Part shown: positions 1-64,000 of the stretch, piece by piece | Layout of the letters: each line of letters opens with the position of its first letter | Position numbering within the stretch: the first letter of the stretch is position 1 | Origin: an uncultured Anaerolineales bacterium | GTDB taxonomy: Bacteria; Chloroflexota; Anaerolineae; Anaerolineales; UBA11858 | Length of the DNA: 64,000 nucleotides | Direction: 5' to 3' | Assembly (NCBI GenBank): GCA_964629085.1 | Contig: CAZVPR010000009.1 | Coordinates: 2,119 to 66,118 of the forward strand | Notes under the pieces: generated by a model | The model's database searches: none | Told to the model about the DNA's origin: nothing | What the model saw: the letters and a program-made list of their open reading frames with translations, nothing else | Position numbers and translations under genes: made by a program

Positions 1-689
1 TCGAGGCCTCCCAAGGCACGGGCGTAGGCATCATCACCAATCTGACGTCTTTCTTCGATAGTGCCATGCTGGCCGTGGGTGTCTACGATTCATTCTTCAT
101 GTTCTATGACGATCGCCCCTTCCTCGAGAAGATCATGGATATTTTAGTAGAGCATCAATCCAAGGTCATGGAAGCCGTTATCAAAAACTTCGGCGATGAT
201 ATCGCTTTTGTGATGGTCAACGATGATATCGGCTACAACTCCGGCCTGATGATCAAAGAGGATATGTTCCTGGAGATCTTCCCGCAACGCATGAAGCAGT
301 TGATTGCCCCGGCCAAGGATGCGGGTAAGCTGTGTCTGATGCATACCGATGGCAAACTCGATAACATCCTGCCGATCCTCCACGATGTCGGCTTCAATGT
401 CAATCACCCTGTCGAGCCCGAATCTAACGAACTGGCCGAGGTCAAGCAGAAATGGGCTGGCAAGATGGCCCTGATCGGCAACGTGCACACACCGCTGCTG
501 GCCTATGGCACCAAGGAAGAGGTCGAAGAGAAAGTGCGTGAGTATTGTGAGACAGTAGCCCCAGGCGGTGGCTATGTCTTGGGGTCATCCACCAGCATCA
601 TGGACGGCGTCAACCCTGAAAACTTCGAGGCCATGGTTAAGGCGGTGCACAAGTACGGTCGCTATGGCTCCTTGGGTCAAGCATCGTAA
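1..689 (+). CDS. URO-D (uroporphyrinogen decarboxylase/MtaA-like) family protein, C-terminal part; 5' end lies outside the window
   Basis: The frame of listed ORF 66..689 stays open back to nt 3, so the gene starts upstream. The sequence (..LMHTDGKLDNILP..IGNVHT..APGGGYVLGSSTSI..) looks like the C-terminal half of URO-D-fold proteins. It is paralogous to the four other URO-D-like ORFs in this locus. Confidence 0.8.
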   Translation, partial: EASQGTGVGIITNLTSFFDSAMLAVGVYDSFFMFYDDRPFLEKIMDILVEHQSKVMEAVIKNFGDDIAFVMVNDDIGYNSGLMIKEDMFLEIFPQRMKQLIAPAKDAGKLCLMHTDGKLDNILPILHDVGFNVNHPVEPESNELAEVKQKWAGKMALIGNVHTPLLAYGTKEEVEEKVREYCETVAPGGGYVLGSSTSIMDGVNPENFEAMVKAVHKYGRYGSLGQAS

Positions 690-721
690 GGTATTATGCA
701 AGAGAACAAACGTAATTAGCC

Positions 722-1840
722 ATGGAATCAAAAGAAAGATTGCTTACCGCTTTGCACGGAGGCAAACCAGACCGACTGCCTGTTACGGTTCACCAGTGGC
801 AGGGCTACCACCTCGATAAATATATGGGTGGGGTTGATGCGCTCGAAGCATCGAAGATGGTTGGTATTGACGCTTCTATCCAGTATTTTGCGGATATGGG
901 CCAGTTCTGGCTTGTCGATGCCGACTACACCAAATTTTCCACCCCCGAATGGCAAGATGACGTTGAAGTGATTGACGATGATCCTGATCACCGAGTCAAC
1001 TATCATGGTATTACTACCCCAGAAGGCGTGCTTACCTACAAAACAGCCGGAGATCGTAAAACAACCTGGATTACAGAATATTTGATCAAAAAAGATGAAG
1101 ATATCGAGCTGATCAAGAAATACATGCCCGTTCCAAAACTTGATCCCAAACCCGTTGAGAAGATCTATGATGAGGTCGGCGATGGCGGAATCATCCGTGG
1201 CTTCGTTTGGGGCGATCAAGCGGGTTGCTGGCAGCATGCGGCTTGCCTGATGGATATCACCGACTTGATCATGGCCACGTTCGACAAGCCAGAATGGGTC
1301 CATGAGTTGCTCGGCATCCTGCTCGATAAGAAACTTCAATTCATCGAAGGCATGAAAGGCGCCAAATTCGATGTCATCGAGACCGGTGGTGGTGCGTCTT
1401 CATCAACCGTCATTTCCCCAAAACTGCATGAAGAATTCTGCCTGCCTTACGACAAGAAGATGCATGACGCATTACACAGTGTCGGCTTCGAACTGGTTAC
1501 GTACCACACTTGCGGCGGCACTCTGAAGATCGAAGACATGATCGTTGCCAATGGCTGTGATGCCTCTGAAACCTTAGCCCCTGTAAGCATGGGCAGCAAT
1601 CAGGAACCCTGGGAATTCAAAGCCAAAGTCGGTAATAGAATCGCCACGATTGGTGGCGTAGATCAATACAATGTTCTCACGGACGGTTCCGAAAACAAGA
1701 TTCGCGACATGGTCTTCAACCTGTTTGAAAAGGTTGGCCCCGATGGTGGTTACATCATGTCGGCTTCGGATCACTTCTTTGAAACCCCACCTGAAAAGCT
1801 AAAGATCTATGGCGATGCGGCCAAAGAGTGTGTCTACTAA
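722..1840 (+). CDS. URO-D family protein (paralogue 2)
   Basis: 372 aa. N-terminus ERLLTALHGGKPDRLPV, central YHTCGG, and C-terminal GGVDQ..GPDGGYIMSASDH are family-typical motifs. Same strand and tightly spaced with its neighbours. Confidence 0.85.
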   Translation: MESKERLLTALHGGKPDRLPVTVHQWQGYHLDKYMGGVDALEASKMVGIDASIQYFADMGQFWLVDADYTKFSTPEWQDDVEVIDDDPDHRVNYHGITTPEGVLTYKTAGDRKTTWITEYLIKKDEDIELIKKYMPVPKLDPKPVEKIYDEVGDGGIIRGFVWGDQAGCWQHAACLMDITDLIMATFDKPEWVHELLGILLDKKLQFIEGMKGAKFDVIETGGGASSSTVISPKLHEEFCLPYDKKMHDALHSVGFELVTYHTCGGTLKIEDMIVANGCDASETLAPVSMGSNQEPWEFKAKVGNRIATIGGVDQYNVLTDGSENKIRDMVFNLFEKVGPDGGYIMSASDHFFETPPEKLKIYGDAAKECVY

Positions 1841-1881
1841 GTTCAAGATAACAAGATCAGTATCCGTTTAGGAGTTTTGTC

Positions 1882-2949
1882 ATGAGTATGACTTCCAGAG
1901 AGCGTGTCCTGACGACATTCAATTTCGAAGAGCCCGATCATGTGCCCGCCTGGATGGGGGCCTCACCCGAATTTCGCCAGTTGATGGTTGACCATTTGGG
2001 GCTGGAAGATGATGAGAGTTTGTCGCGCTGGATAGGGGATGATTTCCGGCGCGTTTTTGCTGCTTATAACGGACCCGATGAACATGCCCCAACCAGCAAT
2101 TTGCAGTATGAAGGTTCGACCTATCGGACTCCCTTTGGGGTGGAGAGGCACGGTTATGGCTATGGCATGCCCCTGAACCGGCCTCTGCTTAATGCGACCA
2201 CCGTTGAAGAGATTCATGATTACTCATGGCCTGATCCTGCCTGGATGGACGTTTCCCATATCCGGGCCGAGGTGGAAGCCTATAATGGTGAGTACGCCAT
2301 TTTGGGCGGCGATTGGTCGCCGTTCTGGCACGATGCCCTGGATTTGCTCACGTTCAAGAACATGAGCTATTTGTTCTATGACAACCCCGAATTGATCGAT
2401 GCCATCCTGGGGCATATCGTCGATTATTACTTTGGCGTCAGCCAGCGAGTCTTCGATGCCGCGGCGGATGTGATCGATATATTTTTTATCGGCAACGACT
2501 TTGGGAGCCAAACCGGGCCATTGATCAGCGAGAAGATCTTCCGGCGCTTCTTCGTGCCTCATTTGAAACGCTTGGCCGATCTGGGCCACGATTATGGTCT
2601 GAAAGTTTTGATGCACTGCTGCGGCGGATTTGTGCCGCTAATTCCAGCCATGATTGAAGTTGGGCTTGATGGCATCCAGGCCTTGCAGCCCACTTGCAAG
2701 GGCATGGACCCCAATGATCTGAAAGCTCAGTTCGGGAAGGAGATTGTCTTGATGGGCGGCGTGGACACCCAACTGCTTATCGAGGGTAATCCTGAAAAGG
2801 CCCGAGAGGAGACTCACCGCGTCATCGATATCTACAAGCCGGGCGGCGGCTTTATCTGCTCGCCCAGCCATGATTATCTATTACCAGAAACGCCCGTCGA
2901 AAACGTGGCCGCCCATTATCAGGCCATTCACGATTTTGGTAGTTATTGA
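1882..2949 (+). CDS. URO-D family protein (paralogue 3)
   Basis: 355 aa. Motifs RERVLTTFNFEEPDHVPA, HCCGG and MGGVDTQ..KPGGGFICSPSHD. AGGAG RBS about 8 nt upstream of the ATG. Confidence 0.85.
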   Translation: MSMTSRERVLTTFNFEEPDHVPAWMGASPEFRQLMVDHLGLEDDESLSRWIGDDFRRVFAAYNGPDEHAPTSNLQYEGSTYRTPFGVERHGYGYGMPLNRPLLNATTVEEIHDYSWPDPAWMDVSHIRAEVEAYNGEYAILGGDWSPFWHDALDLLTFKNMSYLFYDNPELIDAILGHIVDYYFGVSQRVFDAAADVIDIFFIGNDFGSQTGPLISEKIFRRFFVPHLKRLADLGHDYGLKVLMHCCGGFVPLIPAMIEVGLDGIQALQPTCKGMDPNDLKAQFGKEIVLMGGVDTQLLIEGNPEKAREETHRVIDIYKPGGGFICSPSHDYLLPETPVENVAAHYQAIHDFGSY

Positions 2950-2956
2950 TATTTAA

Positions 2957-3016
2957 GTCATTGCGAGCCCTGCTTCGCAGGAGATTGCCACACTCGCTCC
3001 GCTCGTTCGCAATGAC
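2957..3016. repeat. REP-like palindromic intergenic element
   Basis: Perfect terminal inverted repeat GTCATTGCGA (2957-2966) / TCGCAATGAC (3007-3016) encloses a small CTGC-TTC-GCAG hairpin. It lies between two + strand genes. Confidence 0.6.
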
Positions 3017-3039
3017 AGATTGAAAAAAGGAGAGCAACC

Positions 3040-3363
3040 ATGAAACGATTTGGACAGGTAATTGGCGTTAAAGCCGAGACTTTCGATGAGTATGTTGAAT
3101 ACCATGCCGATGTCTGGCCTGAGATTTTGAGCATGATCCGCGAATGCAATATCACCAACTATTCCATCTTTCATAAAGACGGTCTGCTGTTTGCGTACTT
3201 CGAATATGTCGGTAATGATTTCGATGGCGATATGGCCAAGATGGCTGCCGACCCCAAGACCCAGGAATGGTGGGACATTATGATGCCCATGCAATCACCG
3301 CTGGAAACGCGCGCCGAAGGTGAGTGGTGGGCCAATATGGATGAAGTGTTCCATACTGACTAG
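3040..3363 (+). CDS. rhaM: L-rhamnose mutarotase (RhaM/YiiL family)
   Basis: 107 aa. Aligns by eye with E. coli RhaM landmarks (EY..H..WPE, NYSI, LF..E, WW..M, EVFH). GGAGAG RBS upstream. Confidence 0.85.
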   Translation: MKRFGQVIGVKAETFDEYVEYHADVWPEILSMIRECNITNYSIFHKDGLLFAYFEYVGNDFDGDMAKMAADPKTQEWWDIMMPMQSPLETRAEGEWWANMDEVFHTD

Positions 3364-3376
3364 ATAGGAGTTTTTC

Positions 3377-4546
3377 ATGGAAAGAACTGAGAACTGTCTA
3401 AAGAAATTGGAGCGGATGAACAAAGCTCTCCGTCACGAAGAGCCAGACCGCGTACCCATCAGCGATTTTTTCTGGGGTAGCTTTGTAGAACGCTGGAAAG
3501 AAGAAAAAGGCCTGCCGGCGAATACGGATATCTACAAACACTATGATTTGGATTGGATCGTAACAATCCACAACATGGATCCGCATATCAAAGACTTCGA
3601 AGTCATTAGTGAGACCGACGATGAGGTCACCGTGCGCACCGGATTCGAGGCCATCATACGCAAGAAATTTGACGACCCGATGCCGGAGTTCATCGCCTTC
3701 GAAACCGACACCATCGAAAAGGCCGAAGCCTTCGAATTCGACGATCCCATCGCGCCCAAACGTTTCTACGAAGGCGGTGATAACCAGATTGCCGGTGTTG
3801 GCGATGGTTATGCCCGCAATTCCCCACCCTGGACCGATACCATTAAGAGCCTGTACCCGGATATACCGGTCTACGGCAGCCAGTGTGAAGCCAATGAATA
3901 CATGACTCGCATTGTCGGGCCGGAGAACCTGCTCCTGTGGGCTGGTCTCTACCCTGAGCGCTTTGGCAACTTTATCAAGCGCACCAACGAATGGGCCCTG
4001 GAAATGCTCAAAGGCATGATCAAAGCTGCCGATGGATTAATGGATGGCGTCGTCATTTGGGGCGATGTGGCATATCGCAAAGACCTCTTTTTCCGGCCTG
4101 AATATTGGCGCAAGTGGTATAAGCCGGGTTTAGCAGCAATGGTCGAAGTTTGTCATGATGCTGGACTGCCGGTGATCTATCATGGCTGCGGAAATGTGAA
4201 TCGCATCTTCGAAGATTTCATTGAGATTGGTGTGGATGCATATAACCCTCTTGAAGCCAAAGCAGGCATGGACGTGGTTGAATTGCGCAAGAAGTATGGC
4301 CATAAGATCGGTTTCTGCGGTAATATGGACGTCATGGAATGGTCTGGTGGTACCAAGGAGGAATTGAAGGCCTCCGTGCTGCGCAAGCTCAATGCGGCCA
4401 AAGGTGGCGGGATGATCTTCCAGTCCGATCATTCGGTGCCCAGCAACGTATCGGCCGAAAATTACGAATATGTCGTCAACCTGGTGCGTGAATTCGGCCA
4501 GTATCCGCTGAATTTGGGTGAATACGATATCCCCGAGTTGAACTGA
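3377..4546 (+). CDS. URO-D family protein (paralogue 4)
   Basis: 389 aa. Motifs KALRHEEPDRVPI, YHGCGN and CGNMD..AKGGGMIFQSDHS. AGGAG RBS upstream. Confidence 0.85.
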   Translation: MERTENCLKKLERMNKALRHEEPDRVPISDFFWGSFVERWKEEKGLPANTDIYKHYDLDWIVTIHNMDPHIKDFEVISETDDEVTVRTGFEAIIRKKFDDPMPEFIAFETDTIEKAEAFEFDDPIAPKRFYEGGDNQIAGVGDGYARNSPPWTDTIKSLYPDIPVYGSQCEANEYMTRIVGPENLLLWAGLYPERFGNFIKRTNEWALEMLKGMIKAADGLMDGVVIWGDVAYRKDLFFRPEYWRKWYKPGLAAMVEVCHDAGLPVIYHGCGNVNRIFEDFIEIGVDAYNPLEAKAGMDVVELRKKYGHKIGFCGNMDVMEWSGGTKEELKASVLRKLNAAKGGGMIFQSDHSVPSNVSAENYEYVVNLVREFGQYPLNLGEYDIPELN

Positions 4547-4547
4547 A

Positions 4548-5327
4548 ATGCGTTTACAACACTTGTTACCCCACCAATTCCAACAGGCCATCGATGAAGG
4601 CTGGCCGCTCCTGGTGCCCACCGGGTGTATTGAGTATCATGGACCGCATATGGCCCTGGGGTTGGATACCATATTGGTGGAAGAGCTGTTGACCCGTGTG
4701 GCGGAAAAAGTTGATTGCATTGTGGCGCCGCCGTTCTGGTATGGACCGACGGGATATGCCGTTTCCGGTCCCGACCAGGGCACCATGGATGTCTCCACAG
4801 ATCGCTTTGGCCGCCACGTCAAGGATGTGCTGGGCAGCTTCTGGGAAATGGGATTCAAGTGGATTGTCATCGGCGTGCACCACCAGCAAATGGATGGGCC
4901 TGAATCTTTGGCCATCCGACAGGCGGCCGCAGAAACGACCTTTGAGCGTGCCCACGCCGAACGGGGTCATGCCTGGTGGGGTAAAGCCCAATTAGAGAAG
5001 AATGATCATATCTTTGAGCGTATTCAGGTCTGGCCCTCAGTTTTGCCCGCCGCCGCGCAGGCGGGGGTGGTCATGGCCGATCACGCCGGATTCTATGAGA
5101 CTTCACTACTATATGCAGCCCGACCGGAGTTGGTCGACATGGATCGTTTGGAGATGGACGCGCCCTGGTATTGTCGCACGGACGGTAGCAAGGCTCGCAA
5201 AGCAAGCATTGAAGCTGGAGAGCAAATGTGGCAGGCCATTGTGGCTGCCTGGGTTGAAAACCTTTCCGCGATGATTACACCGAAGCGTCCAGTCCCAGAT
5301 GATTTGACTGTAAAAGGAATTTTCTAA
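4548..5327 (+). CDS. Creatininase-family amidohydrolase (creatinine amidohydrolase / ArfB / MftE superfamily)
   Basis: 259 aa. The N-terminal GCIEYHGPHMALGLDT motif is typical of the creatininase fold. The start codon follows the previous stop by 1 nt. Confidence 0.75.
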   Translation: MRLQHLLPHQFQQAIDEGWPLLVPTGCIEYHGPHMALGLDTILVEELLTRVAEKVDCIVAPPFWYGPTGYAVSGPDQGTMDVSTDRFGRHVKDVLGSFWEMGFKWIVIGVHHQQMDGPESLAIRQAAAETTFERAHAERGHAWWGKAQLEKNDHIFERIQVWPSVLPAAAQAGVVMADHAGFYETSLLYAARPELVDMDRLEMDAPWYCRTDGSKARKASIEAGEQMWQAIVAAWVENLSAMITPKRPVPDDLTVKGIF

Positions 5328-5423
5328 ACAACGGATTTTACGAAGGAGGTGCCTCTAAACAATATTGTAAACGAAGTGTACTGTTGATTATTCAAGTAGA
5401 GAAAGATATTCGAGGAGAAAAAA

Positions 5424-6746
5424 ATGTCTGAAAACAAAAATCTATCCCGTCGTGACTTTCTGAAAGTTGTTGGTTTGGCCGGTGGTTCTGCTGCCTCTGT
5501 TGCAGCCGCTGCACCCAAGATTAGTGTTCCAGCTGTCATTGGCAAACCCTTTGATGGCAAGACCTTGCGCATGCACGCCATCAGTGGTGCCAACTACGAT
5601 GAGCTGTATAAGCTAATTCCCGCCTGGGAAGAAGAAACCGGCGCTACCGTTGAGTTCGTTTTCAAGGGCAATGGTTTCGAGACCGACAAGCGCCTGGTGC
5701 AGGATTTTGCAGCTGGCACCGTAGACTATGATGTCTGCTGGGATCACAGCAGCTTCTTCTCCCAGTATGTCAAAGCCGATGGCCTCGAGCCGCTGGATGA
5801 CTACTTCAGCGAGGAAGAATTGGGCGACTTCATCCCTGGCATTCTCAATGCTGCCGTGAAAGATGGTAAATTGTGGGCCATCCCGCGCCACTTCGATATC
5901 TCCTGCAACCACTTCCGCACCGATCTGGATATCGATGCTGCGCCAGAAACTTGGGATGAGTTCAAAGCCCAGGCGCTGGCAACCACCGAGAATAACCCCG
6001 GTGTCTTCGGGACCCAATTCGCGGGCAAAGAAGAAGCCCTTTCTGGGCGCTTCTACGAGGTGCTCATTGCTGAAGGTGGTGAGTTGTTGGATGATAGCTT
6101 TATGCCGGCCTTCAATAGCGCCGCCGGTGTCAAGGCTGCATCCATGTTCGCCGAGCTTTACGATGCTGGCGCCATGCCCCCCGATATGACCAACTTCCTT
6201 TGGGAAGATGTGGCTCAGCAGTGGGTCAGCGGTCTGATCGGTATGTACACCGAATGGTATGGTTGGTACGGCTACTTCCAGGATCCCAGCGCCAGCCAGG
6301 TTGCCGGGAAATTCGACATTGCTCGCCAGCCCAAGGGCGACGGCGGCATCCACAGTGGTTGGGCCGGGCATCACGCTTTCTCTATCACCAAGGCCTCCCA
6401 AGAAAAAGAGATGGCCGCTTCCCTGATCAAGCACCTGACCAGCGTTGAAGGAAATGACCTGGAAGCTGCTCTGGGTATTCTGGTTTCACGCCAGAGTGTT
6501 TGGGACCGCATCATTGCCGAAGCGGAAACATCTGAAGATCCGCTGGCCAAGAAACGCCTCGAGCTGGCCTTGCTGCAAGCGCAGGAAGACTTCCGCTCAC
6601 CGCCGCTGATCGCCGAGTGGCTGCCTCTTTCCAATATCCTTTACCCGATCGTGCAGCAGATCATCCTGGGTGACGTTGAAGCCCAGGCCGGTCTGGACGA
6701 AGCCGCCGAGAAGGTCGAAGCCATGATGAAAGAAGCTGGTTACTAA
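5424..6746 (+). CDS. ABC sugar transporter substrate-binding protein (family 1 SBP) with Tat-type signal
   Basis: 440 aa. N-terminus has SRRDFLKVVGLAGGSAASVAAAAP (twin-arginine motif plus h-region). Directly upstream of two MalF/MalG-type permeases. GAGGAG RBS. Confidence 0.85.
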   Translation: MSENKNLSRRDFLKVVGLAGGSAASVAAAAPKISVPAVIGKPFDGKTLRMHAISGANYDELYKLIPAWEEETGATVEFVFKGNGFETDKRLVQDFAAGTVDYDVCWDHSSFFSQYVKADGLEPLDDYFSEEELGDFIPGILNAAVKDGKLWAIPRHFDISCNHFRTDLDIDAAPETWDEFKAQALATTENNPGVFGTQFAGKEEALSGRFYEVLIAEGGELLDDSFMPAFNSAAGVKAASMFAELYDAGAMPPDMTNFLWEDVAQQWVSGLIGMYTEWYGWYGYFQDPSASQVAGKFDIARQPKGDGGIHSGWAGHHAFSITKASQEKEMAASLIKHLTSVEGNDLEAALGILVSRQSVWDRIIAEAETSEDPLAKKRLELALLQAQEDFRSPPLIAEWLPLSNILYPIVQQIILGDVEAQAGLDEAAEKVEAMMKEAGY

Positions 6747-6762
6747 AATTCGTTTGGTTTTT

Positions 6763-6793
6763 GGTAGGGGAAGTGTATCCTCCTTCCCCTACC
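6763..6793 (+). promoter_or_regulatory. Intercistronic stem-loop after the SBP gene
   Basis: GGTAGGGGAAG (6763-6773) / CTTCCCCTACC (6783-6793) form a perfect 11-bp stem with a 9-nt loop and no T-tract. Placement between SBP and permease genes is typical of mRNA-stabilising hairpins. Confidence 0.5.
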
Positions 6794-6840
6794 ACCCTCA
6801 AAAATATCCGTTTATCCACGAGTAATTCCCGAGAGTAACT

Positions 6841-7785
6841 ATGACCGCACAAACTCACGCAGAAAAAATTCCCCGGCGAAGGCGCGGTATTCAACTCACC
6901 GAACGGCATTTGCCCCTGGCGCTATTATTTCCAAGTATTCTCATTATCCTGTTGATCGTTGGTTTCCCGATGATCTATTCATTGTATGTCAGTTTCACCA
7001 ACTTCAACCTGACCTCACCGGGGAATGTCGACTTTATCGGTTTCAAGAACTACATCACCCTGTTCACGGATGATCCGCTCTTCTGGAAGTCCTTTGGACG
7101 CACCATTCTCTTTATCAGTCTGGCGGTAAACCTTGAGTTTCTCTTGGGGCTTGGCATCGCACAACTGATGGCGAAGGTCATTCGGGGGCAAGGCCTGGCG
7201 CGCACATTGATGATGACACCGATGATGTTCGCACCCATTCTGGTGGGTTTTCAGTTCAAGTGGTTCTTCAATGCTCAGGTGGGTTTGGTTAACAACATAC
7301 TCTATACTCTCACCGGGGAGCCGAATTTTATCCCCTGGTTGATCGATAAACCTCTAGGATTTATTTCCATTTTGATCGCTGAGATCTGGATGAGTACGCC
7401 CTTTATGGTGATCATCCTCGAAGCGGGTATTCTTTCCTTGCCGGTAGAACCCTTTGAAGCGGCCGAAGTTGATGGAGCCTCGGGTTGGCAGAAATTCCGC
7501 CACCTGACGCTGCCGATGTTGATGCCCTTTGTTTATACAGCCATGGCCATCCGTTCCCTGGATATCGCCAGGGCCTACGATGTCGTCAGCATCATGACGG
7601 GAGGGGGGCCAGGCAACCGTACGGAATTGATCTGGACTTATGTAAACCGCCTGGCGTTCAGCAGCAAACAATTTGGTCTTGGGTCTGCGATGTCCTTTGT
7701 CACCGTGATCCTCAGTTTTACTTTTACATATATGTTCTTTAGCAATGTCCTCAAAAGCCGTTGGGCAGGAGGTAGTGACGAATGA
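6841..7785 (+). CDS. ABC sugar transporter permease (MalF/CUT1 type)
   Basis: 314 aa with multiple TM segments. Has the EAA-like loop (..EAAEVDGASGWQKFRHLTLP..). Confidence 0.9.
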   Translation: MTAQTHAEKIPRRRRGIQLTERHLPLALLFPSILIILLIVGFPMIYSLYVSFTNFNLTSPGNVDFIGFKNYITLFTDDPLFWKSFGRTILFISLAVNLEFLLGLGIAQLMAKVIRGQGLARTLMMTPMMFAPILVGFQFKWFFNAQVGLVNNILYTLTGEPNFIPWLIDKPLGFISILIAEIWMSTPFMVIILEAGILSLPVEPFEAAEVDGASGWQKFRHLTLPMLMPFVYTAMAIRSLDIARAYDVVSIMTGGGPGNRTELIWTYVNRLAFSSKQFGLGSAMSFVTVILSFTFTYMFFSNVLKSRWAGGSDE

Positions 7786-8678
7786 GTGCACTTGCCACAC
7801 ACAAACGACGTAACCAGCGCAATCGCTGGCGAGATACCTTCAACGACATACTATTGTGGGTGATCCTGTTCATCTTTTTCGTTCCTGCGCTTTGGATTAT
7901 CCTGACTTCCATTCGCATTCGTAACGAAATCAACGCTCATCCGCCTGTGTGGATTCCCAAAGGCTTTACCCTGGATTCGTACAAAATCTTGTTTGGCATG
8001 CCCACCCCGGATGGTGCGTTTGGCATGGGCGGTTCGATCCCTATCGCCGATTACGCCACGAATTCAATCGTCATCGCGTTGGTCAGCACCATATTTGCGC
8101 TGATTTTTGGAACCTTGGCCGGATATGTCTTTTCTCGATTCAATTTCAAAGGTAAGAACGGCATTTTCTTGGGGATGATGTTGGCCCGAGCTGTCCCCGG
8201 TATTGCCTTGAGTTTGCCGCTTTTCATCATGTACGCCCGGGTAAAGATTTCCGACACGATCTTTGGCATGATCATCACCTATGTGGCTCTAAATATCCCC
8301 TTCACGGCCTGGCTGATGGACGGCTTCTTCCGGGCTATTCCCAAGGAACTGGATGAGGCGGCGCGCATTGATGGCTGTTCGGCTTGGAGCGCTTTCGTCC
8401 GCATAGACCTGCCTTTGGCATTGCCTGGCGCCGCCGCGGCGGGTATCTTTGCCTTCTTGACCTCCTGGAACGAGTTTGCCTTGTCGAGCATTATTACCCG
8501 CACGCCGTCTTCGCGGACGTTCCCACCGGCGCTGTTTGAGTTCACCGGTCAATTTGTTTCCGACTGGCGCGGTATGACGGCCATGTCGGTCTTGATGCTG
8601 ATCCCGGCGATAATCTTCGTGGGAGTCATCCAGCGCCAGTTGTTGGAGGGCCTGACCTCGGGCGCCACGAAAGGATAA
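7782..8678 (+). CDS. ABC sugar transporter permease (MalG/CUT1 type)
   Basis: 298 aa. EAA loop (..DEAARIDGCSAWSAFVRIDLP..). ATGA start/stop overlap with the upstream permease. Confidence 0.9.
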   Translation: MSALATHKRRNQRNRWRDTFNDILLWVILFIFFVPALWIILTSIRIRNEINAHPPVWIPKGFTLDSYKILFGMPTPDGAFGMGGSIPIADYATNSIVIALVSTIFALIFGTLAGYVFSRFNFKGKNGIFLGMMLARAVPGIALSLPLFIMYARVKISDTIFGMIITYVALNIPFTAWLMDGFFRAIPKELDEAARIDGCSAWSAFVRIDLPLALPGAAAAGIFAFLTSWNEFALSSIITRTPSSRTFPPALFEFTGQFVSDWRGMTAMSVLMLIPAIIFVGVIQRQLLEGLTSGATKG

Positions 8679-8690
8679 TTAAGTTTATTG

Positions 8691-8764
8691 CCCTCACCCC
8701 TAGCCCCTCTCACTCTGGGACGCCGACGGCGGGAAACCGTAGCGAAGCGAAGGTGGGGTGAGGG
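8691..8764. repeat. REP-like palindromic intergenic element
   Basis: CCCTCACCCC (8691-8700) / GGGGTGAGGG (8755-8764) is a perfect inverted repeat around a GC-rich 54-nt spacer. Confidence 0.55.
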
Positions 8765-8805
8765 AGGATCAAAAATTGGTTGATAAAGTAATTGAGAACT
8801 GAAAA

Positions 8806-10044
8806 ATGACTCCTCGCCAACGAGTATTAGCCGCCATAAATCACCAAGAACCCGATAAGCTGCCCGTCGATATCGGCGCCACGCCCAGTTCGGGGATTTC
8901 GGCCATCGCCTATGATCAGTTGATCCGACATCTCGATTTCAAAGATCGCCGCAATTGGGTCTATGATGTCGTGCAGCAGGTCACTCAACCCTCGGCTGAA
9001 TTTCTGGATCGCTTTGGGATTGATTCTGTCGACGTGGCGCGCATGTTCAACACGCGTGACGAAGACTGGTATGACTATACTTTGGCCAACGGCAAAACTG
9101 CCCAACAGCCCAATTGGTTCCGTCCGGAACTGCAAGAAGACGGCTCCTATCTGGCTTATCTGAATCAGGAAGTGATCGCCAAGATGCCGGTTGGGGCGAC
9201 ATTCTACGACCAGACCGTTTTCCCATTTTTGGATGGATACCCCGAGAAATATGGCAAGAATATGGATCAGGCTATGGGACAAATCCATTGGGCGGGACTT
9301 GCGCATAGCCCCTGGGACCACGCCGGGGAGGCGGATTTTTGGGACCAACTGCGCTCGAAGGCGATCCAATTAAGGGAGACCAGCGATAGGGCTATCATGG
9401 TCGTGGCGGGGTGCAACCTCTTCGAGTGGGGCACCTTCTTGCGCCGGCTGGATAACTTCTTGATGGATTTGCTTCTTGACCAAGCCAATGTCGAACGCCT
9501 CTTGGATGCCCTGATGGAGCGCCACCTGAGAACACTGGAAAATGTTTGCAATGCCGTGGGCGATGTCGTTGATATCATCCGCTTTGGCGATGATCTGGGT
9601 ATGGACACCGGGCCGTTTATGAAGCCCGAAATTTATCAGAAACTCTTCAAGCCACGCCACACGATCTTGTGTGATTATGTCAAACAGCACAGCAGTATGC
9701 ACACATTCTTGCATTCATGTGGCTCGATTTATAAGTTGATCCCCGATCTGATCGAGGCGGGATTTAAAATTCTCAACCCGGTACAGATCAATTCACGGGA
9801 TATGGAGCCAGAACGTCTGAAGTCTGAATTTGGCAATGAGGTTGTCTTTTGGGGCGGTGGGGTAGATACCCGCTCAATTTTAAACAGAGCCACGCCCGAG
9901 GTAGTCAAAGACCATGTGCGGAAAAACATCGAAATCTTAGCCCCAGGCGGTGGTTTTATTTTCAACACAGTCCATAACATCATGCCAGATGTGCCGCCTG
10001 AAAATATCATGGCAATGTTTGCAGCCATTGACGAATATCGCTAA
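8806..10044 (+). CDS. URO-D family protein (paralogue 5)
   Basis: 412 aa. Motifs [24 protein letters not shown] and [20 protein letters not shown]. Confidence 0.85.
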
Positions 10045-10053
10045 CAAAATCAA

Positions 10054-10092
10054 TCGATAAGTGCCATGTTTGGCCCTTATCGAAAATTTTTT
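10054..10092 (+). terminator. Candidate Rho-independent terminator
   Basis: TCGATAAG (10054-10061) / CTTATCGA (10076-10083) stem with a 14-nt loop, followed by AAATTTTTT. The stem is short and AT-rich. Confidence 0.4.
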
Positions 10093-10136
10093 ATCCAATA
10101 TGGTACGGGTACCATAAGCAGAGACAAGGAGAAAAC

Positions 10137-11948
10137 ATGAGTACAGACCAAATGAAATCCAATCCACCTCGCAACCGCCTGGTTGGAGAGATGCCCAAAA
10201 TTGGTATCCGACCCACCATTGACGGTCGCCGTAAAGGTGTGCGCGAATCGCTTGAAGACCAAACCATGAACATGGCCAAAAATGTGGCCGCTTTCCTGAG
10301 TGAAAACCTACGTCATGCCAATGGTACTCCCGTCGAATGCGTGATTGCCGATACCACCATTGGTGGCGTGGCTGAGGCTGCTCAATCCGCGGAGAAATTT
10401 GCCCGAGAAGGTGTGGGCGTTTCTTTAACAGTCACGCCTTGCTGGTGTTACGGCTCGGAAACTATGGATATGGACCCCCTGACTCCGAAGGCTGTCTGGG
10501 GCTTCAACGGCACCGAGCGACCCGGAGCGGTCTACCTGGCGGCCGTGATGGCGGGGCACAGTCAAAAAGGGCTTCCGGCTTTCAGCATCTATGGCCGTGA
10601 TGTACAAGACAACGATGATACGAGCATCCCCGAGGATGTCCAGGAGAAGCTGCTGCGTTTTGGGCGCGCCGGTTTGGCAGTCGCCACCATGCGAGGTAAA
10701 TCCTACCTCTCGATGGGCGGCGTATCCATGGGCATTGCCGGGTCGATTGTCGATCAGGACCTATTCGAAGAATTCCTGGGAATGCGTGTTGAGTCGGTCG
10801 ACATGACTGAATTTACTCGTCGTTTCAATGAAGAAATATACGATCCCGAAGAATTTGAAGTGGCTCTAAAATGGGTCAAGGAAAACTGCCCCGAGGGTAA
10901 AGACTACAATCCTCCCGAAGATGAGCAAAGCCGTGAGCAAAAGGATGCCAACTGGGCGACCTCTGTCAAGATGGCGCTGATCGCCCGAGATCTGATGGTC
11001 GGCAATCCGCGCCTGACCGAGTTGGGCTATGGTGAGGAGGCCATGGGGCGCAATGCCATTGCAGGCGGCTTCCAGGGTCAACGGCAATGGACGGATCACT
11101 ACCCCAACGGTGATTTCATGGAAGCGATCTTGAATACTTCCTTCGACTGGACGGGTATTCGAGAGCCCTATATTGTAGCCACCGAAAATGATGCTCTGAA
11201 CGGCATTTGTATGCTGTTTGGCCAGCTGCTGACCGGCACCGCCCAGATCTTTGCCGATGTTCGCACCTACTGGAGTCCAGAAGCGGTCAAACGTGTCAGC
11301 GGCTATGACCTGGAAGGTAAGGCGGCCGGTGGAATTTTGCATCTGATCAATTCTGGCCCCGCAGCGTTAGATGGCACCGGCCAGCAAGAGATCGATGGCA
11401 AACCGGCCATGAAGCCTTATTGGGAGATCACGGCTGAGGAGGCGAAAAGCTGTCTCGAAGCCACCAGTTGGCACGCTGGAATTACAGAATATTTCCGTGG
11501 CGGCGGTTGGTCGACCAAATATAAAACCCAGGGCAGAATGCCGGTGACCATGTGCCGGATAAACCTGATCAAGGGTTTGGGACCGGCGCTGCAGATTGCC
11601 GAAGGCTATTCCGTTGAACTGCCCGAGGATGTACACTTCACCCTCGATGAGCGCACCAATCCCACCTGGCCGACAACCTGGTTTGCGCCCAACCTGACCG
11701 GCCAAGGACCCTTCCGCGATGTCTACACTGTTATGGCCAATTGGGGAGCCAATCATGGCTCGATTTCTTACGGTCATATCGGCGCCGATCTGATCACATT
11801 AGCCTCGATGCTGCGAATTCCGGTTTATATGCACAATGTGCCCGCAGAGCAAGTGTACCAACCGCATGCCTGGGCAGCCTTTGGTGCTAATGAACCCCAA
11901 AGTGCAGATTTCCGGGCTTGCGCGAGCTTTGGTGCTTTATACGCGTGA
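10137..11948 (+). CDS. fucI: L-fucose isomerase
   Basis: 603 aa. Length and N-terminus ([22 protein letters not shown]...) match FucI. AAGGAGA RBS. Confidence 0.9.
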
Positions 11949-11968
11949 TATATTCTCTCCTTGTTTTT

Positions 11969-12000
11969 CCTGGTAGAGGTTTTGGGGTACCTCTACCAGG
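11969..12000 (+). terminator. Strong hairpin downstream of fucI (attenuator/terminator-like, no T-tract)
   Basis: CCTGGTAGAGGT (11969-11980) / ACCTCTACCAGG (11989-12000) form a perfect 12-bp stem with an 8-nt loop. Confidence 0.35.
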
Positions 12001-12078
12001 AACTATTGGTCTTATAATTCTAGAAACGTCCTTTCAGGATGCTTCGGCTTTACAAATTAGAAATAATGGAATTGTGCT

Positions 12079-13563
12079 ATGACCTCATTTGCAGCAATTG
12101 ACCTGGGTGCTGAAAGCGGCCGCGTGATGCTCGGCTCGTTGAAGGGCAAAAATCTTAAACTGAAAGAACTTCATCGTTTTTCGAATGGTGGTGTCCGCCT
12201 TGGAGAAAGTTTGCAGTGGGATGTCTTGCGACTTTGGAGTGAGATCAAGAATGGCTTACAATTTGCTGGTCAAGAACCGGGGATTGATTTGAAAAGTGCC
12301 GGGCTTGATACCTGGGGCGTAGATTTCGGTCTTTTGGCCGCGGATGACTCACTGTTAGGTAATCCCTATCATTATCGTGACGGCCGCACAGATAGCATGC
12401 TGGAAGAAGTTTTTTCTCGGATTCCTCAGTGGGAAATCTATCAATGTACCGGTATCCAGTTTATGCAGCTCAACAGCCTGTATCAGCTTTTCGCAATGGC
12501 TCAGGCTAAATCGCCACAGCTTTCACTGGCCAAGCGATTTTTGAACATGCCAGACTTGCTAAACTTTTTTATGACAGGCCGAAAAGCCAATGAGTTCACT
12601 ATCTCGACAACTACGCAATGTTACGATCCCATTAAGAAAGATTGGGCTTTTAATCTTCTTGAGAACCTGGACATTCCAGGAGAGATTTTTGGTGAGATCG
12701 TACCTTCTGGGACAGTATTAGGGGAATTGCGCGCCTCAATTGCTCAGGAATTAGGATTATCCCAATTATCTGTGGTAGCCAGTGCTGGCCATGATACGGC
12801 CAGCGCGGTTGCGGCGGTGCCCGCCGTTCCGGCGTCGACACAAGATTTCATTTACCTTAGCTCTGGGACCTGGTCTTTATTAGGTGTAGAACTCGACCAA
12901 CCCATGATCACCCGAGAGAGCATGAATGCCCCCATGACCAATGAGGGTGGCGTTGGTGACAAGATCCGTTTCTTGAAGAATATTGTCGGGTTATGGTTGA
13001 TTCAGGAGTGTCGCAGAAATTGGGGTACCCATGGAAAAAACTATAGCTACGATGATCTGAGCAGTATTGCTGCCCAGGCTGCTCCCTTTGGGTCCTTAGT
13101 AAATCCGGATGATTCCCGCTTCTTGGCTCCAGATGAGATGCCTAAGGCTATTCAAAGTTATTGCCAGGAAACCGGTCAAACCGTTCCATTAACCCATGGG
13201 GAAATCGTACGTTGCGTGCTGGAAAGTCTGGCCATGGAATACCGTTGGGTGGCTGAGCAAATCGATCAACTGACAAAAAAACATCATCCTGTGATCCATA
13301 TCATTGGTGGTGGTTCGCAAAACAAGCTGCTCAATCAATTTGCAGCCAATGCCACCGGGCGGACAGTTATTGCCGGCCCAGTGGAGGCTACCGCGATTGG
13401 CAATGTCTTGGTTCAGGCAATTGCCATGGGTGAAATCGGTTCGCTGGCAGAAGGACGCGGGATTGTAAAAGGCTCGTTTGCTGTAGAGACATATCAGCCA
13501 GTTGATACTGGAGCCTGGGATGATGCTTATCAAGGTTATATAGACCTGAAAACGAGAAAGTAA
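12079..13563 (+). CDS. FGGY-family sugar kinase, rhamnulokinase-like (L-rhamnulose/L-fuculose kinase)
   Basis: 494 aa. N-terminus AAIDLGAESGRVMLG..LHRFSNG resembles E. coli RhaB (VDLGASSGRVML..IHRFNNG). Sits between fucI and a FucA-like aldolase. Confidence 0.85.
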   Translation: MTSFAAIDLGAESGRVMLGSLKGKNLKLKELHRFSNGGVRLGESLQWDVLRLWSEIKNGLQFAGQEPGIDLKSAGLDTWGVDFGLLAADDSLLGNPYHYRDGRTDSMLEEVFSRIPQWEIYQCTGIQFMQLNSLYQLFAMAQAKSPQLSLAKRFLNMPDLLNFFMTGRKANEFTISTTTQCYDPIKKDWAFNLLENLDIPGEIFGEIVPSGTVLGELRASIAQELGLSQLSVVASAGHDTASAVAAVPAVPASTQDFIYLSSGTWSLLGVELDQPMITRESMNAPMTNEGGVGDKIRFLKNIVGLWLIQECRRNWGTHGKNYSYDDLSSIAAQAAPFGSLVNPDDSRFLAPDEMPKAIQSYCQETGQTVPLTHGEIVRCVLESLAMEYRWVAEQIDQLTKKHHPVIHIIGGGSQNKLLNQFAANATGRTVIAGPVEATAIGNVLVQAIAMGEIGSLAEGRGIVKGSFAVETYQPVDTGAWDDAYQGYIDLKTRK

Positions 13564-13565
13564 TT

Positions 13566-14222
13566 ATGGTACAGAGTGAATATCGCTTGCGCCAGGAAAT
13601 AGTGCGTGTGACGCGCATCGTTGCCAACCAGGGCCTGGTGCGCTCTAGTGATGGAAATATTTCCATTCGGTTGGAAGCAGATCGATTTCTGGTCACCCCG
13701 AGCGGCCTTTATAAAATGGCGATGGAACCGGATGATCCGATTATTGTGGATTCGTCTGGAACCGTATTGGTGGGTAAACCCGGTTTGCGACCGACTTCAG
13801 AAATCAACATGCATTTGGAAGCTTACCGACAAAGACCGGATATTCAGGCAGTTTTACATGCACATCCTCCCTTTGCCACGGCTTTAACAATTGCTGAACG
13901 CTCATTTCCTACCGACTATTTACCTGAGGTGTTGATTGCTTTAGGCGATGTGCCTATCGCTGGTTATGGCACCCCTGGGACGCCGCAATTAGGCGAAAGT
14001 ATTCGCGAATTGATCAAAGATCATAATGTGGTTTTGCTCAGTCATCACGGCAGTCTCAATGTGGGAAAAACCCTGGAAGAGGCGCTAATTTCCCTGGAAC
14101 GATTGGAGCACGCCGCTTACACATATTGCTTAGCGCACGGCCTGGGTAATCCTATCCCGCTGCCGGAAAAAGAGTTGCTGAATTTGCGAGAAATTGGGAA
14201 GAACTTGAGTCAAGGATCTTAA
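13566..14222 (+). CDS. fucA: Class II aldolase/adducin family, L-fuculose-1-phosphate aldolase-like
   Basis: 218 aa, which is FucA-size. Motifs SDGNISIR..VTPSG and LHAHPPFATAL. Starts 3 nt after the kinase stop. Confidence 0.75.
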   Translation: MVQSEYRLRQEIVRVTRIVANQGLVRSSDGNISIRLEADRFLVTPSGLYKMAMEPDDPIIVDSSGTVLVGKPGLRPTSEINMHLEAYRQRPDIQAVLHAHPPFATALTIAERSFPTDYLPEVLIALGDVPIAGYGTPGTPQLGESIRELIKDHNVVLLSHHGSLNVGKTLEEALISLERLEHAAYTYCLAHGLGNPIPLPEKELLNLREIGKNLSQGS

Positions 14223-14228
14223 CTATGT

Positions 14229-14259
14229 GAAGTTCAACTTACATATAAAGTTGAACTTC
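14229..14259 (+). terminator. Hairpin after the aldolase gene
   Basis: GAAGTTCAACTT (14229-14240) / AAGTTGAACTTC (14248-14259) form a perfect 12-bp stem with a 7-nt loop and no clear T-tract. Confidence 0.4.
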
Positions 14260-14289
14260 TACCTGGTAAGCAAACCTTAGACACAGGAA

Positions 14290-14461
14290 TTACGCAGTTT
14301 GCATCCTGCCCTTACAGGATGCTTGGCGAAGTGGTCCCCGCCGAAGGCGTGCCGTTGGCAAGGGACTGTATCGAGCATGCGACTGGGAGAAAATTGCATC
14401 CTGAGTAGCCAGAGGCGTATCGAAGGGCCAATATTCTCCTGAAAAGCTCTCAACTGCGTAA
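14290..14461. mobile_element. MITE-like structured repeat, copy 1 (172 nt)
   Basis: Terminal inverted repeat TTACGCAGTT (14290-14299) / AACTGCGTAA (14452-14461). Internal hairpin GCATCCT-GCCCTTAC-AGGATGC. A second copy lies at 60887-61067 and a short fragment (CAGGATGCTT core) near 12030-12050. The ORFs drawn over it (14290..14487 -, 60838..61101 +) are not credible genes. Confidence 0.6.
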
Positions 14462-14511
14462 CGCTTAAGACAATACCAAAGAAGCAAAAATCTTGATTTG
14501 GAGAAATTTTT

Positions 14512-16329
14512 ATGAATGGTTGGACGAAAAAATTAATACGAGTAGATTTGACTACCAGAAAAACATCGGTCGAAGAGATCGATGATCAAATCTTGCATCA
14601 ATACCTGGGGGGGAGAGGTTTAGGAACTTTCCTGGTATATTCTGAAGTATCACCAGACATCGACCCCCTCGGTCCAGAGAACCTGCTGGCTTTTTGCACG
14701 GGCTCTATGACTGGTCTGCGCGTTCCCACGGGAGGGCGTTCCAGTATGAGCACGCTCTCTCCGTTGACTGGCACAGTATTTGATGCCAACTCAGGTTCAC
14801 AATTTGGTGTGCGCTTGCGCTGGGCTGGATATGATGCCTTGGTAGTCAGTGGCCAAGCCAGCGAACCGGTTTGGCTGGAAATAGATTTGGAGGGTGCCAA
14901 AATTCATTCGGCTGAGGATTTGTGGGGACAGGAAATCCCCGAAACTGTCGAAAGCCTTAAATCGCAGGCCAAAACCAAGGGATCAGCCGTGGTTAGCATC
15001 GGTCCCGCGGGCGAGTACCAAGTTCTGTTTGCTGCCATCGCCGATGAAAAAGGGCGCTGCTTCGGACGTGGTGGAGTCGGCGCTGTGATGGGTTCCAAGA
15101 ATCTCAAAGCGATAGTAGCCCGTGGTAAAGATAAGCCTGGGATTGCCGACACCAAAATTTTTGATTTTGTGAATTATGAAGCCAGCAAAATGGTCAACGC
15201 TTCGCCACGAACATCGCAAGGTTTGCCGGAGTTCGGCACCTCGGTGCTGGTCAATTTGATGAACTGGTATGGTGTCTTGCCCACAAATAACTTTCAGCTT
15301 GGTGAATTCGCAGGGGCAGACAAAATTTCGGGAGAGCGATTGCGTGATGAATACCTTACAAAACGCGGCGCCTGCTGGGGTTGTCCCATTGGCTGTAAGC
15401 GCAATACCAAAACCGAACGCGAAACAGGTGAAGGTCCAGAATATGAGACCATCTATGCCCTGGGGTCATCCTTGGGCATAGATGATTTTGATGCTGTCAT
15501 AGAGGCTAACTACTTGTGCAATCGCCTGGGTATGGATACGATCTCTTGCGGCGCTACGATTGCCTGCGCCATGGAGCTGGCTGAACGCGGTTTGCTTGAT
15601 ACAGAATTGGCCTTTGGACGCGCCGATTTGCTCCTGCAGACCGTCGAAGATATCGCTCATCGTCGTGATCTGGGTGACGAACTTGCTCAAGGCTCCAAGC
15701 GACTGGCCGAAAAATACAATGCTCAGGAAACTGCAATGCAGGTCAAAGGGCTCGAATTTCCGGCGTATGATCCCCGAGGCATGCAAGGGCAGGGATTGTT
15801 ATACGCCACGTCCAATCGTGGTGCCTGCCACTTGCGTGGTAACATGCTCGGGCCGGAACTGCTCGGCTCGCCAAAAATGTTGGATCGCCATGCTTCCTCT
15901 GGAAAAGCAGGCATCTTAATCGTGATGCAGCATAGTAACGCCGTGATCGATTCGATTGGTATGTGCAAATTTGTTAATTTTGCTATTGGTGATGATTTCT
16001 TTGCGCGTATGATGAGTTCTGTTACCGGTGTGGATTATGAAGTTCAAGATTTACAACTGGCCGGTGAGCGCATCTGGAATTTGGAGCGACTTTACAACCT
16101 TCGGGCGGGATTCAGCGCCTCTGACGATACCTTGCCTCCCAGGTTCCTGGAACAACCCCTCAAAGAGGGCGGCAGCGCCGGGCATGTAGTTCAACTGGAA
16201 GAGATGTTGGCAGAATATTACCGTTTCCGTGGATGGACGCCTGAAGGCGAACCAACAGACAAAAAATTATCAGCTTTGGGCCTCACTAAATTAGGCGCAA
16301 AGTATTCGGAGGCACGCAGTCATGCTTGA
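14512..16329 (+). CDS. aor: Aldehyde:ferredoxin oxidoreductase (AOR family, tungsto/molybdopterin + [4Fe-4S])
   Basis: 605 aa. N-terminus GWTKKLIRVDLTT..YLGGRGLG is the AOR N-domain signature. Has a Cys cluster (CWGCPIGC). GGAGAAA RBS. Confidence 0.9.
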   Translation: MNGWTKKLIRVDLTTRKTSVEEIDDQILHQYLGGRGLGTFLVYSEVSPDIDPLGPENLLAFCTGSMTGLRVPTGGRSSMSTLSPLTGTVFDANSGSQFGVRLRWAGYDALVVSGQASEPVWLEIDLEGAKIHSAEDLWGQEIPETVESLKSQAKTKGSAVVSIGPAGEYQVLFAAIADEKGRCFGRGGVGAVMGSKNLKAIVARGKDKPGIADTKIFDFVNYEASKMVNASPRTSQGLPEFGTSVLVNLMNWYGVLPTNNFQLGEFAGADKISGERLRDEYLTKRGACWGCPIGCKRNTKTERETGEGPEYETIYALGSSLGIDDFDAVIEANYLCNRLGMDTISCGATIACAMELAERGLLDTELAFGRADLLLQTVEDIAHRRDLGDELAQGSKRLAEKYNAQETAMQVKGLEFPAYDPRGMQGQGLLYATSNRGACHLRGNMLGPELLGSPKMLDRHASSGKAGILIVMQHSNAVIDSIGMCKFVNFAIGDDFFARMMSSVTGVDYEVQDLQLAGERIWNLERLYNLRAGFSASDDTLPPRFLEQPLKEGGSAGHVVQLEEMLAEYYRFRGWTPEGEPTDKKLSALGLTKLGAKYSEARSHA

Positions 16330-16951
16330 TCAATTTCAGCGTTTTGGACACGATTTATTTATGCGCGGTCTGACCTCCTCGCATGGCGGCAATATGAGCG
16401 TGCGCATGGGCGACCGAATTTTCATTACAAGGACCGGTGCAATGCTGGCCCACATGACGGAAAAAGATATCATCGAAATTGGCCTGGATGAGGATGATAG
16501 CAATATCATGTTGGCATCCAGTGAACTGGTTGTTCATCGTGAAATCTACCAGAAGACGCCGGCCCTGGCCATTGTGCATGTGCACCCGCCGCATGCGGTG
16601 GCAATATCGATGGCCGTTGAAGATGCCATCATTCCCATCGATAGCGAAGGGTCGTATTTGTTCCGCAAAGTTCCTGTAGTACAAACTGAAAAAACCGTCG
16701 GTTCGAAAGAAGCTGCCAAAATTGCCGCCGAAATGCTGGGAGAATACAAGATCTTTATGCTGCGCGGCCATGGCTGTTTCTCGATTGGGCCTGTGCTGGA
16801 GGAAGCTTACCAGTGGTGTTCGAGTCTGGAAGAATCCTGCAAAATGTATTACCTCACCCGAACACTACAGGCAGCCGAGGCAGCCATTTCGCAAGGGGGC
16901 CTGGGCGATCTAGAATATCGTAAACACACTGGCGATTACGATACCTGGTAA
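16322..16951 (+). CDS. Class II aldolase/adducin family protein (second copy)
   Basis: 209 aa. Motifs SHGGNMSVR..ITRTG and VHVHPPHAVAIS. Overlaps the AOR stop by 8 nt, suggesting translational coupling. Confidence 0.8.
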   Translation: MLDQFQRFGHDLFMRGLTSSHGGNMSVRMGDRIFITRTGAMLAHMTEKDIIEIGLDEDDSNIMLASSELVVHREIYQKTPALAIVHVHPPHAVAISMAVEDAIIPIDSEGSYLFRKVPVVQTEKTVGSKEAAKIAAEMLGEYKIFMLRGHGCFSIGPVLEEAYQWCSSLEESCKMYYLTRTLQAAEAAISQGGLGDLEYRKHTGDYDTW

Positions 16952-17233
16952 TCAAGAAAATTAATGAGCAAGTCAGGGATTCAGGAAAGCGGTTTTCGAT
17001 TCTTAGGATCCTGGTTTCCTTATCGCCAAAAAACTCGTGTCAGAAAAATATTCTTGATAATATATGTGCGACGCACTTAGTTGCAGAGTGAGCAACCTGG
17101 CAATGACTTTGCACAAGTGCGTTGCACCTTGACCCTGTATCCTTGAAAATGTGAGTTTTATCAAGGCTGCCATAACCCTCCATACTTGGTAAAATCTAAG
17201 TTGCAAACAACGAAGTCTAAGGAGAAATGTAAT

Positions 17234-18193
17234 ATGAAGAAAGCGTTAGTATGTGGGGCGGGTGGTTTTATCGGTGGACATCTGGTAAAGAAACTGAAAC
17301 GAGAAGGTTATTGGGTACGAGGGGTTGATATCAAAAAACATGAATTCGCCACAACTCAGGCGGATGATTTTCTGCTTTTGGATCTCAGAGAGGAAGATAA
17401 TTGTAATGCTGCGCTGACTGTTGGTGATGGTACTTTTGACGAGGTCTATCAATTGGCGGCAGATATGGGCGGCATGGGTTTCATCCATTCAGCCGAATGT
17501 GAGATCATGCGCAACAGCGCCCTGATCAATGTTCACATGACGCATTTCGCCTCGAAAATGGGCGTACCGCGTTATTTCTTTTCATCATCGGCCTGTGTTT
17601 ACCGTGACATGCAGCCCGGTGAAGAAGCCCTGACCGAAGATGAAGCTTATCCTGCTTTGCCAGACAACGAGTACGGTTGGGAAAAGCTCTATGCCGAGCG
17701 CATGGCTTACGCCTATATGCGCAACCAGGGCATGCAGGTGCGTGTGGCGCGCTTCCAGAATTGCTATGGCCCAGAAGGTACCTGGGATGGTGGGCGAGAA
17801 AAAGCCCCAGCAGCCATCAGCCGAAAGGTGGCCATGGCTGAAGATGGCGGTACCATTGATGTTTGGGGGGATGGCACTGCGATTCGCGCCTACACCTATG
17901 TCGATGATCTGGTGGATGGTATTTACATGTTGATGCAATCCGATTGCCAGGAGCCCGTCACCATTGGGACGACCGAATTTACTACCGTGGATGATCTGGT
18001 TCACCGAGTCAGTGAAGCGGCAGGCAAGCATATCGAGATCAATCATATCGATGGGCCGGTGGGTGTACAGGCTCGCATATTGAACAAGGATCGCATCCAT
18101 GCATTGGGTTGGGAGGCGCAGTACACCTTCAAAGAGGGCATTGCCATCACCTATGCCTGGGTTGAAGAACAAGTAAAAAATTCCGGGAAATAA
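17234..18193 (+). CDS. GDP-mannose 3,5-epimerase-like NAD-dependent epimerase (extended SDR)
   Basis: I moved the start to the ATG at 17234, 6 nt after an AAGGAGAAA RBS; the listed 17186 start has none. GAGGFIG Rossmann motif. Blocks LAADMGGMGFI, SSACVY, YGWEKL, RFQNCYGPEGTWDGGREKAPAAISRK and WGDGTAIRAYTYVDD align by eye with plant GME. Confidence 0.8.
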   Translation: MKKALVCGAGGFIGGHLVKKLKREGYWVRGVDIKKHEFATTQADDFLLLDLREEDNCNAALTVGDGTFDEVYQLAADMGGMGFIHSAECEIMRNSALINVHMTHFASKMGVPRYFFSSSACVYRDMQPGEEALTEDEAYPALPDNEYGWEKLYAERMAYAYMRNQGMQVRVARFQNCYGPEGTWDGGREKAPAAISRKVAMAEDGGTIDVWGDGTAIRAYTYVDDLVDGIYMLMQSDCQEPVTIGTTEFTTVDDLVHRVSEAAGKHIEINHIDGPVGVQARILNKDRIHALGWEAQYTFKEGIAITYAWVEEQVKNSGK

Positions 18194-18217
18194 AATTCAG
18201 ATTGCGAGGGTAGCAAC

Positions 18218-19381
18218 ATGAGTTTAAAAGATGAGAGTGCCAGGAAAAAAGTTATTGTCAGTGGTTGTTACGATTTGTTGCACAGCGGCCATATTGCCTT
18301 CTTTCGGGAAGCATCGACTTATGGGGATTTGCATGTTGCTCTGGGCTCCGATCAAACAGTCTATGATTTGAAGGGACGTTTGCCGGTCAACAACGAAGAG
18401 GAGCGCCTCTTCATGGTCAAATCGGTGAACTATGTCAAGGATGCCTTCGTTTCTCAGGGATCTGGCATGTTGGATTTCTTGGAGGAATTCGAGCAGCTAA
18501 AACCAGATATCATGGTTGTGAACACGGAAGGCAGTGTTTACGAAAAGCAGCAATTGTGTGAGCAATACGGCGTTGAATACATCATATTGGAGCGAGAGCC
18601 GCATGCCGGCCTGCCGCGCCGTTCGACCACGTCATTACGGACCGTAAACCAAATGCCATTTCGAATAGACATTGCCGGAGGTTGGTTGGATCAACCTTAT
18701 GTGTCGGAGCACTATCCCGGTTCTGTGATCACCATTTCTCTCGAGCCGACGATCCAGTTCAACGAGCGCAGCGGTATGGCCTCCAGCACTCGCCGGGCGG
18801 CCATTGATATGTGGGGGCCAAAACTGCCACCAGGTGATCCGGAAAAAATTTCCAAGATCTTGTTCTGTTATGATAACCCGCCCGGCACCAAGGTGATTTC
18901 AGGTTCGCAAGATGCCATTGGTTTGGTGTTTCCTGGGTTGGCCAAAGCGCATTATGTCGGTGAATATTGGCCGACGCGTATCGAGCGGGTAATGGACGAA
19001 GCAACGCTGCAGTTTGTTGAGAATTCTTTTTATCTGATCACCCTCGGGCCGCGCCATGCCGAATATGATGTTTTAGATAACACCGATTTCAGCCACGAAA
19101 AGGCCAAAGCCCTGGCCGATGCTACCGATGAGTGCTGGCAAGCCATCCTGGCGCATGATATTAATTCCTTTGGCGAGGCCTTTCGAGCTTCCTTCGAAGC
19201 GCAGATTGCCATGTTCCCCAACATGATGAACCCCTCAGTTGCCGAACTAATTGAACAATATCGCGATCGGGCTTTAGGTTGGAAATTGTCTGGCGCTGGC
19301 GGAGGTGGCTATCTGATCCTGGTTTCTGATGAACCCATTGAGAATGCAACCCGGATATTAGCCCGCAGAGTAAACGGATAA
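18218..19381 (+). CDS. Fusion protein: cytidylyltransferase-like nucleotidyltransferase (N) + fucokinase/HddA-like GHMP sugar kinase (C)
   Basis: 387 aa. The N-terminal ~145 aa resemble TagD/RfaE-domain-II (VSGCYDLLHSGHIAFF ... RRSTTSLR). The C-terminal ~240 aa carry GHMP landmarks: RIDIAGGWLDQPY (GGW(S/T)D of fucokinases), SGMASST, GSQD and KLSGAGGGGYLILV. Confidence 0.7.
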   Translation: MSLKDESARKKVIVSGCYDLLHSGHIAFFREASTYGDLHVALGSDQTVYDLKGRLPVNNEEERLFMVKSVNYVKDAFVSQGSGMLDFLEEFEQLKPDIMVVNTEGSVYEKQQLCEQYGVEYIILEREPHAGLPRRSTTSLRTVNQMPFRIDIAGGWLDQPYVSEHYPGSVITISLEPTIQFNERSGMASSTRRAAIDMWGPKLPPGDPEKISKILFCYDNPPGTKVISGSQDAIGLVFPGLAKAHYVGEYWPTRIERVMDEATLQFVENSFYLITLGPRHAEYDVLDNTDFSHEKAKALADATDECWQAILAHDINSFGEAFRASFEAQIAMFPNMMNPSVAELIEQYRDRALGWKLSGAGGGGYLILVSDEPIENATRILARRVNG

Positions 19382-19385
19382 GCGC

Positions 19386-20156
19386 ATGGAATTACCTCAA
19401 CGAGAATCTCCCCAAGGTAAGCCGGTTTCACTTTTTGTGACCTGTTTGGTGGATTTGTTGTTCCCCGATTCCGGGATGTCGGTTGTTCAGGTTTTGGAAC
19501 ATATTGGGGTGAATGTAGAATTCCCTGAGGGCCAGACCTGCTGCGGCCAACCCGCCTATAACGGGGGTTATCGAAAGGAGGCAAAAAAGGTTGCTTTACA
19601 ATTCTTGCGCACCTTTCGGGACGCCCAGGTGATCGTAATCCCCTCGGGTTCTTGCGCAGCCATGATCCGCAAAGAATACTTGACTTTATTCGCGGATGAT
19701 CCCGAATGGCTGCCGGTTGCACAACGATTATCGGCTATCACCTGGGAATTTACTGAATTCATCGTTGATGGTTTGGGCATCAGCGATCTCAATGCCCGTT
19801 TGCCGGAGCCGAAGACTTTTTCTTTCCACGATTCATGTCATGGTCTGCGCCATTTGGGGTTAGGCTCCCAGGCGCGGGAACTCGTGAGTCGTATTGAAAA
19901 TGCCAGCATCGAGGAGATGGAAGAACATGAAACCTGCTGCGGCTTTGGGGGGTTGTTCAGCATCAAGATGCCAGAACTCAGTGGTGCCATGCTTGAGAAC
20001 AAAATCAAACACATCACTGCCTCACCCGCCCAAACGGTGGTTGGTGGCGATGTCAGTTGCTTAATGCATATCAACGGCGGTCTTATTCGCCAAAAATCTG
20101 AACCAAAAGTGCAATATATCGCCGATATCCTGGCCTATGGCTTACGAGGCGAATAA
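19386..20156 (+). CDS. lutA: L-lactate utilisation protein LutA ((Fe-S)-binding, two CCG domains)
   Basis: 256 aa. CCG motifs (TCCGQPAYNGG; TCCGFGGLFS). Followed by lutB and lutC in the canonical order. Confidence 0.85.
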   Translation: MELPQRESPQGKPVSLFVTCLVDLLFPDSGMSVVQVLEHIGVNVEFPEGQTCCGQPAYNGGYRKEAKKVALQFLRTFRDAQVIVIPSGSCAAMIRKEYLTLFADDPEWLPVAQRLSAITWEFTEFIVDGLGISDLNARLPEPKTFSFHDSCHGLRHLGLGSQARELVSRIENASIEEMEEHETCCGFGGLFSIKMPELSGAMLENKIKHITASPAQTVVGGDVSCLMHINGGLIRQKSEPKVQYIADILAYGLRGE

Positions 20157-21556
20157 TGAAAATTCGCTCCAACCAATTTCAACAAGCATCTCAAACGGCT
20201 ATTGCTGATGCGGACCAACGAATTGCTGTCGACCATGGAACTGGAATTGGATTCTCAAAACGTCAACTGGCCATGTACGCAGAGGGAGATGCGCATGGAG
20301 AAGCGTTACGCAAACAAGCGGCCGCCATCAAGCGTTGGGGACTTGACCACCTGCCAGAATTATTAACCCAGGCGGAAAATAACCTGCAAGCCAATGGCGT
20401 CACAGTGCTTTGGGCTGAGGATGCGGCTGAGGCCAACCGGCATGTTTTGGATATCATCCGACAGCACGGCTTGAAGAGGGCGGTCAAAAGCAAGAGCATG
20501 GTGACTGAGGAAGTAGGGTTAAACCAGGCGCTTAATGCGCAAGGTATCGAGGTAGTAGAGACGGATCTGGGGGAATATATTGTTCAAATTAGCGACGACC
20601 TTCCCAGTCATATCGTAATTCCAGTGGTGCATCGCTCTAAGGAAAGTATTCGAGATTCTTTCGTACAGCAGGTGGACATGTCTCCGGATGTTGACACACA
20701 GGAAATGGCTCAATTTGCCCGAGAGCTTTTACGAGAGAAGTTCTTACAGGCAGATCTCGGAATATCCGGGGGCAATTTCATTATCGCTGAGACAGGGGCC
20801 TTGTGCTTAGTGACCAACGAAGGCAACGCCCGCATGGTGACCAGCCTGCCAAACGTTCACGTCGCTTTAATTGGCATCGAAAAAGTGATCGGCACATTGG
20901 AAGATTTCGCTACCCTGACGCAGGTGTTGCCGCGCAGCGCTACGGGTCAGACGATTTCTGTATACACTCATATGATCCATGGCCCACGGCACGATAATGA
21001 AGTCGATGGGCCTGAATATGTTTACGTGATCTTCGTTGACAATGGCCGCAGCCGAATTTATAACTCAAATTACGCTGAGGCTTTGGCCTGCATCCGTTGC
21101 GGTGCCTGCCTGAACGCTTGCCCTGTCTATAAAATTACGGGAGGGCATGCCTATGGCTGGGTTTATCCGGGGCCGATCGGGGCTGTGATCACACCCCTTT
21201 TGAATGGTCTGGAAAATGCCAAACCTCTGCCCAACGCCAGCAGTTTATGCGGACTGTGCAAGGATGTCTGTCCGGTGGATATAGATTTGCCTGGGATGCT
21301 GCTAGATTTAAGATATGACCTTGTTGAACAGAATCACGACCCGTCATTGTGGAAGCGAGGCTTAGCGTTGTGGGCCGCTTTTTGGGCGCATCCTGCCCTT
21401 TACGAGATAACGGGTAAGGTCGGCGCTTTGGGAAGTAATCTGCTTCCAGATAAATTGCCCGGAGTTTTGGGGGGTTGGACAAATTCCCGAACATTACCAA
21501 AATTCACGAGCAAATCATTCCGCCAGCGCTGGAAGGGGCGAGTGACGCATGAGTGA
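20156..21556 (+). CDS. lutB: L-lactate utilisation protein LutB (4Fe-4S ferredoxin-type)
   Basis: 466 aa. Motifs CIRCGACLNACPVY and CGLCKDVCPV. 1-nt overlap with lutA. Confidence 0.85.
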   Translation: MKIRSNQFQQASQTAIADADQRIAVDHGTGIGFSKRQLAMYAEGDAHGEALRKQAAAIKRWGLDHLPELLTQAENNLQANGVTVLWAEDAAEANRHVLDIIRQHGLKRAVKSKSMVTEEVGLNQALNAQGIEVVETDLGEYIVQISDDLPSHIVIPVVHRSKESIRDSFVQQVDMSPDVDTQEMAQFARELLREKFLQADLGISGGNFIIAETGALCLVTNEGNARMVTSLPNVHVALIGIEKVIGTLEDFATLTQVLPRSATGQTISVYTHMIHGPRHDNEVDGPEYVYVIFVDNGRSRIYNSNYAEALACIRCGACLNACPVYKITGGHAYGWVYPGPIGAVITPLLNGLENAKPLPNASSLCGLCKDVCPVDIDLPGMLLDLRYDLVEQNHDPSLWKRGLALWAAFWAHPALYEITGKVGALGSNLLPDKLPGVLGGWTNSRTLPKFTSKSFRQRWKGRVTHE

Positions 21557-22193
21557 CAGCCGAGATAGGATTTTTGCCAGATTGGAGAAATCTTCGGGCC
21601 CAAAATTTAATATTGAGCCAATCGATGAATATCGACCCGTGGTTTCCGTCGATGATAAAAGTTCGGAAGCGCTGCGTGAGCTGTTCATTCAAAATGCCGA
21701 ACGATTGGCCTGTTTGGTCTATCAGGTAGTTGATGAAAATGAGGCCATTCAAACTGTAATTGATTTGTTGAAGGATGCCGAAAAGGTTTCGACCTGGGCT
21801 CAAGAAGAAATCCCGTTACCAGGGTTGTTTGCTGAATTGGATGCCGCAGGAATCACTTTTTCGACGCAGGACAATCCTCGGGTTCGATATGGAATCACCG
21901 GAGCCAACGCGGCAATAGCCGCCATCGGTAGCCTGGTATTGGCCAGTGGCCTGGGGCGTTTTAGAGCTCCATCGATTTTGCCACCCAAGCATATCGCCAT
22001 ACTTGAATCCTCGAAAATTTTTGCCTCGTTGGAAAGTTGGCTGTCGGAACAGCGGAAATCAGGAATTGAAGAACTCCAAAAATCAAGTAACATTGTGTTG
22101 ATTTCGGGCCCCAGCCGCACGGCTGATATTGCCATGGAGTTGGTCATGGGGATGCATGGGCCGAAGGAATTACATATTATCCTGTTGCCTTGA
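21549..22193 (+). CDS. lutC: L-lactate utilisation protein LutC (LUD domain)
   Basis: 214 aa. Overlaps lutB by 8 nt. Position and size fit LutC; the sequence-level call is weaker than for LutA/B. Confidence 0.75.
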   Translation: MSDSRDRIFARLEKSSGPKFNIEPIDEYRPVVSVDDKSSEALRELFIQNAERLACLVYQVVDENEAIQTVIDLLKDAEKVSTWAQEEIPLPGLFAELDAAGITFSTQDNPRVRYGITGANAAIAAIGSLVLASGLGRFRAPSILPPKHIAILESSKIFASLESWLSEQRKSGIEELQKSSNIVLISGPSRTADIAMELVMGMHGPKELHIILLP

Positions 22194-22225
22194 TCTTCTC
22201 AAAATTTGGCTATAAGGAGATAAAA

Positions 22226-22645
22226 ATGCTAGAAAAAGTTCATGAACATATAGTCAGCGAATTACAGCAAAATGCTCGCACGGATACAATTTTCGTCGTA
22301 ACAGCCATTGCATTCAACCTTATCGTTTTGGGGATAAATTCTGCTGTTGCAGGAGAAGCAGCCTCAGCCAATTCAAGTTCTTCCAACGATATTATCCTGG
22401 GTGTTTTTATCATCATGTGCTTGTTGGTAAACGGCATTGCTGTAACAGCGCTGAATTCTGGAAAGCAGTCCCGTGAGACTCTTCTGCATGGTCTACTCAA
22501 GATGTATAGGGATAATGATGTGGCCCAATATTATGACTCAGCCCTGATTGCGGGATACGGAAAACGTTATATCCTTTTTATGAGCGTCATTCTTTGCCTG
22601 GCGGTTACAAGTATTGTGGTGCCTGTAATCATTCGCACTATGTAA
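22226..22645 (+). CDS. Small hypothetical membrane protein (about 3 TM helices)
   Basis: The start is set at the ATG at 22226, preceded by an AAGGAGA RBS; the listed 22190 start overlaps lutC and lacks an RBS. Hydrophobic segments are present and I recognise no family. Confidence 0.5.
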   Translation: MLEKVHEHIVSELQQNARTDTIFVVTAIAFNLIVLGINSAVAGEAASANSSSSNDIILGVFIIMCLLVNGIAVTALNSGKQSRETLLHGLLKMYRDNDVAQYYDSALIAGYGKRYILFMSVILCLAVTSIVVPVIIRTM

Positions 22646-22819
22646 ACTTGGAATTGTAGTTACGCCAGAATATTTTTGTCGCAGACAGGGGCAATATGTT
22701 TGGTTACCCCTTCTCAATAAGGCGGGATTTGTAGGTTCTTTGATAACATAGTTTCAATTCTATTGACCAAAAATAAATAAATTGAATCATCGGTTAACTA
22801 CAGTGGTTGTCAAAGTACA

Positions 22820-22851
22820 TTGACATACCCAAATTTGTTTTTCTTTATAAT
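22820..22851 (+). promoter_or_regulatory. Candidate sigma70-type promoter of the giant gene
   Basis: Perfect TTGACA (22820-22825) and perfect TATAAT (22846-22851), but with a non-optimal 20-nt spacer. The alternative -10 is TTTATA with an 18-nt spacer. Lies in a strongly AT-rich 250-nt intergenic region. Confidence 0.3.
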
Positions 22852-22899
22852 TTCTCCATATTATTAATGTTAAATTGAATGATTTATTGGGACTAAATC

Positions 22900-23001
22900 T
22901 TGATTAGTTTTGATGGCACAAAAATCCTCGGAACTAGGGCAATGGCTGTAATGGTTATTGCTCTTTGTGCTGTCTGGATGCCTCAACAGGTTGCTTTTGC
23001 A
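22900..23001 (+). other. Sec-type signal peptide of the giant protein
   Basis: MISFDGTKILGTR (n) - AMAVMVIALCAVWM (h) - PQQVAFA / DD (AxA cleavage motif). Confidence 0.6.
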
Positions 23002-26000
23002 GATGATGGGGGATCACAACCCACACCAGTTGCTGAAACACAAACCCAAGTTGAAATGGAAAGCGTGGAGGCAGTTGAACCTGAGCAGCCTGGCGGTGAT
23101 GAGAACACAGCTACGGCAGAGGTTGACATTTCTCAGGATGAACAGGATGCGACTGAAAGTGTCCCGGTTGATGAAAATAAGACTCCACATGAACTGCCTG
23201 AACAATTGAACAACGTTGAGGGGGATCCTGTAGATGAGCAAGGGGCTACAATTGAAGATTCCACCGAAACCGATGAAGCACAAGATGGAAAATCGCTGCA
23301 TGCTGAGGCAGGCACGGAAAACTCGGAAGAAGAAAAATCTGAATTTTCAAATGAAGAAATTGATGAGTCTAACAATGGTTCAGGCGATGACGTAGTTGAA
23401 ACGCAAGATGGGAATTTGCTGGACACTGATGCCAACACAGAAAACTCGGAAGAAGATTTCCCTCATTTTTCAGATAATGCAAATGTGGAGTCAAGTGGAG
23501 CATCAGAGCTAGCGGCAGCGGAACTGGAAGAGCAGCAAAATCTTGATGAAACAGAAGCCAGCCAAATGGAGTCAATGGATGGCTCTACTGAAGAACAGGT
23601 TGATCCGATTGAGGGAGATGATTCAAATAAAACAGAAGAAACAGTTGAAGATGATGCAGTTGTCGAAACTGTCGTTCCGGACCCATACTTCTTCGTGGCT
23701 GGAGTCAAGCACAGTTATTTGCCGGAGCAAGGCAATTGTGAAGGCTTAGAAAATTGCCATGTTTCCAGCACACCCATCCAGGATGCATTGAACGCAGTTG
23801 CCGGAGGCCTGACCCCCGATGATGGCACCCTCTACATTGAGGGCGCCATTTATACTGAAGATATCCAGATCAGCAATTTATCTGATCTGACATTGTTGGG
23901 TGCCGCGAATGGCCAGGAAACTACACTTGCTGGCAATGTATCCATTGTTGAATCACAATCCATTACACTGCAAGATTTCACAATCTTAAAAACCATCTTG
24001 TTGGAAGATGCCACGAACATCACCATCAATGGCACCAACCAGGATGACAAGATTTCAGTGACCTTGACCGGAGACAGCCAGGTTGAGGTTGAGGCTGAAG
24101 CGGGGGATGATGAGATCACAGTGCATGGCAGTCATGGAGAAGCCAATGTCAGCGGTGGTGCTGACGACGACGTGTTGGTGATTGATTTCATTTTGGATGA
24201 TGAGCCCGCAGATGCTCAGATTAACTTTGATGGCGGGGATGGATTTGATAAACTGGAAACCAAAGGCGGCAAGTTTGATGTAATTGCCTATTCACCAATC
24301 AACGAACATTCAGGCGCGATATTTTACGACGGCGTGAGTGTACGTTACGCAAATATTGAACCCATCCAAGACCTTAGCCCTGCAACGAAAGCATCCTTTT
24401 TAGGGACAAGCAGTAATGATGTTATCGACATCGAAGATGGGGACATCGTAATTGAAGCTACAAATTGCCCTGGCGGCTGCCAAACAATTGAGATCAAAAG
24501 TGCTAACTTTGAGGATATCAAGATAGCCAATAAGGAAAATGTGATCTTGGATGGCGGTAAGGGGGATGACACAATAACAGTTGATTTTTCCAGTAAAGCT
24601 CAAGGTTTGAAGACATTGGTTGTGTATGGTGGGCAACAAGATCAGAATAAGCTAATTATGGAAGAAATGCCCTCTAGCGGGGTCACCATTCTTTTTGCAG
24701 TTGCTGATAAGGTAGTGATTGAAGGGACATCAAGTGGAGATACCGTCAACATTGTTGATGGTGAAAATTTCATTGGTGCAGGTTACTGTGCGTCTGGTTG
24801 CCAGACAATTAAAGTAACGAGTGATAAATTTGAAAATGTTAGCTTTACAAAGGTTACTGCTGCTACTTTAGAAAGCCGTGACGGAAATGATGTTATCAAT
24901 ATATCACTTTCATCGGCAGCGAAGGATTTGAAAGTTTTGGCTATTGATCCGGGCAAAGGTGATGACAAAATAACAGTGTCAAAATGTATTACACCGGGCG
25001 TTTCACTTCTTATTGATGCGAAGATCCTAGAACAAAAGAAATCATATGGAGATCCTTCATCTAGCGTTTTGTCTTTTGCAGATCGACTAAAAAGTGCATC
25101 CACGGCAACTACTCCTGGGGCACTTTCTTATGTATCGGGTGTTGTGCTCGGAGCATTTGGAAAAGGATTTGGCTTATATTACAAAACGTATGAAAGCGCT
25201 GGTGATGACACGATAACAATCAACGGAACTATTGCATTGAATGGAGGAGCGCTTCAAATAATAGGGGACAAGATAGTCGTTGCGCAAGGAGTAACCATAT
25301 CTACTAGAAAAATTTCCGGGAGTAATTATGCTGATGCACATTCTACAGGGCATTCCGGATTTATTTATTTCAAGAGTATTGATATCACCCTAAATAAGAA
25401 TGCAAAGCTCTATGCGCATGCAAAGACTGCTTCTTCACCATCTCCCTATATATATGGAGAAATTAAATTAGAGGCCATTGATAATAGTCTTGGGGGACTT
25501 GATGGAACTGCTCGTGAAGCATTGCAATTTATCAGCGCCTGGATGGGGACGAATGGTTTTTATAACGATGCTGCGACCATAGATATAAATAATGCCGTTT
25601 TAAAAGGTGGGAATGTCACATTATCTACAAAGGTATTTTACAGCACTGTTTATAAGTTAACAAAAAACCTTTATGATGATTTCAACATCATTAGCATTCT
25701 GAAATTGTTTACTACATTATTAACTGGGTCCGATTTTACCCCCCCGTTGGCTGTGTTTGGGAGAACTTCTGAAGCTGAAATAACTATTCGAGGTGCCAGC
25801 GAGATAGACTCAAATGGTACGGTCTGGATAAAGAGTGATGCTCAATCGGATGCATCCAATGAAGTATCGAATTCATTTTTCAGCCTCGCGTTCAGTATGG
25901 CCTATGCGGTTGCAAAGGTAACGATTTCAGACACGACGAAAATTACTGCCGAAAATGATATTCTCATCCAATCCATTGGTGCGACAACTGCCGCAGTTAG

Positions 26001-29000
26001 TACAGGTACGGTCATTCGTGAAAACAGGGCAAAGGGAACTGCTTCGATTGCAATCCTTTTGACCGATCTCACCGTCAATTCGACAATCGCCTCAGGAGTG
26101 ACTCTGACAAGTCTCAATGGCAATGTCAATGTAATGTCGATTGGAGAGAACAACCCTGAAGGATCAGCATCCTATGTGATTTATGGGGATCAGGCGGTTC
26201 TGGGAGTCACCCTGGCCCTTGTGATTTCCAACTCAAATATAAATACGATAGTTAATGGGACGATAATCGCCAAAGGTGGCCCGGGTGCTGCGGCATTGAT
26301 TGCTCCTAATGGGACTTGCTCTTATGAAGATGCAGACGGAAAATCAGTCACTGAAAAGGTTGTAAATACGACTGAAGAATCGCTGTGTATCCCCGGGCAC
26401 GGATTTACCACCGGGGGCACAATCATGCAATATTGGGCCTACAACCCATTGACCATGGCAGGGTTTGGTGATTATGAACCGATTGAAGGACTTACCGATA
26501 ATGGGGAATACTACTTCCTGGTATTGGATGCCAACCACGTAAAACTAGCAACGGATAAACCCATTGACATTGATAATGCCGGAGTGAATGATGGTGCCCA
26601 ACACTCCTTTTTTGAATATAAAGGAACGACTTTTACTGGTGCCAACGTTGCTGCCGATACAGATACGATTACGATTTCCAATCATGGTTTCCGAACCAAC
26701 CAATCTTTGACCTATGTGACCAGTGATGTGTCCAAGATTGTAGGAGGTTTAGTCCATGGTAAAGATTATTTTGTTCGTGTCATTAATGCGAATACAATTC
26801 AACTGCTATATGATGCCACTGATTCGGGTCAACCCCTAAATATTGTTGATCTGACAGGAGCAGGGGCAACTGATTCTACGGATCAATATCTGGTAGGAGC
26901 AGGCGCTGGAAAAACTTTCGATGCCAGAAAGCAAGTTAACGGTGACTGGGATTTGTTCACCATTAAAAATCATGGTTTTTCGGATGGTGATTTGCTTGTC
27001 TATCATGTAGACCCTGCGAAAACGTTTTCTCAAGGCGTTACCAGCGTTCAGACAATCAAGCCCGAAGTTGTTTACGATAGTGCAAATGTCGATCAAGACA
27101 ATGTCTATGATCCTGCAACCGATATCGTAAAACTTAAAAGCCATGGGTTTACGACTAACCAAAAAGTGCTATACACCGCCAATGGTGGCACTCCAATTGG
27201 AGGGTTAGTTGATAAAACCGATTATTATGTACATGTAGTTAATGAGGATACGATCAAGCTGAAATACAACACCAGTTCAGCATTTATAAATTTGCTATCC
27301 GGCGGGACTGGTGATGGCCATTATCTCAGCTACACATCAACAATTTCTGTTGCCGATACACCCATCAAGGGACTCGAAGATGGGAAAAAATACTATGTCG
27401 TCGCTATTGATGATCATAACTTTGTATTGACAGAAAGCGCCGCTAGAGTTCCCTATATTAACCCGATCAACCTGAGTGGGGGCGCAACAGGAGATTTCCA
27501 CTTCATTGATAATGGAAATTCTCAAGGTATCGGTGTGATTGCTGATCTTTCTGTAAAGTTACTGGCATCAGCTTCGGCGACATCGGGTGGAAAACAGACC
27601 ATCTGGGAGAATTATTTCACTGATAAAGAATTTGCAGCTCAGAATATTGCCCAAAAGGTCAGTCCATTAGCCTCGAAAGCAAACTCTTTCATGAAAAAGC
27701 ATTTGCCGGATAATGATCCATCGAGCTTTGGCCTTGCAGCAGGTTTAGGAATAGTAATTGGTGATCATGATGTTCGGGCGGAAGTTGGTAGTACGGCTGT
27801 CTTGAAGAGCGAATTAGACGTACAGATTTTGGCAACCATGCGGCAGAAATGGCAGAGCCAGGCTGAAGCTGATTCGGAAAAAACCGGCGACACCCCAACA
27901 TGGACTCCTGATCAAGGGGATGGAACAACAATTGGAGCTGCATTTACATTGACTATTTTGGACAATGATGTCGATGCATTGATAGCCAGTAATGCTAAAG
28001 TTGACGCGGGAAGGGAATTGGATCTATTTGCCGAAATAGAAATTCCCTTCATGACTAAACCCGAATTTGTGAGCTATGTCAAAAATGCCACAGGTACAAC
28101 CCGTAAGAAACGGAAAGCCGCCAGCGCAGATAATACAGTAGCCAGCGAAGAAAATTATATGAAGATCTCCACCTGGATGGGGTTCTTGGACGGCACATTT
28201 GGGCTTCAGGGCAACTTGTTTAATTCCTGGGCTCGCAGCACGGCCAGCGGAGAAAAGACCGGAATTGCTGGATCAGTAAATATTATCCAGATTGATAATG
28301 AGATCAGTGCCAAAATTGCGAATGGTGCTGAAATCAATCAAAATCTTGATGCTATGTATCGAACTGGTGACCAGTTTGTCAAAGTTCAAGCCTATTCCAA
28401 AATGCAATACATCAATATGGCGGGCGTTTTTAGTATGGATTTTGACTTTGCAGCTGTTGAAAAATCCAAAAACAACAAAAATGGAAAATTAGCAAGAGCA
28501 ACAGAATTTTTTAACCCTGCTGGAGCTGGAGGAGAGAAGGGGGGTGTAGGTGGTGCGTTGTTTTTATTTGTCCTGGATAATGATACCCAGTCGGTTATCG
28601 AAGATGGTGTAAAGATATATACAAGTAAAACGGCTAAATATTCAGCACTCCCTGAGTTGACCTTCAAAGATCAAGCCAGTACTGGAAACGATACGATTAC
28701 TCGCTCTTCTGGCAGTTGGCTTGATGATGGATTCTCACAAGGTGATACGATTACAGTAATGGGGTCCAAGGAAAATGACGGGGATTATATTGTCAAATCC
28801 GTAACAGCTACTCAACTTGTGCTAGCTAAAAATGCAAAGCTGAAAAATGAGCAAAAGACTGCAGGTATATTTGTCTCTCAAATAAATGCGGGGCTTTTAG
28901 TAGAGGCCAGCACTTTGTTTGAACATTTTGTCTTGGCACATTCAGGCGCCAGTGCCGATGAATACGCGGTTAGTGGTACGATCTCTTTATCATTGATAGA

Positions 29001-32000
29001 TAATGAAACGAGAGCGCAGATCAAAGGGGGAGCAACTATCAAAGGCGGTGGAGTTGAAGTAGCCGCAAAAGATGAAAGCTATCACTTAGGGATTTCGGGC
29101 GGTGTTGCTGTCAGTAAGGCTAAGGGCTTTGGTGTAACCATCACGGTAAATGAGCTAAATCGAATTACAGAAGCATCAATCGGAGAAGAGACTGGGAGTA
29201 CGGTTAGTGTTGATGTTGATGGCCCCATTAATGTGGAGTCTAGGAATACCGGCTATTTATATGCATTTGCATTAGCTGGGGCAGTAAAGAGTAATAAAAC
29301 CCCAGTTGAAAAAGCAGAAGAAAAAGCACAAAATGTTGGTGGCAATACTTTCAAGCGTATGAATGCCCTTTCTGGTTCATCTGGTAGTGCTACTTCTGGT
29401 GCTGGTGCTGTTGCGCAGGGGGCAGGAAAATCAGGCTTCAGTGTTTCGGGGGATATCTCTTTCAATACGGTAACAGATAAAACCAAAGCTTATATCAATA
29501 CCAGCAAACCAGTCAACACCACAGGATGGGTTCGAGTGAAAGCTCGCCAAGACACCGATATCGTGGCAGCATCTGGCGCCGTTACGATTTCCTTTGGGGC
29601 TCCAGATGGCTCTTCAAAATCTCACGGGTTGGCTGGTTCTTTTGGTAAAAATGAACTTGATTTCGTTACTGAAGCAAGCATCAGGAATACATCCTTAAAA
29701 GCTGGTGGTACCGTTCATATTGAAGCCATTTCTGATGGTTGGTTGTTCTCGCTAAGTGCTGGAGGATCGGGGGCGACGCGCGGTGATGGTACGAACATAG
29801 CCGGTTCTGTATCTGTGAATATCGTAGATATAGTTAATAAGGCTTATATAGATAACGCGAATTTGGATGTTGCTGGGGCATTGAACGTGCTTTCGAGCAA
29901 TGAGGCCCGTATGATTGCCATTGGAGGGGCTGTGACGTTAGGAGGCTCCAGTGGTTACGGTGCTGCTATTGGGGTCAATATCATTAATAATTATACTGAA
30001 GCCAAGATCGCTGGCGACTCCCCACGTCTAACTCTGGACGTGGCCGGGAATCTGGAAATTAGATCCACCAACGAAAGTGTAATATGGGCAATTGGTGTTT
30101 CTGTTGGAGCTTCAAAATCCTCCGCCAGTGGGACTGTAACCATTAACATTATCGATAATGAAACAGAAGCTTCCTTGGCCAATATGGAGCGCAAAGCCGA
30201 GGGAGCGATGGGCGCTGTCAGTTTATTGGCGGAAGATAGCTCGACCATCTATTCATTTGCCGGCGCATTATCCATCGGATTGAAAGGCTGGGGATTTGGC
30301 GCTTCGGTTGGTTGGAATCAGATAGATAATGAATTAGACGCCTTCATTGAGAACAGTTCCTTTTCCGGAAAGAGCGCCAGTGTCAAAGCTAACTCGAAAG
30401 AGGCAACAATTTACTCTCTGTCATTTGCCGGTGCAATTTCCTTAACAAGCACCAGTATTTCTGGCTCAATATCAGTAAATGTGATCAATAATGATGTCGA
30501 TGCCCATATTTCTAAAGGCAGTGTTTTGACGTTATCCGGTCCTGTTGTAGTATCTGCCAATGATGATAGCACCATCAAATCCTTTTCTGGAAATGTGGCT
30601 ATCGCTTTGAAATCGGGCGCATTTGGGCTAGCCGTGGGCGTAAATGTAATTACCAATGATATCGAGGCTTACATTGACAACTCCCAGATAACTACCACGT
30701 CATCAGGAGATCTTACGGTCAAATCTAATGAAGCAGCGACCATTCATTCAATTACCGCAGGAGGATCAGGCAAAGGTGGATCCTTCTCTATCAATGTGAT
30801 TACCACCGATGTTTATGCCTATGTAAAGGGATTGAAGTCATTTACAATCGATGGTAGCGCCTTGATTGCCGCTTACAACGATACCGATACCTGGACCTTG
30901 GGGGGGAATATTGCCTTTGATGGAAAAAATACTGCCATTGGTGTTGCTAATTCAACTTTGATTACCGATAATGATACGGTAGCCTACATTGGTGATAAAG
31001 TAGGTCTGGTTGCTCGTGGAAACGGCCAAGGACTAGATGTTCTTACGGGTCGCAAGAAAAATGACAAGAAAACTACTCATAAATTCAATGGCTTGGCTGT
31101 TGCCGCGATCGCTTTCCAAGATTACGATTCAATAGCCGTCAGTGGATCCGGTGCACCTGGCGGTGCCGGGATCGCTGGCTCGGCTGCGGTGAGTGTGCTT
31201 TCTGAAACCACACTAGCCTATATTCAATCTGGAGCCCAGATCAATCAGCAAAACAATGCGACCTCCAATGTCGACCAAAGCGTAATCGTTTGGGCAGCCA
31301 ATGATACCTATTTGCTAGGCATCGGCGGCGGTGTAGGTTTAGGCAAGAGCGGGGGTGTCGGTGCGGGGATTGATGTAGCAGTCGTTTCGAAAACAACCAA
31401 AGCATATATTGAAGCAGGATCAAGCGTGAGCGCTCGGCGCGATGTACTCATGGATGCCATCTCCAAGGAAGAAGTAATCTCAATATCGGGTTCCATTGGG
31501 GTTGGTAAATCGCTGGGGCTTGCGGGAAGCGTGAGTGTTTCTGTTTACAATATGACCACTTCCGCCTATATCGAGGGCAAGAAGACAGTTGACACAACCG
31601 ACCACGATGGTGCAATTGTCCATGCTGGGGGCAGCGTCAGAGTAGCCGCCGAGGACGATACTGAAATTGATATGATTGCTGGCTCCGTGGGGGTTGGCGT
31701 TGGCAAAGGAGCCGCGGGAATCGCGGCTGCCGTCGGCATCCCGATTGTCACCAAATCGACCACAGCCTACATTGGCAAAGGCGCGGTGGTTGATGCCTTA
31801 GCGAACCATAAGGATGGCATAACGGTAAAATCTGGCGATTTTGTGGAGACACTAATTCCGGATCCTTTGGGCGTGATCGATGATCCAGAAAAAGGTAAGG
31901 TTTCATCACTCCCGAAAGCTAAAAGCGACAGCGAAGTGGACACAAGCGATTATTCAAATAAGCGCATTGTCACCGCCGGAGAAATTGAGGGTTTCAAAGG

Positions 32001-35000
32001 AGTTGCTGTTAGCGCTGTCAATAAAGATGATGTGGCCGCATGGAGTGCTGGAGTTGGCATTGCGGCAGGCAAATTTAGTGCAGCAATACAATTCTCGACA
32101 ACGGTCAATATAATCTCCGTGAATACTAAGGCCTACATTGATGATGAGGCCGAAGTGAACCAGGGTCCCAATGCCCATAGCGATCAGTCTGTTTTGGTGG
32201 GTGCAGGCAACGATTATGCCTTCAAAGGATTTAGCGGCGGTGTTGCGATAGCCGGCGGCAAAGGCAGCGGTGCCGTTTCTCCAGCAGTTTTTGTGGGTGT
32301 TATCAACCTAGATACTAAGGCATTCATTGGCGCGAAAGCCAAAGTATCGGCCAAAGGGGATATTGTTATCGCCGCCCATGCTTCTGAGGAAATACTTTCT
32401 TTGGCAGCCGCTATTGCAGGGTCAGGGGGCGGAGCCACATTGTCAGTTTCCGGTGCTGTGATGGTGATTGTTCTGGATTCCGAAACTCATGCCAGCATTA
32501 ATCAATACGCCACGGTGATTGCAGGGGGCAATATCCGTATTTCGGCTGTTGATAACACTGAGTTGGATGTTGTGGTCGGATCCATTGCAATTGCCATTGG
32601 AGGGGTTGGTGCTGGAGCTGGACTGAGTGTTGGTGTATCGGTTCTCAATAAAGATACGCGAGCCTTCATTGCCGAAAATGCCACCGTAACCGCCTATGGC
32701 AATTCGGCAGCCAATTTGAAGCCATATAATGGGGATTTTGAAAGTAATGGCGATCTGGCCAAGAACAAGGACGTCAAAGGGTTGGTTGTTGAAGCCTATT
32801 CATCTGAAGATATCTGGGTTTTGGCAGTTGCTGGTGGGGTAGCAATTTCAGCATCAGGCGGACTTGGTTTGGCGGGTGCCATTGATGTAATTATCATTGA
32901 TTCAGACACGTTGGCTTACATTGACGGGAGTACGACGATTAATGGCAGCAATCAAGGCGCTGGCAAAAATCAGGACGTGTACGTCACCGCAGTCAACGAA
33001 TTAGACTTGTTTGTGATCGTTGGTGGCTTGGCGGGGGGCGGTGTTGGTATTGCTGGCGCACTTGATATATTCGTCCAACAAAATGATACGACGGCTTATA
33101 TTGCAGGTGATGTGAATGTCAAACGAGACGTTCATGTCAATGCGCTGGCAACACGCGATTATGAAACCGTAGTAGTCAGTGCTGGTATTGGTGGTACAGG
33201 CATTGCTGGTTCAATTGGCGTTTATGCTACCGGTGGCAACCTTGAAAGCTCCTATTCATCCGAAGGCAAGTCGTCTAACGCCATTAACGACAAGGATGGA
33301 AATTCGGCTTCATCGGAGGCTGACGATAACGTAGCTGGTGTCAAATCGGCTACCATGTTGGATGGTTATAGCGACCCAGACCGGGACGAGGACGACAATA
33401 ACAGCGCCCTGGTTCGATCAAAAACATCCGATGTGAATTCAAAAGTGTCATCATCGATATCATCAAATACTGTCAGCAATAAACTCAATGAAGATGCCAT
33501 AAATGCTTCCAGGACTGTACCTAGAGGCACCAGTGCATTTATTGCAGAAAATGTCACCATCAACGCTGGCAGGCATATTGACGTTGATGCCCGCGAGCAT
33601 ATTGAATACGAAGCCCATATTGGTGGCATTGGCGTTGGTGGCGTTGGTATTGGATTTGGGGTTGGGATTATCAGCAATAATTCCCCCGTGACGGCTTATA
33701 TTGGCCAGGGAGCCAGCCTGAGTGCTGGACTGGAAGATAAATGGGGTGCCATCAATTTGGATGCGCAAATGAAGGCAAACTATGATCTAACTTCATTTGT
33801 TGGCACGGGTGGTGGCACTGCTCTAGGTGCTGCTGTGGCAGTAATCCTTGACGAAAGCGATGTCAAAGCCTATGTTGTCGGTGATGTATTCACCCACATC
33901 AAGCAAGGGAAGGCCCTGAACATCAAGGCTGAACGTGATTTGACCATCGAAGCTCTCACGCCCAATGTGAGTGTGGGTGGGATATCTGCTGGTGCAGCCA
34001 TTGTCGTCGTCGATGTTGAAGGTGATACCCTTGCATTTATCGGTGAAAACTCCCGTATCGGCCAGGCCTCAGGCGATACAATTGAGGATGTCAGTGTCAT
34101 TGCCAGCGTAGATTACGATGTTGAAGTGGACGCCTGGACTGTTTCAGCAGGGTTGACGGCTGGGTTGGCAGCAAATGTTGGCGTGGTCGATATCTCCGGT
34201 AAGGTGTTTGCCCATATTGGTGAAGATGTGACTGTCATTGCCACAGGAGATATCAACATCCAGGCGCTGACCAACTCCACGGCGGATGCCTCGGTTTGGG
34301 GTGTAACTGTCTCCGCAAAAGCTGCCATGGGTGCTTCTGTTCCTGACGTAGAAGTTGAGCTGGATGTTGATGCCGGTGTGGGCAAGCGCACCAAGATCAC
34401 AACCAGCGGCGGCGGTGTCAATATTGTAGCCTCCCACAACAAAAAGGGTGGCAAAGTCGAGTCCTATGCCATGGCCTCGGGAGGCGGGTTAATTCTAGGG
34501 GCCAACGGGGCTGTTGCTACAGCGACCCTAAAGGTTGAGGTTGACGCCACCTTAGATGAAGAAGTGCAAATAAATGCTGCTAAAGATGTCTCTGTAAAAG
34601 CCTATTCAAAGAGTAAGGTCGAATCGGATAGCGACAGTGTCACTGCTGGGGGAGTGGGTATCGGTGTATTGTTTGCGGAAACTGATATCGAGAGCGACAC
34701 CAACGTATCTCTTGCTCACAATGTACAAATCACTGCTGGTGGAAACGTAACCCTTGAAGCGATCGCAGATCACCACGGGCACACTGAAGCGGACACCGAT
34801 GGAGGTGGACTGGTTGGGGTGATGACTGCGGATGCCGAATTGGGAATCGATTATGAGACCCGGGTGCACCTTGATGTCAATGTCAAGATCATCGCCAATA
34901 AAACCCTGAGCGCATTTGCGCAGACTAAAGTCGAAGGCAAAGCCCATGCCGAGACAATTGTCGCGGGATTAGGATCCGGCGCGGAGACAGAAGCCATCTT

Positions 35001-38000
35001 GAAAGTTGGCGAAAAAGACGCCAAGACCGAGGTTAAAACTGGGAACCAGGTTTCACTTGCTGGGGATAAAATCCATCTAGTTGCCGAAACTCCACTGCTA
35101 AAAACAAGAGCCTACAGCAATGCCCGCAGCTACGGCGCTGCTAGTGGATCCAACAGCGACGCGGTGATGCGCATCAGCCAGGAGAAAACCAGGGTTTGGA
35201 TTGGGGACGATAACACAATTATCGGTTATGCCCATACCGAGCTGCGTGCTGAACACATGCTATTGAACAATTCCGGGCACGCGGACTCGGTGGCAGGTTC
35301 CTTAGGTGCGTCAGACTCAGATGGGGAAAGCCATGTCGATACTACGGCCTATGTCTTGGTGCCAAAAACGGTCAAGATCAGAACCAGAGACCTGCAGGTG
35401 GCGGCCCGCTCAATCGTAGAGTACTATCAACGTGAGGCGTATGCATGGGCCATTTTCGATGCAGATGAGACCGAAACCGGCGATCTGGCGCCTAAGCGTA
35501 AGATTGAATTGCAGGCTGATATTGTAATATTCTCAAATCCACATTTCATTTTGTCCGGCGGCATACCTTATCGCAGCTTGTATGCCCAAAGTGTCGGTTG
35601 GTATATCGACTCCTTCGGTAAAGGATTTGTGGTCGGTGATATCAAGCTCAATGATAATACTCGTGGAAAAATTTACCTTGATATCAACCAAATTACTCAT
35701 GAGGATCTTAAAGAGAATACTACTGCTGATATTGCTGGAGATAAGGCCAGTTTGCAATTTGCCTTTGAGTATGTCAAGATTGAGCATTATTATGGTGCCG
35801 GCGGCTTACCATTAACGATCAGCGATATCGATACAATTTACCGGGGCAACCAGCCACTGTTCGTTTACGAAGCGGTACCGATTGAATATGATAACGACGA
35901 CTGGATCCAAATTAAGCAGCATGGCTTCAAGAACGGGCAAATCCTCACCTATATGACCAATGACTATGTGATTGCAGGTTTGTCGGTTGGGGAACCGTAT
36001 TATGTGGTCGAAGCCGAAAAAGACAAATTTAAAATCTCATCTGAAGTTGGGGGGGATCCTGTTAATCTGGTTGTCAATCCTGGCGAAGAGGTAGATTTCC
36101 TTACAGGCCACTATTTCTTGCACACAGGCAACAATGCCAGCTTTACCCATGATGCAGACGATTGGATCAAGATCAAATCTCATGGCCTCGAGAATAAACA
36201 AAAAGTTGTCTACAACCACAACGGAGACCCCGAAAAAGATTCGCTGACTGGTCTTGAAGTTGGCAAAACCTACTACGTGATTGATAAGAAAGATGACAAA
36301 TTCAAACTGGCTACCAAGGAAGGCGATAAAAATACCATTGTCAACCTTTCGGCTCCGCTGACCAACTCCGACATTTGGCATTATTTCACGTGGGACGACG
36401 TCGATATGACGTTCGATTATTCCTTTGAGCCGACCACCTACGCTGAGACATCGGTCGAGATCATTAAGCACACCAATGAGATTCTGGGAACAACCACATC
36501 GCCAATCAACTTGCGTGGAGAGATTCTCAATCCTTTTGGCAGCACAAAAGTCGTCAACGGCCGCGGCGATATCCTCAATGCCGACGTAAATTCTCCTCAA
36601 CCGACAATCCGCACCAACGATCTCACGCTGGAAGCCAAAATGGGTAGTGTCGGCAACTCCCGTAAAGTGAATATCGAGATGGTGCAGTATCAGCTCAAGA
36701 AGAGTGATGGTAGTTATGAAGATTTAGTAGCGCCAAAATTGTCCGTCGAAGCAACCAATAACATTGAATTGGCAACCGGCGTGAGGCTCTTCAAGGATAA
36801 GTTGGTTAAATCCTCGGTCAATGTATTTGTGGACGTGACAAAATTCAAAGCCGGGGGAGAAATCGATGTCTTGCTCAATGGCAGTGCGCTTCATAAACTA
36901 GATAAAGATAATTTCATCCTCGAGGATAAGCCTGAGGCTGGCCCGGCCAGTTATTATGATTTCGAGCTCATTGAGAATGGTAAGAAGAAAGATATTATCT
37001 TCAATGCGGCTGTGCTCTACGGTTCGGGGGGGCATGAAGTGTGGATTACCGTCAATGGCGATATGAAACTTTCAGCCGGTGGTAAGTTATGGGCCCGCAC
37101 CACCGGGTACATCAAACTTACCGAGTTGGCGGGTTCAATATTGTTAGGTGCGGTTTTATCCACCCGTGGTTCGGTCCATCTCAAGGCAGTTGAAGATGTC
37201 ATTCTGGATGCCACCAGCAAGTTCGAAGCCGGGCATCCCAGTTCCATTTATGTCGATTATCAGGATGATGATGATTCGAGCAACAAGGTTGAATTAAACA
37301 ACCTGGGAGGCATCGACGCCGAGATTGTGATCTACGGCAGCGGTAACGATGATTGGGTCTACGTAAATGATTCTGCCGACACGGCGGATGAGGAAGGTGC
37401 CCTCCAGAACACCATGATCAGCGCCTTCAATACCAACGCTTTCCTGTCGACCTTGACCGGATTGGGGATGACGAAAAAATCCAAAATTTCAATTGACCGC
37501 TTCGATCACAAGATCGAAAACCTGGACATTAAACTGGGCAGCGGAAAAACCACGCTGACTGTACGCGGCATCACCGCCGAAACCTTTATCGATATGGGCG
37601 CTGGTGCTGACACCCTGGATGTCGGCCCTGGCAAGGTCGAAGCTGCTGCTGGCATTACCGGTGATATGACGGAAAAACTAATCACCGGAATGGCTTCCGG
37701 GTCGGATGCCAAGATTAAATATAACCAGAAGGGGTTGGACGCTGAAACCGTGATCATCACCCTGGGCGCTGGGCAGGATGATTTCACCGTCAAAACAACA
37801 CATACCACCTCACACAACACCGTCAAGGGTGGCGATGGCAACGATGTGCTAACCATTAAGAATACAGGGGTAAATGGCAATTTGATCGTTTACGGTGGCG
37901 CAGGCATGGATTACATCGTTTTCCAAGATCATGGTGGCACCACAGTTTTGAATGGTGATACCACTGAGGATAACGTTGTGGAATTCTTTGTGAATTACAC

Positions 38001-41000
38001 CGGCAATGGCAGCACAAAAGCTTTCTCGGTAGCTGATATTTTTGTAAGCAACCCGACCCAGCAGGACATTGAAGTGCGAGTAAATAATGTGCTGCTGACG
38101 AATACAGATTGGTATCTGAACGGTATGACCCTCACGATCACTCAAGCTCCAGCCAGCGACGCCAGCATTAACATCAAGCGGGTTTGCGATGCCAATCAGA
38201 ACCCCTGTCCAGGTGATGACCGCTTTTTCATCCAGAAGGCTGATGGCAAATTGAGCGTATTTGGTGGCATCGGTGCCGATAAATACTTTGTGGCCAGTGA
38301 GGCCAGCCGAGCCAGCTTCACTACCAACGATGTATCTGATGATACCTTATCCACCTTTGGCAACTTAAGCGGCGATCTGAGCGGTGTCACCGGCAAGCTC
38401 ACGATCACCGGCAATGGCCAGGGGAATGGTGGATACAAGGACCGCTTGTACATTTTCTCTGGCTATCCCACTACGGTCGATGGTCTATTCGATGATGACA
38501 TGATCACGGGTATGACTCTGGCGGATGGCGGCAGCATTCAATACGCCACGGTTGAAGAAGTGCACATTAAGCTTGGGCCTAACAGCGATGAGTTTAGTGT
38601 GTACGATGTGCCCGCTGTGGTCTCCCTGACGGTCTACGGCGGCAGTGGCTATGATGATCTCAAAGTGGGTAACCAGAACAACTTACTCAATGAAATTGAC
38701 GGCACAGTAACATTCCACGGAGAAGATGGTGGAGATGTCGTTTACGCATACAACCAGGGCGATGCAACCGACTGTGCCGCCGATATCAATTCCGAATGGG
38801 CTTGCGGCCAGATGACGGCCATTGGCCTCAGCGGTTTGGGCATGGGCCTGACCGACAACTTAGCTGCGCCGCACATCATCTACGGTACCAAGGCTCAGGA
38901 TGGTACTCTGCAATCAACTACTGAAGTTGCTGAAGTTTACCTGGGGAGTGGTGCAGATCGTTTCTTCGTAGATAGTGTGAAATTCACCACCTTGTATGTC
39001 CACGCCGGCGAGGGGGATGACACCGTTCGAGTGGAGGCTACGCCCTTTGGTTTGAATCCTGCCTCCTTGCGCCGGGTCGATTTCATTGCTGGTACAACGT
39101 ACATCAGCGGTGGTGAGGGTGAAGATTTCGTCATCATCAATGACAGTGGAGATGATAAGGCTAACACCGGCGAATTCCGCAGTGGTTATGTCAGTGGTTT
39201 GGGCATCACCGGCAATATCGGTTTCTGGAGTTCGACTGAAAAACTGGAGATTGACCTCGGAGAACAAAATGATACCTTCCGGGTACACGGCACACCTGCT
39301 CACCTGAGGACGACTTTGAAGACGGCTGGCGGTTTCGACACCATTGAGGTTGGCAACTCCAGCAACTCCCTGGATAGCATTTTAGGCAAGCTCACCATCG
39401 AAGGCGAACTGCCTTATTCCAACGACCAGCTTTTCTTCTACGACCAGGGCGATACCAGCGATAATATTTACACAATCAACTCCGAAGTAACCGGTAGTAT
39501 CCAAATCCCCAACCCCAATAAGCCGGCCGAAACCATAAACCTGGATGTCAATGAAACCACCGTCAAACGCAGCGGCAGTGCCGACATCATTTACCTGACC
39601 GTTGAGCAGGTTTCGTTGAATGCTGGTTTGGGGGCAGATAAAATCTATTTGCAGAGAACCCACCTCGAGTTGGATCCCCTGGGTGGTAATAACTCGGTCT
39701 TTGCGATCAACGCCGGCGGCGGGGCGGACGATATCTATCTTGAAAATAACAAATCGCTCGATGGTATTGATATCCGGGTGATGATCGATGGCGGCGCCGA
39801 TGACGATTCAGTCCATTTTGATCATTCATCCAGCCAGGAAGCCAACACACTGACCTTTATCGCCAAAGCCTTCGAAGACCTATTCCCCGATGATCCAGAC
39901 ACCGCGTCAAATGAGACGGACACTTGGCTGGTGAATTTCCAGGATTTGTTGAACGACAATAACCTCAGTAAAACATCCAGCTTCGGCTCAGTCTCGATGG
40001 GCACGGTTGCCGATCCGGCTAAACAAGTCATGGATATGGACGTCAACGTGCGCAATGCTGAGTTGAGCGTATTGCTCGGCGAAAGCGATGATGTCTTCCG
40101 CTTGAGCGGCGGTCCCTTTGAGATGCCATTGCGAGTTGATGGTGCCGGTGGCAATGACACTTTCAATATATCTAATGATGTCACCGCACACGAAACGGTG
40201 ACCTTGAACGGCGACGAAGGTGATGACATTATCTACGTCGATTTTAGCGAGTCTGCTCCAGACGGCAAACTGGCCAATATCAGCTTCAACGGCGGCGCAC
40301 ACGGTAGCGAGGGCGATACCCTGCGCATTGCCGGTGACGGTGTGGCCAGTGGATCATATACGCCCAGCAGCACGGTCTCACGAGCCGGTACCATCCTGGT
40401 CAACAACAATAAATTTACCTTCACTGGTGTGGAACCGCTGGTGGTACACGGCTTGGCTGGTTTCGAAGTGTCCATGCCCGATGCGATCAGCGACCTGGCC
40501 ATCGAGACCATCGATCTGGCCGACCTGAGCCTGACCAACCTGGTTTTGCACTCGGTCACCGTGGATGGCGTGATCAGTTGGCGGCAGCAGGTCAAGCTGG
40601 CTGGGGTCACCACCCCTGAGCCGCGTAATTATGGCAGGGCGATTGCCATGAGTAAAGATGGTAACCGGCTGGCAGTCGGTGCCGATAAGAATGGCGAAAA
40701 TTTCGGGGTGGTGTTTGTTTACACCCGCAGTGATGATAACTGGATCGAGCAGGCCAAACTGTATCCTGGAGACCGCCTGTCCGGTGGCGGCCGTGGGTTT
40801 GGTCGGGCTGTAGCTCTTGATGGCGATTTGTTAGCCATCGGCGCTCCGCAGGATACTAACCGAGGCTTTGATACCGGGGCCGTGTACATCTATTGGTATG
40901 AGAATGGGGCCTGGACAGAAGAATGGAAACAGCGTGGCGAAAGCGCATATGATAAATTTGGTTTCTCCCTAGATGTGGATGAGAATAACGAGCGGATTGC

Positions 41001-44000
41001 CGTCGGAGCTCCAGGGGAAAGCAAAGTTTATTTCTACTACTATGATGTTAGCCAATTGATCAATAAATGGCCGCAAAAATTCGTCATCAGCAAGAGTGGA
41101 GAATTTGGTGCGGCCCTCGATCTGGATCCCAGCGGTGTCTTGCTGGTTGGAGCGCCAGCCGCTAGTGGCACTGGTGAAGCATATATATATCATCGTGATG
41201 GAACTGATGCTTGGAACTTGAAAGCAACCTTGAAGTCAGTCAGCCAGCAGAGCGGAGAACGTTTTGGTGCTGCAGTAGCCTTGAAGCAGTATAGCGGCCG
41301 TGCAGTTGTCGGTTCGCCCAATTACAGTGGTGGCGAAGGCAAAGCGCAACAGGGCGCAGTTTGGGTCTTTGATGCCAATGGCAACGACTGGTACGTGGTT
41401 GCACGCCTGACTGCTGATGGTGGTTTGCCGCCGGATGAAGCTACTCATGAAGGTAATGCTGGGGATCACTTTGGCGCCAGCGTAGCCATTACAGAATGGT
41501 ACGACTCTTCCGCTTCTCTCTGGCGAACTTATGTTGCAGTTGGTGCACCCGATTTTGACGGCAACAGCCTCAACCAAGGCAAAGTCTATCTCTTCTACCG
41601 CCATCAGCGCGGCTGTGGTACGGGTTGTGACTCGATTGGCTGGACTCGCTCACTCAATCTTTCCTCGAGCACACCGGCTGAGAACGAATATTTTGGTACA
41701 GCTTTGGCCATGCAAAGTAGACGGTTGGTTGTCGGCATTCCAGGGTTCAACGAATCTGATACCGATAACAATATCACTCGCGAATCGATTGGCACAATCC
41801 ATACCTATACAACAAATGGTAGTGTGGATGTCAATGACATTACTAATGCCGATACCGGTTTATATCGGGCCGAAGCGTTGAGCGGAACTGGCAATTTTGG
41901 CCGTCAGGTTTTCTACGATCCGACCTACGATGAATTGATCGTCTCTGCCTATGGCGAAAGCAAAGTTTATATCTATACCAATGAGGGGCTGCATTGGCGC
42001 CTAATTCAGACGTTGGCCCAGAGTGGGAAATTCGGGTTTGATATGGATAAGTATGGAACCGGCTTGCTGATCGGCGCACCGGATGGTAATAAGGTTTATC
42101 TCTACAAGCGTGGTGCCGATGGTTGGGCACTTGCCCATACCATCACAGGACCCGATGGCGCAAAGGAATTTGGTGCCTCCGTTGCCCTTCATGATGGTGA
42201 TATCCTCGTCGGCGCTCCCAAGACCGAATTGTGGTATTACCATAAGAAGCAGGGCGTGGAAGGATATAAAATCAATTTGGGCACGACGGGCGCAGCTTTT
42301 GCCTACGGCTGGAGTAATTTGAGGGAAAAATATATTGGGGTTGATTTCTTCATGCCTTGGGATAAAGATCAGATGTATTTCACCGAGAAATCCTTTGATG
42401 TCGATGGTTATACCTACGATATCGTTGGCTATGATGCTAGCTCTACCCCTTATTGGACCTCCTTCAAAGGTGAATTCACACCAGATGGCCCCTGGGCCCG
42501 CTTCTACTATGGGGATGGAGCCAGCGATTATAAGGAATACAATTTCTCAGTCGATGGCATGGTGGGTTACAGGGATATCGAGAATGAAGATAAATTAGAT
42601 GACAAGATCAAGCGCATTGTTATCGGACCTTTGGCCTGTGCCGGCGTTTTAGACAAAGGTGACCCGGAAGGGTTTGTAAAATGCAATGACTCCTGGACAG
42701 AAACATTGGATGTCACGCTTCCAGATAGCATCAAGAACTCGAGCGATGGATTGTTCGTCTTCAGCGGGGTGGAAAACTATTCGCCTGAAGGCTGGTCAGG
42801 TACGAGAAAACCTGCTGTTGGGTTAAACACAAAAGATGGACCGGAAGGGCGTGTGTTGTACTTCCCCGGACCTGATCTCTACATAACATCTGATCAAAGG
42901 TATATCCTGGATGGTACCCCGTACACTGTCGATGATAATGATGACGAAGTAACGTTGTATGCATACTCTTGTGCATTATATTTCGATGATGCTGATGCAG
43001 CTGATACCTGGTATGCCTGTAGTGAAGATGGCAGCCAGGTGTTCATCGATGCGGCCAACCCTCATGGCACCGGCTATACCGGCGAAGATATCGATTATTT
43101 GGGTGTATTCACCTATACCGATGAAGTTGGGAAACTGTTTCGCACAAAATTCGCAACGTTGAAAGTCAATGTGACAGCATTACAAAATGCTTATTTTGGC
43201 AGTGCGGTTGAATTCGATAGCAATGGCTTAGTTTTCATCGGTGCACCTGGAATTACTCGACAGTACTCCAAGGGCAGTGGATACGGCAGTATCAATAACT
43301 TTTCAACACCATTTGATGATTTCCATGCTCCCTATGAGGTTGGCCCCTACCCAGTGGGTTTGTTCAGCAATGATTCCTATAAAACGGGTACTGCCAATGA
43401 AATCTACGCTGATGGCAGTTCTATTCATTGGCTCTCCGATTTTGCCAGCCTAAACTATACAGGAAATTACAAAATTGTTGGCAAGCCCGGCGAAAACAAA
43501 GCCCACCTGTATGAAAACGGTACTTTCCAATCCACTTTGCGCAGTGATCACAATGTAGATAAGTTTGGCCATGGTCTGGCCGTCGTCCACACTGGTCATT
43601 TCGTGGTGGGTACCGGCACTGCAGGCCAACTGTTCAACTTCCGCCAACGAGGTCCTGAATGGGACTATAAATCCAACACCATTCCCGAGGCCCTGCCTAC
43701 TGCCAAGTTCGGCACCAGCGTGGATATTGATGGCTACACGGCCGTGGTTGGGGCGCCCGAGTACGATCATCGCGGTGCCGCATTCATCTTCGAGAAGGAT
43801 CCTGGTCAGGAAACCTGGACTTTGAAATACCAGGTGGAAGGCGCCGGCACCGGAAAGGGAGATGATTTCGGTGCGGCAGTTGCTCTCGATAGCGGTCGCC
43901 TGATTGTTGGTGCGCCCAATGCCAACTCCAAGAAAGGCTCTGTATATATTTTCGATCAGGTTGGTAAAAGCTGGACGCAGGTAAATCGGCTCGCTCCGAC

Positions 44001-47000
44001 AAACCTTTCGGGTTCTGCCCATTTCGGAAGTGCGGTCGATATCTTCAAGGAATACGCTGTGGTTGGCGCACCAGATATGAATGCCGTTTATACCTACCAG
44101 CGCCAGAACGCAGAATGGGAGCAGAAGCAGCAAATCAACGGCAGTGGTACCTTTGGTAGCAGCGTGGCCATAGATTATGGCACAATGATCGTTGGTGCCC
44201 CAACGGCCAATGGGAATGCCGGCAACGCTTTAGTTTACACATTAGGTGGCAGCACCTGGAGCTACCAGGATACGCTCACAGCGACCGATGGTGCATCAGG
44301 CGATAAATTTGGAACATCCGTAGACATAAGTATGTACACCACCGGTGGGCCCACAGCCATCGTGGGTGCGCCCGTGAAGAACAATTCGACCGGTGCAGCG
44401 TACACGTTTACTCGCAACGGAAGCACCTGGTCGCAGCAGCAGAATATCTCCTTCAACGGAACTTATTCCTATTACGCCGTTGGAGCGGGAGATAATTATG
44501 GCTTTGACGTCGCAATCGACGAGGACCTCCTGGTTGTAGGCGCCTATAAGGCGTCCGTTTCTCGTAAGACGGGTGACGATTTGTTGACCCGAGTCGATGA
44601 AGGTGCGGCTTTTGCTTTCGGTCTCAACAATGGTACCTGGCAGCTCCAGACCGTAACCAAACCGCTCTTCGGCTCCGATGCAGACAACCAGGATTATATT
44701 GGCTACTCCGTAGCCATTAGTGGATCTCTGGCCCTGGCCGGCGCGCCTCAGTTGCACGGGCGCTTCGGTAACGCTATTGACACTGACGGTGCTGGCTATG
44801 TCTATATCACCGAGCTCTCAGCTCCGATGACCGTCACATTACCGAAGGCGGTCACTACCATCATCGCTGGCGAAAAGTCCAACGTCGTCAGCGGTACTGC
44901 TGGTAACGAAGAGATCACTGAACTGCGTTTCTTCGATATCAAATCCGTCTCCTTGACCACTGGGGCCGGGAATCATGCTGACAAAGTCCGACTGGACAGC
45001 GATGGCTTGCAGGCCTTTGGCTTGCGCCAGTTCTCCGTCAGCACCGGCCCCGGAGAGGATACTTTCACAATCGAGACGGACGATCTCAGTCTGCCCACTG
45101 AAGGCGATTTCGTGCCTGGTGACCTCAGCAGTTATAACGAGGGTGACACGTTGACCGAGGAGCAGTCCAATCAACTATATACCAAGGTCAACACCAGCTT
45201 TAGTTATTCTGGTGGGGTGGACTCGAACAGTGACAAAGTTATCTTCGCATCCGACTCCGACCTGACCTTGACAGGAAATGCCCTGGTTTCTCCGATTAAA
45301 GGCATATTGTATCTATACACCGTCAAAGAAGTTGTGCTCAGCGCCGGCCCCAGCGATAATATCATTCGCGGCAGCGGTTGGACCGGAACGCTCACCATGG
45401 ACGGGGCCGGCGGGGATGATCGTTTCGAACTAGATTTGAGCACCCTCTCCAACGCTTTCGTCCGCGATAGCGGCACTAACCCGGAAGAGAAGGATCAGCT
45501 TACCATTTTAGGAACCAGCTCGAACGACGTCTTCCTGGCCGAAGGCACCTTGATCAGCGTGGGTGGCAAGTTTATCGATGTGGCTGCCAGCGGAGCCGAA
45601 AGCATCCGCATAGCCGCACTGGCAGGTGACGATATTATCACGGTCAACACCATCGAGATGAGCGATATTGCTCTGGATGGCATGGCTGGCAGTGATACCT
45701 ACAATCTCAATATCTGCGATTGCACCGCAGCGATCACGGTCAAAGACAGCGATGTCTGGGGCGATGACACCTTGCGCATCAACGGCAGCGAAGGTGACGA
45801 GGCTTTCACAATTAGTGAAACCGTCACCACCTGCGGCGACTCGGTTGTTATTCGCCACGACAATTCTTTTGAAACTTTCATCGTCGACGGCAAAGACGGC
45901 CAGGACAGCTTCGTTATCACCGGCAACCCTTGGAATATCTACGGCAGCTCGACAGTTTACGCCGGCGCCGGCGACGATGTTATCCGGGTCAGCGATATCA
46001 ACAAATTCGGCCTGACCATCGACGGTGGCAGCGGCTCCGACAGCTATCGCATTGCCGCTTCCCTGAGTGGTCCCCTTACCGCCAACGATCCCAGCGGCAC
46101 GGATTACATCTTGATCGATGGCACCAGCGGCGCCGATATAGTCGATGTCTCATCAACGCAAATTACTCTCAATGGCTCCAACTTGTACAGTTTTGCCAGC
46201 TTCAGCAACGGCGGGCTGCAGGTCACGGGCATTGAGGGCGTCAACCTGGATTTGCTGGCCGGCAACGACCAGGTTACGTTCACCAGCCTGCCCACCAATG
46301 TCGCTTTAGCGGTCAGCGGTGGTGACGGTGCCGATGCCTTCACGCTCGATAATCTGGCCTCGCTCTACCTGAGTGGCGTTCAGTATGACTTACGGATTTA
46401 TGGTAATGCTGATGCAGATACTCTGGATGTGGATGCCACCGGAGTCGGCACCGGTTCATTATATGAGAATTATTTGTCTGGGTTCGGGTTGCTTCGCCCG
46501 GTTTACTTCTACGACCCCAAAGGCTTTACAGCTGCCTTAGCCCTCAGCTCTGGGGATGACACTCTTACTCGAGGCGCCAGCCTGGGTTCATGGACGGTGG
46601 ATGCCGATGCGGGCACTGACACCCTGATAGCATCTGCTGAGGATCTTACCTGGCAAATCACCGAGAACGACGGTGGATACATCAACAGTCTTGACGAATT
46701 CATTTTCACTTCATTCGAAAACCTGACCGGAGGCCCTGGCACTGACGAATTCATCTTCGCCGATGGCGTCAGCCTGACAGGCGCTCTCGACGGGCGTGGC
46801 GGGGTGGATACACTCAACTTGAGCAACCTGGCTACCGCACAAACGGTGACCCTGACCGGAAATGGCAGCACAGATGGTTTCGCAGGCACCCAGGCAGTCA
46901 TCGGCGGTAGTTTCGATAACCTCGATGCGCTGGTCGGCACAAGCAAGGACGATACCCTTCAGGGTGCCGACCTGGAGAATGTCTGGAAGGTCAACACGGC

Positions 47001-50000
47001 CAATGGTGGCAAACTCAATAATAAATTCAACTTCACGTCAATTGAGAAACTGGTTGGCAATGCGCAGAAAGACACGCTGGACTACAGCACATACGCCAGC
47101 GCCCGCAGCGTAGCGATCACCAGCACAGTTAGCCAGGATGGCTACAGTGGGACAGATAGCTCCCTGGGTGTAGGTTTTGAGAAGTTCGATGCTCTGGTGG
47201 GCAGCGGCAATAATGACACGCTGACCGGACCAAATGCAGTCAACACCTGGAAGATGACGGCTGCCAACAGCGGAAAACTCAACAATGTCTTCAGCTTCTC
47301 CTCAATTGAGAAACTGGTTGGCAATGCGCAGAAAGACACGCTGGACTACAGCACATACGCCAGCGCCCGCAGCGTAGCGATCACCAGCACAGTTAGCCAG
47401 GATGGCTACAGTGGGACAGATAGCTCCCTGGGTGTAGGTTTTGAGAAGTTCGATGCTCTGGTGGGCAGCGGCAATAATGACACGCTGACCGGACCAAATG
47501 CAGTCAACACCTGGAAGATGACGGCTGCCAACAGCGGAAAACTCAACAATGTCTTCAGCTTCTCCTCAATTGAGAAACTGGTTGGCAATGCGCAGAAAGA
47601 CACGCTGGACTACAGCACATACGCCAGCGCCCGCAGCGTAGCGATCACCAGCACAGTTAGCCAGGATGGCTACAGTGGGACAGATAGCTCCCTGGGTGTG
47701 GGTTTCGAGAAGTTCGATAATCTGGTGGGCAGCGGCAATAATGACACGCTGACCGGACCCAATGCAGTCAACACATGGAAGATGACGGCTGTCAGCGCTG
47801 GCAAACTCAACGATGTCTTCAGCTTCTCATCGGTAGAAAATCTGATCGGTAACGCCAAGAGCGACACGCTGGATTACAGTGGATATGGCAGCGCTCGCAG
47901 TGTGGAAATCACCAGCCTGGTCAGCAATGATGGTTTCACGGGGACGGACGCTTCCTTGGGCGTTGACTTCGAGAAATTTGATGACCTAAAAGGCAGCGCC
48001 TTCAATGACACACTGATCGGACCCGATGCAATCAATACCTGGAAGATGACGGCTGCCAATCAGGGCAAGCTCAACGAAATCTTCAGCTTCTCTTCAGTAG
48101 AAAAACTGATCGGTAACGCCAAGAAGGACACCCTGAATTACAGCGGTTACGGCAGCGCTCGCAGCGTGGAAATCACCAGCACGGTCAGCAAGGATGGCTA
48201 CACTGGGACAGATAGCTCCCTGGGTGTGGGTTTCGAGAAGTTCGATGATCTGGTGGGCAGCGGCAATAATGACACGCTGACTGGTCCCAATGCAGTCAAC
48301 ACCTGGAAGATGACGGCTGCAAACCAGGGCAAGCTCAACAATGTCTTCAGCTTCTCCTCAATAGAGAAGCTGGTTGGCAACAGCCAGGACGATATTTTGG
48401 ACTTTAGCGCATATGGCAGCAGCCGAAATGTGATCATCGCTAGCAATGGTGGCCCAGAAGGCTGGACCGGAATCGAAAGCTCCTTGACAGTCGGTTTTGT
48501 CAACTTCGACGCAGTTGCCGGCAGCAGTAAGAATGACACCCTGACGGGCCCTAATTCGCCAAACCATTGGAAATTACTTTTTGATAATGGGGGCACACTC
48601 AACGATTTATTCGTATTCGATTCAATCGAGAAGCTGGTTGGTGGCAAAAAGGATGACATTCTCGATTTCAGTGGTTTCGGAAGTACCCGCAGAGTAGTGT
48701 TGACAGGAGCTGGCTCAAACAAGGGCTACGCCGGAACTGAAGATTCCCTCGGTGTTGGCTTCGATAATATCAACTCCATGTTTGGTAGCCGTGAAGCGGA
48801 CACTCTTGTTGGCCCAAATACTATCAATGAATGGAAGGTAATGGCCAACGATGCTGGAATATTGAATGACATCTTGCTCTTTGGATCGGTGGAGAACCTC
48901 ACGGGAGCTGGGCAGGCTGATGAATTTGTCTTCAGTGATGGCGTTGGTATCAGTGGGGAGGTTGATGGCGGCTCCGGGAACAGTAACACCCTGAACTACA
49001 TTGCGCATAGCCATGAAAACGCTGTTGAGGTAGATCTGACAATTGGATCGGCCACGAACACAGCTGGAATCTCCAATATCCAGCACCTGATTGGCGGCAG
49101 CGGCGCTGACACCCTCACTGGCGATGCTGAGGACAATCACATCACGGGCGGCCCAGGCAACGATAACCTCAGCGGCGGCCTGGGTGATGATGGTTATTTC
49201 TTTGGCAACAACTGGGGCGATGATCTCATCAATGAGCTTGCCAATGCTGGCAGTGACACATTGAATTTTGCGGCTGTCACCAATGGCCTGACCGCCACAT
49301 TCTCTGGGATCCTCACGATTGTGGATACAGCTGCCCAGCAGGTCAAACACGCTGCTGACAACATTGAAACCATCATCGGTGGCAGCGGGGCCGATTTATT
49401 CATTATCCTGGATACGATCACCTTCAGCGGCACATTGGATGGCGATGCAGGCGAAGATACCCTGGATTTGAGCCAGTACAACAGCAGCGTTTCGATGAGC
49501 CTGGGTTCACAAACCGTTACTGCCGGTGGGATCAGCCTGACGGTTGCCAATATCGAACATTTTAATGGCGGCAAGGGCGATGACTTGATCATCAGCGGCT
49601 CCGAGGATGAATTACTGGTTGGCGGCCCCGGCGACGATACCTACATCTTTACTGACAACTGGGGCCAGGATACCGTCATTGAGACCTCCGGTGGCGGCAC
49701 AGATACATTTAACTTCAGCGCTGTAACCAAGAGGGTCCACATCATTCTTGGCAGTATCATTGTTGATGATGGCTTCGGCAATATGGCCAATTACACCGGC
49801 AGCAGTGTTGAGAAGATATTGGGTGGACAGGGAGACGATACCATCATTTTCAGCGTTGATGGCGTACAGTTAGCAGGCGGCAAAGGCACCATCGACGGCG
49901 GCCCAGGCCAGAATACGCTCGATTACAGCGCATATACGACCACAGTCGAGGTTGATCTTGAAGCCGGGACGGCCACAGGGACGGGCGGAATTGCAAACAT

Positions 50001-53000
50001 TCAGCATGTTCTTGGCGGCAGCGGTGACGATGTTCTAATGGGCGACCAGGCAGAAAATAAGATCAAAGGTCAGGGAGGGACAGATACCCTCAAAGGCGCA
50101 GCAGGGAACGATTTGTTGCAGGGTGGTTCCGGCGATGATATTCTCCATGGCGGTGATGACAACGATACGTTGAGCGGTGGCGCGGGTGATGATCAGCTAT
50201 TTGGGGATGCCGGAAATGATATCCTAAATGGAGATGATGATAATGATACGCTCAACGGTGGTGAGGGCAATGATATTCTCACAGACCTTTCGGGTGACAA
50301 TACACTCTTAGGTGAAACAGGAAATGATCAACTCACCGCTGGCGGTGGTGTCGATATCCTGCGTGGTGGTGATGATAATGACACATTGGCCGGTGGCGCG
50401 GGGGATGATCAGCTCTTCGGTGATGGTGGCGATGACACCCTCAATGGCAATGGTGGCGATGATTTGCTCTCTGGCGGCAGCGGGCAAAATACTTATCGGT
50501 TCGATGCGAACTTTGGCCAGGATACCATCGCAGCTGCAAGCGGTTTCGACATCATTGACCTGTCAACATTTGGATTAGATTTCACTACGACATTTGGCGC
50601 CAAAGTGCTTATTGAGGATGGCAGCGGCTCAACCATCAGTGCTTCTGGATCTGAAATTGAATTGTTGAAGACCGGCAGCGGGGCTGATCATTTCAAATTT
50701 GAAGCTCAGGGCAGTCTTGTTGGAACCATAGATGCTGGAACCGGGGTTGACCGGCTTGATTTTAGCCTTTATCCCAGCCCGGTGAGTGTCGCACTTACCC
50801 AAGCAGGAACCCAGCAGGGTTGGGCGGGTACAGCCAATCTCGTAGGTGGGTTTGATAATATCGAATATGCAATTGGTGGCGCTGCTAAAGATACGCTGAC
50901 CGGAATCGACACGGTTGGTTCTTGGGATGTGAGGAATGTGACCGATCATCAATACACTAACAACAGCAGGACACTTAATTTCATTGGCTTTGACAGGTTG
51001 GTTGGTGGCAGCGGATCCGACAGCTTCCAAATTGGTAACTCGCAGGCTCTCGATTTATTCGGTGGACAAGGCGCAGATAATTTCACTTTTACAGACCAGT
51101 CCTCGCTGTCGGGCACCATTGACGGTGGCGCTGACAGCGACACCATCGATTTGAGCGCTTATACTCAAGGATTTGATGTTGCGCTCAGTCAGACCGGCAG
51201 CATCGATGGATTCGTGGGTTCGATTGCCGGGCTGGTAACTCGCTTTGAAAACCTAAACAATCTTATTGGAGGTTCGGGAACCGATAGCTTGGCTGGACTA
51301 AATATCGGCAATACTTGGACCTTTGACAATACAAATAGCTATCAAAGCAGCGGCCAATCCTTGACCTTCTCCGGGTTGGATACATTGCAAAGCGGTCATG
51401 CAAATGACACCTTCCTGGTAATTGCCGACCAGGATCTCAGCCTGGATGGCGGCCCAGGGAACGATGAATTTATCTTCACCAATAGGGCAGTGCTTACAGG
51501 CAGCCTCTCTGGTGGCAGCGGTTACGACACCCTTGATTTCAGTAATTATGTTACCTCGACGGCGGGTTCAGGCTTCGAGGTTCGCCTGGACCTGGTAAGT
51601 GGGTCAGCCAACTTTGCTCTCGGCGGAGCCAGCCAGGTTGAAAAAGTCCTCGGAAGCATTGGAAAGGATTCCCTGACAGGTAGTAGCGATCCTGTGGAAT
51701 TCCATGGTGATGATGGAGATGATTTGCTCACCGGTGGCCACGGTGCAGATATCCTTTTCGGTCATGAAGGAAATGACATCATTTTCGGGGGCTCCGGAAA
51801 CGACAGAATTTATGGTGGGGCAGGCATAGACCGGATTGATGGCCAGGCGGGTGTTGATACGATTTACTTTGGGGACGATTGGGGTATTGACATCCTAGCA
51901 GATGACAGTGGCAATGTGACCGACATTATGGACTTCTCCGAAACGACCCGTGATCTTACTTTAGTGTTGGGTAGTGTCGTAGCAAAAACTGGAGGCAATA
52001 TAGCCGCTCATGCTGGAGCAACAATTAGACAGGTTATTGGTAGCGGCGGAAATGATCACTTCATTGTTTCACCTCTCACTGGTGGTCTACCAGTAATTGC
52101 GGATGGTGGAGGAGGAATTGATCTCATTGATTACAGCCAATATAAATCCGGAGTGATTGTCAATTTTGATCAAGGGACAGCTACCGATTTGGTACAAATC
52201 AGAAATATTGAAAGCGCTTTGGGATCTGAATTCAATGATCACTTTGTCGGGAGTCTAGGATTGGACATATTCTATGGCAGTGATGGCATTGATGTCGCTG
52301 TAAATATCCAGTGTGGATATGATGTTTTGGTAGATATTGAGAACGTAAAATGTAAGGTTGAAGAATTGGTATCATCTCTCCCCGCCCTCTCTTTTGGTCC
52401 GCCAGAGGACGAGCCCAAAGAATTGATCATTGAACGAAAATCGTTGAGCTTCCTCCCGAAAATTATTGTCGTCCACTCACAATCGGGTTGGGTTGAGTTA
52501 TTCGATATGGCTCCTACAATTCTGATAAATGGCATATCTACGTTATTAGATATTTCCAGTGACCAAATTCAAGCACAAGTTCAATACCTTTCCCATATTA
52601 ACCATGGACCACATATTGCCCCTTGGGCAGGGGATTTGATTGAATTACCCTTGAATGTTGCGGAAGCCGGAAATATTGAGCCGTGGGATTTGCCTGATAT
52701 GTCTTCCATAAATCAAAATTGGCATATGATTTTAGGGGATGATGAATTTTCTTGGAAATTGTTCGACAATAAATCTGATATTGAGTCGGGTTTGGTTGTG
52801 AAAGCGGGTCACAAAGAGTGGACAGTTAGAATTGATGATCAGGTTGAAACAGCACAAAATGTAGATTTGCAGATTGGCTCATTTATTCCTCTTGGTGATG
52901 AAATCTTTGATGAATTGAATATTGAAGTAAATACAGTCTATTCATGGCAAATCCTAAAGTCCATGAAGCTTGAGTTAAAAACACAGAGCACAGAACAAAT

Positions 53001-53262
53001 AGTCTTGGATCAAGAGATATTGATATCCTTCGCGCTATCCGTAGATTTATTGACCAGCTACGACGCGTTAGGAATCATGTGCTACGATGCCAGCACCGGA
53101 GATTACATTCTCGTCCAGGCAGAATTGTTATATTGGGATGAATCTGCGGAAAACGGTCTTGGTGACTGGGTTGAAGAGCCACCTACTCCAGATGCTCCGG
53201 CGAGGATTTTCACTTATCAGAATTTAAGTGGCGTGTATATGTTGGTTGGATTATCTGATTGA
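22900..53262 (+). CDS. Giant secreted repeat protein (10,120 codons): beta-helix / FG-GAP / RTX calcium-binding adhesin-like
   Basis: One open frame runs from the TAA at 22894-22896 to the TGA at 53260-53262. Possible starts are TTG 22900 (gives a K/R-containing n-region) or ATG 22942. The product is modular and protein-like throughout; see the sub-features. Confidence 0.9.
   Translation: [10120 protein letters not shown]
23002..23675 (+). other. Asp/Glu-rich low-complexity spacer (~225 aa)
   Basis: Very acidic and Thr/Ser/Asn-rich. Contains an internal duplication ([29 protein letters not shown] / [29 protein letters not shown]). Confidence 0.7.
26386..27500 (+). repeat. 'HGF' modules, cluster I (4-5 copies of a ~65-aa module)
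   Basis: Recurring pattern h-x-(I/L)-x-x-HGF-x4-h-x-Y ... (I/V)-x-GL-x3-x-YYV-x6-h-x-L ... h-x-L. Example: [52 protein letters not shown]. Confidence 0.6.
27700..35420 (+). repeat. ~48-aa Gly/Ala/Val/Asn repeats, predicted parallel beta-helix (~2,500 aa, with insertions)
   Basis: Dozens of units like G(A/S)(A/S)hGVNhIxNxTxAxIxxxxxhxxxGxhxVxAxxxxxhxxhxhGxxxG. Example: [48 protein letters not shown]. A Ser/Asp/Asn-rich insertion lies at about 33,240-33,520. Confidence 0.6.
35901..36360 (+). repeat. 'HGF' modules, cluster II (2 copies)
   Basis: [46 protein letters not shown] and [42 protein letters not shown]..VNLS. Confidence 0.6.
40620..44820 (+). repeat. FG-GAP-like beta-propeller blades (>20 repeats), interrupted at ~42,320-43,185
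   Basis: Recurring (F/Y)G-x-(A/S)-(V/I)-A-h-x-G-x3-(V/I)GAP-x6-G-x-(V/A)-(Y/F)-(I/V)-(F/Y)-x6-W. Example: [39 protein letters not shown]. Confidence 0.7.
46640..48960 (+). repeat. In-frame tandem array of an 88-aa (264-nt) module, ~8-9 units
   Basis: Unit ..[88 protein letters not shown].. Flanking units diverge progressively. Related units recur at about 50,700-51,540. Confidence 0.85.
47041..47699 (+). repeat. Nucleotide-perfect core of the 264-nt tandem repeat (2.5 units)
   Basis: 47041-47304 equals 47305-47568, which equals 47569-47699, base for base by direct comparison. The first mismatch is at 47700 (G versus A at 47172). Confidence 0.95.
50010..50500 (+). repeat. Canonical RTX (GGxGxDxhx) calcium-binding nonapeptide block
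   Basis: [74 protein letters not shown]... Smaller blocks lie at about 49,090-49,210, 49,600-49,660 and 51,700-51,870. Confidence 0.8.
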
Positions 53263-53338
53263 TCTGCATGGATTGTCCATTCCCTTCGAATATGCAGTTT
53301 GAATGACCGTGGCTCCTGCTTGACTTGGGGTAATGAAA

Positions 53339-53374
53339 AGTAACGCTGTTCCTGATATCAGAAACAGCGTTACT
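53339..53374. terminator. Near-perfect 36-nt palindrome between convergent genes (bidirectional terminator candidate)
   Basis: AGTAACGCTGTTCCTGAT / ATCAGAAACAGCGTTACT with one mismatch. Lies in the 123-nt gap between the giant-gene stop (53262) and the minus-strand gene stop (53386). No strong T-tracts. Confidence 0.5.
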
Positions 53375-53385
53375 ATGATGGTTGA

Positions 53386-54483
53386 TTATGGCCTTCCAGG
53401 GCGACCGCCACCTGGTCGAGGCACGGAGGGCAAATCGGGGGGATTGAAATCGGGGCGTTCGGGCAAACTGAAATCGAAATCGGGCACTGCACGGATATTA
53501 CCTTCCAATACGCCCAGGTTGAATATGGCGCTCTGGTTCTGGCCCAGTGCCAGGCTGTTGGTGACACTCCATATGTTTTCAGAGATGGGGTGTAAGTTTG
53601 CCCCACCGTGTTCCTGTAACCCGGCAATGGCATTAGCGCCAATTTGGGCGATGTCAAACAACTCGTTGACCGAGACGGAGTAATCGCCAAGGGCGTTGCG
53701 TACGGCATCAGCGAAGTTGACCGATTCATTTAATGCGCTTTTGAGATCGGTTGGGATGTTGTTGGGGTTGATGTCGGAAAGGCTCTGCAGCCGTTCCATG
53801 CGCTCAGTTTGAACGGCTGCAGTCCAGGATTGCCAATTATCGGAAACATTGCTGACGACATCTTGCGTAGCCTGAGCGGCATTGACGAAATTGTCCAGAG
53901 TTTCGGCGGTGATTTCAGCACCGGCCGCCAGGGTTTCAGCGGCAGCCATGGTCAATTCAGCAATTTCGACCATGGCGTAAGCCATCGCTTCAAGGTCATC
54001 TTCGACAGCTTCAAGCAGGTAAAGGGTTTCGTAGGCCAGTTCAGCGTAGAGACCATAGTAGGTGTAAATCAATTCGTCGGCAAAGTAGATCAGGTCGTCA
54101 GCATAATAAGCATAATATTCGATCTGTTCTACCTCTTCGGTGGTCAGAGTGCCATCGGAAGCGGCTTCTTCGACGTACGTGTTGGTTTGTTCGGTAGCCA
54201 GCATGGCCTCGTTGACGGCCTCCTCGATGGCCTGGTTGAATTCTTCTTCGGTCATTAGTAAGTATTCTTCTTCGAGTTCAGCGATAGCTTCGTCTACTGC
54301 TTCATCCACAGCTTCGTCGACAATGGCTTCCAACTCGGCCTGCGCGGTTGCCGTGGCGGCTATCGCAGCATCGATGGTGGCCTGGGGGTCATCGGGTTCA
54401 CCGGTCAAGCCAGATACACTGCAAGCCAGTGAAGTGACAACGAGCATGATCATGGTAAGGGGTAATAGTGATTTGCGGGACAT
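53386..54483 (-). CDS. Secreted, highly acidic Ala/Glu/Tyr-rich hypothetical protein
   Basis: 365 aa. N-terminus MSRKSLLPLTMIMLVVTSLACSVSG is a signal peptide, possibly lipoprotein-like though the lipobox is non-canonical. Has EAVDEAVDEAIAELEEE helical repeats, a Tyr-rich patch and a Pro/Gly tail. The + strand ORFs over it are shadows. Confidence 0.7.
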   Translation of the reverse strand: MSRKSLLPLTMIMLVVTSLACSVSGLTGEPDDPQATIDAAIAATATAQAELEAIVDEAVDEAVDEAIAELEEEYLLMTEEEFNQAIEEAVNEAMLATEQTNTYVEEAASDGTLTTEEVEQIEYYAYYADDLIYFADELIYTYYGLYAELAYETLYLLEAVEDDLEAMAYAMVEIAELTMAAAETLAAGAEITAETLDNFVNAAQATQDVVSNVSDNWQSWTAAVQTERMERLQSLSDINPNNIPTDLKSALNESVNFADAVRNALGDYSVSVNELFDIAQIGANAIAGLQEHGGANLHPISENIWSVTNSLALGQNQSAIFNLGVLEGNIRAVPDFDFSLPERPDFNPPDLPSVPRPGGGRPGRP

Positions 54484-54513
54484 GGGTACTCTCCTTTTAA
54501 TGATTGTAAATGA

Positions 54514-55860
54514 TTATTTTTTATATGCGATGGGAATTGTGACACCACCATTACGAGGTTGCAGGGCCAGAATGAATTGTGGCTGCATGCTGCGCCCAGG
54601 GACGGGCTGAAAATACCAGTCTTGCATAATCGTTGCGATGGTCAATACCCCGGTCATCCTGACCAGATGTTCCCCAATGCATTGACGGAGGCCGGCTCCA
54701 AAGGGGAAAAACGCCATTTTGGGGCGTTGTCCTCGCGACTCGGGTGTCCAACGTTCGGGCCGGAATCTGAATGGATGGGGGTAATACCGTGGATCATGGT
54801 GGGTGACCCACTGGCTGAGAAGCACGGTCGTGTTTGCGGGAATGGCATAGCCACCAATTTCTACTTCCTCGGTGGTCTCTCGACCGATGATCCAGGCTGG
54901 GGGATACAGGCGCAGACTCTCGGTGAAGACCATGCGGGTGTATTCCAAAGGGTTGATATCATCTGCCTGAGCGCTGCGACCACCCAAAACGGAATCCAGT
55001 TCCTTTTTCAGCGCCATAGCGACGACAGGATATTGACTTAGTAAAGAAAAAGTCCTGGCCAGTGTACTTACGCTGGTTCCGTGCCCTGCTATGAATAATG
55101 TGATCAAAAGATCGCGCAATTGCTGGCCCGTTACGCGATCGCCTTGAATTAGATTCGATAGAACATCAGATTTGATAACGCCATTCTTGCGTTCGGCAAT
55201 ATTTTCATCCATGAATTCGTTCAATCGAACTTTGGCTTGGCGAGTTTGCCAGTGACTGAACAGCCTAAATGATGGGGTTTTTCGGAGCAATAATGCCGGG
55301 GAGATGAAGTTTTCGACATAATCGAGCAGGGTTTTGAAATCTCGTTGAAGTTGGGCGTTTTGTTGACTCACTGATTCGTTAAACAGAAACTCTGCAATGA
55401 TATCCATTGTCAGGTCGGACATTTCATTAATCAGGTCAATAGGCTGGCCAGCGGCGTTTTCTCGCCAGGACTGACTCATATCGCTGGCCAACGATACAAT
55501 CACCCGGTCGAATTGGTTGTGTACTTGTTGATGGAAAATTGGCTGCAGAATGCGTCGCTGTTGCAGATGCAGTTGACCTTCATTGGTGAGCAAGCTTTCC
55601 CCTAGCAACAGGCGGGTTTGTTGAACGAAGCGTTCTTTGGTGAAAGAATGTTGCTGCTTAACGAGCACTTCGTAAATGAAGTCGGGGTGGTTGAAAAGGT
55701 AAACATGACGCCCTGCAAGCCGAAAATGAACGATATCGCCATATCGCTTCGCCAACTCCAGCATTGTGTTAGGTAAATTCGATGCAAATTTTCCCTGATG
55801 CAGCAATGGAATGCGTCCTTTTGGGCCAGGGGGGAATTTATTTTGCGATTGGCGGGTCAT
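54514..55860 (-). CDS. Cytochrome P450
   Basis: Heme-thiolate loop FPFGAGLRQCIGEHL, plus ExxR (ESLR) and AGHGT I-helix motifs. The start is moved to the ATG at 55860, 5 nt after an AGGAGAA RBS on the minus strand; listed start was 55914. Confidence 0.9.
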   Translation of the reverse strand: MTRQSQNKFPPGPKGRIPLLHQGKFASNLPNTMLELAKRYGDIVHFRLAGRHVYLFNHPDFIYEVLVKQQHSFTKERFVQQTRLLLGESLLTNEGQLHLQQRRILQPIFHQQVHNQFDRVIVSLASDMSQSWRENAAGQPIDLINEMSDLTMDIIAEFLFNESVSQQNAQLQRDFKTLLDYVENFISPALLLRKTPSFRLFSHWQTRQAKVRLNEFMDENIAERKNGVIKSDVLSNLIQGDRVTGQQLRDLLITLFIAGHGTSVSTLARTFSLLSQYPVVAMALKKELDSVLGGRSAQADDINPLEYTRMVFTESLRLYPPAWIIGRETTEEVEIGGYAIPANTTVLLSQWVTHHDPRYYPHPFRFRPERWTPESRGQRPKMAFFPFGAGLRQCIGEHLVRMTGVLTIATIMQDWYFQPVPGRSMQPQFILALQPRNGGVTIPIAYKK

Positions 55861-56075
55861 CGGGTTCTCCTGTACGCTTGTTCCAAGTATACGTACAAGA
55901 TGACCGCTTGCCATCCTACAAAGAGAGGGATTTAGGGGCCTACTTTTGGAGGGGAGTTAATTAGGAATGAAGAATTGTGATTGGGGACGCAGTTTTTTAC
56001 CGCAGAGTACGCAAAGATAGATTAAAAAAATCATATTATCTTTGTGCTCTTCGCGGACTTGGCGGTGAAATTTTT

Positions 56076-56729
56076 CTATTGAGGTAAGTCGGGGAGGTCG
56101 TCGGGATCGACGAGGCCGTAGCGCACGGCCAGCAGGGCAGCCTGGGTGCGGTCGCTGATATGCAGCTTGCTCAGGATGGTGCTGACATAGCCTTTGATGG
56201 TGGTATCGGCCACGACCAATTCGTCGGCGATCTCTTTATTGCTCATGCCCCGCGCAAGGCAACGCAGCACATCTTCTTCACGAGGAGTTAAATCTGCGAA
56301 AGGATCGTCAGGAGCAGGCATCTTTTTCATCAAACGGCGGGCGATCTTGGGGTGTAATTGTGGGTCTCCGCTGGCGGCGCCGCGCACGGCCTTGACCAGT
56401 TCGTCCCCGCCAATATCCTTGAGCAGATATCCGTTGGCTCCGGCTTTGAGAGCGGCAAAAAGTTCGGGATCATCCCCAAAACTACTCAACATCAGGATGG
56501 CGATATTTGGATGCGTGCTGTGGATAGCCTGAGTGGCCTGGATGCCATCGACCTCCGGCATTTTGACATCCATCAGGATTACATCCGGATTGACACTCCC
56601 CGCCAAATCGATAGCTTCTTGGCCGTTGCAACCCTCACCAACCAGTTCCAGGTCGGCTTCTGCCTGAATAGTCATGCGCAGCCCTTTGCGCACTATTTCG
56701 TGATCGTCAATAACAATTACTTTGATCAT
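56076..56729 (-). CDS. Two-component response regulator, NarL/LuxR family
   Basis: 217 aa. REC domain (VIVIDDHEIVR..DVILMDVKMPEVDG) plus a C-terminal LuxR HTH (LTPREEDVLRCLARGMSNKEIADEL). Confidence 0.9.
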   Translation of the reverse strand: MIKVIVIDDHEIVRKGLRMTIQAEADLELVGEGCNGQEAIDLAGSVNPDVILMDVKMPEVDGIQATQAIHSTHPNIAILMLSSFGDDPELFAALKAGANGYLLKDIGGDELVKAVRGAASGDPQLHPKIARRLMKKMPAPDDPFADLTPREEDVLRCLARGMSNKEIADELVVADTTIKGYVSTILSKLHISDRTQAALLAVRYGLVDPDDLPDLPQ

Positions 56730-56784
56730 TGGATAAGGTATCAGGTGCTTGGGTGTCAGGTATCAAGGACTGTAGTTTGGGTGG

Positions 56785-58797
56785 CTAGCTGTTCCCGAGG
56801 GGGAAACGCGCTTCAATGGTGGTGCCTTTTCCCTGTAACGATTGAATCTCGATTGTACCATTCAAGCTGATGGCGCGCTCTCGCATGCCGCGCAAACCAA
56901 AATGACCTTGGGGAAGTTTCTTCTCCATAGAGAAACCTCTGCCCTGGTCTACAACGCGGACGATAAGCTGGGTGTTGATTTGCGTTGCAGAACAAGTGGC
57001 CTCGGTGACGCCGCTGTGTTTAGCGGCATTGATCAGCGCTTCACGGATAATGGCCGATACTTCATTGGCCAGGGTAGCAGGGATCAGAATGGAACTTGGT
57101 AATTGCAAGCTGACTCTCAACTTGTGGTTGGATTCCATTTCTTGGCATAAGGTCTCGATTCGCGCATTGAACTCCACCAGGCCTTGAACGGTGACCAGTT
57201 CCTGGGGATTCCGCAGTTGTTGTAACAAGGCGCGCATTTCCGTTGAAGCGTCCTGAGCCGACTGTTCTAACCCGATCAATTCATGACCTGCGGTTTCGAT
57301 ATCTTTATACAATAATCCCCGGATGACGCGGGCGTTTAGGTTGATGCCAAAGAGAGTTTGGGTAACAGAATCGTGCAACTCGCGGGCCAGGCGTTGTCGT
57401 TCTTCCAGTACCGCCAGGGCACGTTGTTGGTTGAGTACCTGATTGGTGCGTTCCTGTACACGGGTCTCCAATTGACGGTTGAGGGCATTTATTTCTTCGA
57501 TGGTCTCTGCATAGGCCAAGGCCAGAGCGGCCTGTCCAACCAGGCTGATGAGTTGAGCCTGCTCGTCTTGGCTGAAGGATGGACCCGCCCTGCGAGGCCC
57601 CAACCAATAGCGCCCAAAAGAAGACCCAGCAACAATCAATTGAGCATTCCAGGAGGGTTCGCTCTCGAAATCACCTGGTACGTCGGGGGCGGGAGCCAGG
57701 GAAAGCCAGCCCCAGTCGGCCCCGATCTGTTCTGGAAAGTCCTGGGTCAATAAATTTATGATTTGCTCTCGGTCGATGACTTGAGCTAATTTTTCGTGGG
57801 ACTGCTCTACCGCGGCTTGAAATATAAGCCGATCAGGATAAAGAAGTTGGTCGATCCAATGCTGCAATCGCCCTCTGAGGGGTTCAAAGGCCGCGGCAGC
57901 AGCCAGCACCCCGATCACTGCTGCCAGCCCGCGGAATTGAGGCCAGGTTTGCGCCAGGATGGCTGTCAGGGAGACGGTCAAACCCAAATAACCAGCCAGC
58001 AGAACAATCGAAAGGCTGGTGTAAGCCAGGGCCCGCCTTAGGGCTGCGTCGATATCAAAAAGATCGGTACGCAGGATGGCATAAGTAACGCCCAGGGGTA
58101 GGAAAATTTGGGGCGCCAGGGCCAGATTGTATGTTACCCGTTGATCCTGTATGGCGATCAATCCCAATCGTAAAAACAGGCCACTGTTAGCCAGCAACAG
58201 GCTGAAGATCAGCAAGCGGGCTTGTTGTGCTGCCCGGCGATGCTCTGGATTGGGGTTACGGCTGGTTTCTACCAACTGCCGCAAGGCCCAAGCGACCATA
58301 ACCATTAGCCAGATCACCATCAGGCCAAAAATCCATTTCTTTATTTCGCCGGGCGGAACCAGGAAAAAGATCACCACCAGCGCAGTAGTCAACCCATACA
58401 TTCCACCTATGATCCAATTTGGTTGTGAACTCCGCCGGGGAAAGAGGCTCGTCAGGTGAGCGAGCAAAGGTCCCATGGCCGCGCCATTCAGCAGCCGGAA
58501 AATCATATGTGTAGAGATATCCTCTGGTTGAGGGCCGAATTTCATGATGTCATTGAGCGGGGGCTCAAAGGGGATCAGCAAAAAGCAGGCAAAAACAGTC
58601 GCCAGGCAGCTTGCCAACAGGTGTTCGTAGCCAGGGCGCAGAAGGGCAGGCAGCAAGCCGGTGCTTAAGATTATGGCCGAGATCAGCGCAGAAAACACCG
58701 TCACGGGGGCTTTACCCAAAATCAGCGCGGCGGCTAACCCCAAGGATTCAATAATCAGCAGAATGAGTAGCGGCCAAAGAGATTTATATTTCCTCAT
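56785..58797 (-). CDS. Membrane sensor histidine kinase (HisKA_3 + HATPase_c, NarX/LiaS type)
   Basis: 670 aa with an N-terminal polytopic membrane domain. H-box RLARELHDSVTQTLFG. C-terminal ATPase motifs (NAAKHS, DQGRGF, GLRGMRERA). Confidence 0.85.
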   Translation of the reverse strand: MRKYKSLWPLLILLIIESLGLAAALILGKAPVTVFSALISAIILSTGLLPALLRPGYEHLLASCLATVFACFLLIPFEPPLNDIMKFGPQPEDISTHMIFRLLNGAAMGPLLAHLTSLFPRRSSQPNWIIGGMYGLTTALVVIFFLVPPGEIKKWIFGLMVIWLMVMVAWALRQLVETSRNPNPEHRRAAQQARLLIFSLLLANSGLFLRLGLIAIQDQRVTYNLALAPQIFLPLGVTYAILRTDLFDIDAALRRALAYTSLSIVLLAGYLGLTVSLTAILAQTWPQFRGLAAVIGVLAAAAAFEPLRGRLQHWIDQLLYPDRLIFQAAVEQSHEKLAQVIDREQIINLLTQDFPEQIGADWGWLSLAPAPDVPGDFESEPSWNAQLIVAGSSFGRYWLGPRRAGPSFSQDEQAQLISLVGQAALALAYAETIEEINALNRQLETRVQERTNQVLNQQRALAVLEERQRLARELHDSVTQTLFGINLNARVIRGLLYKDIETAGHELIGLEQSAQDASTEMRALLQQLRNPQELVTVQGLVEFNARIETLCQEMESNHKLRVSLQLPSSILIPATLANEVSAIIREALINAAKHSGVTEATCSATQINTQLIVRVVDQGRGFSMEKKLPQGHFGLRGMRERAISLNGTIEIQSLQGKGTTIEARFPLGNS

Positions 58798-58924
58798 CAG
58801 GTCTCTATTATAAGTGATTCAGTTAATGGGTTGAACTCTTGATCCTTGCGCGAATTCAGCTTTGAATGCATAATCAAGTTTCTTGGTTGGGAATTTATAG
58901 GCGTATGAGTTTTGAATTTATCAA

Positions 58925-60193
58925 ATGATTTCTGAGAAAGCACACTGGTTGGGAAAAAGGGTCAAATTTTTTTACGGTTGGGTCATTTTGCCCATTTCAA
59001 CCTTGGGAGCATTTTTCACCAGCCCGGGTCAGACCTATATGGTCTCGGTATTCAATCCCTCTCTGCGTACTGATCTTGGGCTGAGCTTGACTCAACTCAC
59101 CGGGGCTTATATGCTTGGGACAGTGCTGGCCTCGTTCCCACAATCGTATATCGGGCAGTGGGCAGATCGCGTGGGTCTCCGCAAAATGCTCTTAATTATC
59201 ACCAGTCTGTTTTCCCTGGCTTGTTTATTTATCGCTCAAGTCCAAAAATTGCCGATGCTCTTTGTGGCTTTCTTCTTCTTGCGTCTGCTGGGGCAGGGGG
59301 CGTTGGAACTGCTTTCGGTGAATATGCTGCCGATGTGGTTTCGTGAAAAGCTGGGATCTATTTCTGGGATCAAAAATGTTGTTGTCAATTTGATGATTGG
59401 GATTGTGCCCCTGAGTATCTTGGCGTTGATTGGACGAGTTGGCTGGCGGACGACCTATAGGCTGGCCGGGGCTACAGTGTTTTTAATTTTTATTCCGGTG
59501 GTTTATTATTTCTATATTAATCGTCCCGAAGAGATCGGACAAACATTGGATGGCAATGGGAAAACTCAAAAGGGGCCATCTTTGGCAGGTTCCCAGCCCG
59601 GAAGCGAATTCACACTCAAAGGGGCCATGCGCACGCCTGCCTACTGGATTTTGACCCTGTCCTGGTTCGCCTGGTCTGCTATCGCCACAGCGATCACGTT
59701 CAACTTGTTGCCAATTTTCACATCCAAAGGATTGACTGAACAGCAGGCCGCAGCTAGCTATACGATTTTGATGGTCGTATCGGCGGCATTCCAGATTATT
59801 GGAGGCGTGATTGCCGACCGGGTGCCGCTGCGTTGGATGGCTTTTGGCACTTTAGGATTGTATGGACTGGCCGTGCTAGCGCTGATCTACGTTCCGGTGG
59901 GCTCTGTTGTTCTGGTGTATTCCATCATTCTGGGGATGGCGCAGGGGCTGTTCGGTGGCCTGGGGAATACCGTTTGGGTGCGTTATTTTGGGCGCGAGAA
60001 CCTGGGCAGGATCCGCGGCAGTGTCTGGACAGCAGCTGTGGCTGGAAGCAGCATCGGTCCTTTTCTGATGGGTCTCTCCTTTGATCGCAGTGGGGATTTC
60101 TTCACTTCGCTGATGGTTATTGCGGTATGCCTATTTTGCCTGGCGATGGCCGGAGTTTGGGCCAGACCGCCGGATTTGAAACCGGCAGGATAA
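58925..60193 (+). CDS. MFS transporter
   Basis: 422 aa with about 12 hydrophobic helices and an MFS-like loop motif (GQWADRVGLRK). Divergent from the kinase gene. Confidence 0.85.
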   Translation: MISEKAHWLGKRVKFFYGWVILPISTLGAFFTSPGQTYMVSVFNPSLRTDLGLSLTQLTGAYMLGTVLASFPQSYIGQWADRVGLRKMLLIITSLFSLACLFIAQVQKLPMLFVAFFFLRLLGQGALELLSVNMLPMWFREKLGSISGIKNVVVNLMIGIVPLSILALIGRVGWRTTYRLAGATVFLIFIPVVYYFYINRPEEIGQTLDGNGKTQKGPSLAGSQPGSEFTLKGAMRTPAYWILTLSWFAWSAIATAITFNLLPIFTSKGLTEQQAAASYTILMVVSAAFQIIGGVIADRVPLRWMAFGTLGLYGLAVLALIYVPVGSVVLVYSIILGMAQGLFGGLGNTVWVRYFGRENLGRIRGSVWTAAVAGSSIGPFLMGLSFDRSGDFFTSLMVIAVCLFCLAMAGVWARPPDLKPAG

Positions 60194-60238
60194 TGCATGA
60201 AATTGTAAAGAGGGGATTTTAAACGATTCAAACAAAGA

Positions 60239-60270
60239 CTTCCGAAATCTGCATGATTTTGGAAGTTTTT
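60239..60270 (+). terminator. Rho-independent terminator after the MFS gene
   Basis: CTTCCGAAAT (60239-60248) / ATTTTGGAAG (60256-60265) stem with one G-U pair and a 7-nt loop, followed by TTTTT. Confidence 0.6.
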
Positions 60271-60311
60271 GTGATAGACCATTCCCTCGCAAATTTAATA
60301 TTTAATTTCGC

Positions 60312-60479
60312 AATTAATGTGCTATACTGACGTCAATAAGGGCAAATTGGCAGGAATGATGGAAGATCATTTATAACGGGAAGAAACGCATTCAAGTACG
60401 CATTTTCTCCCAACAAACCCCAAACGTCGCTGCAACCATTCTAACAGGGGCTTTTGCCATGTCATATTGGAGGTCTAAG
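60312..60479 (+). promoter_or_regulatory. Extended -10 promoter + ~145-nt conserved 5' leader, copy A
   Basis: AATTAATGTGCTATACTG contains TGcTATACT (-10 at 60323-60328). The leader ends in GGGGCTTTTGCCAT..ATATTGGAGGTCTAAG-ATG. A second copy at 62162-62330 has the same length (157 vs 158 nt from -10 to ATG). Confidence 0.45.
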
Positions 60480-60872
60480 ATGGCGAAGAAAATTAAAATG
60501 TGGCGAAAACTGGGTCCCCGCCTGACACCAGCTACACCCATGGAATCTGAAGATGTGGTCGACAATCTGGTAGCAGCCACCAATGAATCCCGTGGCAGCC
60601 TCTTGAGCACGCTCTCGGAATTGGATGTGTTGCTCGAACGAGGCCTCAAATCAGGGCGTATTGTCAGGTTGCCAAATGGCACAACTTATCGACCTAGCAT
60701 CAATAAAGACGGCCATATCAAAGTCAGTGTCAAACTCCCCACCAGGGTACTCAAACGAATCAACAATGAGTTCCGCGGTGAAGTCACCAATGCCGCCAAT
60801 ATTGGCAAGACTCAGGCTGAGATGATCGCATTGTGGAATGAATCCTATCCTGAAGACCCTATCGATGAATAG
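60480..60872 (+). CDS. HU-related DNA-binding-like small protein (tentative)
   Basis: I prefer the start at ATG 60480, 6 nt after GGAGG; listed start was 60459. 130 aa. The pattern ..VVDNLVAATNESRGSLLSTLSELDVLLERGLKSGRIVRLPNGTTYRPSINKDGHIKVSVK.. resembles the HU_rel/IHF-like fold (helix-helix then beta-arm). Confidence 0.5.
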   Translation: MAKKIKMWRKLGPRLTPATPMESEDVVDNLVAATNESRGSLLSTLSELDVLLERGLKSGRIVRLPNGTTYRPSINKDGHIKVSVKLPTRVLKRINNEFRGEVTNAANIGKTQAEMIALWNESYPEDPIDE

Positions 60873-60886
60873 GTCTAATAATTTTA

Positions 60887-61067
60887 GGAGTTACGCAGAT
60901 CGCATCCTGCCCTTACAGGATGCTTCGCGAAGTAGTCCCCGCCGAAGGCGTGCCGTTGGCAAGGGACTGTATCGAAGGGCGGGAATGGGAAAAAATCGAC
61001 CCTTCGATACACCTTTGGCTACTCAGGATGCAATTTTCTCCTGGAAAGTTCTCAACTGCGTAACTCC
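60887..61067. mobile_element. MITE-like structured repeat, copy 2 (181 nt)
   Basis: 12-bp perfect TIR GGAGTTACGCAG (60887-60898) / CTGCGTAACTCC (61056-61067). The left half is collinear with copy 1. An internal ~42-nt segment is inverted relative to copy 1. Confidence 0.6.
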
Positions 61068-61398
61068 TGAATTAAAAAAAATGCCTTTGATTTTTAACTA
61101 ACAACGGGTTCCTTCCTTGAAATCAACTGGATATTTTTATAAATCAACCGGTTGATATCGCGAAGTTACGGGATAAGTTGAGTCAATTATCTGGTTATTT
61201 TTAAAAATCACGCCGATAAAATTCAAAAAAAAGGCGTTGATTTTTGAGAATCAAGCGGTAGATTAGATTCGATGTGTGATAGAGAGAGTATCGCCCAAGG
61301 CTATATGTCGTTTTGGAAAATATGGAGATGTTACAAGTTTGGCATCTCGCTATGTTTTCCGCCAAATAAACTACTGTCAGGCAAAAGGAGATAGAATA

Positions 61399-61866
61399 AT
61401 GAAATAACTGACCATTTTAATTACCTTATTTGTGATTGCTGCCCTATTTGGATCGGGCTGCAGAACGGAGCCAGAGGATGCTTTGGCAGACCTCTACGGA
61501 AAATGGGTTTCTGACGTCGTCACGATAAGTGGAGTGGGTTATTTCGATGGTACAGCAACCCATAATTTTGGCGATGACGGAAGCTATCGATGGGAGATCG
61601 ATTTTGCTGACCCGAATGCCGGATGTCAGATTACTCTTTACTATGCTGGTACTTTCACGGGCGATGAGACGACTTTGGAATTGACTCCAACAGAAGGAGA
61701 GGTCGAGGTTAACTCATGCGATGACGAAGCATCAAACGCTCCAAACCGAGCCTTCGGGGAAGAGGAAATCGCAGCCGCGGCTTCAAGCAGCGAATGGCTC
61801 ATCGAAGATGATACGCTCAAAATTATCCACGAAGATGGCCTGGATCGGGTATACCATCGCCCATAA
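61399..61866 (+). pseudogene. Small lipoprotein-like gene with in-frame TAA at codon 3
   Basis: AAAGGAGA RBS, then ATG(61399) AAA TAA(61405-61407) CTG ACC ATT ... In the same frame this reads MK*LTILITLFVIAALFGSGC-RTEPED..., a signal peptide with Cys. The track ORF starts at GTG 61432, inside the h-region. Confidence 0.5.
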
Positions 61867-62025
61867 GCGCAACTCGGATATTCATCAAACTCAAAGATGT
61901 GTCTACGGTGCTTTGTGATGTACAAAAATAGTGAGAAGCAAAGCTGGGTGATTGAGCTGACCGGGTTTTCCATATGATTAGAGAAGACCCGGCTGCTCAA
62001 ATTCAGTGCCACCGCCTCTTGTGGC

Positions 62026-62053
62026 TCAACCTGCCTGCGCAGGTTGAGTTTTA
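62026..62053 (+). terminator. Rho-independent terminator candidate
   Basis: CTCAACCTGC (62026-62035) / GCAGGTTGAG (62040-62049) form a perfect 10-bp stem with a 4-nt loop, then TTTT. Confidence 0.5.
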
Positions 62054-62161
62054 GTCGCCGAAAGACGACTTCGCTGGTGTCGGTGCAGTTCGGCATGCGC
62101 CCCTTTGGGGAACTGCCAAAAAAAACCGTGGCTCAAATTGAGAGATACTATTATTTTAGTA

Positions 62162-62330
62162 ATTAATATGCTATACTGTACCAAATTAGGGTAAATTGCG
62201 AACACTTACTGAAATATTGAACTTGTTGGGTAGAAACACACTCGCATACCTTTTCCCGAACAAACCCCCAAGCATCGCAGCATACTACATTCTGATAGGG
62301 GCTTTTGCCATTGAATATTGGAGGTCTAAG
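62162..62330 (+). promoter_or_regulatory. Extended -10 promoter + conserved 5' leader, copy B
   Basis: AATTAATATGCTATACTG (-10 at 62173-62178). The 3' ~70 nt are nearly identical to copy A, including GGGGCTTTTGCCAT and ATATTGGAGGTCTAAGATGGCGA. Followed only by a 6-codon ORF (62331-62351). Confidence 0.45.
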
Positions 62331-62430
62331 ATGGCGAGGATGATCAATTAGATACATGGTTGGTTCCCTGGTAGCTCCCTAACTCTCTATGAATTTTTTA
62401 AAGTGCCTAACACGAGTTAGTGAATTTCCA

Positions 62431-62454
62431 AGCGGATGCAAATTTGCATCCGCT
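62431..62454. promoter_or_regulatory. Perfect 24-bp palindrome (operator or hairpin candidate)
   Basis: AGCGGATGCAAA/TTTGCATCCGCT, 62 nt upstream of the ATG at 62516. Confidence 0.4.
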
Positions 62455-62515
62455 GTCATACTAGGGTATTGAAAATAATATAACGTTGGAATTTCAATTC
62501 TCGTAAGGAGGAAAC

Positions 62516-64000
62516 ATGAACTGGCAAAATTACTCTACACAAAAGTTGAAGGGGTTTCTTCGTAAGGATCCCTTTTATGAGGAAGAGATCACTGAAGAAT
62601 TAAAAAGACGGAAAGAAAGGGGACGTCAGGCTTGGTTTGGAATTTCCTTTGTTGTCATAAGTTTGATTTTTGTAGGGGTAATTAGTTGGCAAAAATTTGT
62701 AGAATTATATAAAGGGGATGGTAATCAAGTGCAAATATTGTTGAGTTTTATTTTGGCTGGATTTTTCCCCCTTACTGCAATCGCATATATCCTCTTTCAA
62801 AAGAAAACTACCTTGCGTCGTTTGGGTCGTGACTTTTGGATGTTAGGGATCGATTTGCGCGATGACCCTGATAAGGCTCCTTTGTCACAGACGCAAACCA
62901 TGGGTTATGTAAGCAGGAAGTACGACGAATTCAACCCAACCTGGAATTTTGTGATCCAGGCAACTTTAGTAGCATTAATGGTCATATTTGGGTTGGTTTT
63001 ATTTTTTTGGCCACCCACTGAAAATGAATTATTGGATATTAACACATTGCGTGCCATGAATTATGGCTTCCTGGGAGCATACCTGTTTAGCGCTCAATTA
63101 GTTTACAGGCGATACACAACTTTTGATTTACAGCCCTCTGTTTACACTTATTGTGTTATTACCTTAATTGCAGGATTAGTATTCAATTTTGTTGCATTCA
63201 AAGCCATTGATAGCCTTACATCAAGTCCAACATCCCTGGGTGAATCTCAAGGTCCAGTGGTCACAAATCCATCAATTAGTACCGACGACAGCGGAATGAA
63301 TAACACTGAAGACCTGAACGGTACAGATTCCAACGATGATGCCAGTGCAATAATTGCTAACACCAATCAACAAGGCAGCGAAACCAATGCTGAAGAAGAT
63401 TCTAATACTGAAGCTGCAACAGGCTTGGCCGGTGGTTTGATGGCAATATTGGCATTTTCTTTGGGGTATTTTCCATATTTGGCCCTTAGGTGGTTTAACC
63501 GTTTAGCACATACCGCTCTTCAAGTCAGGCAGCGTCGTTCGGAATTCTTGCCATTAGGGTTGATTGATGGGATTAGTGAATTTCATGAAACAAGATTGCG
63601 TGATGAGGGAATTGAAGATATTCAGAACTTGTCAGCAGCTTCATTAGATGAATTACTAATCAATACCCGTTTCAGTGCTCAACAAGTAATCGAATGGGTC
63701 GATCAAGCTGCACTTTATGTTTATCTGACTCCAGATGAAATAAACAGCTTCCGCCGGGCTGGGATTCGTACCTATACGGATCTTAAAGATCAATGGTCGC
63801 CATACTTTGTTTTAAAAATCCAAAATTTGGATCACATTTCCAATGGGCCGCCTTCGCCTGAAAACGAAAGTGTTCCGCCAAACATCCTTGCAGAAATTGG
63901 GAAGAAGATCAATGAAATTCCAGAGGATGTCACCTCCTTGAGGAGGGAGCAAGCCTTACGATTGCAGGTAATGCCCGAATATCTAGATGCTCTTTATCAA
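62516..64000 (+). CDS. Hypothetical polytopic membrane protein with helix-hairpin-helix-like C-terminal region (3' end outside window; not in the supplied ORF track)
   Basis: AAGGAGGAAAC-ATG at 62516. I translated 495 codons to the window edge without a stop, with the frame checked at 62999, 63479 and 63539. About 6 hydrophobic helices, an acidic Asn/Asp/Ser/Thr linker, then ..LGLIDGISEFHETRLRDEGIEDIQNLSAASLDELL.. The DNA is visibly AT-rich. Confidence 0.7.
   Translation, partial: MNWQNYSTQKLKGFLRKDPFYEEEITEELKRRKERGRQAWFGISFVVISLIFVGVISWQKFVELYKGDGNQVQILLSFILAGFFPLTAIAYILFQKKTTLRRLGRDFWMLGIDLRDDPDKAPLSQTQTMGYVSRKYDEFNPTWNFVIQATLVALMVIFGLVLFFWPPTENELLDINTLRAMNYGFLGAYLFSAQLVYRRYTTFDLQPSVYTYCVITLIAGLVFNFVAFKAIDSLTSSPTSLGESQGPVVTNPSISTDDSGMNNTEDLNGTDSNDDASAIIANTNQQGSETNAEEDSNTEAATGLAGGLMAILAFSLGYFPYLALRWFNRLAHTALQVRQRRSEFLPLGLIDGISEFHETRLRDEGIEDIQNLSAASLDELLINTRFSAQQVIEWVDQAALYVYLTPDEINSFRRAGIRTYTDLKDQWSPYFVLKIQNLDHISNGPPSPENESVPPNILAEIGKKINEIPEDVTSLRREQALRLQVMPEYLDALYQ

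What the first reader, a model, noticed from the sequence alone, without database searches (positions are those of the whole stretch)
13566..16951. Aldehyde:ferredoxin oxidoreductase sandwiched between two class II aldolases: a ferredoxin-linked lactaldehyde branch of fucose catabolism
Seen: the gene order is fucI, FGGY kinase, FucA-like aldolase, (MITE), AOR, then a second class II aldolase overlapping the AOR stop by 8 nt. lutABC lies 2.4 kb downstream on the same strand. No FucO-type propanediol oxidoreductase or AldA-type NAD aldehyde dehydrogenase is in the locus. Established: fuculose-1-P aldolase yields DHAP plus L-lactaldehyde. The known fates of L-lactaldehyde are NADH reduction to 1,2-propanediol (FucO) or NAD-dependent oxidation to lactate (AldA). 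AOR-family enzymes oxidise aldehydes to acids with ferredoxin. LutABC oxidises lactate to pyruvate. Inference: L-lactaldehyde goes to L-lactate via AOR (reducing ferredoxin), then to pyruvate via LutABC. This variant of the pathway has, to my knowledge, not been described. The second aldolase may serve a second ketose-1-P such as rhamnulose-1-P.
Basis: partly seen in the sequence, partly recalled or inferred. Interest (0 to 1): 0.6.

Follow-up and report, generated by a model that had tools for sequence, protein, structure and literature searches.

The report
Ferredoxin-linked lactaldehyde oxidoreductase in fucose operon
An uncultured anaerobic Chloroflexota bacterium keeps a tungsten-type aldehyde:ferredoxin oxidoreductase, locked to a small aldolase, inside its L-fucose operon. 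Sister copies of the pair sit in L-rhamnose operons, so the enzyme probably turns the toxic lactaldehyde from these sugars into lactate using ferredoxin instead of NAD.

Summary
The + strand carries fucI, a rhamnulokinase-like FGGY kinase, a FucA-like aldolase (ald1), a 289-nt gap holding a dispersed about 175-nt repeat, and a full AOR. A second class II aldolase (ald2) overlaps the AOR stop by 8 nt, and lutABC starts 2,434 nt further on. The organism is an Anaerolineales bacterium.

Comparative evidence supports the reading. Every close AOR orthologue found (67-84% identity, 18 loci) is followed by ald2. Where the contig reaches upstream, it is preceded by the kinase and usually fucI. In seven loci ald2 is the only aldolase. 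A sister AOR clade (50-56%) with its own ald2 lies in L-rhamnose operons, twice followed by lutAB. Fucose and rhamnose breakdown share only L-lactaldehyde. Two sister genomes carry a true fucO at that point of the fuc operon instead.

No enzyme assay exists, and the substrate, the metal and the electron sink are inferred. The idea that ald2 serves rhamnulose-1-P is not supported. Published precedents are one MAG-based suggestion and lactaldehyde activity of Eubacterium limosum WOR1. This scan has already reported the same AOR-aldolase pair on other DNA, including across Chloroflexota.

The parts
5424..8678 (+). Sugar ABC importer: solute-binding protein 5424-6746 and permeases 6841-7785 and 7782-8678. 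Upstream context of the operon.
   Evidence: Pfam SBP_bac_1 and BPD_transp_1
10137..11948 (+). L-fucose isomerase FucI
   Evidence: NCBIfam PRK10991 1089 bits (cut-off 775) and TIGR01089 1041 (cut-off 850). All three Pfam fucose-isomerase domains are present.
12079..13563 (+). FGGY sugar kinase, rhamnulokinase-like. Inferred to be the L-fuculokinase.
   Evidence: FGGY_N and FGGY_C. Rhamnulokinase model 498.7 against 527.95; E. coli-type fuculokinase model 128.7 against 470.9. It follows fucI in the related loci.
13566..14222 (+). ald1: FucA-like class II aldolase, the ordinary aldolase of Anaerolineales fuc operons
   Evidence: Aldolase_II 165.5 bits. The best solved relatives are L-fuculose-phosphate aldolases. 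Orthologues at 61-65% follow fucI and the kinase in genomes without AOR. It is missing from seven related kinase-AOR loci.
14289..14462 (.). Dispersed MITE-like repeat of about 175 nt, inserted between ald1 and AOR. The limits are approximate, set by the TIRs TTACGCAGTT and AACTGCGTAA.
   Evidence: A second copy lies in the window, with 9 genome matches of 100 nt or more and partial matches in 33 places. It is absent from the orthologous loci, where the ald1-AOR spacer is 31-68 nt. It folds with z = -3.1.
14512..16329 (+). Aldehyde:ferredoxin oxidoreductase (AOR sensu stricto clade). Proposed L-lactaldehyde:ferredoxin oxidoreductase.
   Evidence: AFOR_N 244 bits and AFOR_C 485.7 bits. 583 bits to 1AOR over residues 4-592, against 332 to FOR, 185 to WOR5 and 159 to BamB. 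Cys288, Cys291, Cys295 and Cys485, plus Glu and His near the metal site, are invariant in 20 orthologues. It belongs to the fuc-linked clade in the tree.
16322..16951 (+). ald2: PRK08660-type class II aldolase, translationally coupled to AOR by an 8-nt overlap. Proposed fuculose-1-P aldolase that feeds AOR.
   Evidence: PRK08660 228.8 bits against a cut-off of 203. The best solved relative is Thermus thermophilus FucA 2FK5, E 4e-33. The phosphate-binding GGN-S-R motif, the catalytic Glu68 and His86, His88 and His150 are invariant. It lies directly after AOR in 16 of the 18 fuc-clade loci and about 1.8-1.9 kb after it in the other two (L028, L030), and next to AOR in the nine rha-linked loci read.
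17186..19381 (+). GME/GDP-fucose-synthase-like epimerase (probably starting at 17234) and a cytidylyltransferase::GHMP-kinase fusion. These are conserved neighbours and their role in the pathway is unresolved.
   Evidence: Pfam and NCBIfam. They lie downstream of ald2 in L021, L027, L029, L033, L034, L041 and L071.
19386..22193 (+). lutA (19386-20156), lutB (20156-21556) and lutC (21549-22193): iron-sulfur L-lactate oxidation system
   Evidence: LutB TIGR00273 460.9 against 444.8; CCG domains in LutA; LUD domain in LutC. lutA starts 33 nt after ald2 in L026. lutABC is also downstream in L027 and L041, and after the rha-linked pair in L072 and L073.

Best explanation
The locus encodes a phosphorylative L-fucose pathway whose lactaldehyde step is ferredoxin-linked. 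The proposed steps are:
1. An ABC importer brings in fucose.
2. FucI makes L-fuculose.
3. The FGGY kinase makes L-fuculose-1-phosphate.
4. A class II aldolase (ald1 and/or ald2) splits it into DHAP and L-lactaldehyde.
5. The AOR, a pterin-W/Mo and [4Fe-4S] enzyme, oxidises L-lactaldehyde to L-lactate and reduces ferredoxin.
6. LutABC oxidises lactate to pyruvate.

AOR and ald2 form a fixed, translationally coupled two-gene module that has been slotted into deoxy-sugar operons. One clade sits in fuc operons and a sister clade in rha operons.

What is shown: the gene identities, the intact cofactor and catalytic motifs, the conserved synteny, the clade structure, and that a FucO/AldA orthologue was not found. 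What is inferred: the substrate (lactaldehyde), the direction of the reaction, the metal, ferredoxin as acceptor, and where the electrons go afterwards.
For: 1. Gene content and order are confirmed.

2. The AOR is complete, with the four cluster cysteines and active-site residues conserved against 1AOR and across 20 orthologues.

3. In genome contigs, 15 loci from Anaerolineales and other Chloroflexota MAGs carry an AOR at 71-84% identity. In 14 of them ald2 follows, mostly overlapping (the fifteenth is a 1.6-kb fragment holding only the AOR), and fucI and/or the kinase lie upstream in 11. Three further loci at 66-70% show kinase-AOR-ald2 with the same 8-nt overlap.

4. In a sample of 151 Anaerolineales genomes, all 4 with an AOR at 77% identity or more, counting this genome, have it 2.3-2.4 kb downstream of fucI.

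5. All 7 genomes with the next tier of AOR (50-56%) have an ald2 paralogue adjacent, and 6 have a rhamnulokinase within about 3.3 kb. RhaA lies next to AOR in 5 of them; three of those RhaA genes were scored against the family model (677-694 bits, cut-off 572) and two were identified by tblastn only. One has a RhaI-like isomerase, one an alpha-L-rhamnosidase, and lutAB follows in two. An independent metagenome contig repeats the DeoR-kinase-RhaD-like-RhaA-AOR-ald2 order.

6. In the tree, the fuc-linked and rha-linked AORs are sister clades (SH-aLRT 100 and 100, joint 99). None of the genome's 7 other AOR paralogues falls inside.

7. There is non-orthologous displacement. G141 and G120 have ald-kinase-fucI-fucO with a true lactaldehyde reductase (643 bits, cut-off 537). 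Among 26 genomes only these two pass the FucO cut-off, and the other fuc-AOR genomes G011, G107 and G115 have no Fe-ADH hit at 1e-40.

8. The own genome offers little alternative.
- Its single Fe-ADH scores 215 against 523 for FucO.
- Its two NAD-ALDHs are P5C-DH-like and MMSDH-type.
- Its microcompartment locus is DeoC/RpiB (SPU-like), not a fucose type.

9. AOR-family enzymes can oxidise lactaldehyde: E. limosum WOR1 does so in vitro (PMC11725836). lldEFG/lutABC extending lactaldehyde oxidation to pyruvate is known for RhaEW regulons (PMC3870299).
Against: - No biochemical or expression data exist for any member, and AORs are typically broad-spectrum.
- A 289-nt gap with an inserted repeat and a 12-bp hairpin separates ald1 from AOR here. 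A gap of about 280 nt separates ald2 from the downstream genes. Co-transcription with fucI or lutABC is therefore not shown, and the promoter and terminator scans were at chance level.
- Only 4 of 21 fucI-bearing Anaerolineales genomes sampled have the AOR, so the arrangement is a lineage-specific option.
- One complete MAG keeps the AOR-ald2 pair away from rha genes, and two related loci (L069, L070) show no fucI within 9 kb.
- The electron sink for reduced ferredoxin is unresolved. No [FeFe] hydrogenase or Rnf was found; only two [NiFe] hydrogenase large subunits were.
- The genome is 90% complete, so a missing fucO or aldA cannot be excluded.
Confidence: 0.7

Rival explanations
1. The AOR is a broad-spectrum aldehyde-scavenging enzyme with no dedicated substrate. 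It sits in sugar operons only as general protection against reactive aldehydes.
For: Characterised AORs accept many aldehydes (established knowledge; WOR1 substrate list in PMC11725836). The genome has 8 AOR paralogues. The pair stands apart from sugar genes in one complete MAG.
Against: A distinct, well-supported subclade is tied to an aldolase by overlapping reading frames and to fuc or rha operons across many species, whereas the other seven paralogues are not. fucO occupies the equivalent operon slot in sister genomes.
Confidence: 0.12
2. The aldehyde is not lactaldehyde. The FucI/kinase/aldolase trio works on another sugar, such as D-arabinose giving glycolaldehyde, L-galactose giving L-glyceraldehyde, or a demethylated or modified deoxy-sugar. 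AOR oxidises that product.
For: The E. coli fuc enzymes are known to process D-arabinose and L-galactose (established knowledge). The operon also carries five URO-D-type methyltransferase paralogues, a GME-like epimerase and a fucokinase-like fusion, which hints at unusual sugars. L069 and L070 have kinase-AOR-ald2 with a ribose-type ABC importer and no fucI nearby.
Against: lutABC, which is lactate-specific, recurs next to the pair in both fuc and rha contexts. The sister clade sits beside bona fide RhaA and an alpha-L-rhamnosidase. Lactaldehyde is the one product common to both pathways.
Confidence: 0.1
3. Most lactaldehyde is reduced to 1,2-propanediol by an unlinked alcohol dehydrogenase, as in anaerobic E. 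coli. AOR handles only overflow, or runs in reverse from lactate to lactaldehyde with reduced ferredoxin.
For: The genome has one Fe-ADH (C119) with a weak likeness to lactaldehyde reductase, 215 bits. Fermenters need electron sinks, and no clear ferredoxin-oxidising system was identified. AORs of acetogens do reduce acids (established knowledge).
Against: The Fe-ADH is far below the FucO cut-off (523) and is unlinked. The other fuc-AOR genomes lack any comparable Fe-ADH. lutABC downstream implies that lactate is consumed, not produced for reduction. No diol dehydratase type microcompartment is evident: the one BMC locus is DeoC/RpiB-type.
Confidence: 0.08

Closest known systems
Pyrococcus furiosus aldehyde:ferredoxin oxidoreductase (PDB 1AOR) and other solved AORs (9MQX, 9G7J, Aromatoleum 8C0Z)
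   Same: Same family and same subclade: 583 bits over nearly the full length. The [4Fe-4S] cysteines and active-site Glu and His are conserved. It is a single-subunit gene with no adjacent ferredoxin-like or FAD subunit genes.
   Different: Those enzymes are regarded as broad-spectrum, acting on amino-acid- or aromatic-derived aldehydes, and are not operon-linked to sugar catabolism. This one is translationally coupled to an aldolase inside a fucose operon, which implies a specific physiological substrate.
E. coli L-fucose pathway: FucI-FucK-FucA, then FucO (anaerobic) or AldA (aerobic)
   Same: The same first three steps and the same intermediate, L-lactaldehyde. The AldA branch likewise gives L-lactate. 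A true fucO occupies this slot in sister Anaerolineales.
   Different: Here the lactaldehyde enzyme is a pterin/Fe-S ferredoxin-reducing oxidoreductase rather than an NAD(H) enzyme. The kinase is rhamnulokinase-like. Two aldolases are present, and lutABC is attached.
RhaEW (YuxG): fused L-rhamnulose-1-P aldolase / NAD-dependent L-lactaldehyde dehydrogenase of Chloroflexus aurantiacus and Bacillus subtilis (Rodionova et al. 2013, PMC3870299)
   Same: A class II-type aldolase is physically or genetically coupled to the enzyme that oxidises its lactaldehyde product to lactate. lldEFG (lutABC) sits in some of the same regulons, extending the route to pyruvate. A RhaEW gene even sits beside the rha-linked pair in L072.
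   Different: RhaW is an SDR that uses NAD+. Here the oxidising partner is an unrelated AOR that uses ferredoxin, and the two proteins are separate, overlapping genes rather than a fusion.
Eubacterium limosum WOR1 (PMC11725836)
   Same: An AOR-family tungstoenzyme shown to oxidise lactaldehyde in vitro.
   Different: WOR1 is described as an electron-bifurcating enzyme using NAD and ferredoxin. It is induced on lactate, is interpreted as an aldehyde detoxifier, and is not linked to fuc or rha genes or to an aldolase.
MAG-based suggestion for Ca. Lernaellota (Williams et al. 2022, PMC9324843)
   Same: It states that MAGs with rhamnose genes but no microcompartments encode AORs 'for detoxification of lactaldehyde', which is the same idea.
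   Different: It is a one-line inference from gene presence. No operon linkage, partner aldolase, clade or lactate-oxidation link is described.

Membership tests
AOR family (aldehyde:ferredoxin oxidoreductase, AOR sensu stricto clade) | AFOR_N and AFOR_C (domains 2 and 3) architecture at full length | tested here: met
   PF02730 244 bits and PF01314 485.7 bits, 605 aa. Aligns to 1AOR residues 5-602.
AOR family (aldehyde:ferredoxin oxidoreductase, AOR sensu stricto clade) | Four cysteine ligands of the [4Fe-4S] cluster, plus Glu and His at the metal site | tested here: met
   Cys288, Cys291 and Cys295 align to the CxxCxxxC of 1AOR, and Cys485 aligns to its fourth Cys. Glu312 and His440 are conserved. 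All are invariant in 20 orthologues. The residue roles are taken from the published 1AOR structure (my knowledge).
AOR family (aldehyde:ferredoxin oxidoreductase, AOR sensu stricto clade) | Closer to AOR than to the FOR, GAPOR, WOR5 or BamB clades | tested here: met
   583 bits to AOR, against 332 to FOR, 185 to WOR5 and 159 to BamB. The GAPOR model gives only 37.7 bits.
AOR family (aldehyde:ferredoxin oxidoreductase, AOR sensu stricto clade) | Tungsten (or molybdenum) bis-pterin cofactor, with ferredoxin as electron acceptor | not testable with these tools
   Only indirect evidence: three MoeA paralogues in the genome. No Moco/Tuco riboswitch was found in 8000-24000.
L-fuculose-1-phosphate aldolase (class II aldolase, FucA) | Aldolase_II fold with three His zinc ligands, a catalytic Glu and phosphate-binding motifs | tested here: met
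   Both ald1 and ald2 hit PF00596. In ald2, Gly23, Asn24, Ser26, Arg28, Glu68, His86, His88 and His150 are invariant. The same motifs align with Thermus FucA 2FK5.
L-fuculose-1-phosphate aldolase (class II aldolase, FucA) | Score above the curated cut-off of a FucA equivalog model | tested here: not met
   ald1's best FucA model, PRK06833, gives 127.9 against 264. ald2's FucA models give 80 bits or less. ald2 passes only PRK08660, named simply 'aldolase' (228.8 against 203). Function as FucA is therefore inferred from context and from solved relatives.
L-fuculokinase | Score above the FucK or RhaB equivalog cut-off | tested here: not met
   fuculo_kin_coli gives 128.7 against 470.9, and rhamnulokinase gives 498.7 against 527.95. 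It is an FGGY kinase of the rhamnulokinase-like branch. Its substrate is inferred from its position after fucI.
LutABC / LldEFG lactate oxidation system | Three subunits: LutA with CCG domains, LutB with LUD plus 4Fe-4S dicluster, LutC with LUD | tested here: met
   PF02754 x2 in LutA; TIGR00273 460.9 against 444.8 for LutB; PF02589 in LutC.
Fucose/rhamnose bacterial microcompartment (PVM-type) as the alternative way to contain lactaldehyde | BMC shell genes together with a class II aldolase and an acylating aldehyde dehydrogenase | tested here: not met
   The only BMC locus (contig C167) has shell and EutN genes, an acylating ALDH, a DeoC-family aldolase, RpiB and GntR (SPU-like), and no class II aldolase.

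The most novel reading that the evidence does not exclude
AOR and ald2 form a physical complex in which the aldolase hands L-lactaldehyde directly to the tungsten or molybdenum site. This would be a compartment-free way of containing a toxic aldehyde. It would also capture its very low-potential electrons on ferredoxin, for example for H2 production, in place of microcompartments or NAD-linked enzymes. It would define a dedicated 'lactaldehyde:ferredoxin oxidoreductase' subclade with a specific physiological substrate.

The complex prediction gave weak support only.
- Score 0.54 (three runs, 0.52-0.56) against a best control of 0.01.
- The pass mark was reached by 58 of 80 solved complexes and 2 of 110 mismatched pairs.
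- Scores of 0.60 or under were reached by only 7 of those 80 solved complexes and by both mismatches that passed.
- The runs agree in at least 90% of contacts, and the partner's pLDDT is at least 84.
Probability: 0.3. Interest if true: 0.75.

Novelty: new variant of a known kind. Interest (0 to 1): 0.6.

Why it matters
AOR-family tungstoenzymes are widespread in anaerobes, but most lack an assigned physiological substrate. A subclade hard-wired to an aldolase in fucose and rhamnose operons would give one.

It would also add a third, ferredoxin-linked fate for L-lactaldehyde, beside FucO reduction and AldA/RhaW oxidation. That fate would yield pyruvate plus low-potential electrons rather than excreted propanediol. 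This changes the predicted carbon and hydrogen budgets for Anaerolineales, which are abundant degraders of fucose- and rhamnose-rich algal, plant and mucus polysaccharides in sediments and digesters. It also predicts that deoxy-sugar use depends on tungsten or molybdenum.

The related clades are very common in metagenomes: 876 ald2 homologues at E of 1e-20 or better, and thousands of AOR hits.

Tried and rejected
- **Rfam scan** of 8000-24000 at E up to 1: nothing, so there is no Moco/Tuco riboswitch or other known RNA.
- **Promoter and terminator scan:** counts were at shuffle level, so it is uninformative about co-transcription.
- **Literature searches:** searches combining AOR, lactaldehyde and fucose or Anaerolineae found no paper describing the operon. 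Two acetogen reviews mention the terms only in abbreviation lists. Two further hits were irrelevant.
- **ald2 serving rhamnulose-1-P in this genome:** rejected, because no RhaA was found and ald2 is the only aldolase in seven related kinase-AOR loci.
- **A fucose microcompartment as the real route:** rejected, because the BMC contig is DeoC/RpiB type.
- **More distant AORs at 46-48%** (Thorarchaeota, Phycisphaerae, Desulfosarcina, Hecatellales loci L035-L039): BLAST found no fuc, rha, aldolase or lut neighbours, so my own data do not extend the linkage to them.
- **Search for a cultured carrier:** the top 120 relatives of the rha-linked AOR are all metagenomic.
- **Ferredoxin sinks:** no [FeFe] hydrogenase and no Rnf were found.
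- **Careful tree:** it did not finish in the time allowed, so only the quick tree is reported.

Full report
**Observation**

- A sugar ABC importer lies at 5424-8678.
- FucI is at 10137-11948 (1089 bits, cut-off 775).
- An FGGY kinase of the rhamnulokinase-like branch is at 12079-13563 (498.7 against 527.95).
- The class II aldolase ald1 is at 13566-14222.
- A 289-nt gap follows.
- A full-length AOR is at 14512-16329.
- A second class II aldolase, ald2, is at 16322-16951.

The ATG of ald2 overlaps the AOR stop codon (ATGCTTGA) and is preceded by GGAGG. lutA, lutB and lutC run from 19386 to 22193 and begin 2,434 nt after ald2. A GME-like epimerase and a cytidylyltransferase::GHMP-kinase fusion lie between ald2 and lutA.

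The gap between ald1 and AOR holds a repeat of about 175 nt with 10-nt terminal inverted repeats. It has a second copy in the window near 60.9 kb, 9 genome matches of 100 nt or more, and partial matches in 33 places. It is absent from the orthologous loci, where the ald1-AOR spacer is 31-68 nt. The insertion is therefore recent.

**Organism and genome background**

The window is contig C9 of a 5.39-Mb assembly of 272 contigs with 48% GC, estimated 90% complete. The closest loci in public genomes are Anaerolineales and other Chloroflexota MAGs.

The rest of the genome contains the following.
- Eight AOR-family paralogues.
- One Fe-ADH that scores 215 bits on the lactaldehyde-reductase model, whose cut-off is 523.
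- Two NAD-dependent aldehyde dehydrogenases, of the P5C-dehydrogenase-like and methylmalonate-semialdehyde types.
- Two acylating aldehyde dehydrogenases.
- One microcompartment locus. Its neighbours are a DeoC-family aldolase, RpiB, EutN and GntR, which marks it as a sugar-phosphate (SPU-like) type rather than a fucose type.
- Two other class II aldolase-family genes: an AraD-type epimerase and an oxo-tetronate-phosphate-decarboxylase-like gene.
- No RhaA.
- Three MoeA genes.
- Two [NiFe] hydrogenase large subunits, but no [FeFe] hydrogenase and no Rnf.

**The proteins**

The AOR scores 583 bits against P. furiosus AOR (1AOR) over residues 4-592. That compares with 332 for FOR, 185 for WOR5 and 159 for BamB. 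The CxxCxxxC motif, the fourth cysteine, and the Glu and His at the metal site are conserved against 1AOR. They are invariant in 20 orthologues. No ferredoxin-like or flavin subunit gene is adjacent.

ald1's best solved relatives are L-fuculose-phosphate aldolases. ald2's best solved relative is Thermus thermophilus FucA (2FK5, E 4e-33). ald2 passes the NCBIfam model PRK08660, named simply 'aldolase'. Its phosphate-binding GGN-S-R motif, catalytic Glu, three His and a conserved C-terminal EYRKH..DY..W tail are invariant or nearly so across the family. It therefore looks like an active ketose-1-phosphate aldolase.

**Comparative genomics, fucose side**

A scan of one genome per species returned 15 loci with an AOR at 71-84% identity. 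In 14 of them ald2 follows, mostly with overlapping frames. The fifteenth is a 1.6-kb fragment that holds only the AOR. fucI and/or the kinase lie upstream in 11.

ald1 is absent from L023, L028, L029, L030, L032 and L033, while ald2 is kept. In L026 lutA starts 33 nt after ald2, and lutABC is also downstream in L027 and L041.

Three more metagenome contigs, with ald2 at 66-70% identity, show kinase-AOR-ald2 with the same 8-nt overlap. One of them is fucI-kinase-AOR-ald2 with no ald1.

In a sample of 151 Anaerolineales genomes, 21 have fucI. All four that carry an AOR at 77% identity or more, counting this genome, have it 2.3-2.4 kb downstream of fucI.

The fucI genomes without the AOR show what else can fill that slot.
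- G141 and G120 have ald-kinase-fucI-fucO with a true lactaldehyde reductase (643 bits, cut-off 537).
- G118 has a large NAD-aldehyde dehydrogenase next to fucI.
- Several others have only fucI-kinase-ald1.

Of 26 genomes tested, only G141 and G120 pass the FucO cut-off. The other three fuc-AOR genomes have no Fe-ADH hit at 1e-40.

**Comparative genomics, rhamnose side**

The next-best AORs in the order (50-56% identity, 7 genomes, including a congener of this organism) all have an ald2 paralogue at 48-53% identity adjacent.
- In five of them a bona fide L-rhamnose isomerase lies next to the AOR. Three were scored against the family model (677-694 bits, cut-off 572) and two were identified by tblastn only.
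- Six have a rhamnulokinase nearby, with the kinase within about 3.3 kb of the AOR.
- One has a RhaI-like TIM-barrel isomerase.
- One has an alpha-L-rhamnosidase.
- One has a RhaEW-type fused aldolase/dehydrogenase.
- In two, lutA and lutB follow the pair.

An independent JGI contig repeats the order DeoR, kinase, RhaD-like aldolase, RhaA, ThiS-like gene, AOR, ald2. One complete MAG keeps the pair away from rha genes.

A quick maximum-likelihood tree places the 15 fuc-linked and 7 rha-linked AORs as sister clades (SH-aLRT 100 each, 99 together). All seven other paralogues of this genome fall outside. The groups were labelled after selection by similarity, and the careful tree search did not finish. 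The tree therefore shows clustering, not an independent test.

**Interpretation**

L-fucose and L-rhamnose breakdown by the phosphorylative routes share one distinctive product, L-lactaldehyde. This is established for the E. coli pathways and in PMC3870299. An AOR-aldolase module that has diversified into a fuc-operon clade and a rha-operon clade is most simply read as an aldolase plus a lactaldehyde:ferredoxin oxidoreductase. Three further observations fit that reading:
- the module is repeatedly followed by the lactate-oxidising LutABC;
- it is replaced by fucO in sister genomes;
- it occurs in genomes where FucO/AldA orthologues were not found.

Lactaldehyde oxidation by an AOR-family enzyme is biochemically precedented by E. 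limosum WOR1 (PMC11725836). Extension of lactaldehyde oxidation to pyruvate through lldEFG has been proposed for RhaEW regulons.

The substrate, the direction, the metal, the acceptor and the fate of the reduced ferredoxin remain inferred. I put the main reading at about 0.7.

**Role of ald2**

The genome has no RhaA. ald2 travels with AOR and not with any isomerase. In seven related loci it is the only aldolase.

ald1 is the ordinary aldolase of Anaerolineales fuc operons, at 61-65% identity in genomes without AOR. The tight coupling of ald2 to AOR invites the idea of a physical aldolase-AOR complex that channels lactaldehyde, analogous to the RhaE-RhaW fusion.

A complex prediction gave weak support only.
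- The score was 0.54 (runs 0.52-0.56) against a best control of 0.01.
- The pass mark was reached by 58 of 80 solved complexes and 2 of 110 mismatched pairs.
- At 0.60 or under it was reached by only 7 of those 80 and by both mismatches that passed.
- The runs agree in at least 90% of contacts, and the partner's pLDDT is at least 84.

I treat the complex as the novel case (about 0.3), not as a finding.

**Novelty**

I found no paper that describes an AOR embedded in fuc or rha operons. The nearest is a one-line MAG inference for Ca. Lernaellota (PMC9324843).

Within this scan the same AOR-aldolase pair has been reported before on other DNA: Chloroflexota, Aminicenantes, Asgard and Caldivirga archaea, and a sulfate-reducer-type bacterium. 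My analysis reproduces the Chloroflexota pattern independently, but it is not a first sighting for the scan.

I class it as a new variant of a known kind: a known pathway and a known enzyme family, with a new dedicated combination and cofactor logic.

Noticed in passing
window 22900-53262 (+): A single open reading frame of 10,120 aa starts about 250 nt after the last gene of the sugar locus. Earlier notes of the scan describe beta-helical repeats and a perfect 264-nt tandem array inside it.
   Followed up: no
window 1-10044 (+): Five URO-D/MtaA-like paralogues and a creatininase-fold gene flank the ABC importer upstream of fucI. An earlier follow-up read them as a corrinoid-dependent sugar demethylase set. 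They suggest that the imported substrate may be a methylated deoxy-sugar.
   Followed up: no
window 14229-14259: A perfect 12-bp hairpin (GAAGTTCAACTT, a 7-nt loop, AAGTTGAACTTC) lies directly after the ald1 stop and before the inserted repeat. No T-tract follows. It could be an RNA processing or attenuation site.
   Followed up: partly
L041:6496-6928: The closest orthologous locus has a different insertion, about 430 nt with a long G+C-rich palindrome, at the same ald1-AOR junction. This spacer therefore seems to be a hot spot for small mobile repeats.
   Followed up: partly
L082:8731-8991 and L083:8685-8942: A small ThiS/MoaD-like gene (85-86 aa) sits immediately upstream of the rha-linked AORs. 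It may be a cofactor-maturation helper. No equivalent lies upstream of the fuc-linked AOR in the window.
   Followed up: no
L072:7913-8491 (-): The ald2 paralogue in this rha locus diverges and appears frameshifted in its C-terminal third. The same locus carries a RhaEW-type fused aldolase/dehydrogenase (1089 bits), so ald2 may be decaying where RhaEW is present.
   Followed up: partly
L076:5102-7447 (-): In genome G020 the AOR-ald2-kinase module lies divergently next to a GntR regulator, a xylose-isomerase-like TIM-barrel gene and a RuBisCO-like protein (form IV type). This hints at a further sugar-phosphate or deoxy-pentose context for the module.
   Followed up: no
G000 contig C167 (L066:1-8953): A microcompartment locus with BMC-H, three EutN-type vertex genes, an acylating aldehyde dehydrogenase, a DeoC-family aldolase, RpiB, an EutJ-like ATPase and GntR. 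This is the SPU-like (sugar-phosphate utilisation) pattern.
   Followed up: partly
window 17186-19381 (+): The GME/GDP-fucose-synthase-like epimerase and the cytidylyltransferase::fucokinase-like GHMP fusion are conserved downstream of ald2 in at least seven related loci. This is odd for a catabolic operon. They may form a nucleotide-sugar salvage or epimerisation branch.
   Followed up: partly

Follow-up and report, generated by a model that had tools for sequence, protein, structure and literature searches.

The window analysed here, a 64,000-nucleotide stretch of DNA from an uncultured Anaerolineales bacterium, contains two adjacent genes, one for a protein resembling GME (GDP-mannose 3,5-epimerase) and one for a two-domain fusion protein, that lie between fucose-catabolic genes on their 5' side and lutABC, which starts 5 nt past the fusion gene. 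The features of the locus are as follows.

3040..3363, + strand: RhaM-family mutarotase-like ORF, 107 aa (tblastn against fusion protein P0123, 47% identity to its RhaM domain)
5424..8678, + strand: ABC sugar importer, an SBP_bac_1 binding protein and two permeases (Pfam)
10137..11948, + strand: L-fucose isomerase, FucI (Pfam Fucose_iso N1, N2 and C)
12079..13563, + strand: FGGY rhamnulo/fuculokinase (TIGR02627, 499 bits)
13566..14222, + strand: class II aldolase, FucA-like (PF00596)
14512..16329, + strand: aldehyde:ferredoxin oxidoreductase, probable lactaldehyde oxidation (AFOR_N, AFOR_C)
16322..16951, + strand: second class II aldolase, PRK08660 type (NF006413, 229 bits, above cut-off)
17234..18193, + strand: GME-like SDR, putative GDP-hexose 3,5-epimerase "GME_A", 319 aa (E 3e-78 to AtGME 2c59)
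18218..18640, + strand: HxGH cytidylyltransferase-fold nucleotidyltransferase (NT) domain, fusion residues 1-141 (PF01467)
18650..19381, + strand: compact fucokinase-like GHMP sugar-1-kinase domain, fusion residues 145-387 (motif I, FKP match)
19386..22193, + strand: lutABC, lactate utilisation (CCG, LUD and Fer4 domains; TIGR00273, 461 bits)

The catabolic operon described in the initial annotation is thus evident, with FucI, the FGGY kinase, both aldolases and the aldehyde:ferredoxin oxidoreductase encoded upstream of the pair and lutABC downstream. A consensus scan of the 280-nt gap 5' of the epimerase gene revealed no terminator-like site and no promoter above chance, and a Pfam scan of the operon revealed no SIS-type (GmhA-like) domain. 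The fusion ORF spans 18218-19381 (+ strand, 387 aa); that of the epimerase opens at 17186 or 17234 and ends at 18193 on the same strand, and we place its start at the ATG at 17234 because orthologues begin MKKALVCGAGG.

Comparison of the epimerase with the PDB showed full-length similarity to the Arabidopsis GME structures (E 3e-78, against 3e-27 for the runner-up structure), and the motifs from which its GME-like character had originally been recognised (LAADMGGMGFI, RFQNCYGPEGTWDGGREKAPAA and WGDGTAIRAYTYVDD) were all found in the translation. Every catalytic and substrate-anchoring residue listed for GME (PMC8787198), that is, AtGME S143, C145, Y174, K178, N203, K217, R243 and R306, had an equivalent in the alignment; its closest known counterparts are Arabidopsis GME (2c59) and MfGM35E of Methylacidiphilum. 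Extended-SDR features were present (a GAGGFIGG NAD motif, with SSSAC and YGWEK at the positions of S143, Y174 and K178), as were the Cys/Lys acid-base pair and its acidifying Arg (SSAC, GGREK and QAR, aligned with C145, K217 and R306), in contrast to GalE, which lacks the Cys/Lys pair, and Fcl, which has His and Lys. Residues close to the active site nevertheless set the GME_A subclade apart from canonical GME, both beside N203 (RFQNC rather than RFHN[IV]) and past R306 (SRNFSN or, as in the window, ARILNK rather than GRNSDN), and three residues are deleted past the catalytic Cys. In about 10 of 80 metagenome loci gmd adjoins a member of the clade, an argument for GDP-sugars; fcl, flippase and Wzy genes also occur beside clade genes in metagenomes, and genes at 74% identity adjoin PAPS synthase as well as flippase and Wzy genes. 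With the gmd neighbours, and ManC and mannose-6-phosphate isomerase (PMI) in related modules, as indirect support, the epimerase would interconvert GDP-D-mannose and GDP-L-galactose or GDP-L-gulose. Known GMEs are slow (kcat ≤0.2 s-1) and their roles so far are biosynthetic, in ascorbate, cell wall and LPS formation (PMC8787198), whereas the GME gene of the window sits in a catabolic, importer-linked operon.

The fusion of an HxGH nucleotidyltransferase to a fucokinase-like GHMP kinase was likewise read correctly from the motifs CYDLLHSGH, RIDIAGGWLDQPY and SGAGGGGY, all of which occur in the translation. The domain search that had been suggested matched PF01467 (residues 14-104) and PF08544 (residues 309-383) and gave no match to PF07959, the fucose pyrophosphorylase family, while the NCBIfam matches were rfaE_dom_II and the Fkp C-terminus. 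The NT domain matched ECT, the Thermoplasma RfaE-II-like protein 3glv and TagD in a family-profile comparison, and TagD, the Fom1 CyTase and HldC in a fold search. Characterised members of this fold, as far as we know, use CTP or ATP, and we know of none that uses GTP. Motif I of the kinase aligned to FKP alone in the PDB, R149, W156, D158 and Q159 corresponding to FKP R592, W599, D601 and T602 (the first three identical, with Gln replacing Thr); the roles of the fucose-contacting residues in FKP have been described (PMC11982464). A GxQD motif (G229, Q231, D232) has the spacing of FKP G759, Q761 and D762, a correspondence drawn from spacing only and not from a tool alignment. The C-terminal part of the kinase, compared as a family profile, matched FKP at E 9e-14 and HddA at 1e-6, whereas in the fold search of the kinase half the heptokinase WcbL (E 7.7e-10) was as good a match as FKP (2.2e-9). 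These matches support a fusion of an HldC/TagD-fold nucleotidyltransferase with an Fkp-type kinase, and gene fusions, operons and the FKP-pocket residues together suggest that it probably converts L-fucose or L-galactose to the sugar-1-phosphate and then to the GDP-sugar. On comparative evidence, the L-sugar activation foreseen by the initial annotation would concern an L-galacto-configured sugar.

Fkp of Bacteroides fragilis (PDB 5yys, 9iip, 9iit), an L-fucokinase/L-fucose-1-P guanylyltransferase, also carries a GHMP sugar-1-kinase and an NT in one polypeptide and is the best sequence match of the kinase half, with R, W and D of motif I in common, its Thr replaced by Gln, and GxQD in both. 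However, Fkp has 949 aa and the window fusion 387 aa, of which the kinase domain accounts for only about 240; the domain order is reversed, the NT being at the N-terminus of the fusion; and the NT of Fkp is a PF07959 pyrophosphorylase with a beta-helix rather than a protein of the HxGH cytidylyltransferase fold. Enzymes of heptose activation are related to other parts of the fusion, its NT having the HldC fold and its GHMP kinase being related to HddA and WcbL. In contrast, the kinase of HldE/RfaE is of the ribokinase (PfkB) type, the fusion implies no intervening phosphatase step such as those of the HldE/RfaE and HddA/HddC systems, and the identifiable neighbours of its family are fucose and GDP-sugar genes.

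The domain combination, which had been thought new, is neither new nor rare. A search for the architecture in other genomes returned more than 8000 homologues (250 representatives below 1e-30), and the window fusion has all the features of this compact NT-GHMP family: roughly 140 aa of HxGH NT, then roughly 240 aa of GHMP domain bearing the GGWLD, GxQD and Gly-rich motifs, and a total length of 370-390 aa. The family is large and patchily distributed, being sparse both among genomes of the window's phylum (2 of 301) and among Bacteroidia-class genomes (5 of 301), so that co-occurrence statistics are not possible in these samples. No Fkp above the cut-off was found in nine fusion-carrying genomes, a result that says nothing on complementary distribution of fusion and Fkp because the base rate, 0 of 151 genomes of the same class, was no different. 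In Bacteroidota the fusion, here X, forms part of an operon fucP-X-gmd-fcl-manC, and around family loci gmd was adjacent in 14 of 80 and a FucP-like MFS gene in 13 of 80. Further fusions include FucP::X, Gmd::X and RhaM::X, and in another an Fkp-like protein is joined to the NT domain. Across the 80 related loci, fucP, gmd, fcl, manC, GH29 and FucI were identified as neighbours, from BLAST queries that held no GmhA, GmhB or HddC references and to which heptose genes were therefore undetectable. Some relatives adjoin GT2 and flippase genes, and a lone GME_A gene has an SIS-domain gene about 5 kb away, the only one seen in annotated neighbourhoods. Other Anaerolineae fusion loci gave no clear signal (a GFO/IDH oxidoreductase, an aldo-keto reductase and an aldehyde dehydrogenase nearby). 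Two distant split relatives (P0175 and P0176) with glycan-synthesis-type neighbourhoods were too remote and were set aside.

Amuc_1591 of Akkermansia muciniphila, which has the same two-domain architecture and NCBI name as the window fusion, has already been proposed as a "putative fucose-nucleotidyltransferase" (Gut Microbes 2026, PMC13313206). Mutants that have lost its function are resistant to D-arabinose, and L-fucose restores growth; the gene belongs to the murJ transcription unit, and a role in LPS fucosylation was proposed on genetic and modelled evidence (PMC13313206). The D-arabinose/L-fucose phenotype implies tolerance of the C5 substituent, as for FKP (PMC11982464). Compared by eye at the motif level, the supplement sequence of this distant relative contains the motifs of the window fusion, namely VSGCYD..H.GH, R.D.AGGWLD.P, GWQD (equivalent to GSQD) and the glycine-rich motif III. 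Unlike the window fusion, Amuc_1591 is reported with neither a GME partner nor a catabolic operon (PMC13313206), and our literature search on the fusion found nothing beyond this paper. The Akkermansia genetics and the gene context described here point to L-fucose or its analogues as the putative in vivo substrate of the family.

Pairing of GME with the kinase and NT is specific to Anaerolineae. The GME and fusion genes recur together in operons for fucose utilisation that also contain LacI, an ABC importer, FucI and FucU; in one relative (L096) a PMI gene sits between them, and two close relatives have a cluster for glycan synthesis that starts directly 3' of the operon. The same genome also carries a second, unfused set, LacI-GME-GHMP-NTNT-ManC-ABC-FucU, whose GME, on contig C90, retains the canonical GRNSDN and has the same partners as the GME_A copy. 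A GME-kinase-NT trio was present in 10 of 250 genomes of the same class. Eleven trio loci were examined (own genome, Leptolinea, Anaerolinea thermolimosa and eight of the trio genomes), with GH29 in five, LacI in at least five, an ABC importer in three and ManC in three, along with GH2 and GH31; no glycosyltransferase was recognised among their identifiable genes. The cultured strain Anaerolinea thermolimosa IMO-1 has the fusion as well as a LacI-GH29-GME-kinase-NT locus. Canonical FucI is located elsewhere in 7 of the 10 trio genomes, indicating that L-fucose is already provided with a route. In the window's own genome, which is 90% complete, ManC is encoded on contigs C90 and C24, outside the window, and no type I PMI was found; gmd and fcl, for de novo synthesis of GDP-fucose, are on contig C1, indicating that such sugars are used.

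We tentatively favour, at a little under an even chance, a Leloir-like shunt in which L-galactose is converted through GDP-L-galactose and GDP-mannose to mannose phosphate. The two genes would constitute a GDP-L-sugar module whose fusion protein works as Fkp does, from different parts: the GHMP domain would phosphorylate an L-galacto-configured sugar (L-fucose, L-galactose or D-arabinose) at its anomeric carbon, the HxGH domain would join the sugar-1-phosphate to a nucleotide, probably GTP, and the epimerase would interconvert GDP-beta-L-galactose and GDP-alpha-D-mannose. FucI, the kinase and the aldolase would take L-fucose to lactaldehyde, and from there it would pass to lactate and pyruvate, while L-galactose, entering by the same uptake and mutarotase system, would proceed through L-Gal-1-P and GDP-L-Gal to GDP-Man, from which pyrophosphorolysis by ManC would yield Man-1-P, then Man-6-P and Fru-6-P, with GTP regenerated. 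From the domains identified, the catalytic and sugar-binding residues that are conserved and the associations between genes, all of which were observed, we infer sugar specificity, GTP use and flux direction. GH29 enzymes are primarily fucosidases, and an alpha-L-galactosidase role is assumed for those of the modules. Held more tentatively still is a wider version, in which L-galactose catabolism by a fucokinase-like kinase, an HxGH-fold guanylyltransferase, backward GME and ManC pyrophosphorolysis would be a conserved pathway of Anaerolineae, which at this locus and in three relatives may be linked with the O-demethylation of methylated L-sugars by a URO-D/corrinoid system.

In the Leloir pathway (GalK/GalT/GalE) and the bifidobacterial GNB/LNB pathway (NahK/GalT2/GalE2), an anomeric kinase, nucleotide transfer and NDP-sugar epimerisation lead to release of a common sugar-1-phosphate. 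The proposed module would follow the same logic, its kinase, NT and epimerase all lying within the window, and a LacI-type regulator and an importer, as in those pathways, accompany the relatives and the second set. In place of UDP, a 4-epimerase and the uridylyltransferase exchange it would use GDP, a 3,5-epimerase and two pyrophosphorylases, and its substrate would be an L-sugar. A literature search found neither bacterial L-galactose catabolism via GDP-sugars nor a Leloir-like L-galactose route.

Because the pathway is reversible, ManC and PMI suit de novo synthesis of GDP-L-Gal equally well, and ManC in the second set was dropped as a decisive argument for catabolism since manC also occurs in the plainly biosynthetic Bacteroidota operon. 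That operon shows the family to be normally located together with, and as in Gmd::X even joined to, a de novo enzyme for which its product is not a substrate, and so sets a direct precedent for a biosynthetic role. The slow turnover of known GMEs, the failure to find a type I PMI in the own genome and the lack of any GTP-using HxGH-fold enzyme known to us likewise speak against the shunt. Salvage, raised in the initial annotation beside the catabolic conversion of L-Gal to GDP-Man, remains with it one of the two leading readings and is a real, if somewhat doubtful, possibility: the fusion would convert imported or GH29-released L-fucose, and L-galactose, to GDP-L-fucose and GDP-L-galactose for surface glycans, GME would run in its usual direction, starting with GDP-mannose and yielding GDP-L-galactose/GDP-L-gulose, and the pair would lie in a fucose operon only through the common importer and mutarotase. 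The GT2 and flippase genes beside some relatives, the LPS fucosylation proposed for Amuc_1591, the gmd, fcl, flippase and Wzy genes around GME_A-clade members, de novo GDP-fucose synthesis in the own genome and the glycan clusters 3' of two related operons are all consistent with such a supply. Both GME copies of the own genome, however, belong to operons of LacI, importer or catabolic type, with no copy in a glycan island, GME in Anaerolineae is interleaved with GH29, GH2, GH31 and LacI rather than with glycosyltransferases, and there is no obvious reason for a de novo enzyme to be co-transcribed with genes for lactaldehyde and lactate oxidation.

The departures of GME_A near its active site, together with the GH29 and FucU neighbours that suggest fucose as the available sugar, could also reflect conversion of GDP-L-fucose to GDP-D-rhamnose (or GDP-6-deoxy-L-gulose/GDP-6-deoxy-D-altrose), by which scavenged fucose would supply a second 6-deoxyhexose donor for glycans. 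The reaction is chemically feasible, its 4-keto intermediate being that of the Fcl reaction, but we know of no such activity in any GME, ManC and PMI in the modules would be left unexplained, and the unfused GME copy has canonical GRNSDN yet the same partners, making this proposal improbable. Least probable of all, we consider, is activation of a heptose or other non-fucose sugar with ATP or CTP by an HddA/HldC-like mix, with the epimerase acting on an ADP- or CDP-sugar. The NT matches to rfaE_dom_II and HldC, the CTP or ATP use of its characterised relatives and the slight lead of WcbL over FKP in the fold search favour it; by sequence and by the surrounding genes that were identified, however, the fusion did not side with the heptose or LPS-type pathways that the initial annotation had named as the contrary grouping. 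The kinase profile preferred FKP to HddA, motif I matches FKP alone, the Pfam scan of the operon gave no SIS-type domain, the neighbours seen were fucP, gmd, fcl, GH29, FucI and FucU, and the epimerase matched a heptose 6-epimerase model at only 2e-16 as compared to 3e-78 for GME.

If correct, the Leloir-like shunt would be the first bacterial route that brings an L-hexose into central metabolism through GDP-sugars, and it would give a catabolic role to GDP-mannose 3,5-epimerase, so far known from ascorbate and glycan biosynthesis only. Whatever the direction of flux, the fusion family would offer a compact, non-homologous substitute for Fkp that could serve one-pot synthesis of GDP-L-fucose or GDP-L-galactose and, if GTP is used, would to our knowledge include the first HxGH cytidylyltransferase-fold enzyme to act as a guanylyltransferase. 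A function would thereby be assigned to thousands of genes whose present name is "adenylyltransferase/cytidyltransferase family protein".

Both genes of the pair lie in a long sugar operon on the + strand of the window, flanked upstream by genes for sugar import and breakdown and downstream by lutABC.

Sugar operon of the window (position, strand, feature)
66-10044, +, region of five URO-D-family genes
3040-3363, +, RhaM-family mutarotase-like ORF of 107 aa, between two URO-D genes
+, one creatininase-fold gene
+, ABC importer
10137-11948, +, FucI
12079-13563, +, FGGY rhamnulo/fuculokinase
13566-14222, +, FucA-like class II aldolase
14512-16329, +, aldehyde:ferredoxin oxidoreductase
16322-16951, +, second class II aldolase
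17234-18193, +, GME_A, a gene like that for GME (GDP-mannose 3,5-epimerase)
18218-19381, +, fusion of an HxGH nucleotidyltransferase (NT) and a GHMP kinase, 387 aa (X)
+, lutABC, starting 5 nt past the fusion gene

The epimerase start, an ATG at 17234, agrees with its orthologues, and a consensus scan of the 280-nt gap upstream of the gene found no terminator-like site. The motifs quoted for both proteins in the initial annotation were all found in the translated genes. Beyond the operon genes listed, a 151-aa ORF (22190-22645, +) shares 4 nt with the end of lutC and had no match in Pfam or NCBIfam; about 250 nt 3' of it lies a 10,120-codon ORF (22900-53262, +), at whose start the GC content falls to 42-44%.

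The GME-like identity proposed for the epimerase was borne out. Arabidopsis GDP-mannose 3,5-epimerase structures matched it over the full length (E 3e-78), with UDP-glucuronate decarboxylase as the runner-up structure (E 3e-27), and alignment, with positions taken at a chain offset of +2, revealed that it keeps every residue distinguishing GM35E from GalE and Fcl, namely S143, Y174 and K178, the C145/K217 acid-base pair, R306, N203 and R243 (PMC8787198). Characterised GMEs are slow enzymes (PMC8787198). Relative to canonical GME, the aligned GME_A subclade has RFQNC in place of RFHN[IV] and, after R306, ARILNK or SRNFSN in place of GRNSDN; it also lacks three residues following the catalytic Cys.

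In the fusion protein, residues 1-141 form an HxGH cytidylyltransferase-fold domain, whose nearest kin are ECT, TagD, a Thermoplasma RfaE-II-like protein, the Fom1 CyTase and HldC, and residues 145-387 form a compact GHMP kinase. With the family profile, the fucokinase part of Bacteroides FKP came out as the top solved relative of the kinase half (E 9e-14; HddA, 1e-6), and Foldseek, run with a good structure model (pLDDT 88.9), placed the heptokinase WcbL (7.7e-10) and FKP (2.2e-9) at near-equal rank. For kinase motif I, FKP was the sole alignment partner in the whole PDB, with R149, W156, D158 and Q159 of the fusion falling on FKP R592, W599, D601 and T602, which supply the contacts to the anomeric oxygen and the C3/C4 hydroxyls and the stacking Trp (PMC11982464). 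Equal spacing suggests that G229-x-Q231-D232 is the counterpart of FKP G759, Q761 and D762. Since FKP is tolerant at the sugar C5 substituent (PMC11982464), a pocket of the same type should also accept L-galactose and D-arabinose.

The initial annotation regarded the fusion as a new domain combination, a claim that did not survive comparison: the fusion is widespread, with >8000 homologues in a large protein collection, and was noticed in a 2026 paper (Gut Microbes, PMC13313206). Chloroflexota homologues are ~75% identical and carry as their sole label 'adenylyltransferase/cytidyltransferase family protein'; family representatives with E <1e-30 numbered 250. Distribution is patchy (2/301 genomes of the window's phylum, 5/301 in a Bacteroidia sample). 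In the 2026 study, spontaneous D-arabinose-resistant Akkermansia mutants all mapped to Amuc_1591, growth was rescued by L-fucose or mucin, and the authors proposed, from genetic and modelling evidence, a 'fucose-nucleotidyltransferase' for LPS (PMC13313206). Amuc_1591 shares the two-domain architecture of the window fusion, and its sequence (supplement, PMC13313206) carries the same motifs. This was the only paper on the NT-GHMP fusion family that our literature search found; the search found no enzymology of the family, no guanylyltransferase of the HxGH cytidylyltransferase fold and no GME in a catabolic GDP-sugar route.

Neighbors of X were scanned at 80 loci from species genomes (Anaerolineae, many Bacteroidota, Verrucomicrobiota, Ignavibacteriota and others) using our own reference set followed by an NCBIfam check. 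Bona fide gmd adjoined X at 14 of the 80 loci, usually with fcl next; a FucP-type permease was near X at 13, manC at five, FucI plus kinase at three, and GH29 and RhaM mutarotase at two each, and in Bacteroidota fucP-X-gmd-fcl-manC formed one tight operon. Gene fusions agreed with these counts in tying X to fucose and GDP-sugar genes: RhaM::X (P0123, whose RhaM domain is 47% identical to window ORF 3040-3363), FucP::X (P0424), Gmd::X (P0425), Gmd with the kinase half only (P0207), and the family NT domain ahead of an Fkp-like protein (P0426, 1263 aa), in which the PF07959 match is restricted to the distal part of the model. Another protein, P0125 (655 aa), has a PNP_UDP_1 nucleoside phosphorylase domain ahead of NT-GHMP. 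Because several independent kinds of evidence, none enzymatic, converge, the fusion is likely a kinase and NT making an NDP-L-sugar, which would convert an L-galacto-configured sugar to its 1-phosphate and then to the NDP-sugar. The partners gmd, fcl, manC and GME indicate that the nucleotide is probably GDP.

Pairing of GME with X was found only in one subclade (at least ~64% identity), mostly Anaerolineae. Two MAGs have the arrangement LacI-ABC-[X]-[GME]-FucI-FucU, a JGI contig has that of the window, and a search from the epimerase side recovered LacI-ABC-FucI-FucU-AFOR-aldolase-GME-PMI-X (L096), in which a class I mannose-6-phosphate isomerase (PMI) gene separates GME_A from X (L096:10971-12942). 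This X ends at residue 333 and lacks GHMP motif III, owing to a frameshift, pseudogenization or misassembly. Among 80 metagenome loci of the GME_A clade, ~10 were beside gmd, only four beside X and most beside other genes; one copy (74% identity) had PAPS synthase, flippase and Wzy genes nearby.

The same genome contains a second, unfused paralogous module in a single operon on contig C90 (L009:306-10599, minus strand).

Members of the C90 operon
LacI regulator
GME_B, 41% identical to GME_A, canonical GRNSDN kept
GHMP-only kinase
double NT protein, first HxGH motif degenerate (NLNSRAV)
ManC
ABC permease, double binding protein and ATPase
FucU

A search of 250 genomes of the same class found this trio of GME, kinase and separate NT in 10. 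In this genome, in Leptolinea and in Anaerolinea thermolimosa IMO-1, a cultured strain, the surroundings of the trio resemble sugar-utilization loci. Across 11 trio loci (these three and eight of the ten class genomes), GH29 occurred at five (one of them with three copies), LacI at five or more, and ABC importer, ManC, FucU and URO-D at three each, together with GH2, GH31 and an MFS transporter; no glycosyltransferase was recognized among their identifiable genes. Seven of the ten trio genomes encode a canonical FucI (70-76% identical) elsewhere.

All data fit a module joining free L-galacto-configured sugars to the GDP-mannose pool. We lean, at somewhat less than even confidence, toward a Leloir-like catabolic shunt in which L-galactose would pass through GDP-L-galactose and GDP-mannose to mannose-1-phosphate, because both GME copies of this genome sit in importer, LacI or catabolic operons, GME genes of relatives are interleaved with glycoside hydrolases, most carriers already own a separate L-fucose route, and ManC and PMI complete the path. 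Several points count against the shunt. Its path is reversible, and a Bacteroidota operon that is plainly biosynthetic, fucP-X-gmd-fcl-manC, has an equal layout of importer, salvage enzyme, enzyme of de novo synthesis and ManC. Genes of the GME_A type are also present in glycan clusters, the known GMEs work slowly, GH29 enzymes are chiefly fucosidases, and a search of this genome, which is 90% complete, yielded no type I PMI. Supply of GDP-L-sugars for glycans is a possible though less probable role, for which a use exists, since the genome makes GDP-fucose de novo: contig C1 carries gmd and fcl side by side (93475-95508) and another gmd-like gene, accompanied by additional SDRs (135585-141690), placing GDP-6-deoxyhexose synthesis elsewhere in the genome. 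Conversion of GDP-L-fucose to a 6-deoxy product is improbable, and activation of a heptose or other sugar with ADP or CDP slightly more so.

To the known fusion the window adds an instance of the pair mid-way in a ferredoxin-linked operon that runs complete from fucose to pyruvate, another set within this genome that is unfused and includes ManC, and a repeated association with URO-D-family (methyltransferase-like) genes. Such genes also adjoin the module of GME, kinase and NT in three further genomes of Anaerolineae (L180:5062-6369, L182:12523-13584 and L187:6981-8006). These recurrent neighbors suggest that the substrates may be O-methylated L-fucose or L-galactose.

Follow-up and report, generated by a model that had tools for sequence, protein, structure and literature searches.

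A reading frame of 30.4 kb (positions 22900..53262, + strand) was analysed in a 64-kb stretch of DNA, referred to here as the window. The analysis shows that this frame corresponds to a single, genuine gene; the host is an uncultured marine member of the Anaerolineales (Chloroflexota). The encoded protein of 10,120 aa, hereafter the giant protein, is probably a Sec-exported extracellular fibre or adhesin. It represents a protein of the >10,000-aa class, in the Chloroflexota, for which independent assemblies and collinear relatives both provide validation. The analysis also defines an unnamed exoprotein family with conserved ends and gives a confident structure prediction for a repeat whose structure has yet to be solved.

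Integrity of the reading frame

Proteins longer than 10,000 aa are seldom encountered, and metagenomic examples are often discarded as errors of assembly. The ORF listing and the translation revealed a TTG start and zero internal stops over the 10,120 codons, as against 259–831 stops in each of the other five frames across 22900–53262, where the longest shadow ORF is 227 aa. Chance cannot explain such a difference. With the 24 genes flanking the ORF as training set, a codon model favoured the frame of the ORF in 20 of 20 intervals of 1.5 kb. The preliminary description of this DNA had reported a single 30.4-kb ORF of 10,120 codons with short shadows in the other frames, and this was confirmed by the translation, the stop counts and the codon model. 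The computed pre-protein has a mass of approximately 1.06 MDa and a pI of 4.3. Between the ORF and the convergent downstream gene, a scan and direct reading of the sequence located a terminator-like hairpin with a 16-bp stem (53339..53374). Coordinates given below for parts of the gene are those of the + strand.

An assembly artefact, a chimera or a decaying pseudogene that mimics one ORF was weighed against these data. The window comes from a metagenome assembled from short reads, GC3 along the ORF ranges between 0.37 and 0.62, and a near-identical 264-nt repeat causes assemblies to differ or to break at 47.0–48.4 kb. It is only within this 88-aa array that they do so. The 5′ 9.3 kb is 99.98–99.995% identical, without gaps, in five assemblies, and a 3′ stretch of approximately 16 kb, which includes the last ~5.6 kb of the gene, is 99.76–99.97% identical between assemblies; overall, near-identity at the 3′ end of the gene extends over 10 kb. 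Full-length gene calls in two other independent assemblies imply a protein of 10,032 aa, with one 264-nt (88-aa) unit fewer, in frame, as the sole disagreement; outside the repeat array, the other assemblies differ from the window by three substitutions only. Other assemblies break, or contain N-gaps, inside the array; elsewhere, related contigs are interrupted by N-runs or simply end. For the middle of the gene (32.2–43.1 kb), support comes indirectly, from gene calls in other assemblies and from the alignment of a relative, P0037, described below. This leaves an uncertainty of about 88 aa in the length of the protein, with no effect on the frame. Of the 10,120 aa originally proposed, the uninterrupted frame stood, but the two full-length assemblies place the length at 10,032 aa.

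A search of related genomes, which the preliminary description had suggested, yielded collinear counterparts of the giant protein. The first, L007, from a Black Sea Anaerolineae MAG, is collinear at 46–63% identity over giant aa 110–3997. The second, P0037, a fragment of 7,869 aa, is 45% identical over giant aa 4500–10119 in a single alignment of 5,727 columns. Across thousands of residues, relatives in other species thus show an unchanged order of modules, with the frame intact. Word-indexed homologue searches with the stalk and with an HGF cluster (both described below) returned few, distant matches; the relatives came through genome contigs and the representative library. Taken together, at least three independent full-length assemblies, concordant except for one in-frame repeat unit, and the collinear relatives refute a chimera or a pseudogene for practical purposes. 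With the stop-free frame and the nature of the other contig breaks also opposed to it, an artefact of any of these kinds is regarded as extremely improbable.

Conserved ends, family membership and gene neighbourhood

The protein starts with a Sec-type signal peptide (aa 1–34, 22900..23001), identified by sequence reading and hydropathy. Two start codons are candidates, TTG at 22900 and an alternative ATG at 22942, and gene callers in the other assemblies chose either of them. As read directly from the sequence, the signal peptide comprises an n-region with K8/R13, an h-region of AMAVMVIALCAVWM and a c-region of PQQVAFA followed by DD. It is the only 19-residue segment with a Kyte–Doolittle value above 1.8 outside the Gly/Ala-rich stalk. 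The relatives have the same N-terminal layout, with a (V/A)(Y/F)A cleavage-type site. The signal peptide claimed previously was thus recovered, with its hydrophobic h-region and a putative cleavage-type site between VAFA and DD, and export through an N-terminal Sec-type signal peptide is supported by these sequence features. The acidic low-complexity spacer that follows (aa 35–257, 23002..23670), put at ~225 aa in the earlier account, was delimited by composition; it is 226 aa long, with 32% D+E and 2% K+R. Equivalent spacers of 114–283 aa, with 24–36% D+E, are found in 28 of 32 family loci.

Beyond the spacer lies a family-defining N-terminal cap with about three ~105-aa GxxxDD units (aa 258–720, 23671..25059), recognised from alignment A1 and from internal repeats at aa 378–704. 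Its signature is VPDPYFF..C..C..TPIQDALNAV..GLTPDDGTLYIEG..Y.E. In A1, an alignment of the cap with the giant protein as its first row, mean column identity is 61%, and the other members are 46–67% identical to the giant protein. The 32 loci recovered with A1 all derive from Anaerolineae/Chloroflexota MAGs, with several copies per MAG, and 28 of them show the full layout of signal peptide, acidic spacer and PDPYFF...TPIQDALNAV...GLTPDDGTIYIEGG cap. The beta-rich region adjoining the cap (aa 721–1140, 25060..26319) gave no Pfam, NCBIfam or PDB sequence match; it is conserved at 46% in L007 and 27% in P0008.

At the other end of the protein, a pre-terminal region (aa 9791–10013, 52270..52938) with AlphaFold pLDDT values mostly below 50 is conserved in P0032, P0033, P0035 and P0037. 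It is followed by a conserved C-terminal tail (aa 10014–10120, with the TGA stop, 52939..53262) that carries the signature FGIMYYD..G..L.A.I.YWD..AN.G.GGW..EP..PDA..RI.T.Q..G.fVLVgLS and is predicted by AlphaFold to be an all-beta module, with a pLDDT of ~80. The tail had no Pfam or NCBIfam match, and it gained no neighbour from a Foldseek search of the C-terminal model, which was dominated by the RTX roll. Seven matches to it were obtained among 1.84e9 representative proteins. Six are clear relatives, all with the tail at the extreme C-terminus, so the C-terminus, first described as unique, is not; the strong form of the tail (YWD..GGW..RI.T...G.F.LV) occurs in P0032–P0037. A tail HMM also detected the distal half, in a weak form (9–16 bits), at the extreme terminus of 10 smaller members of the family. 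Five complete family members have no detectable tail, which is accordingly frequent, not universal.

On the basis of these sequence comparisons, the giant protein is a member of an Anaerolineae exoprotein family with a conserved cap and, often, a conserved tail, for which no public name was found. The middles of family proteins range from ~700 aa to more than 9,000 aa, and the giant protein is the longest complete member seen here. It contains no LPXTG-like motif and no C-terminal hydrophobic segment, and Pfam and NCBIfam scans detected no SLH domain or other sorting or anchoring signal (RTX only, in aa 9121–10120). A HisKA_3 kinase and a NarL-type regulator were observed near family genes at 6 of 33 loci; this is approximately the chance rate for a 20-kb interval, and no link is claimed.

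The cap, which is putatively of beta-helix type, bears on the proposal of a pectate-lyase-like beta-helix start. The A1 profile showed a weak resemblance to the N-terminal region of pectinesterases (5c1c, E 0.0029, 20.7 bits; 1xg2, E 0.21), confined to the cap. In the domain scan the giant protein's own cap region had no Pfam match; precomputed PF01095 matches exist in two paralogues. The motifs of pectinesterases include QDTL and LGRPW, and DFxF lies ~110 residues after GxYxE. When A1 was inspected by eye, GxYxE was present, QDTL and LGRPW were absent, and DFxF was found ~45 residues after GxYxE, so the canonical catalytic order is not observed.

The neighbourhood upstream of the gene was also of interest, as a link to a fucose-type locus had been suggested. 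That locus is real: it comprises FucI (1089 bits), an FGGY kinase, class II aldolases, AOR, LutABC and a sugar ABC transporter. Together with the cap resemblance (E 0.003) and the PF01095 matches in the two paralogues, it could point to a cell-surface polysaccharide-processing scaffold that works together with this catabolic locus, in which a pectin-lyase-fold enzyme domain and the propellers would bind fucosylated polymers. However, the synteny is not conserved: fucose genes are absent upstream of the collinear relatives L007, L009 and L019, and L006 has a single AOR-like ORF. The ORF is set apart from the locus by a 254-nt AT-rich gap with promoter-like hexamers, and Pfam scans along the protein detected no catalytic domain. 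The suggested link is not supported by these observations, and the scaffold is very improbable.

Repeat stalk, inserted modules and RTX region

The longest repetitive segment of the protein is a stalk of LktA-type ~53-aa tandem repeats (aa 1997–4150, 28888..35349), identified with NF012206, with an HMM built here and with AlphaFold. In 1,000-aa tiles, NF012206 (LktA_tand_53, cut-off 50 bits) scored 66.7, 300.5 and 151.3 bits, with 1, 13 and 8 stretches, respectively; the HMM built here counted 28 units, and motif spacing was 53–62 aa. The Gly/Ala/Val/Asn-rich repeat, for which a period of ~48 aa had been given, therefore has a period of 53–57 aa and corresponds to a repeat already described in NCBIfam. 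The stalk is 37–63% identical in the collinear relatives. An AlphaFold model of aa 1900–2749 (pLDDT 81.6, pTM 0.80) gave two ~21-residue strands and one 4-residue strand per unit. By this model, the ~2,150 aa of LktA-type repeats are predicted to form a long-strand beta-sheet rod, the strands of which could be arranged as a flattened parallel solenoid or as an antiparallel hairpin ribbon or tubule. Foldseek comparisons of the model yielded no significant match in the PDB (best E 0.09, TM ≤0.13), and in BFVD the best E value, 2.1e-4, was accompanied by a TM of 0.19, with TM ≤0.28 overall.

The stalk is preceded by a transition region (aa 1531–1996, 27490..28887) of low AlphaFold confidence, in which the first weak LktA-type units appear at aa 1672–1806 by the same HMM. 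A ~70-aa module at aa 1916–1990 of this region recurs at least 10 times in L023 and matches phrog_1236, 'head protein' (E 1.8e-6).

On either side of the stalk are the two HGF clusters of the preliminary description, which were located as four modules (cluster 1, aa 1141–1530, 26320..27489) and two modules (cluster 2, aa 4286–4500, 35755..36399) by alignment A7, module positions and PHROG profiles. The module consensus is I..HGF.TGQ.V.Y......IGGL..G..YYV......I.L. Cluster 1 had no Pfam match; it matched phrog_2885, 'baseplate wedge subunit', in four stretches (E 7.7e-25). Cluster 2 matched phrog_2885 at E 1.5e-13. A comparison of the HGF profile with PDB sequences also returned TALE repeat proteins (E 1e-16). 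This match was rejected as spurious because it is the sum of more than 20 fragments, each below 3 bits, on 'HGLT..QVV' in an alpha-helical protein.

A second phage-like element lies in spaced GxGxD region 1 (aa 4801–5889, 37300..40566), which was delimited by motif counts. Here, a phage tail-fibre-like beta domain at aa ~5026–5144 matched tail-fibre PHROGs at E ~4e-5 (3.8e-5) and Phage_T7_tail (PF03906) with a score, 25.2 bits, equal to the cut-off; no other family was detected in the region, which resembles aa 7300–7900. The HGF modules and this domain are homologous to modules that recur within very large baseplate-wedge and tail-fibre proteins of phage (phrog_2885, phrog_21412, phrog_1640, PF03906). 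In the giant protein, unlike in phage, they are short inserts of a cellular secreted protein, and the inserts vary between relatives: cluster 2 is missing from the collinear P0037, the alignment of which jumps from giant aa 4314 to 4500. No other phage genes were found near the ORF.

FG-GAP-like blades, of which more than 20 had been claimed, occur in two blocks defined by PF14312 and by blade motifs: block 1, with ~10 blades (aa 5890–6474, 40567..42321), and block 2, with ~9–10 (aa 6761–7300, 43180..44799). PF14312 (FG-GAP_2) scored 77.8–168.2 bits per tile, with 16 significant stretches in two offset tiles (8 of them in tile aa 6621–7620), and ~20 blades were counted by motif, which bears out the claim of such blades. 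The insert between the blocks (aa 6475–6760, 42322..43179) contains three Cys pairs; it has no Pfam match and is kept in the collinear P0037 alignment. GxGxD region 2 (aa 7301–7900, 44800..46599), which follows block 2, likewise has no Pfam match, and by self-BLAST it resembles aa 4813–5029, 5515–5641 and 9028–9420.

The 88-aa tandem array described previously (46600..48999) was recovered both by TRF (period 264 nt, 5.2 copies, 47008–48380) and by the register of its units, seven of which are in strict register at aa 8027–8642. Each unit contains a pair of degenerate RTX-like G....D.L motifs. The nucleotide sequences of units 2 and 3 are 98% identical, and a stretch of 398 nt is repeated exactly at a lag of 264. 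The array gives way to RTX blocks interleaved with diverged 88-aa-like units (aa 8701–9790, 49000..52269), and here too the earlier reading was upheld, by PF00353 (101, 81.5 and 124.7 bits) and by a match to the CyaA RTX region (7usl, 1e-38). The whole protein has 31 GGxGxDxU motifs, 21 of them in aa 8732–9736. AlphaFold predicted a beta-roll at aa ~9580–9720 (pLDDT 75–86), and Foldseek paired this model with CyaA 7rah (7e-5). Calcium binding by the putative RTX beta-rolls is thus supported by both sequence and predicted structure. Approximately half of the giant protein (aa 258–1140, 1531–1996, 4151–4285, 4501–5889, 6475–6760, 7301–7900 and 9791–10120) matches no described family.

The names of these repeats raise the question of whether the protein is secreted as a cytotoxin or effector of leukotoxin-like or RTX type that acts on other cells, with a hidden domain that would damage membranes. 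The stalk repeat (NF012206) takes its name from the leukotoxin LktA of Fusobacterium, RTX repeats are characteristic of pore-forming toxins, and NF033943 (RTX_toxin) was matched, although solely within the repeats. The models for RTX_toxin, EhxA and serralysin all scored far below their cut-offs, on nonapeptide repeats only. There is no hydrophobic pore-forming region, the Kyte–Doolittle peaks being the signal peptide and the Gly/Ala-rich stalk strands, and the C-terminus is conserved, in contrast to that of polymorphic toxins. A TPS domain was not detected, as no Pfam or NCBIfam match was obtained in aa 121–1120 even at E values up to 10. Finally, the ORFs scanned in the 64-kb window include no TpsB/FhaC-type transporter, T1SS component or acyltransferase gene. 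A toxin is accordingly considered improbable.

Proposed function and comparison with known proteins

The signal peptide, the RTX repeats, the repeat rod, the FG-GAP blocks and the phage-like modules argue for the extracellular fibre or adhesin proposed at the outset. Pfam and NCBIfam scans and hydropathy gave no indication of an enzyme or a toxin, no T1SS, T5SS or sortase features were found, and no transmembrane-like hydrophobic segment exists besides the signal peptide (Kyte–Doolittle). The preliminary description had gone further, to a calcium-stiffened surface fibre or adhesin. All of these features, including the repeat beta-structure, fit that description, but surface attachment, adhesion, ligand and calcium stiffening are parts of it that we infer.

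A sequence of events may be envisaged for such a fibre. The chain would be threaded N-to-C through SecYEG, with the signal peptide cleaved after VAFA, and the cap would nucleate folding of the repeat rod outside the cell. Folding of the RTX and RTX-like units on seawater calcium could then render export irreversible and stiffen the fibre. Binding heads for glycans, other cells or particles would be provided by the FG-GAP propellers and the phage-like modules, and the C-terminal tail, emerging last, might hold the fibre at the envelope or mediate assembly. It is possible, and proposed here tentatively, that the cap and tail mark a Chloroflexota-specific Sec-based route for the export, folding and anchoring of megadalton fibres, in place of T1SS/T5SS. 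Separately, and just as tentatively, the LktA repeat may fold into a beta architecture of long (~21-residue) strands for which no solved counterpart exists.

The same features have also to be considered in terms of a self-assembling envelope component (S-layer, sheath or matrix scaffold) of filamentous Anaerolineae, which would join cells or filaments and bind no foreign ligands. The abundance of calcium-binding RTX units and beta-solenoid-like repeats recalls the S-layer protein RsaA, and the several paralogues per genome, with their conserved ends, suggest a shared assembly or anchoring step. S-layer proteins, however, are normally abundant, moderate in size and uniform, whereas the giant protein is a 1-MDa mosaic with modules of ligand-binding type (FG-GAP propellers and domains like those of phage tail fibres). 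Pfam detected no SLH or other S-layer domain, and the Foldseek similarity to RsaA was not significant (E 2.3, TM 0.06). Aggregate and biofilm growth of Anaerolineae (PMC10608941) is consistent with an envelope component, but overall this explanation appears unlikely.

With the fibre or adhesin as the preferred explanation, three groups of known proteins invite comparison. Like the Fusobacterium necrophorum LktA family, the giant protein is very large, secreted and built of repeats, with the same ~53-aa tandem repeat (22 NF012206 stretches). LktA has ~3,200 aa, and the giant protein is about three times longer. It differs from LktA in having a Sec signal peptide, an acidic spacer and another cap, and in its Chloroflexota host, from a phylum usually considered to have no outer membrane. 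It also contains FG-GAP, RTX and phage-like modules, which are not known from LktA-type proteins. LktA is exported by type 5b two-partner secretion and encoded in an lktBAC operon (10.1101/534297).

The giant RTX adhesins (LapA, MpIBP and SiiE/FrhA type) provide a second parallel, as they are also megadalton proteins with a tandem-repeat extender, binding modules in the C-terminal half and RTX near the C-terminus. These adhesins have no N-terminal signal peptide; they are exported by T1SS via a C-terminal signal, and an N-terminal retention module holds them in the outer membrane. In contrast, the giant protein has a Sec signal peptide and a conserved beta-rich C-terminal tail, and its extender consists of LktA-type repeats, with no Ig-like repeats. 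RTX and LktA repeats, known from Gram-negative type 1 and type 5 substrates, are thus used here in a protein predicted to be Sec-exported.

The third group comprises the large proteins of West-Roberts et al. 2023 (bioRxiv 10.1101/2023.11.21.568195), among them the Omnitrophota giants, a 36,805-aa protein of Chlorochromatium aggregatum and SwmB. Like these, the giant protein falls in the 'large' class (≥10,000 aa) and is mostly unannotated by HMMs, and for these, too, an extracellular, adhesive role has been proposed. The same preprint describes long beta-sheet 'antiparallel beta-helix' tubules, predicted by structure modelling only. The Omnitrophota giants are characterised there by numerous transmembrane regions and a divergent SecA-DEAD domain; the giant protein differs in that its signal peptide is the only transmembrane-like segment and no tile matched SecA. 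Chloroflexota are not among the phyla highlighted there for proteins of ≥10,000 aa (bioRxiv 10.1101/2023.11.21.568195). Giant genes, presumed to code for surface proteins, are reported to be over-represented in Anaerolineae (PMC10608941). Fibres of the kind proposed here may underlie the attachment of Anaerolineae to particles or partners in anoxic seawater.

Reading frame and length of the giant gene

It is apparent from the ORF listing of the window that the giant ORF (22900..53262, + strand) runs from a TTG start over 10,120 aa, and that the sole stop in its translation is the terminal one. Over the same 30.4 kb, 463 and 831 stops occur in the other two plus frames, and 259, 333 and 605 in the three minus frames; a chance origin of a stop-free run this long is therefore impossible. 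The single uninterrupted ORF of the preliminary description was thus borne out, as were the short shadows in other frames, the longest overlapping ORF being 227 aa. With a codon-usage model trained on 24 flanking genes, the giant frame scored highest in 20 of 20 consecutive 1.5-kb windows. The G+C content of the ORF is 48.7%, versus 49.7% for the remainder of the window. No possible start lies between the TAA at 22894-22896 and the TTG at 22900. Translation from this TTG gives the signal peptide a charged n-region (K8, R13) that would be lost with a start at ATG 22942. Both starts were chosen by gene callers across other assemblies.

Assemblies were compared by exact look-up of the giant's neighbour proteins in contigs from ENA, JGI and Logan metagenomes. 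Independently assembled contigs with the locus were found via the downstream (5) and upstream (17) neighbours. Five assemblies match the initial 9.3 kb (22900-32193) without gaps at 99.98-99.995% identity, and the 3' ~16 kb, from the repeat array interior to the window end (the gene's last ~5.6 kb included), matches at 99.76-99.97%. Two assemblies besides the window span the whole gene, with gene calls of 10,018 aa (ENA scaffold_488) and, from an internal start, 9,554 aa (JGI Ga0117909_1000234). Counted from the TTG, both imply 10,032 aa, exactly one 88-aa unit below the window; in ~20 kb lying beyond the 264-nt array, 3 substitutions distinguish scaffold_488 from the window. All remaining breaks in matching contigs are N-runs or contig ends, three of them inside the 264-nt array. 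This agreement makes the frame and architecture secure, and the idea that the ORF is an assembly artefact deserves almost no credence. Within the 88-aa array a 398-nt stretch is exactly duplicated at a lag of 264, beyond short-read resolution. The copy number of one 88-aa unit is not secure and neither, therefore, is the length, which is 10,032 or 10,120 aa.

GC3 within the ORF (22900-53259) is 0.37-0.45 over the first 12 kb (cap, HGF modules, stalk), 0.49-0.62 at ~35-50 kb (GxGxD, FG-GAP, 88-aa array, RTX) and 0.44 in the final 3 kb; the mean for flanking genes is 0.57. This strong gradient may reflect a mosaic origin or amino-acid composition.

Modular anatomy and predicted structures

The pre-protein is 1,061 kDa, with a pI of 4.3. 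A signal peptide (aa 1-34, read from the translation) is followed by the D/E-rich spacer noted previously (aa 35 to ~260; 32% D+E, 2% K+R). The N-terminal cap (aa 258-720), a cap motif and then about three ~105-aa units, gave no match in a Pfam search; the profile of its alignment, A1, weakly matched a pectinesterase N-terminal region (5c1c, E 0.0029). Beyond a stretch without family assignment (aa 721-1140) lies the first of the two expected clusters of the small HGF-motif module (aa 1141-1530 and 4286-4500). Neither matched Pfam; both matched PHROG phrog_2885 'baseplate wedge subunit' (E 7.7e-25 and 1.5e-13). HGF modules are also borne by P0031, a 613-aa protein (JGI cluster, 14 sequences) matching phrog_5838, a virion structural protein (E 6e-108); cellular giants therefore share the module with bona fide structural proteins of phages. 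Another module of ~70 aa (GSW..DGF..GD.I.V.GS..NDG.Y.V), present in at least 10 tandem copies in a family member from an uncultured Anaerolineales (L023:12900-15000, CAZXXW010000005.1), has a single copy in the giant (aa 1916-1990), which matches phrog_1236 'head protein' (E 1.8e-6).

The stalk (aa ~1997-4150) consists of LktA-type repeats. It gave no match in the Pfam search and matched NCBIfam NF012206 'LktA_tand_53' at up to 300.5 bits (22 stretches in total); an HMM built from its units found 28 copies in the giant, with scattered units from aa 1672 through to aa 3935. The 48-aa period first proposed is wrong, because successive TxAYI motifs lie 53-62 aa apart and the 53-aa repeat of NF012206 is matched. 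An AlphaFold2 model of aa 1900-2749 (stalk alignment A6, 18 rows) had a mean pLDDT of 81.6 and a pTM of 0.80, with aa ~1997-2749 mostly >90. In the model, every ~53-aa unit comprises two unbroken strands of ~21 residues and one of 4 residues, unlike the short-strand rungs of the classical pectate-lyase-type beta-helix. Foldseek returned nothing significant from the PDB (best E 0.09, TM <=0.13), the top non-significant matches being parallel beta-solenoids (Ag43, UpaB, Pet, FapC, Fap2), and nothing useful from BFVD (best match E 2.1e-4 with TM 0.19; TM <=0.28 overall). The long strands could form a flattened solenoid stack or an antiparallel hairpin ribbon or tubule, neither being preferred; the second arrangement would be similar to the tubules, termed 'antiparallel beta-helix', that are predicted for Omnitrophota giants (10.1101/2023.11.21.568195).

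Several stalk-repeat homologues (P0010, P0017, P0022 and P0016; 600-1,000 aa, LktA-type repeats) end in Arg/Cys/Gly-rich nonsense and resemble fragments of far larger genes broken by frameshifts; they derive from long contigs (<=6.1 Mb) of GC-rich genomes. The N-terminus of another protein, P0008, carries 'LEPRLLLS', which is typical of Planctomycetes.

In the C-terminal half, the regions of spaced GxGxD motifs (aa 4801-5889 and 7301-7900) gave no match as such in the family search; a domain at aa ~5026-5144 matched Phage_T7_tail at 25.2 bits, exactly at the Pfam cut-off, and also tail-fibre PHROGs. Two FG-GAP blocks (aa 5890-6474 and 6761-7300), separated by a 286-aa insert without family assignment, contain 16 significant Pfam stretches; the blades are thus real, and their number, put earlier at more than 20, is ~20 by motif. 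The 88-aa tandem array (aa 7901-8700) and RTX blocks were recovered as described, the former as seven units in strict register, each with two degenerate RTX-like motifs read from the sequence, the latter as canonical blocks at aa 8701-9790. The conserved C-terminal region (aa 9791-10120) includes a terminal ~105-aa beta module. An AlphaFold2 model of aa 9560-10120 (C-terminal alignment A2) was confident only at the RTX beta-roll and the last ~105 residues, which are modelled as all-beta (pLDDT ~80); Foldseek matched it to RTX structures only. Apart from the signal peptide, the whole sequence contains no transmembrane-like segment; it also lacks an LPXTG motif, and about half of its residues have no family assignment.

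Relatives and conserved ends

A search of GTDB species representatives with A1 gave 32 loci, all in Anaerolineae, Anaerolineales or Chloroflexota MAGs (Black Sea, Guaymas and other sites; <=7 copies per MAG). The closest match was 69% identical, and the window's own genome is therefore absent from those representatives. Many of the ORFs extend past the 10-kb flank and are therefore at least 3,600 aa; one locus, L009, is a complete short version of 2,759 aa. The search for orthologues in related genomes yielded collinear counterparts. L007 (Anaerolineae bacterium NIOZ-UU35) keeps collinearity with the giant over aa 110-3997 (46-63% identity), and two further loci align to aa 1784-4349 (L006, 46%) and aa 1999-4171 (L019, 37%). 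P0037, an N-terminally truncated 7,869-aa protein, aligns to aa 4500-10119 at 45% identity in one alignment of 5,727 columns, with a further match to aa 2417-4117 (39%). Taken together, these alignments indicate that the whole module order is kept across species at 40-60% identity with the frame intact; of all the evidence, this conservation argues most strongly that the gene is functional. HGF modules vary among relatives, cluster 2 being absent from P0037.

The C-terminus, earlier considered unique, is shared: its last 332 aa gave only 7 matches, P0037 among them, in 1.84 billion representative proteins, and 6 of the 7 are clear relatives. An HMM of the terminal module detected a strong form in P0032-P0037. 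In ten smaller family proteins (~1,200-1,400 aa) the form detected is weak (9-16 bits), and the match ends 1-5 residues ahead of the stop codon in 10 of 10. Because their position is consistent, always at the extreme end, the weak matches are credible despite low single scores; none was detected with this HMM in five complete members. At the other end, the ORF opens with a hydrophobic signal-type segment in 28 of the 32 loci; next come an acidic spacer (114-283 aa, 24-36% D+E) and then the cap motif. The family thus keeps both ends around a middle of ~700 aa to >9,000 aa.

Proposed function and genomic neighbourhood

With its Sec-type signal, its RTX units that bind calcium, its propellers and phage-like modules, its long repeat rod and its conserved ends, the product is probably an extracellular fibre or adhesin. 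It would be exported N-to-C via Sec and cleaved after VAFA; the rod would fold outside the cell with the cap as nucleus, seawater calcium driving the folding of RTX and RTX-like units. Propellers and HGF or tail-fibre-like modules may bind ligands, and the C-terminal tail, last to emerge, may serve retention or assembly. A self-assembling envelope or sheath component is a distinctly less likely identity. A leukotoxin or RTX-like cytotoxin is improbable: toxin models matched, but in repeat regions only and far under cut-off, no pore-forming hydrophobic region was found in the giant, and no TPS (two-partner secretion) or T1SS partners were found.

As a fibre or adhesin, the giant would work in like manner to the giant repeat adhesins of Gram-negative bacteria, and has repeat types in common with two classes of these, but lacks the defining secretion features of both. 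LktA-type two-partner-secretion proteins have a TPS domain and a TpsB partner (10.1101/534297), and the giant has neither; RTX adhesins have a T1SS context and no signal peptide, whereas the reverse holds for the giant. The transmembrane regions and SecA domains of Omnitrophota giants are likewise absent from it. The giant is classified as a giant secreted repeat fibre, a known kind, distinct in its export and end architecture and large unannotated fraction. Genes >5 kb are reported to be enriched in Anaerolineae (PMC10608941); Chloroflexota are not highlighted in the main survey of proteins >=10,000 aa (10.1101/2023.11.21.568195).

Upstream lie, in order, five URO-D/MtaA-like paralogues, a creatininase-like gene, a sugar ABC transporter, FucI (1089 bits), an FGGY kinase, two class II aldolases with an aldehyde:ferredoxin oxidoreductase (AOR), an epimerase, a nucleotidyltransferase/kinase and LutABC. 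These genes confirm the fucose-type locus that had been recognised beside the giant, a catabolic locus of an anaerobe. The functional link then suggested is without support, since L006 has an AOR-like ORF but none of these genes was otherwise found beside the collinear relatives. That the giant is a glycan-processing scaffold tied to this locus is very improbable. The transporter (SBP and two permeases) adjoins the five methyltransferase paralogues (URO-D/MtaA-CmuA-like), and on the downstream side of the giant there is a cytochrome P450 (catabolic set and P450, 66-22193 and 54514-55914). It may be speculated that this combination serves anaerobic catabolism of a methylated deoxy-sugar.

The direct neighbours, ORFs of 151 aa (22190-22645) and 365 aa (53386-54483), were co-assembled with the giant in all contigs examined; neither had a significant family match, the latter giving sub-threshold ACDH_C only. 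Between the convergent giant and 365-aa ORFs, after the giant's stop codon, a perfect hairpin (53339-53374; 16-bp stem, 4-nt loop) was flagged as terminator-like on the minus strand. A HisKA_3 histidine kinase with a NarL/GerE-type response regulator occurs <=10 kb from family genes in 6 of 33 loci (window 56076-58797; L009, L018, L026, L032, L036), immediately upstream in L032 and L036; by a rough estimate, this co-occurrence is about the chance rate.
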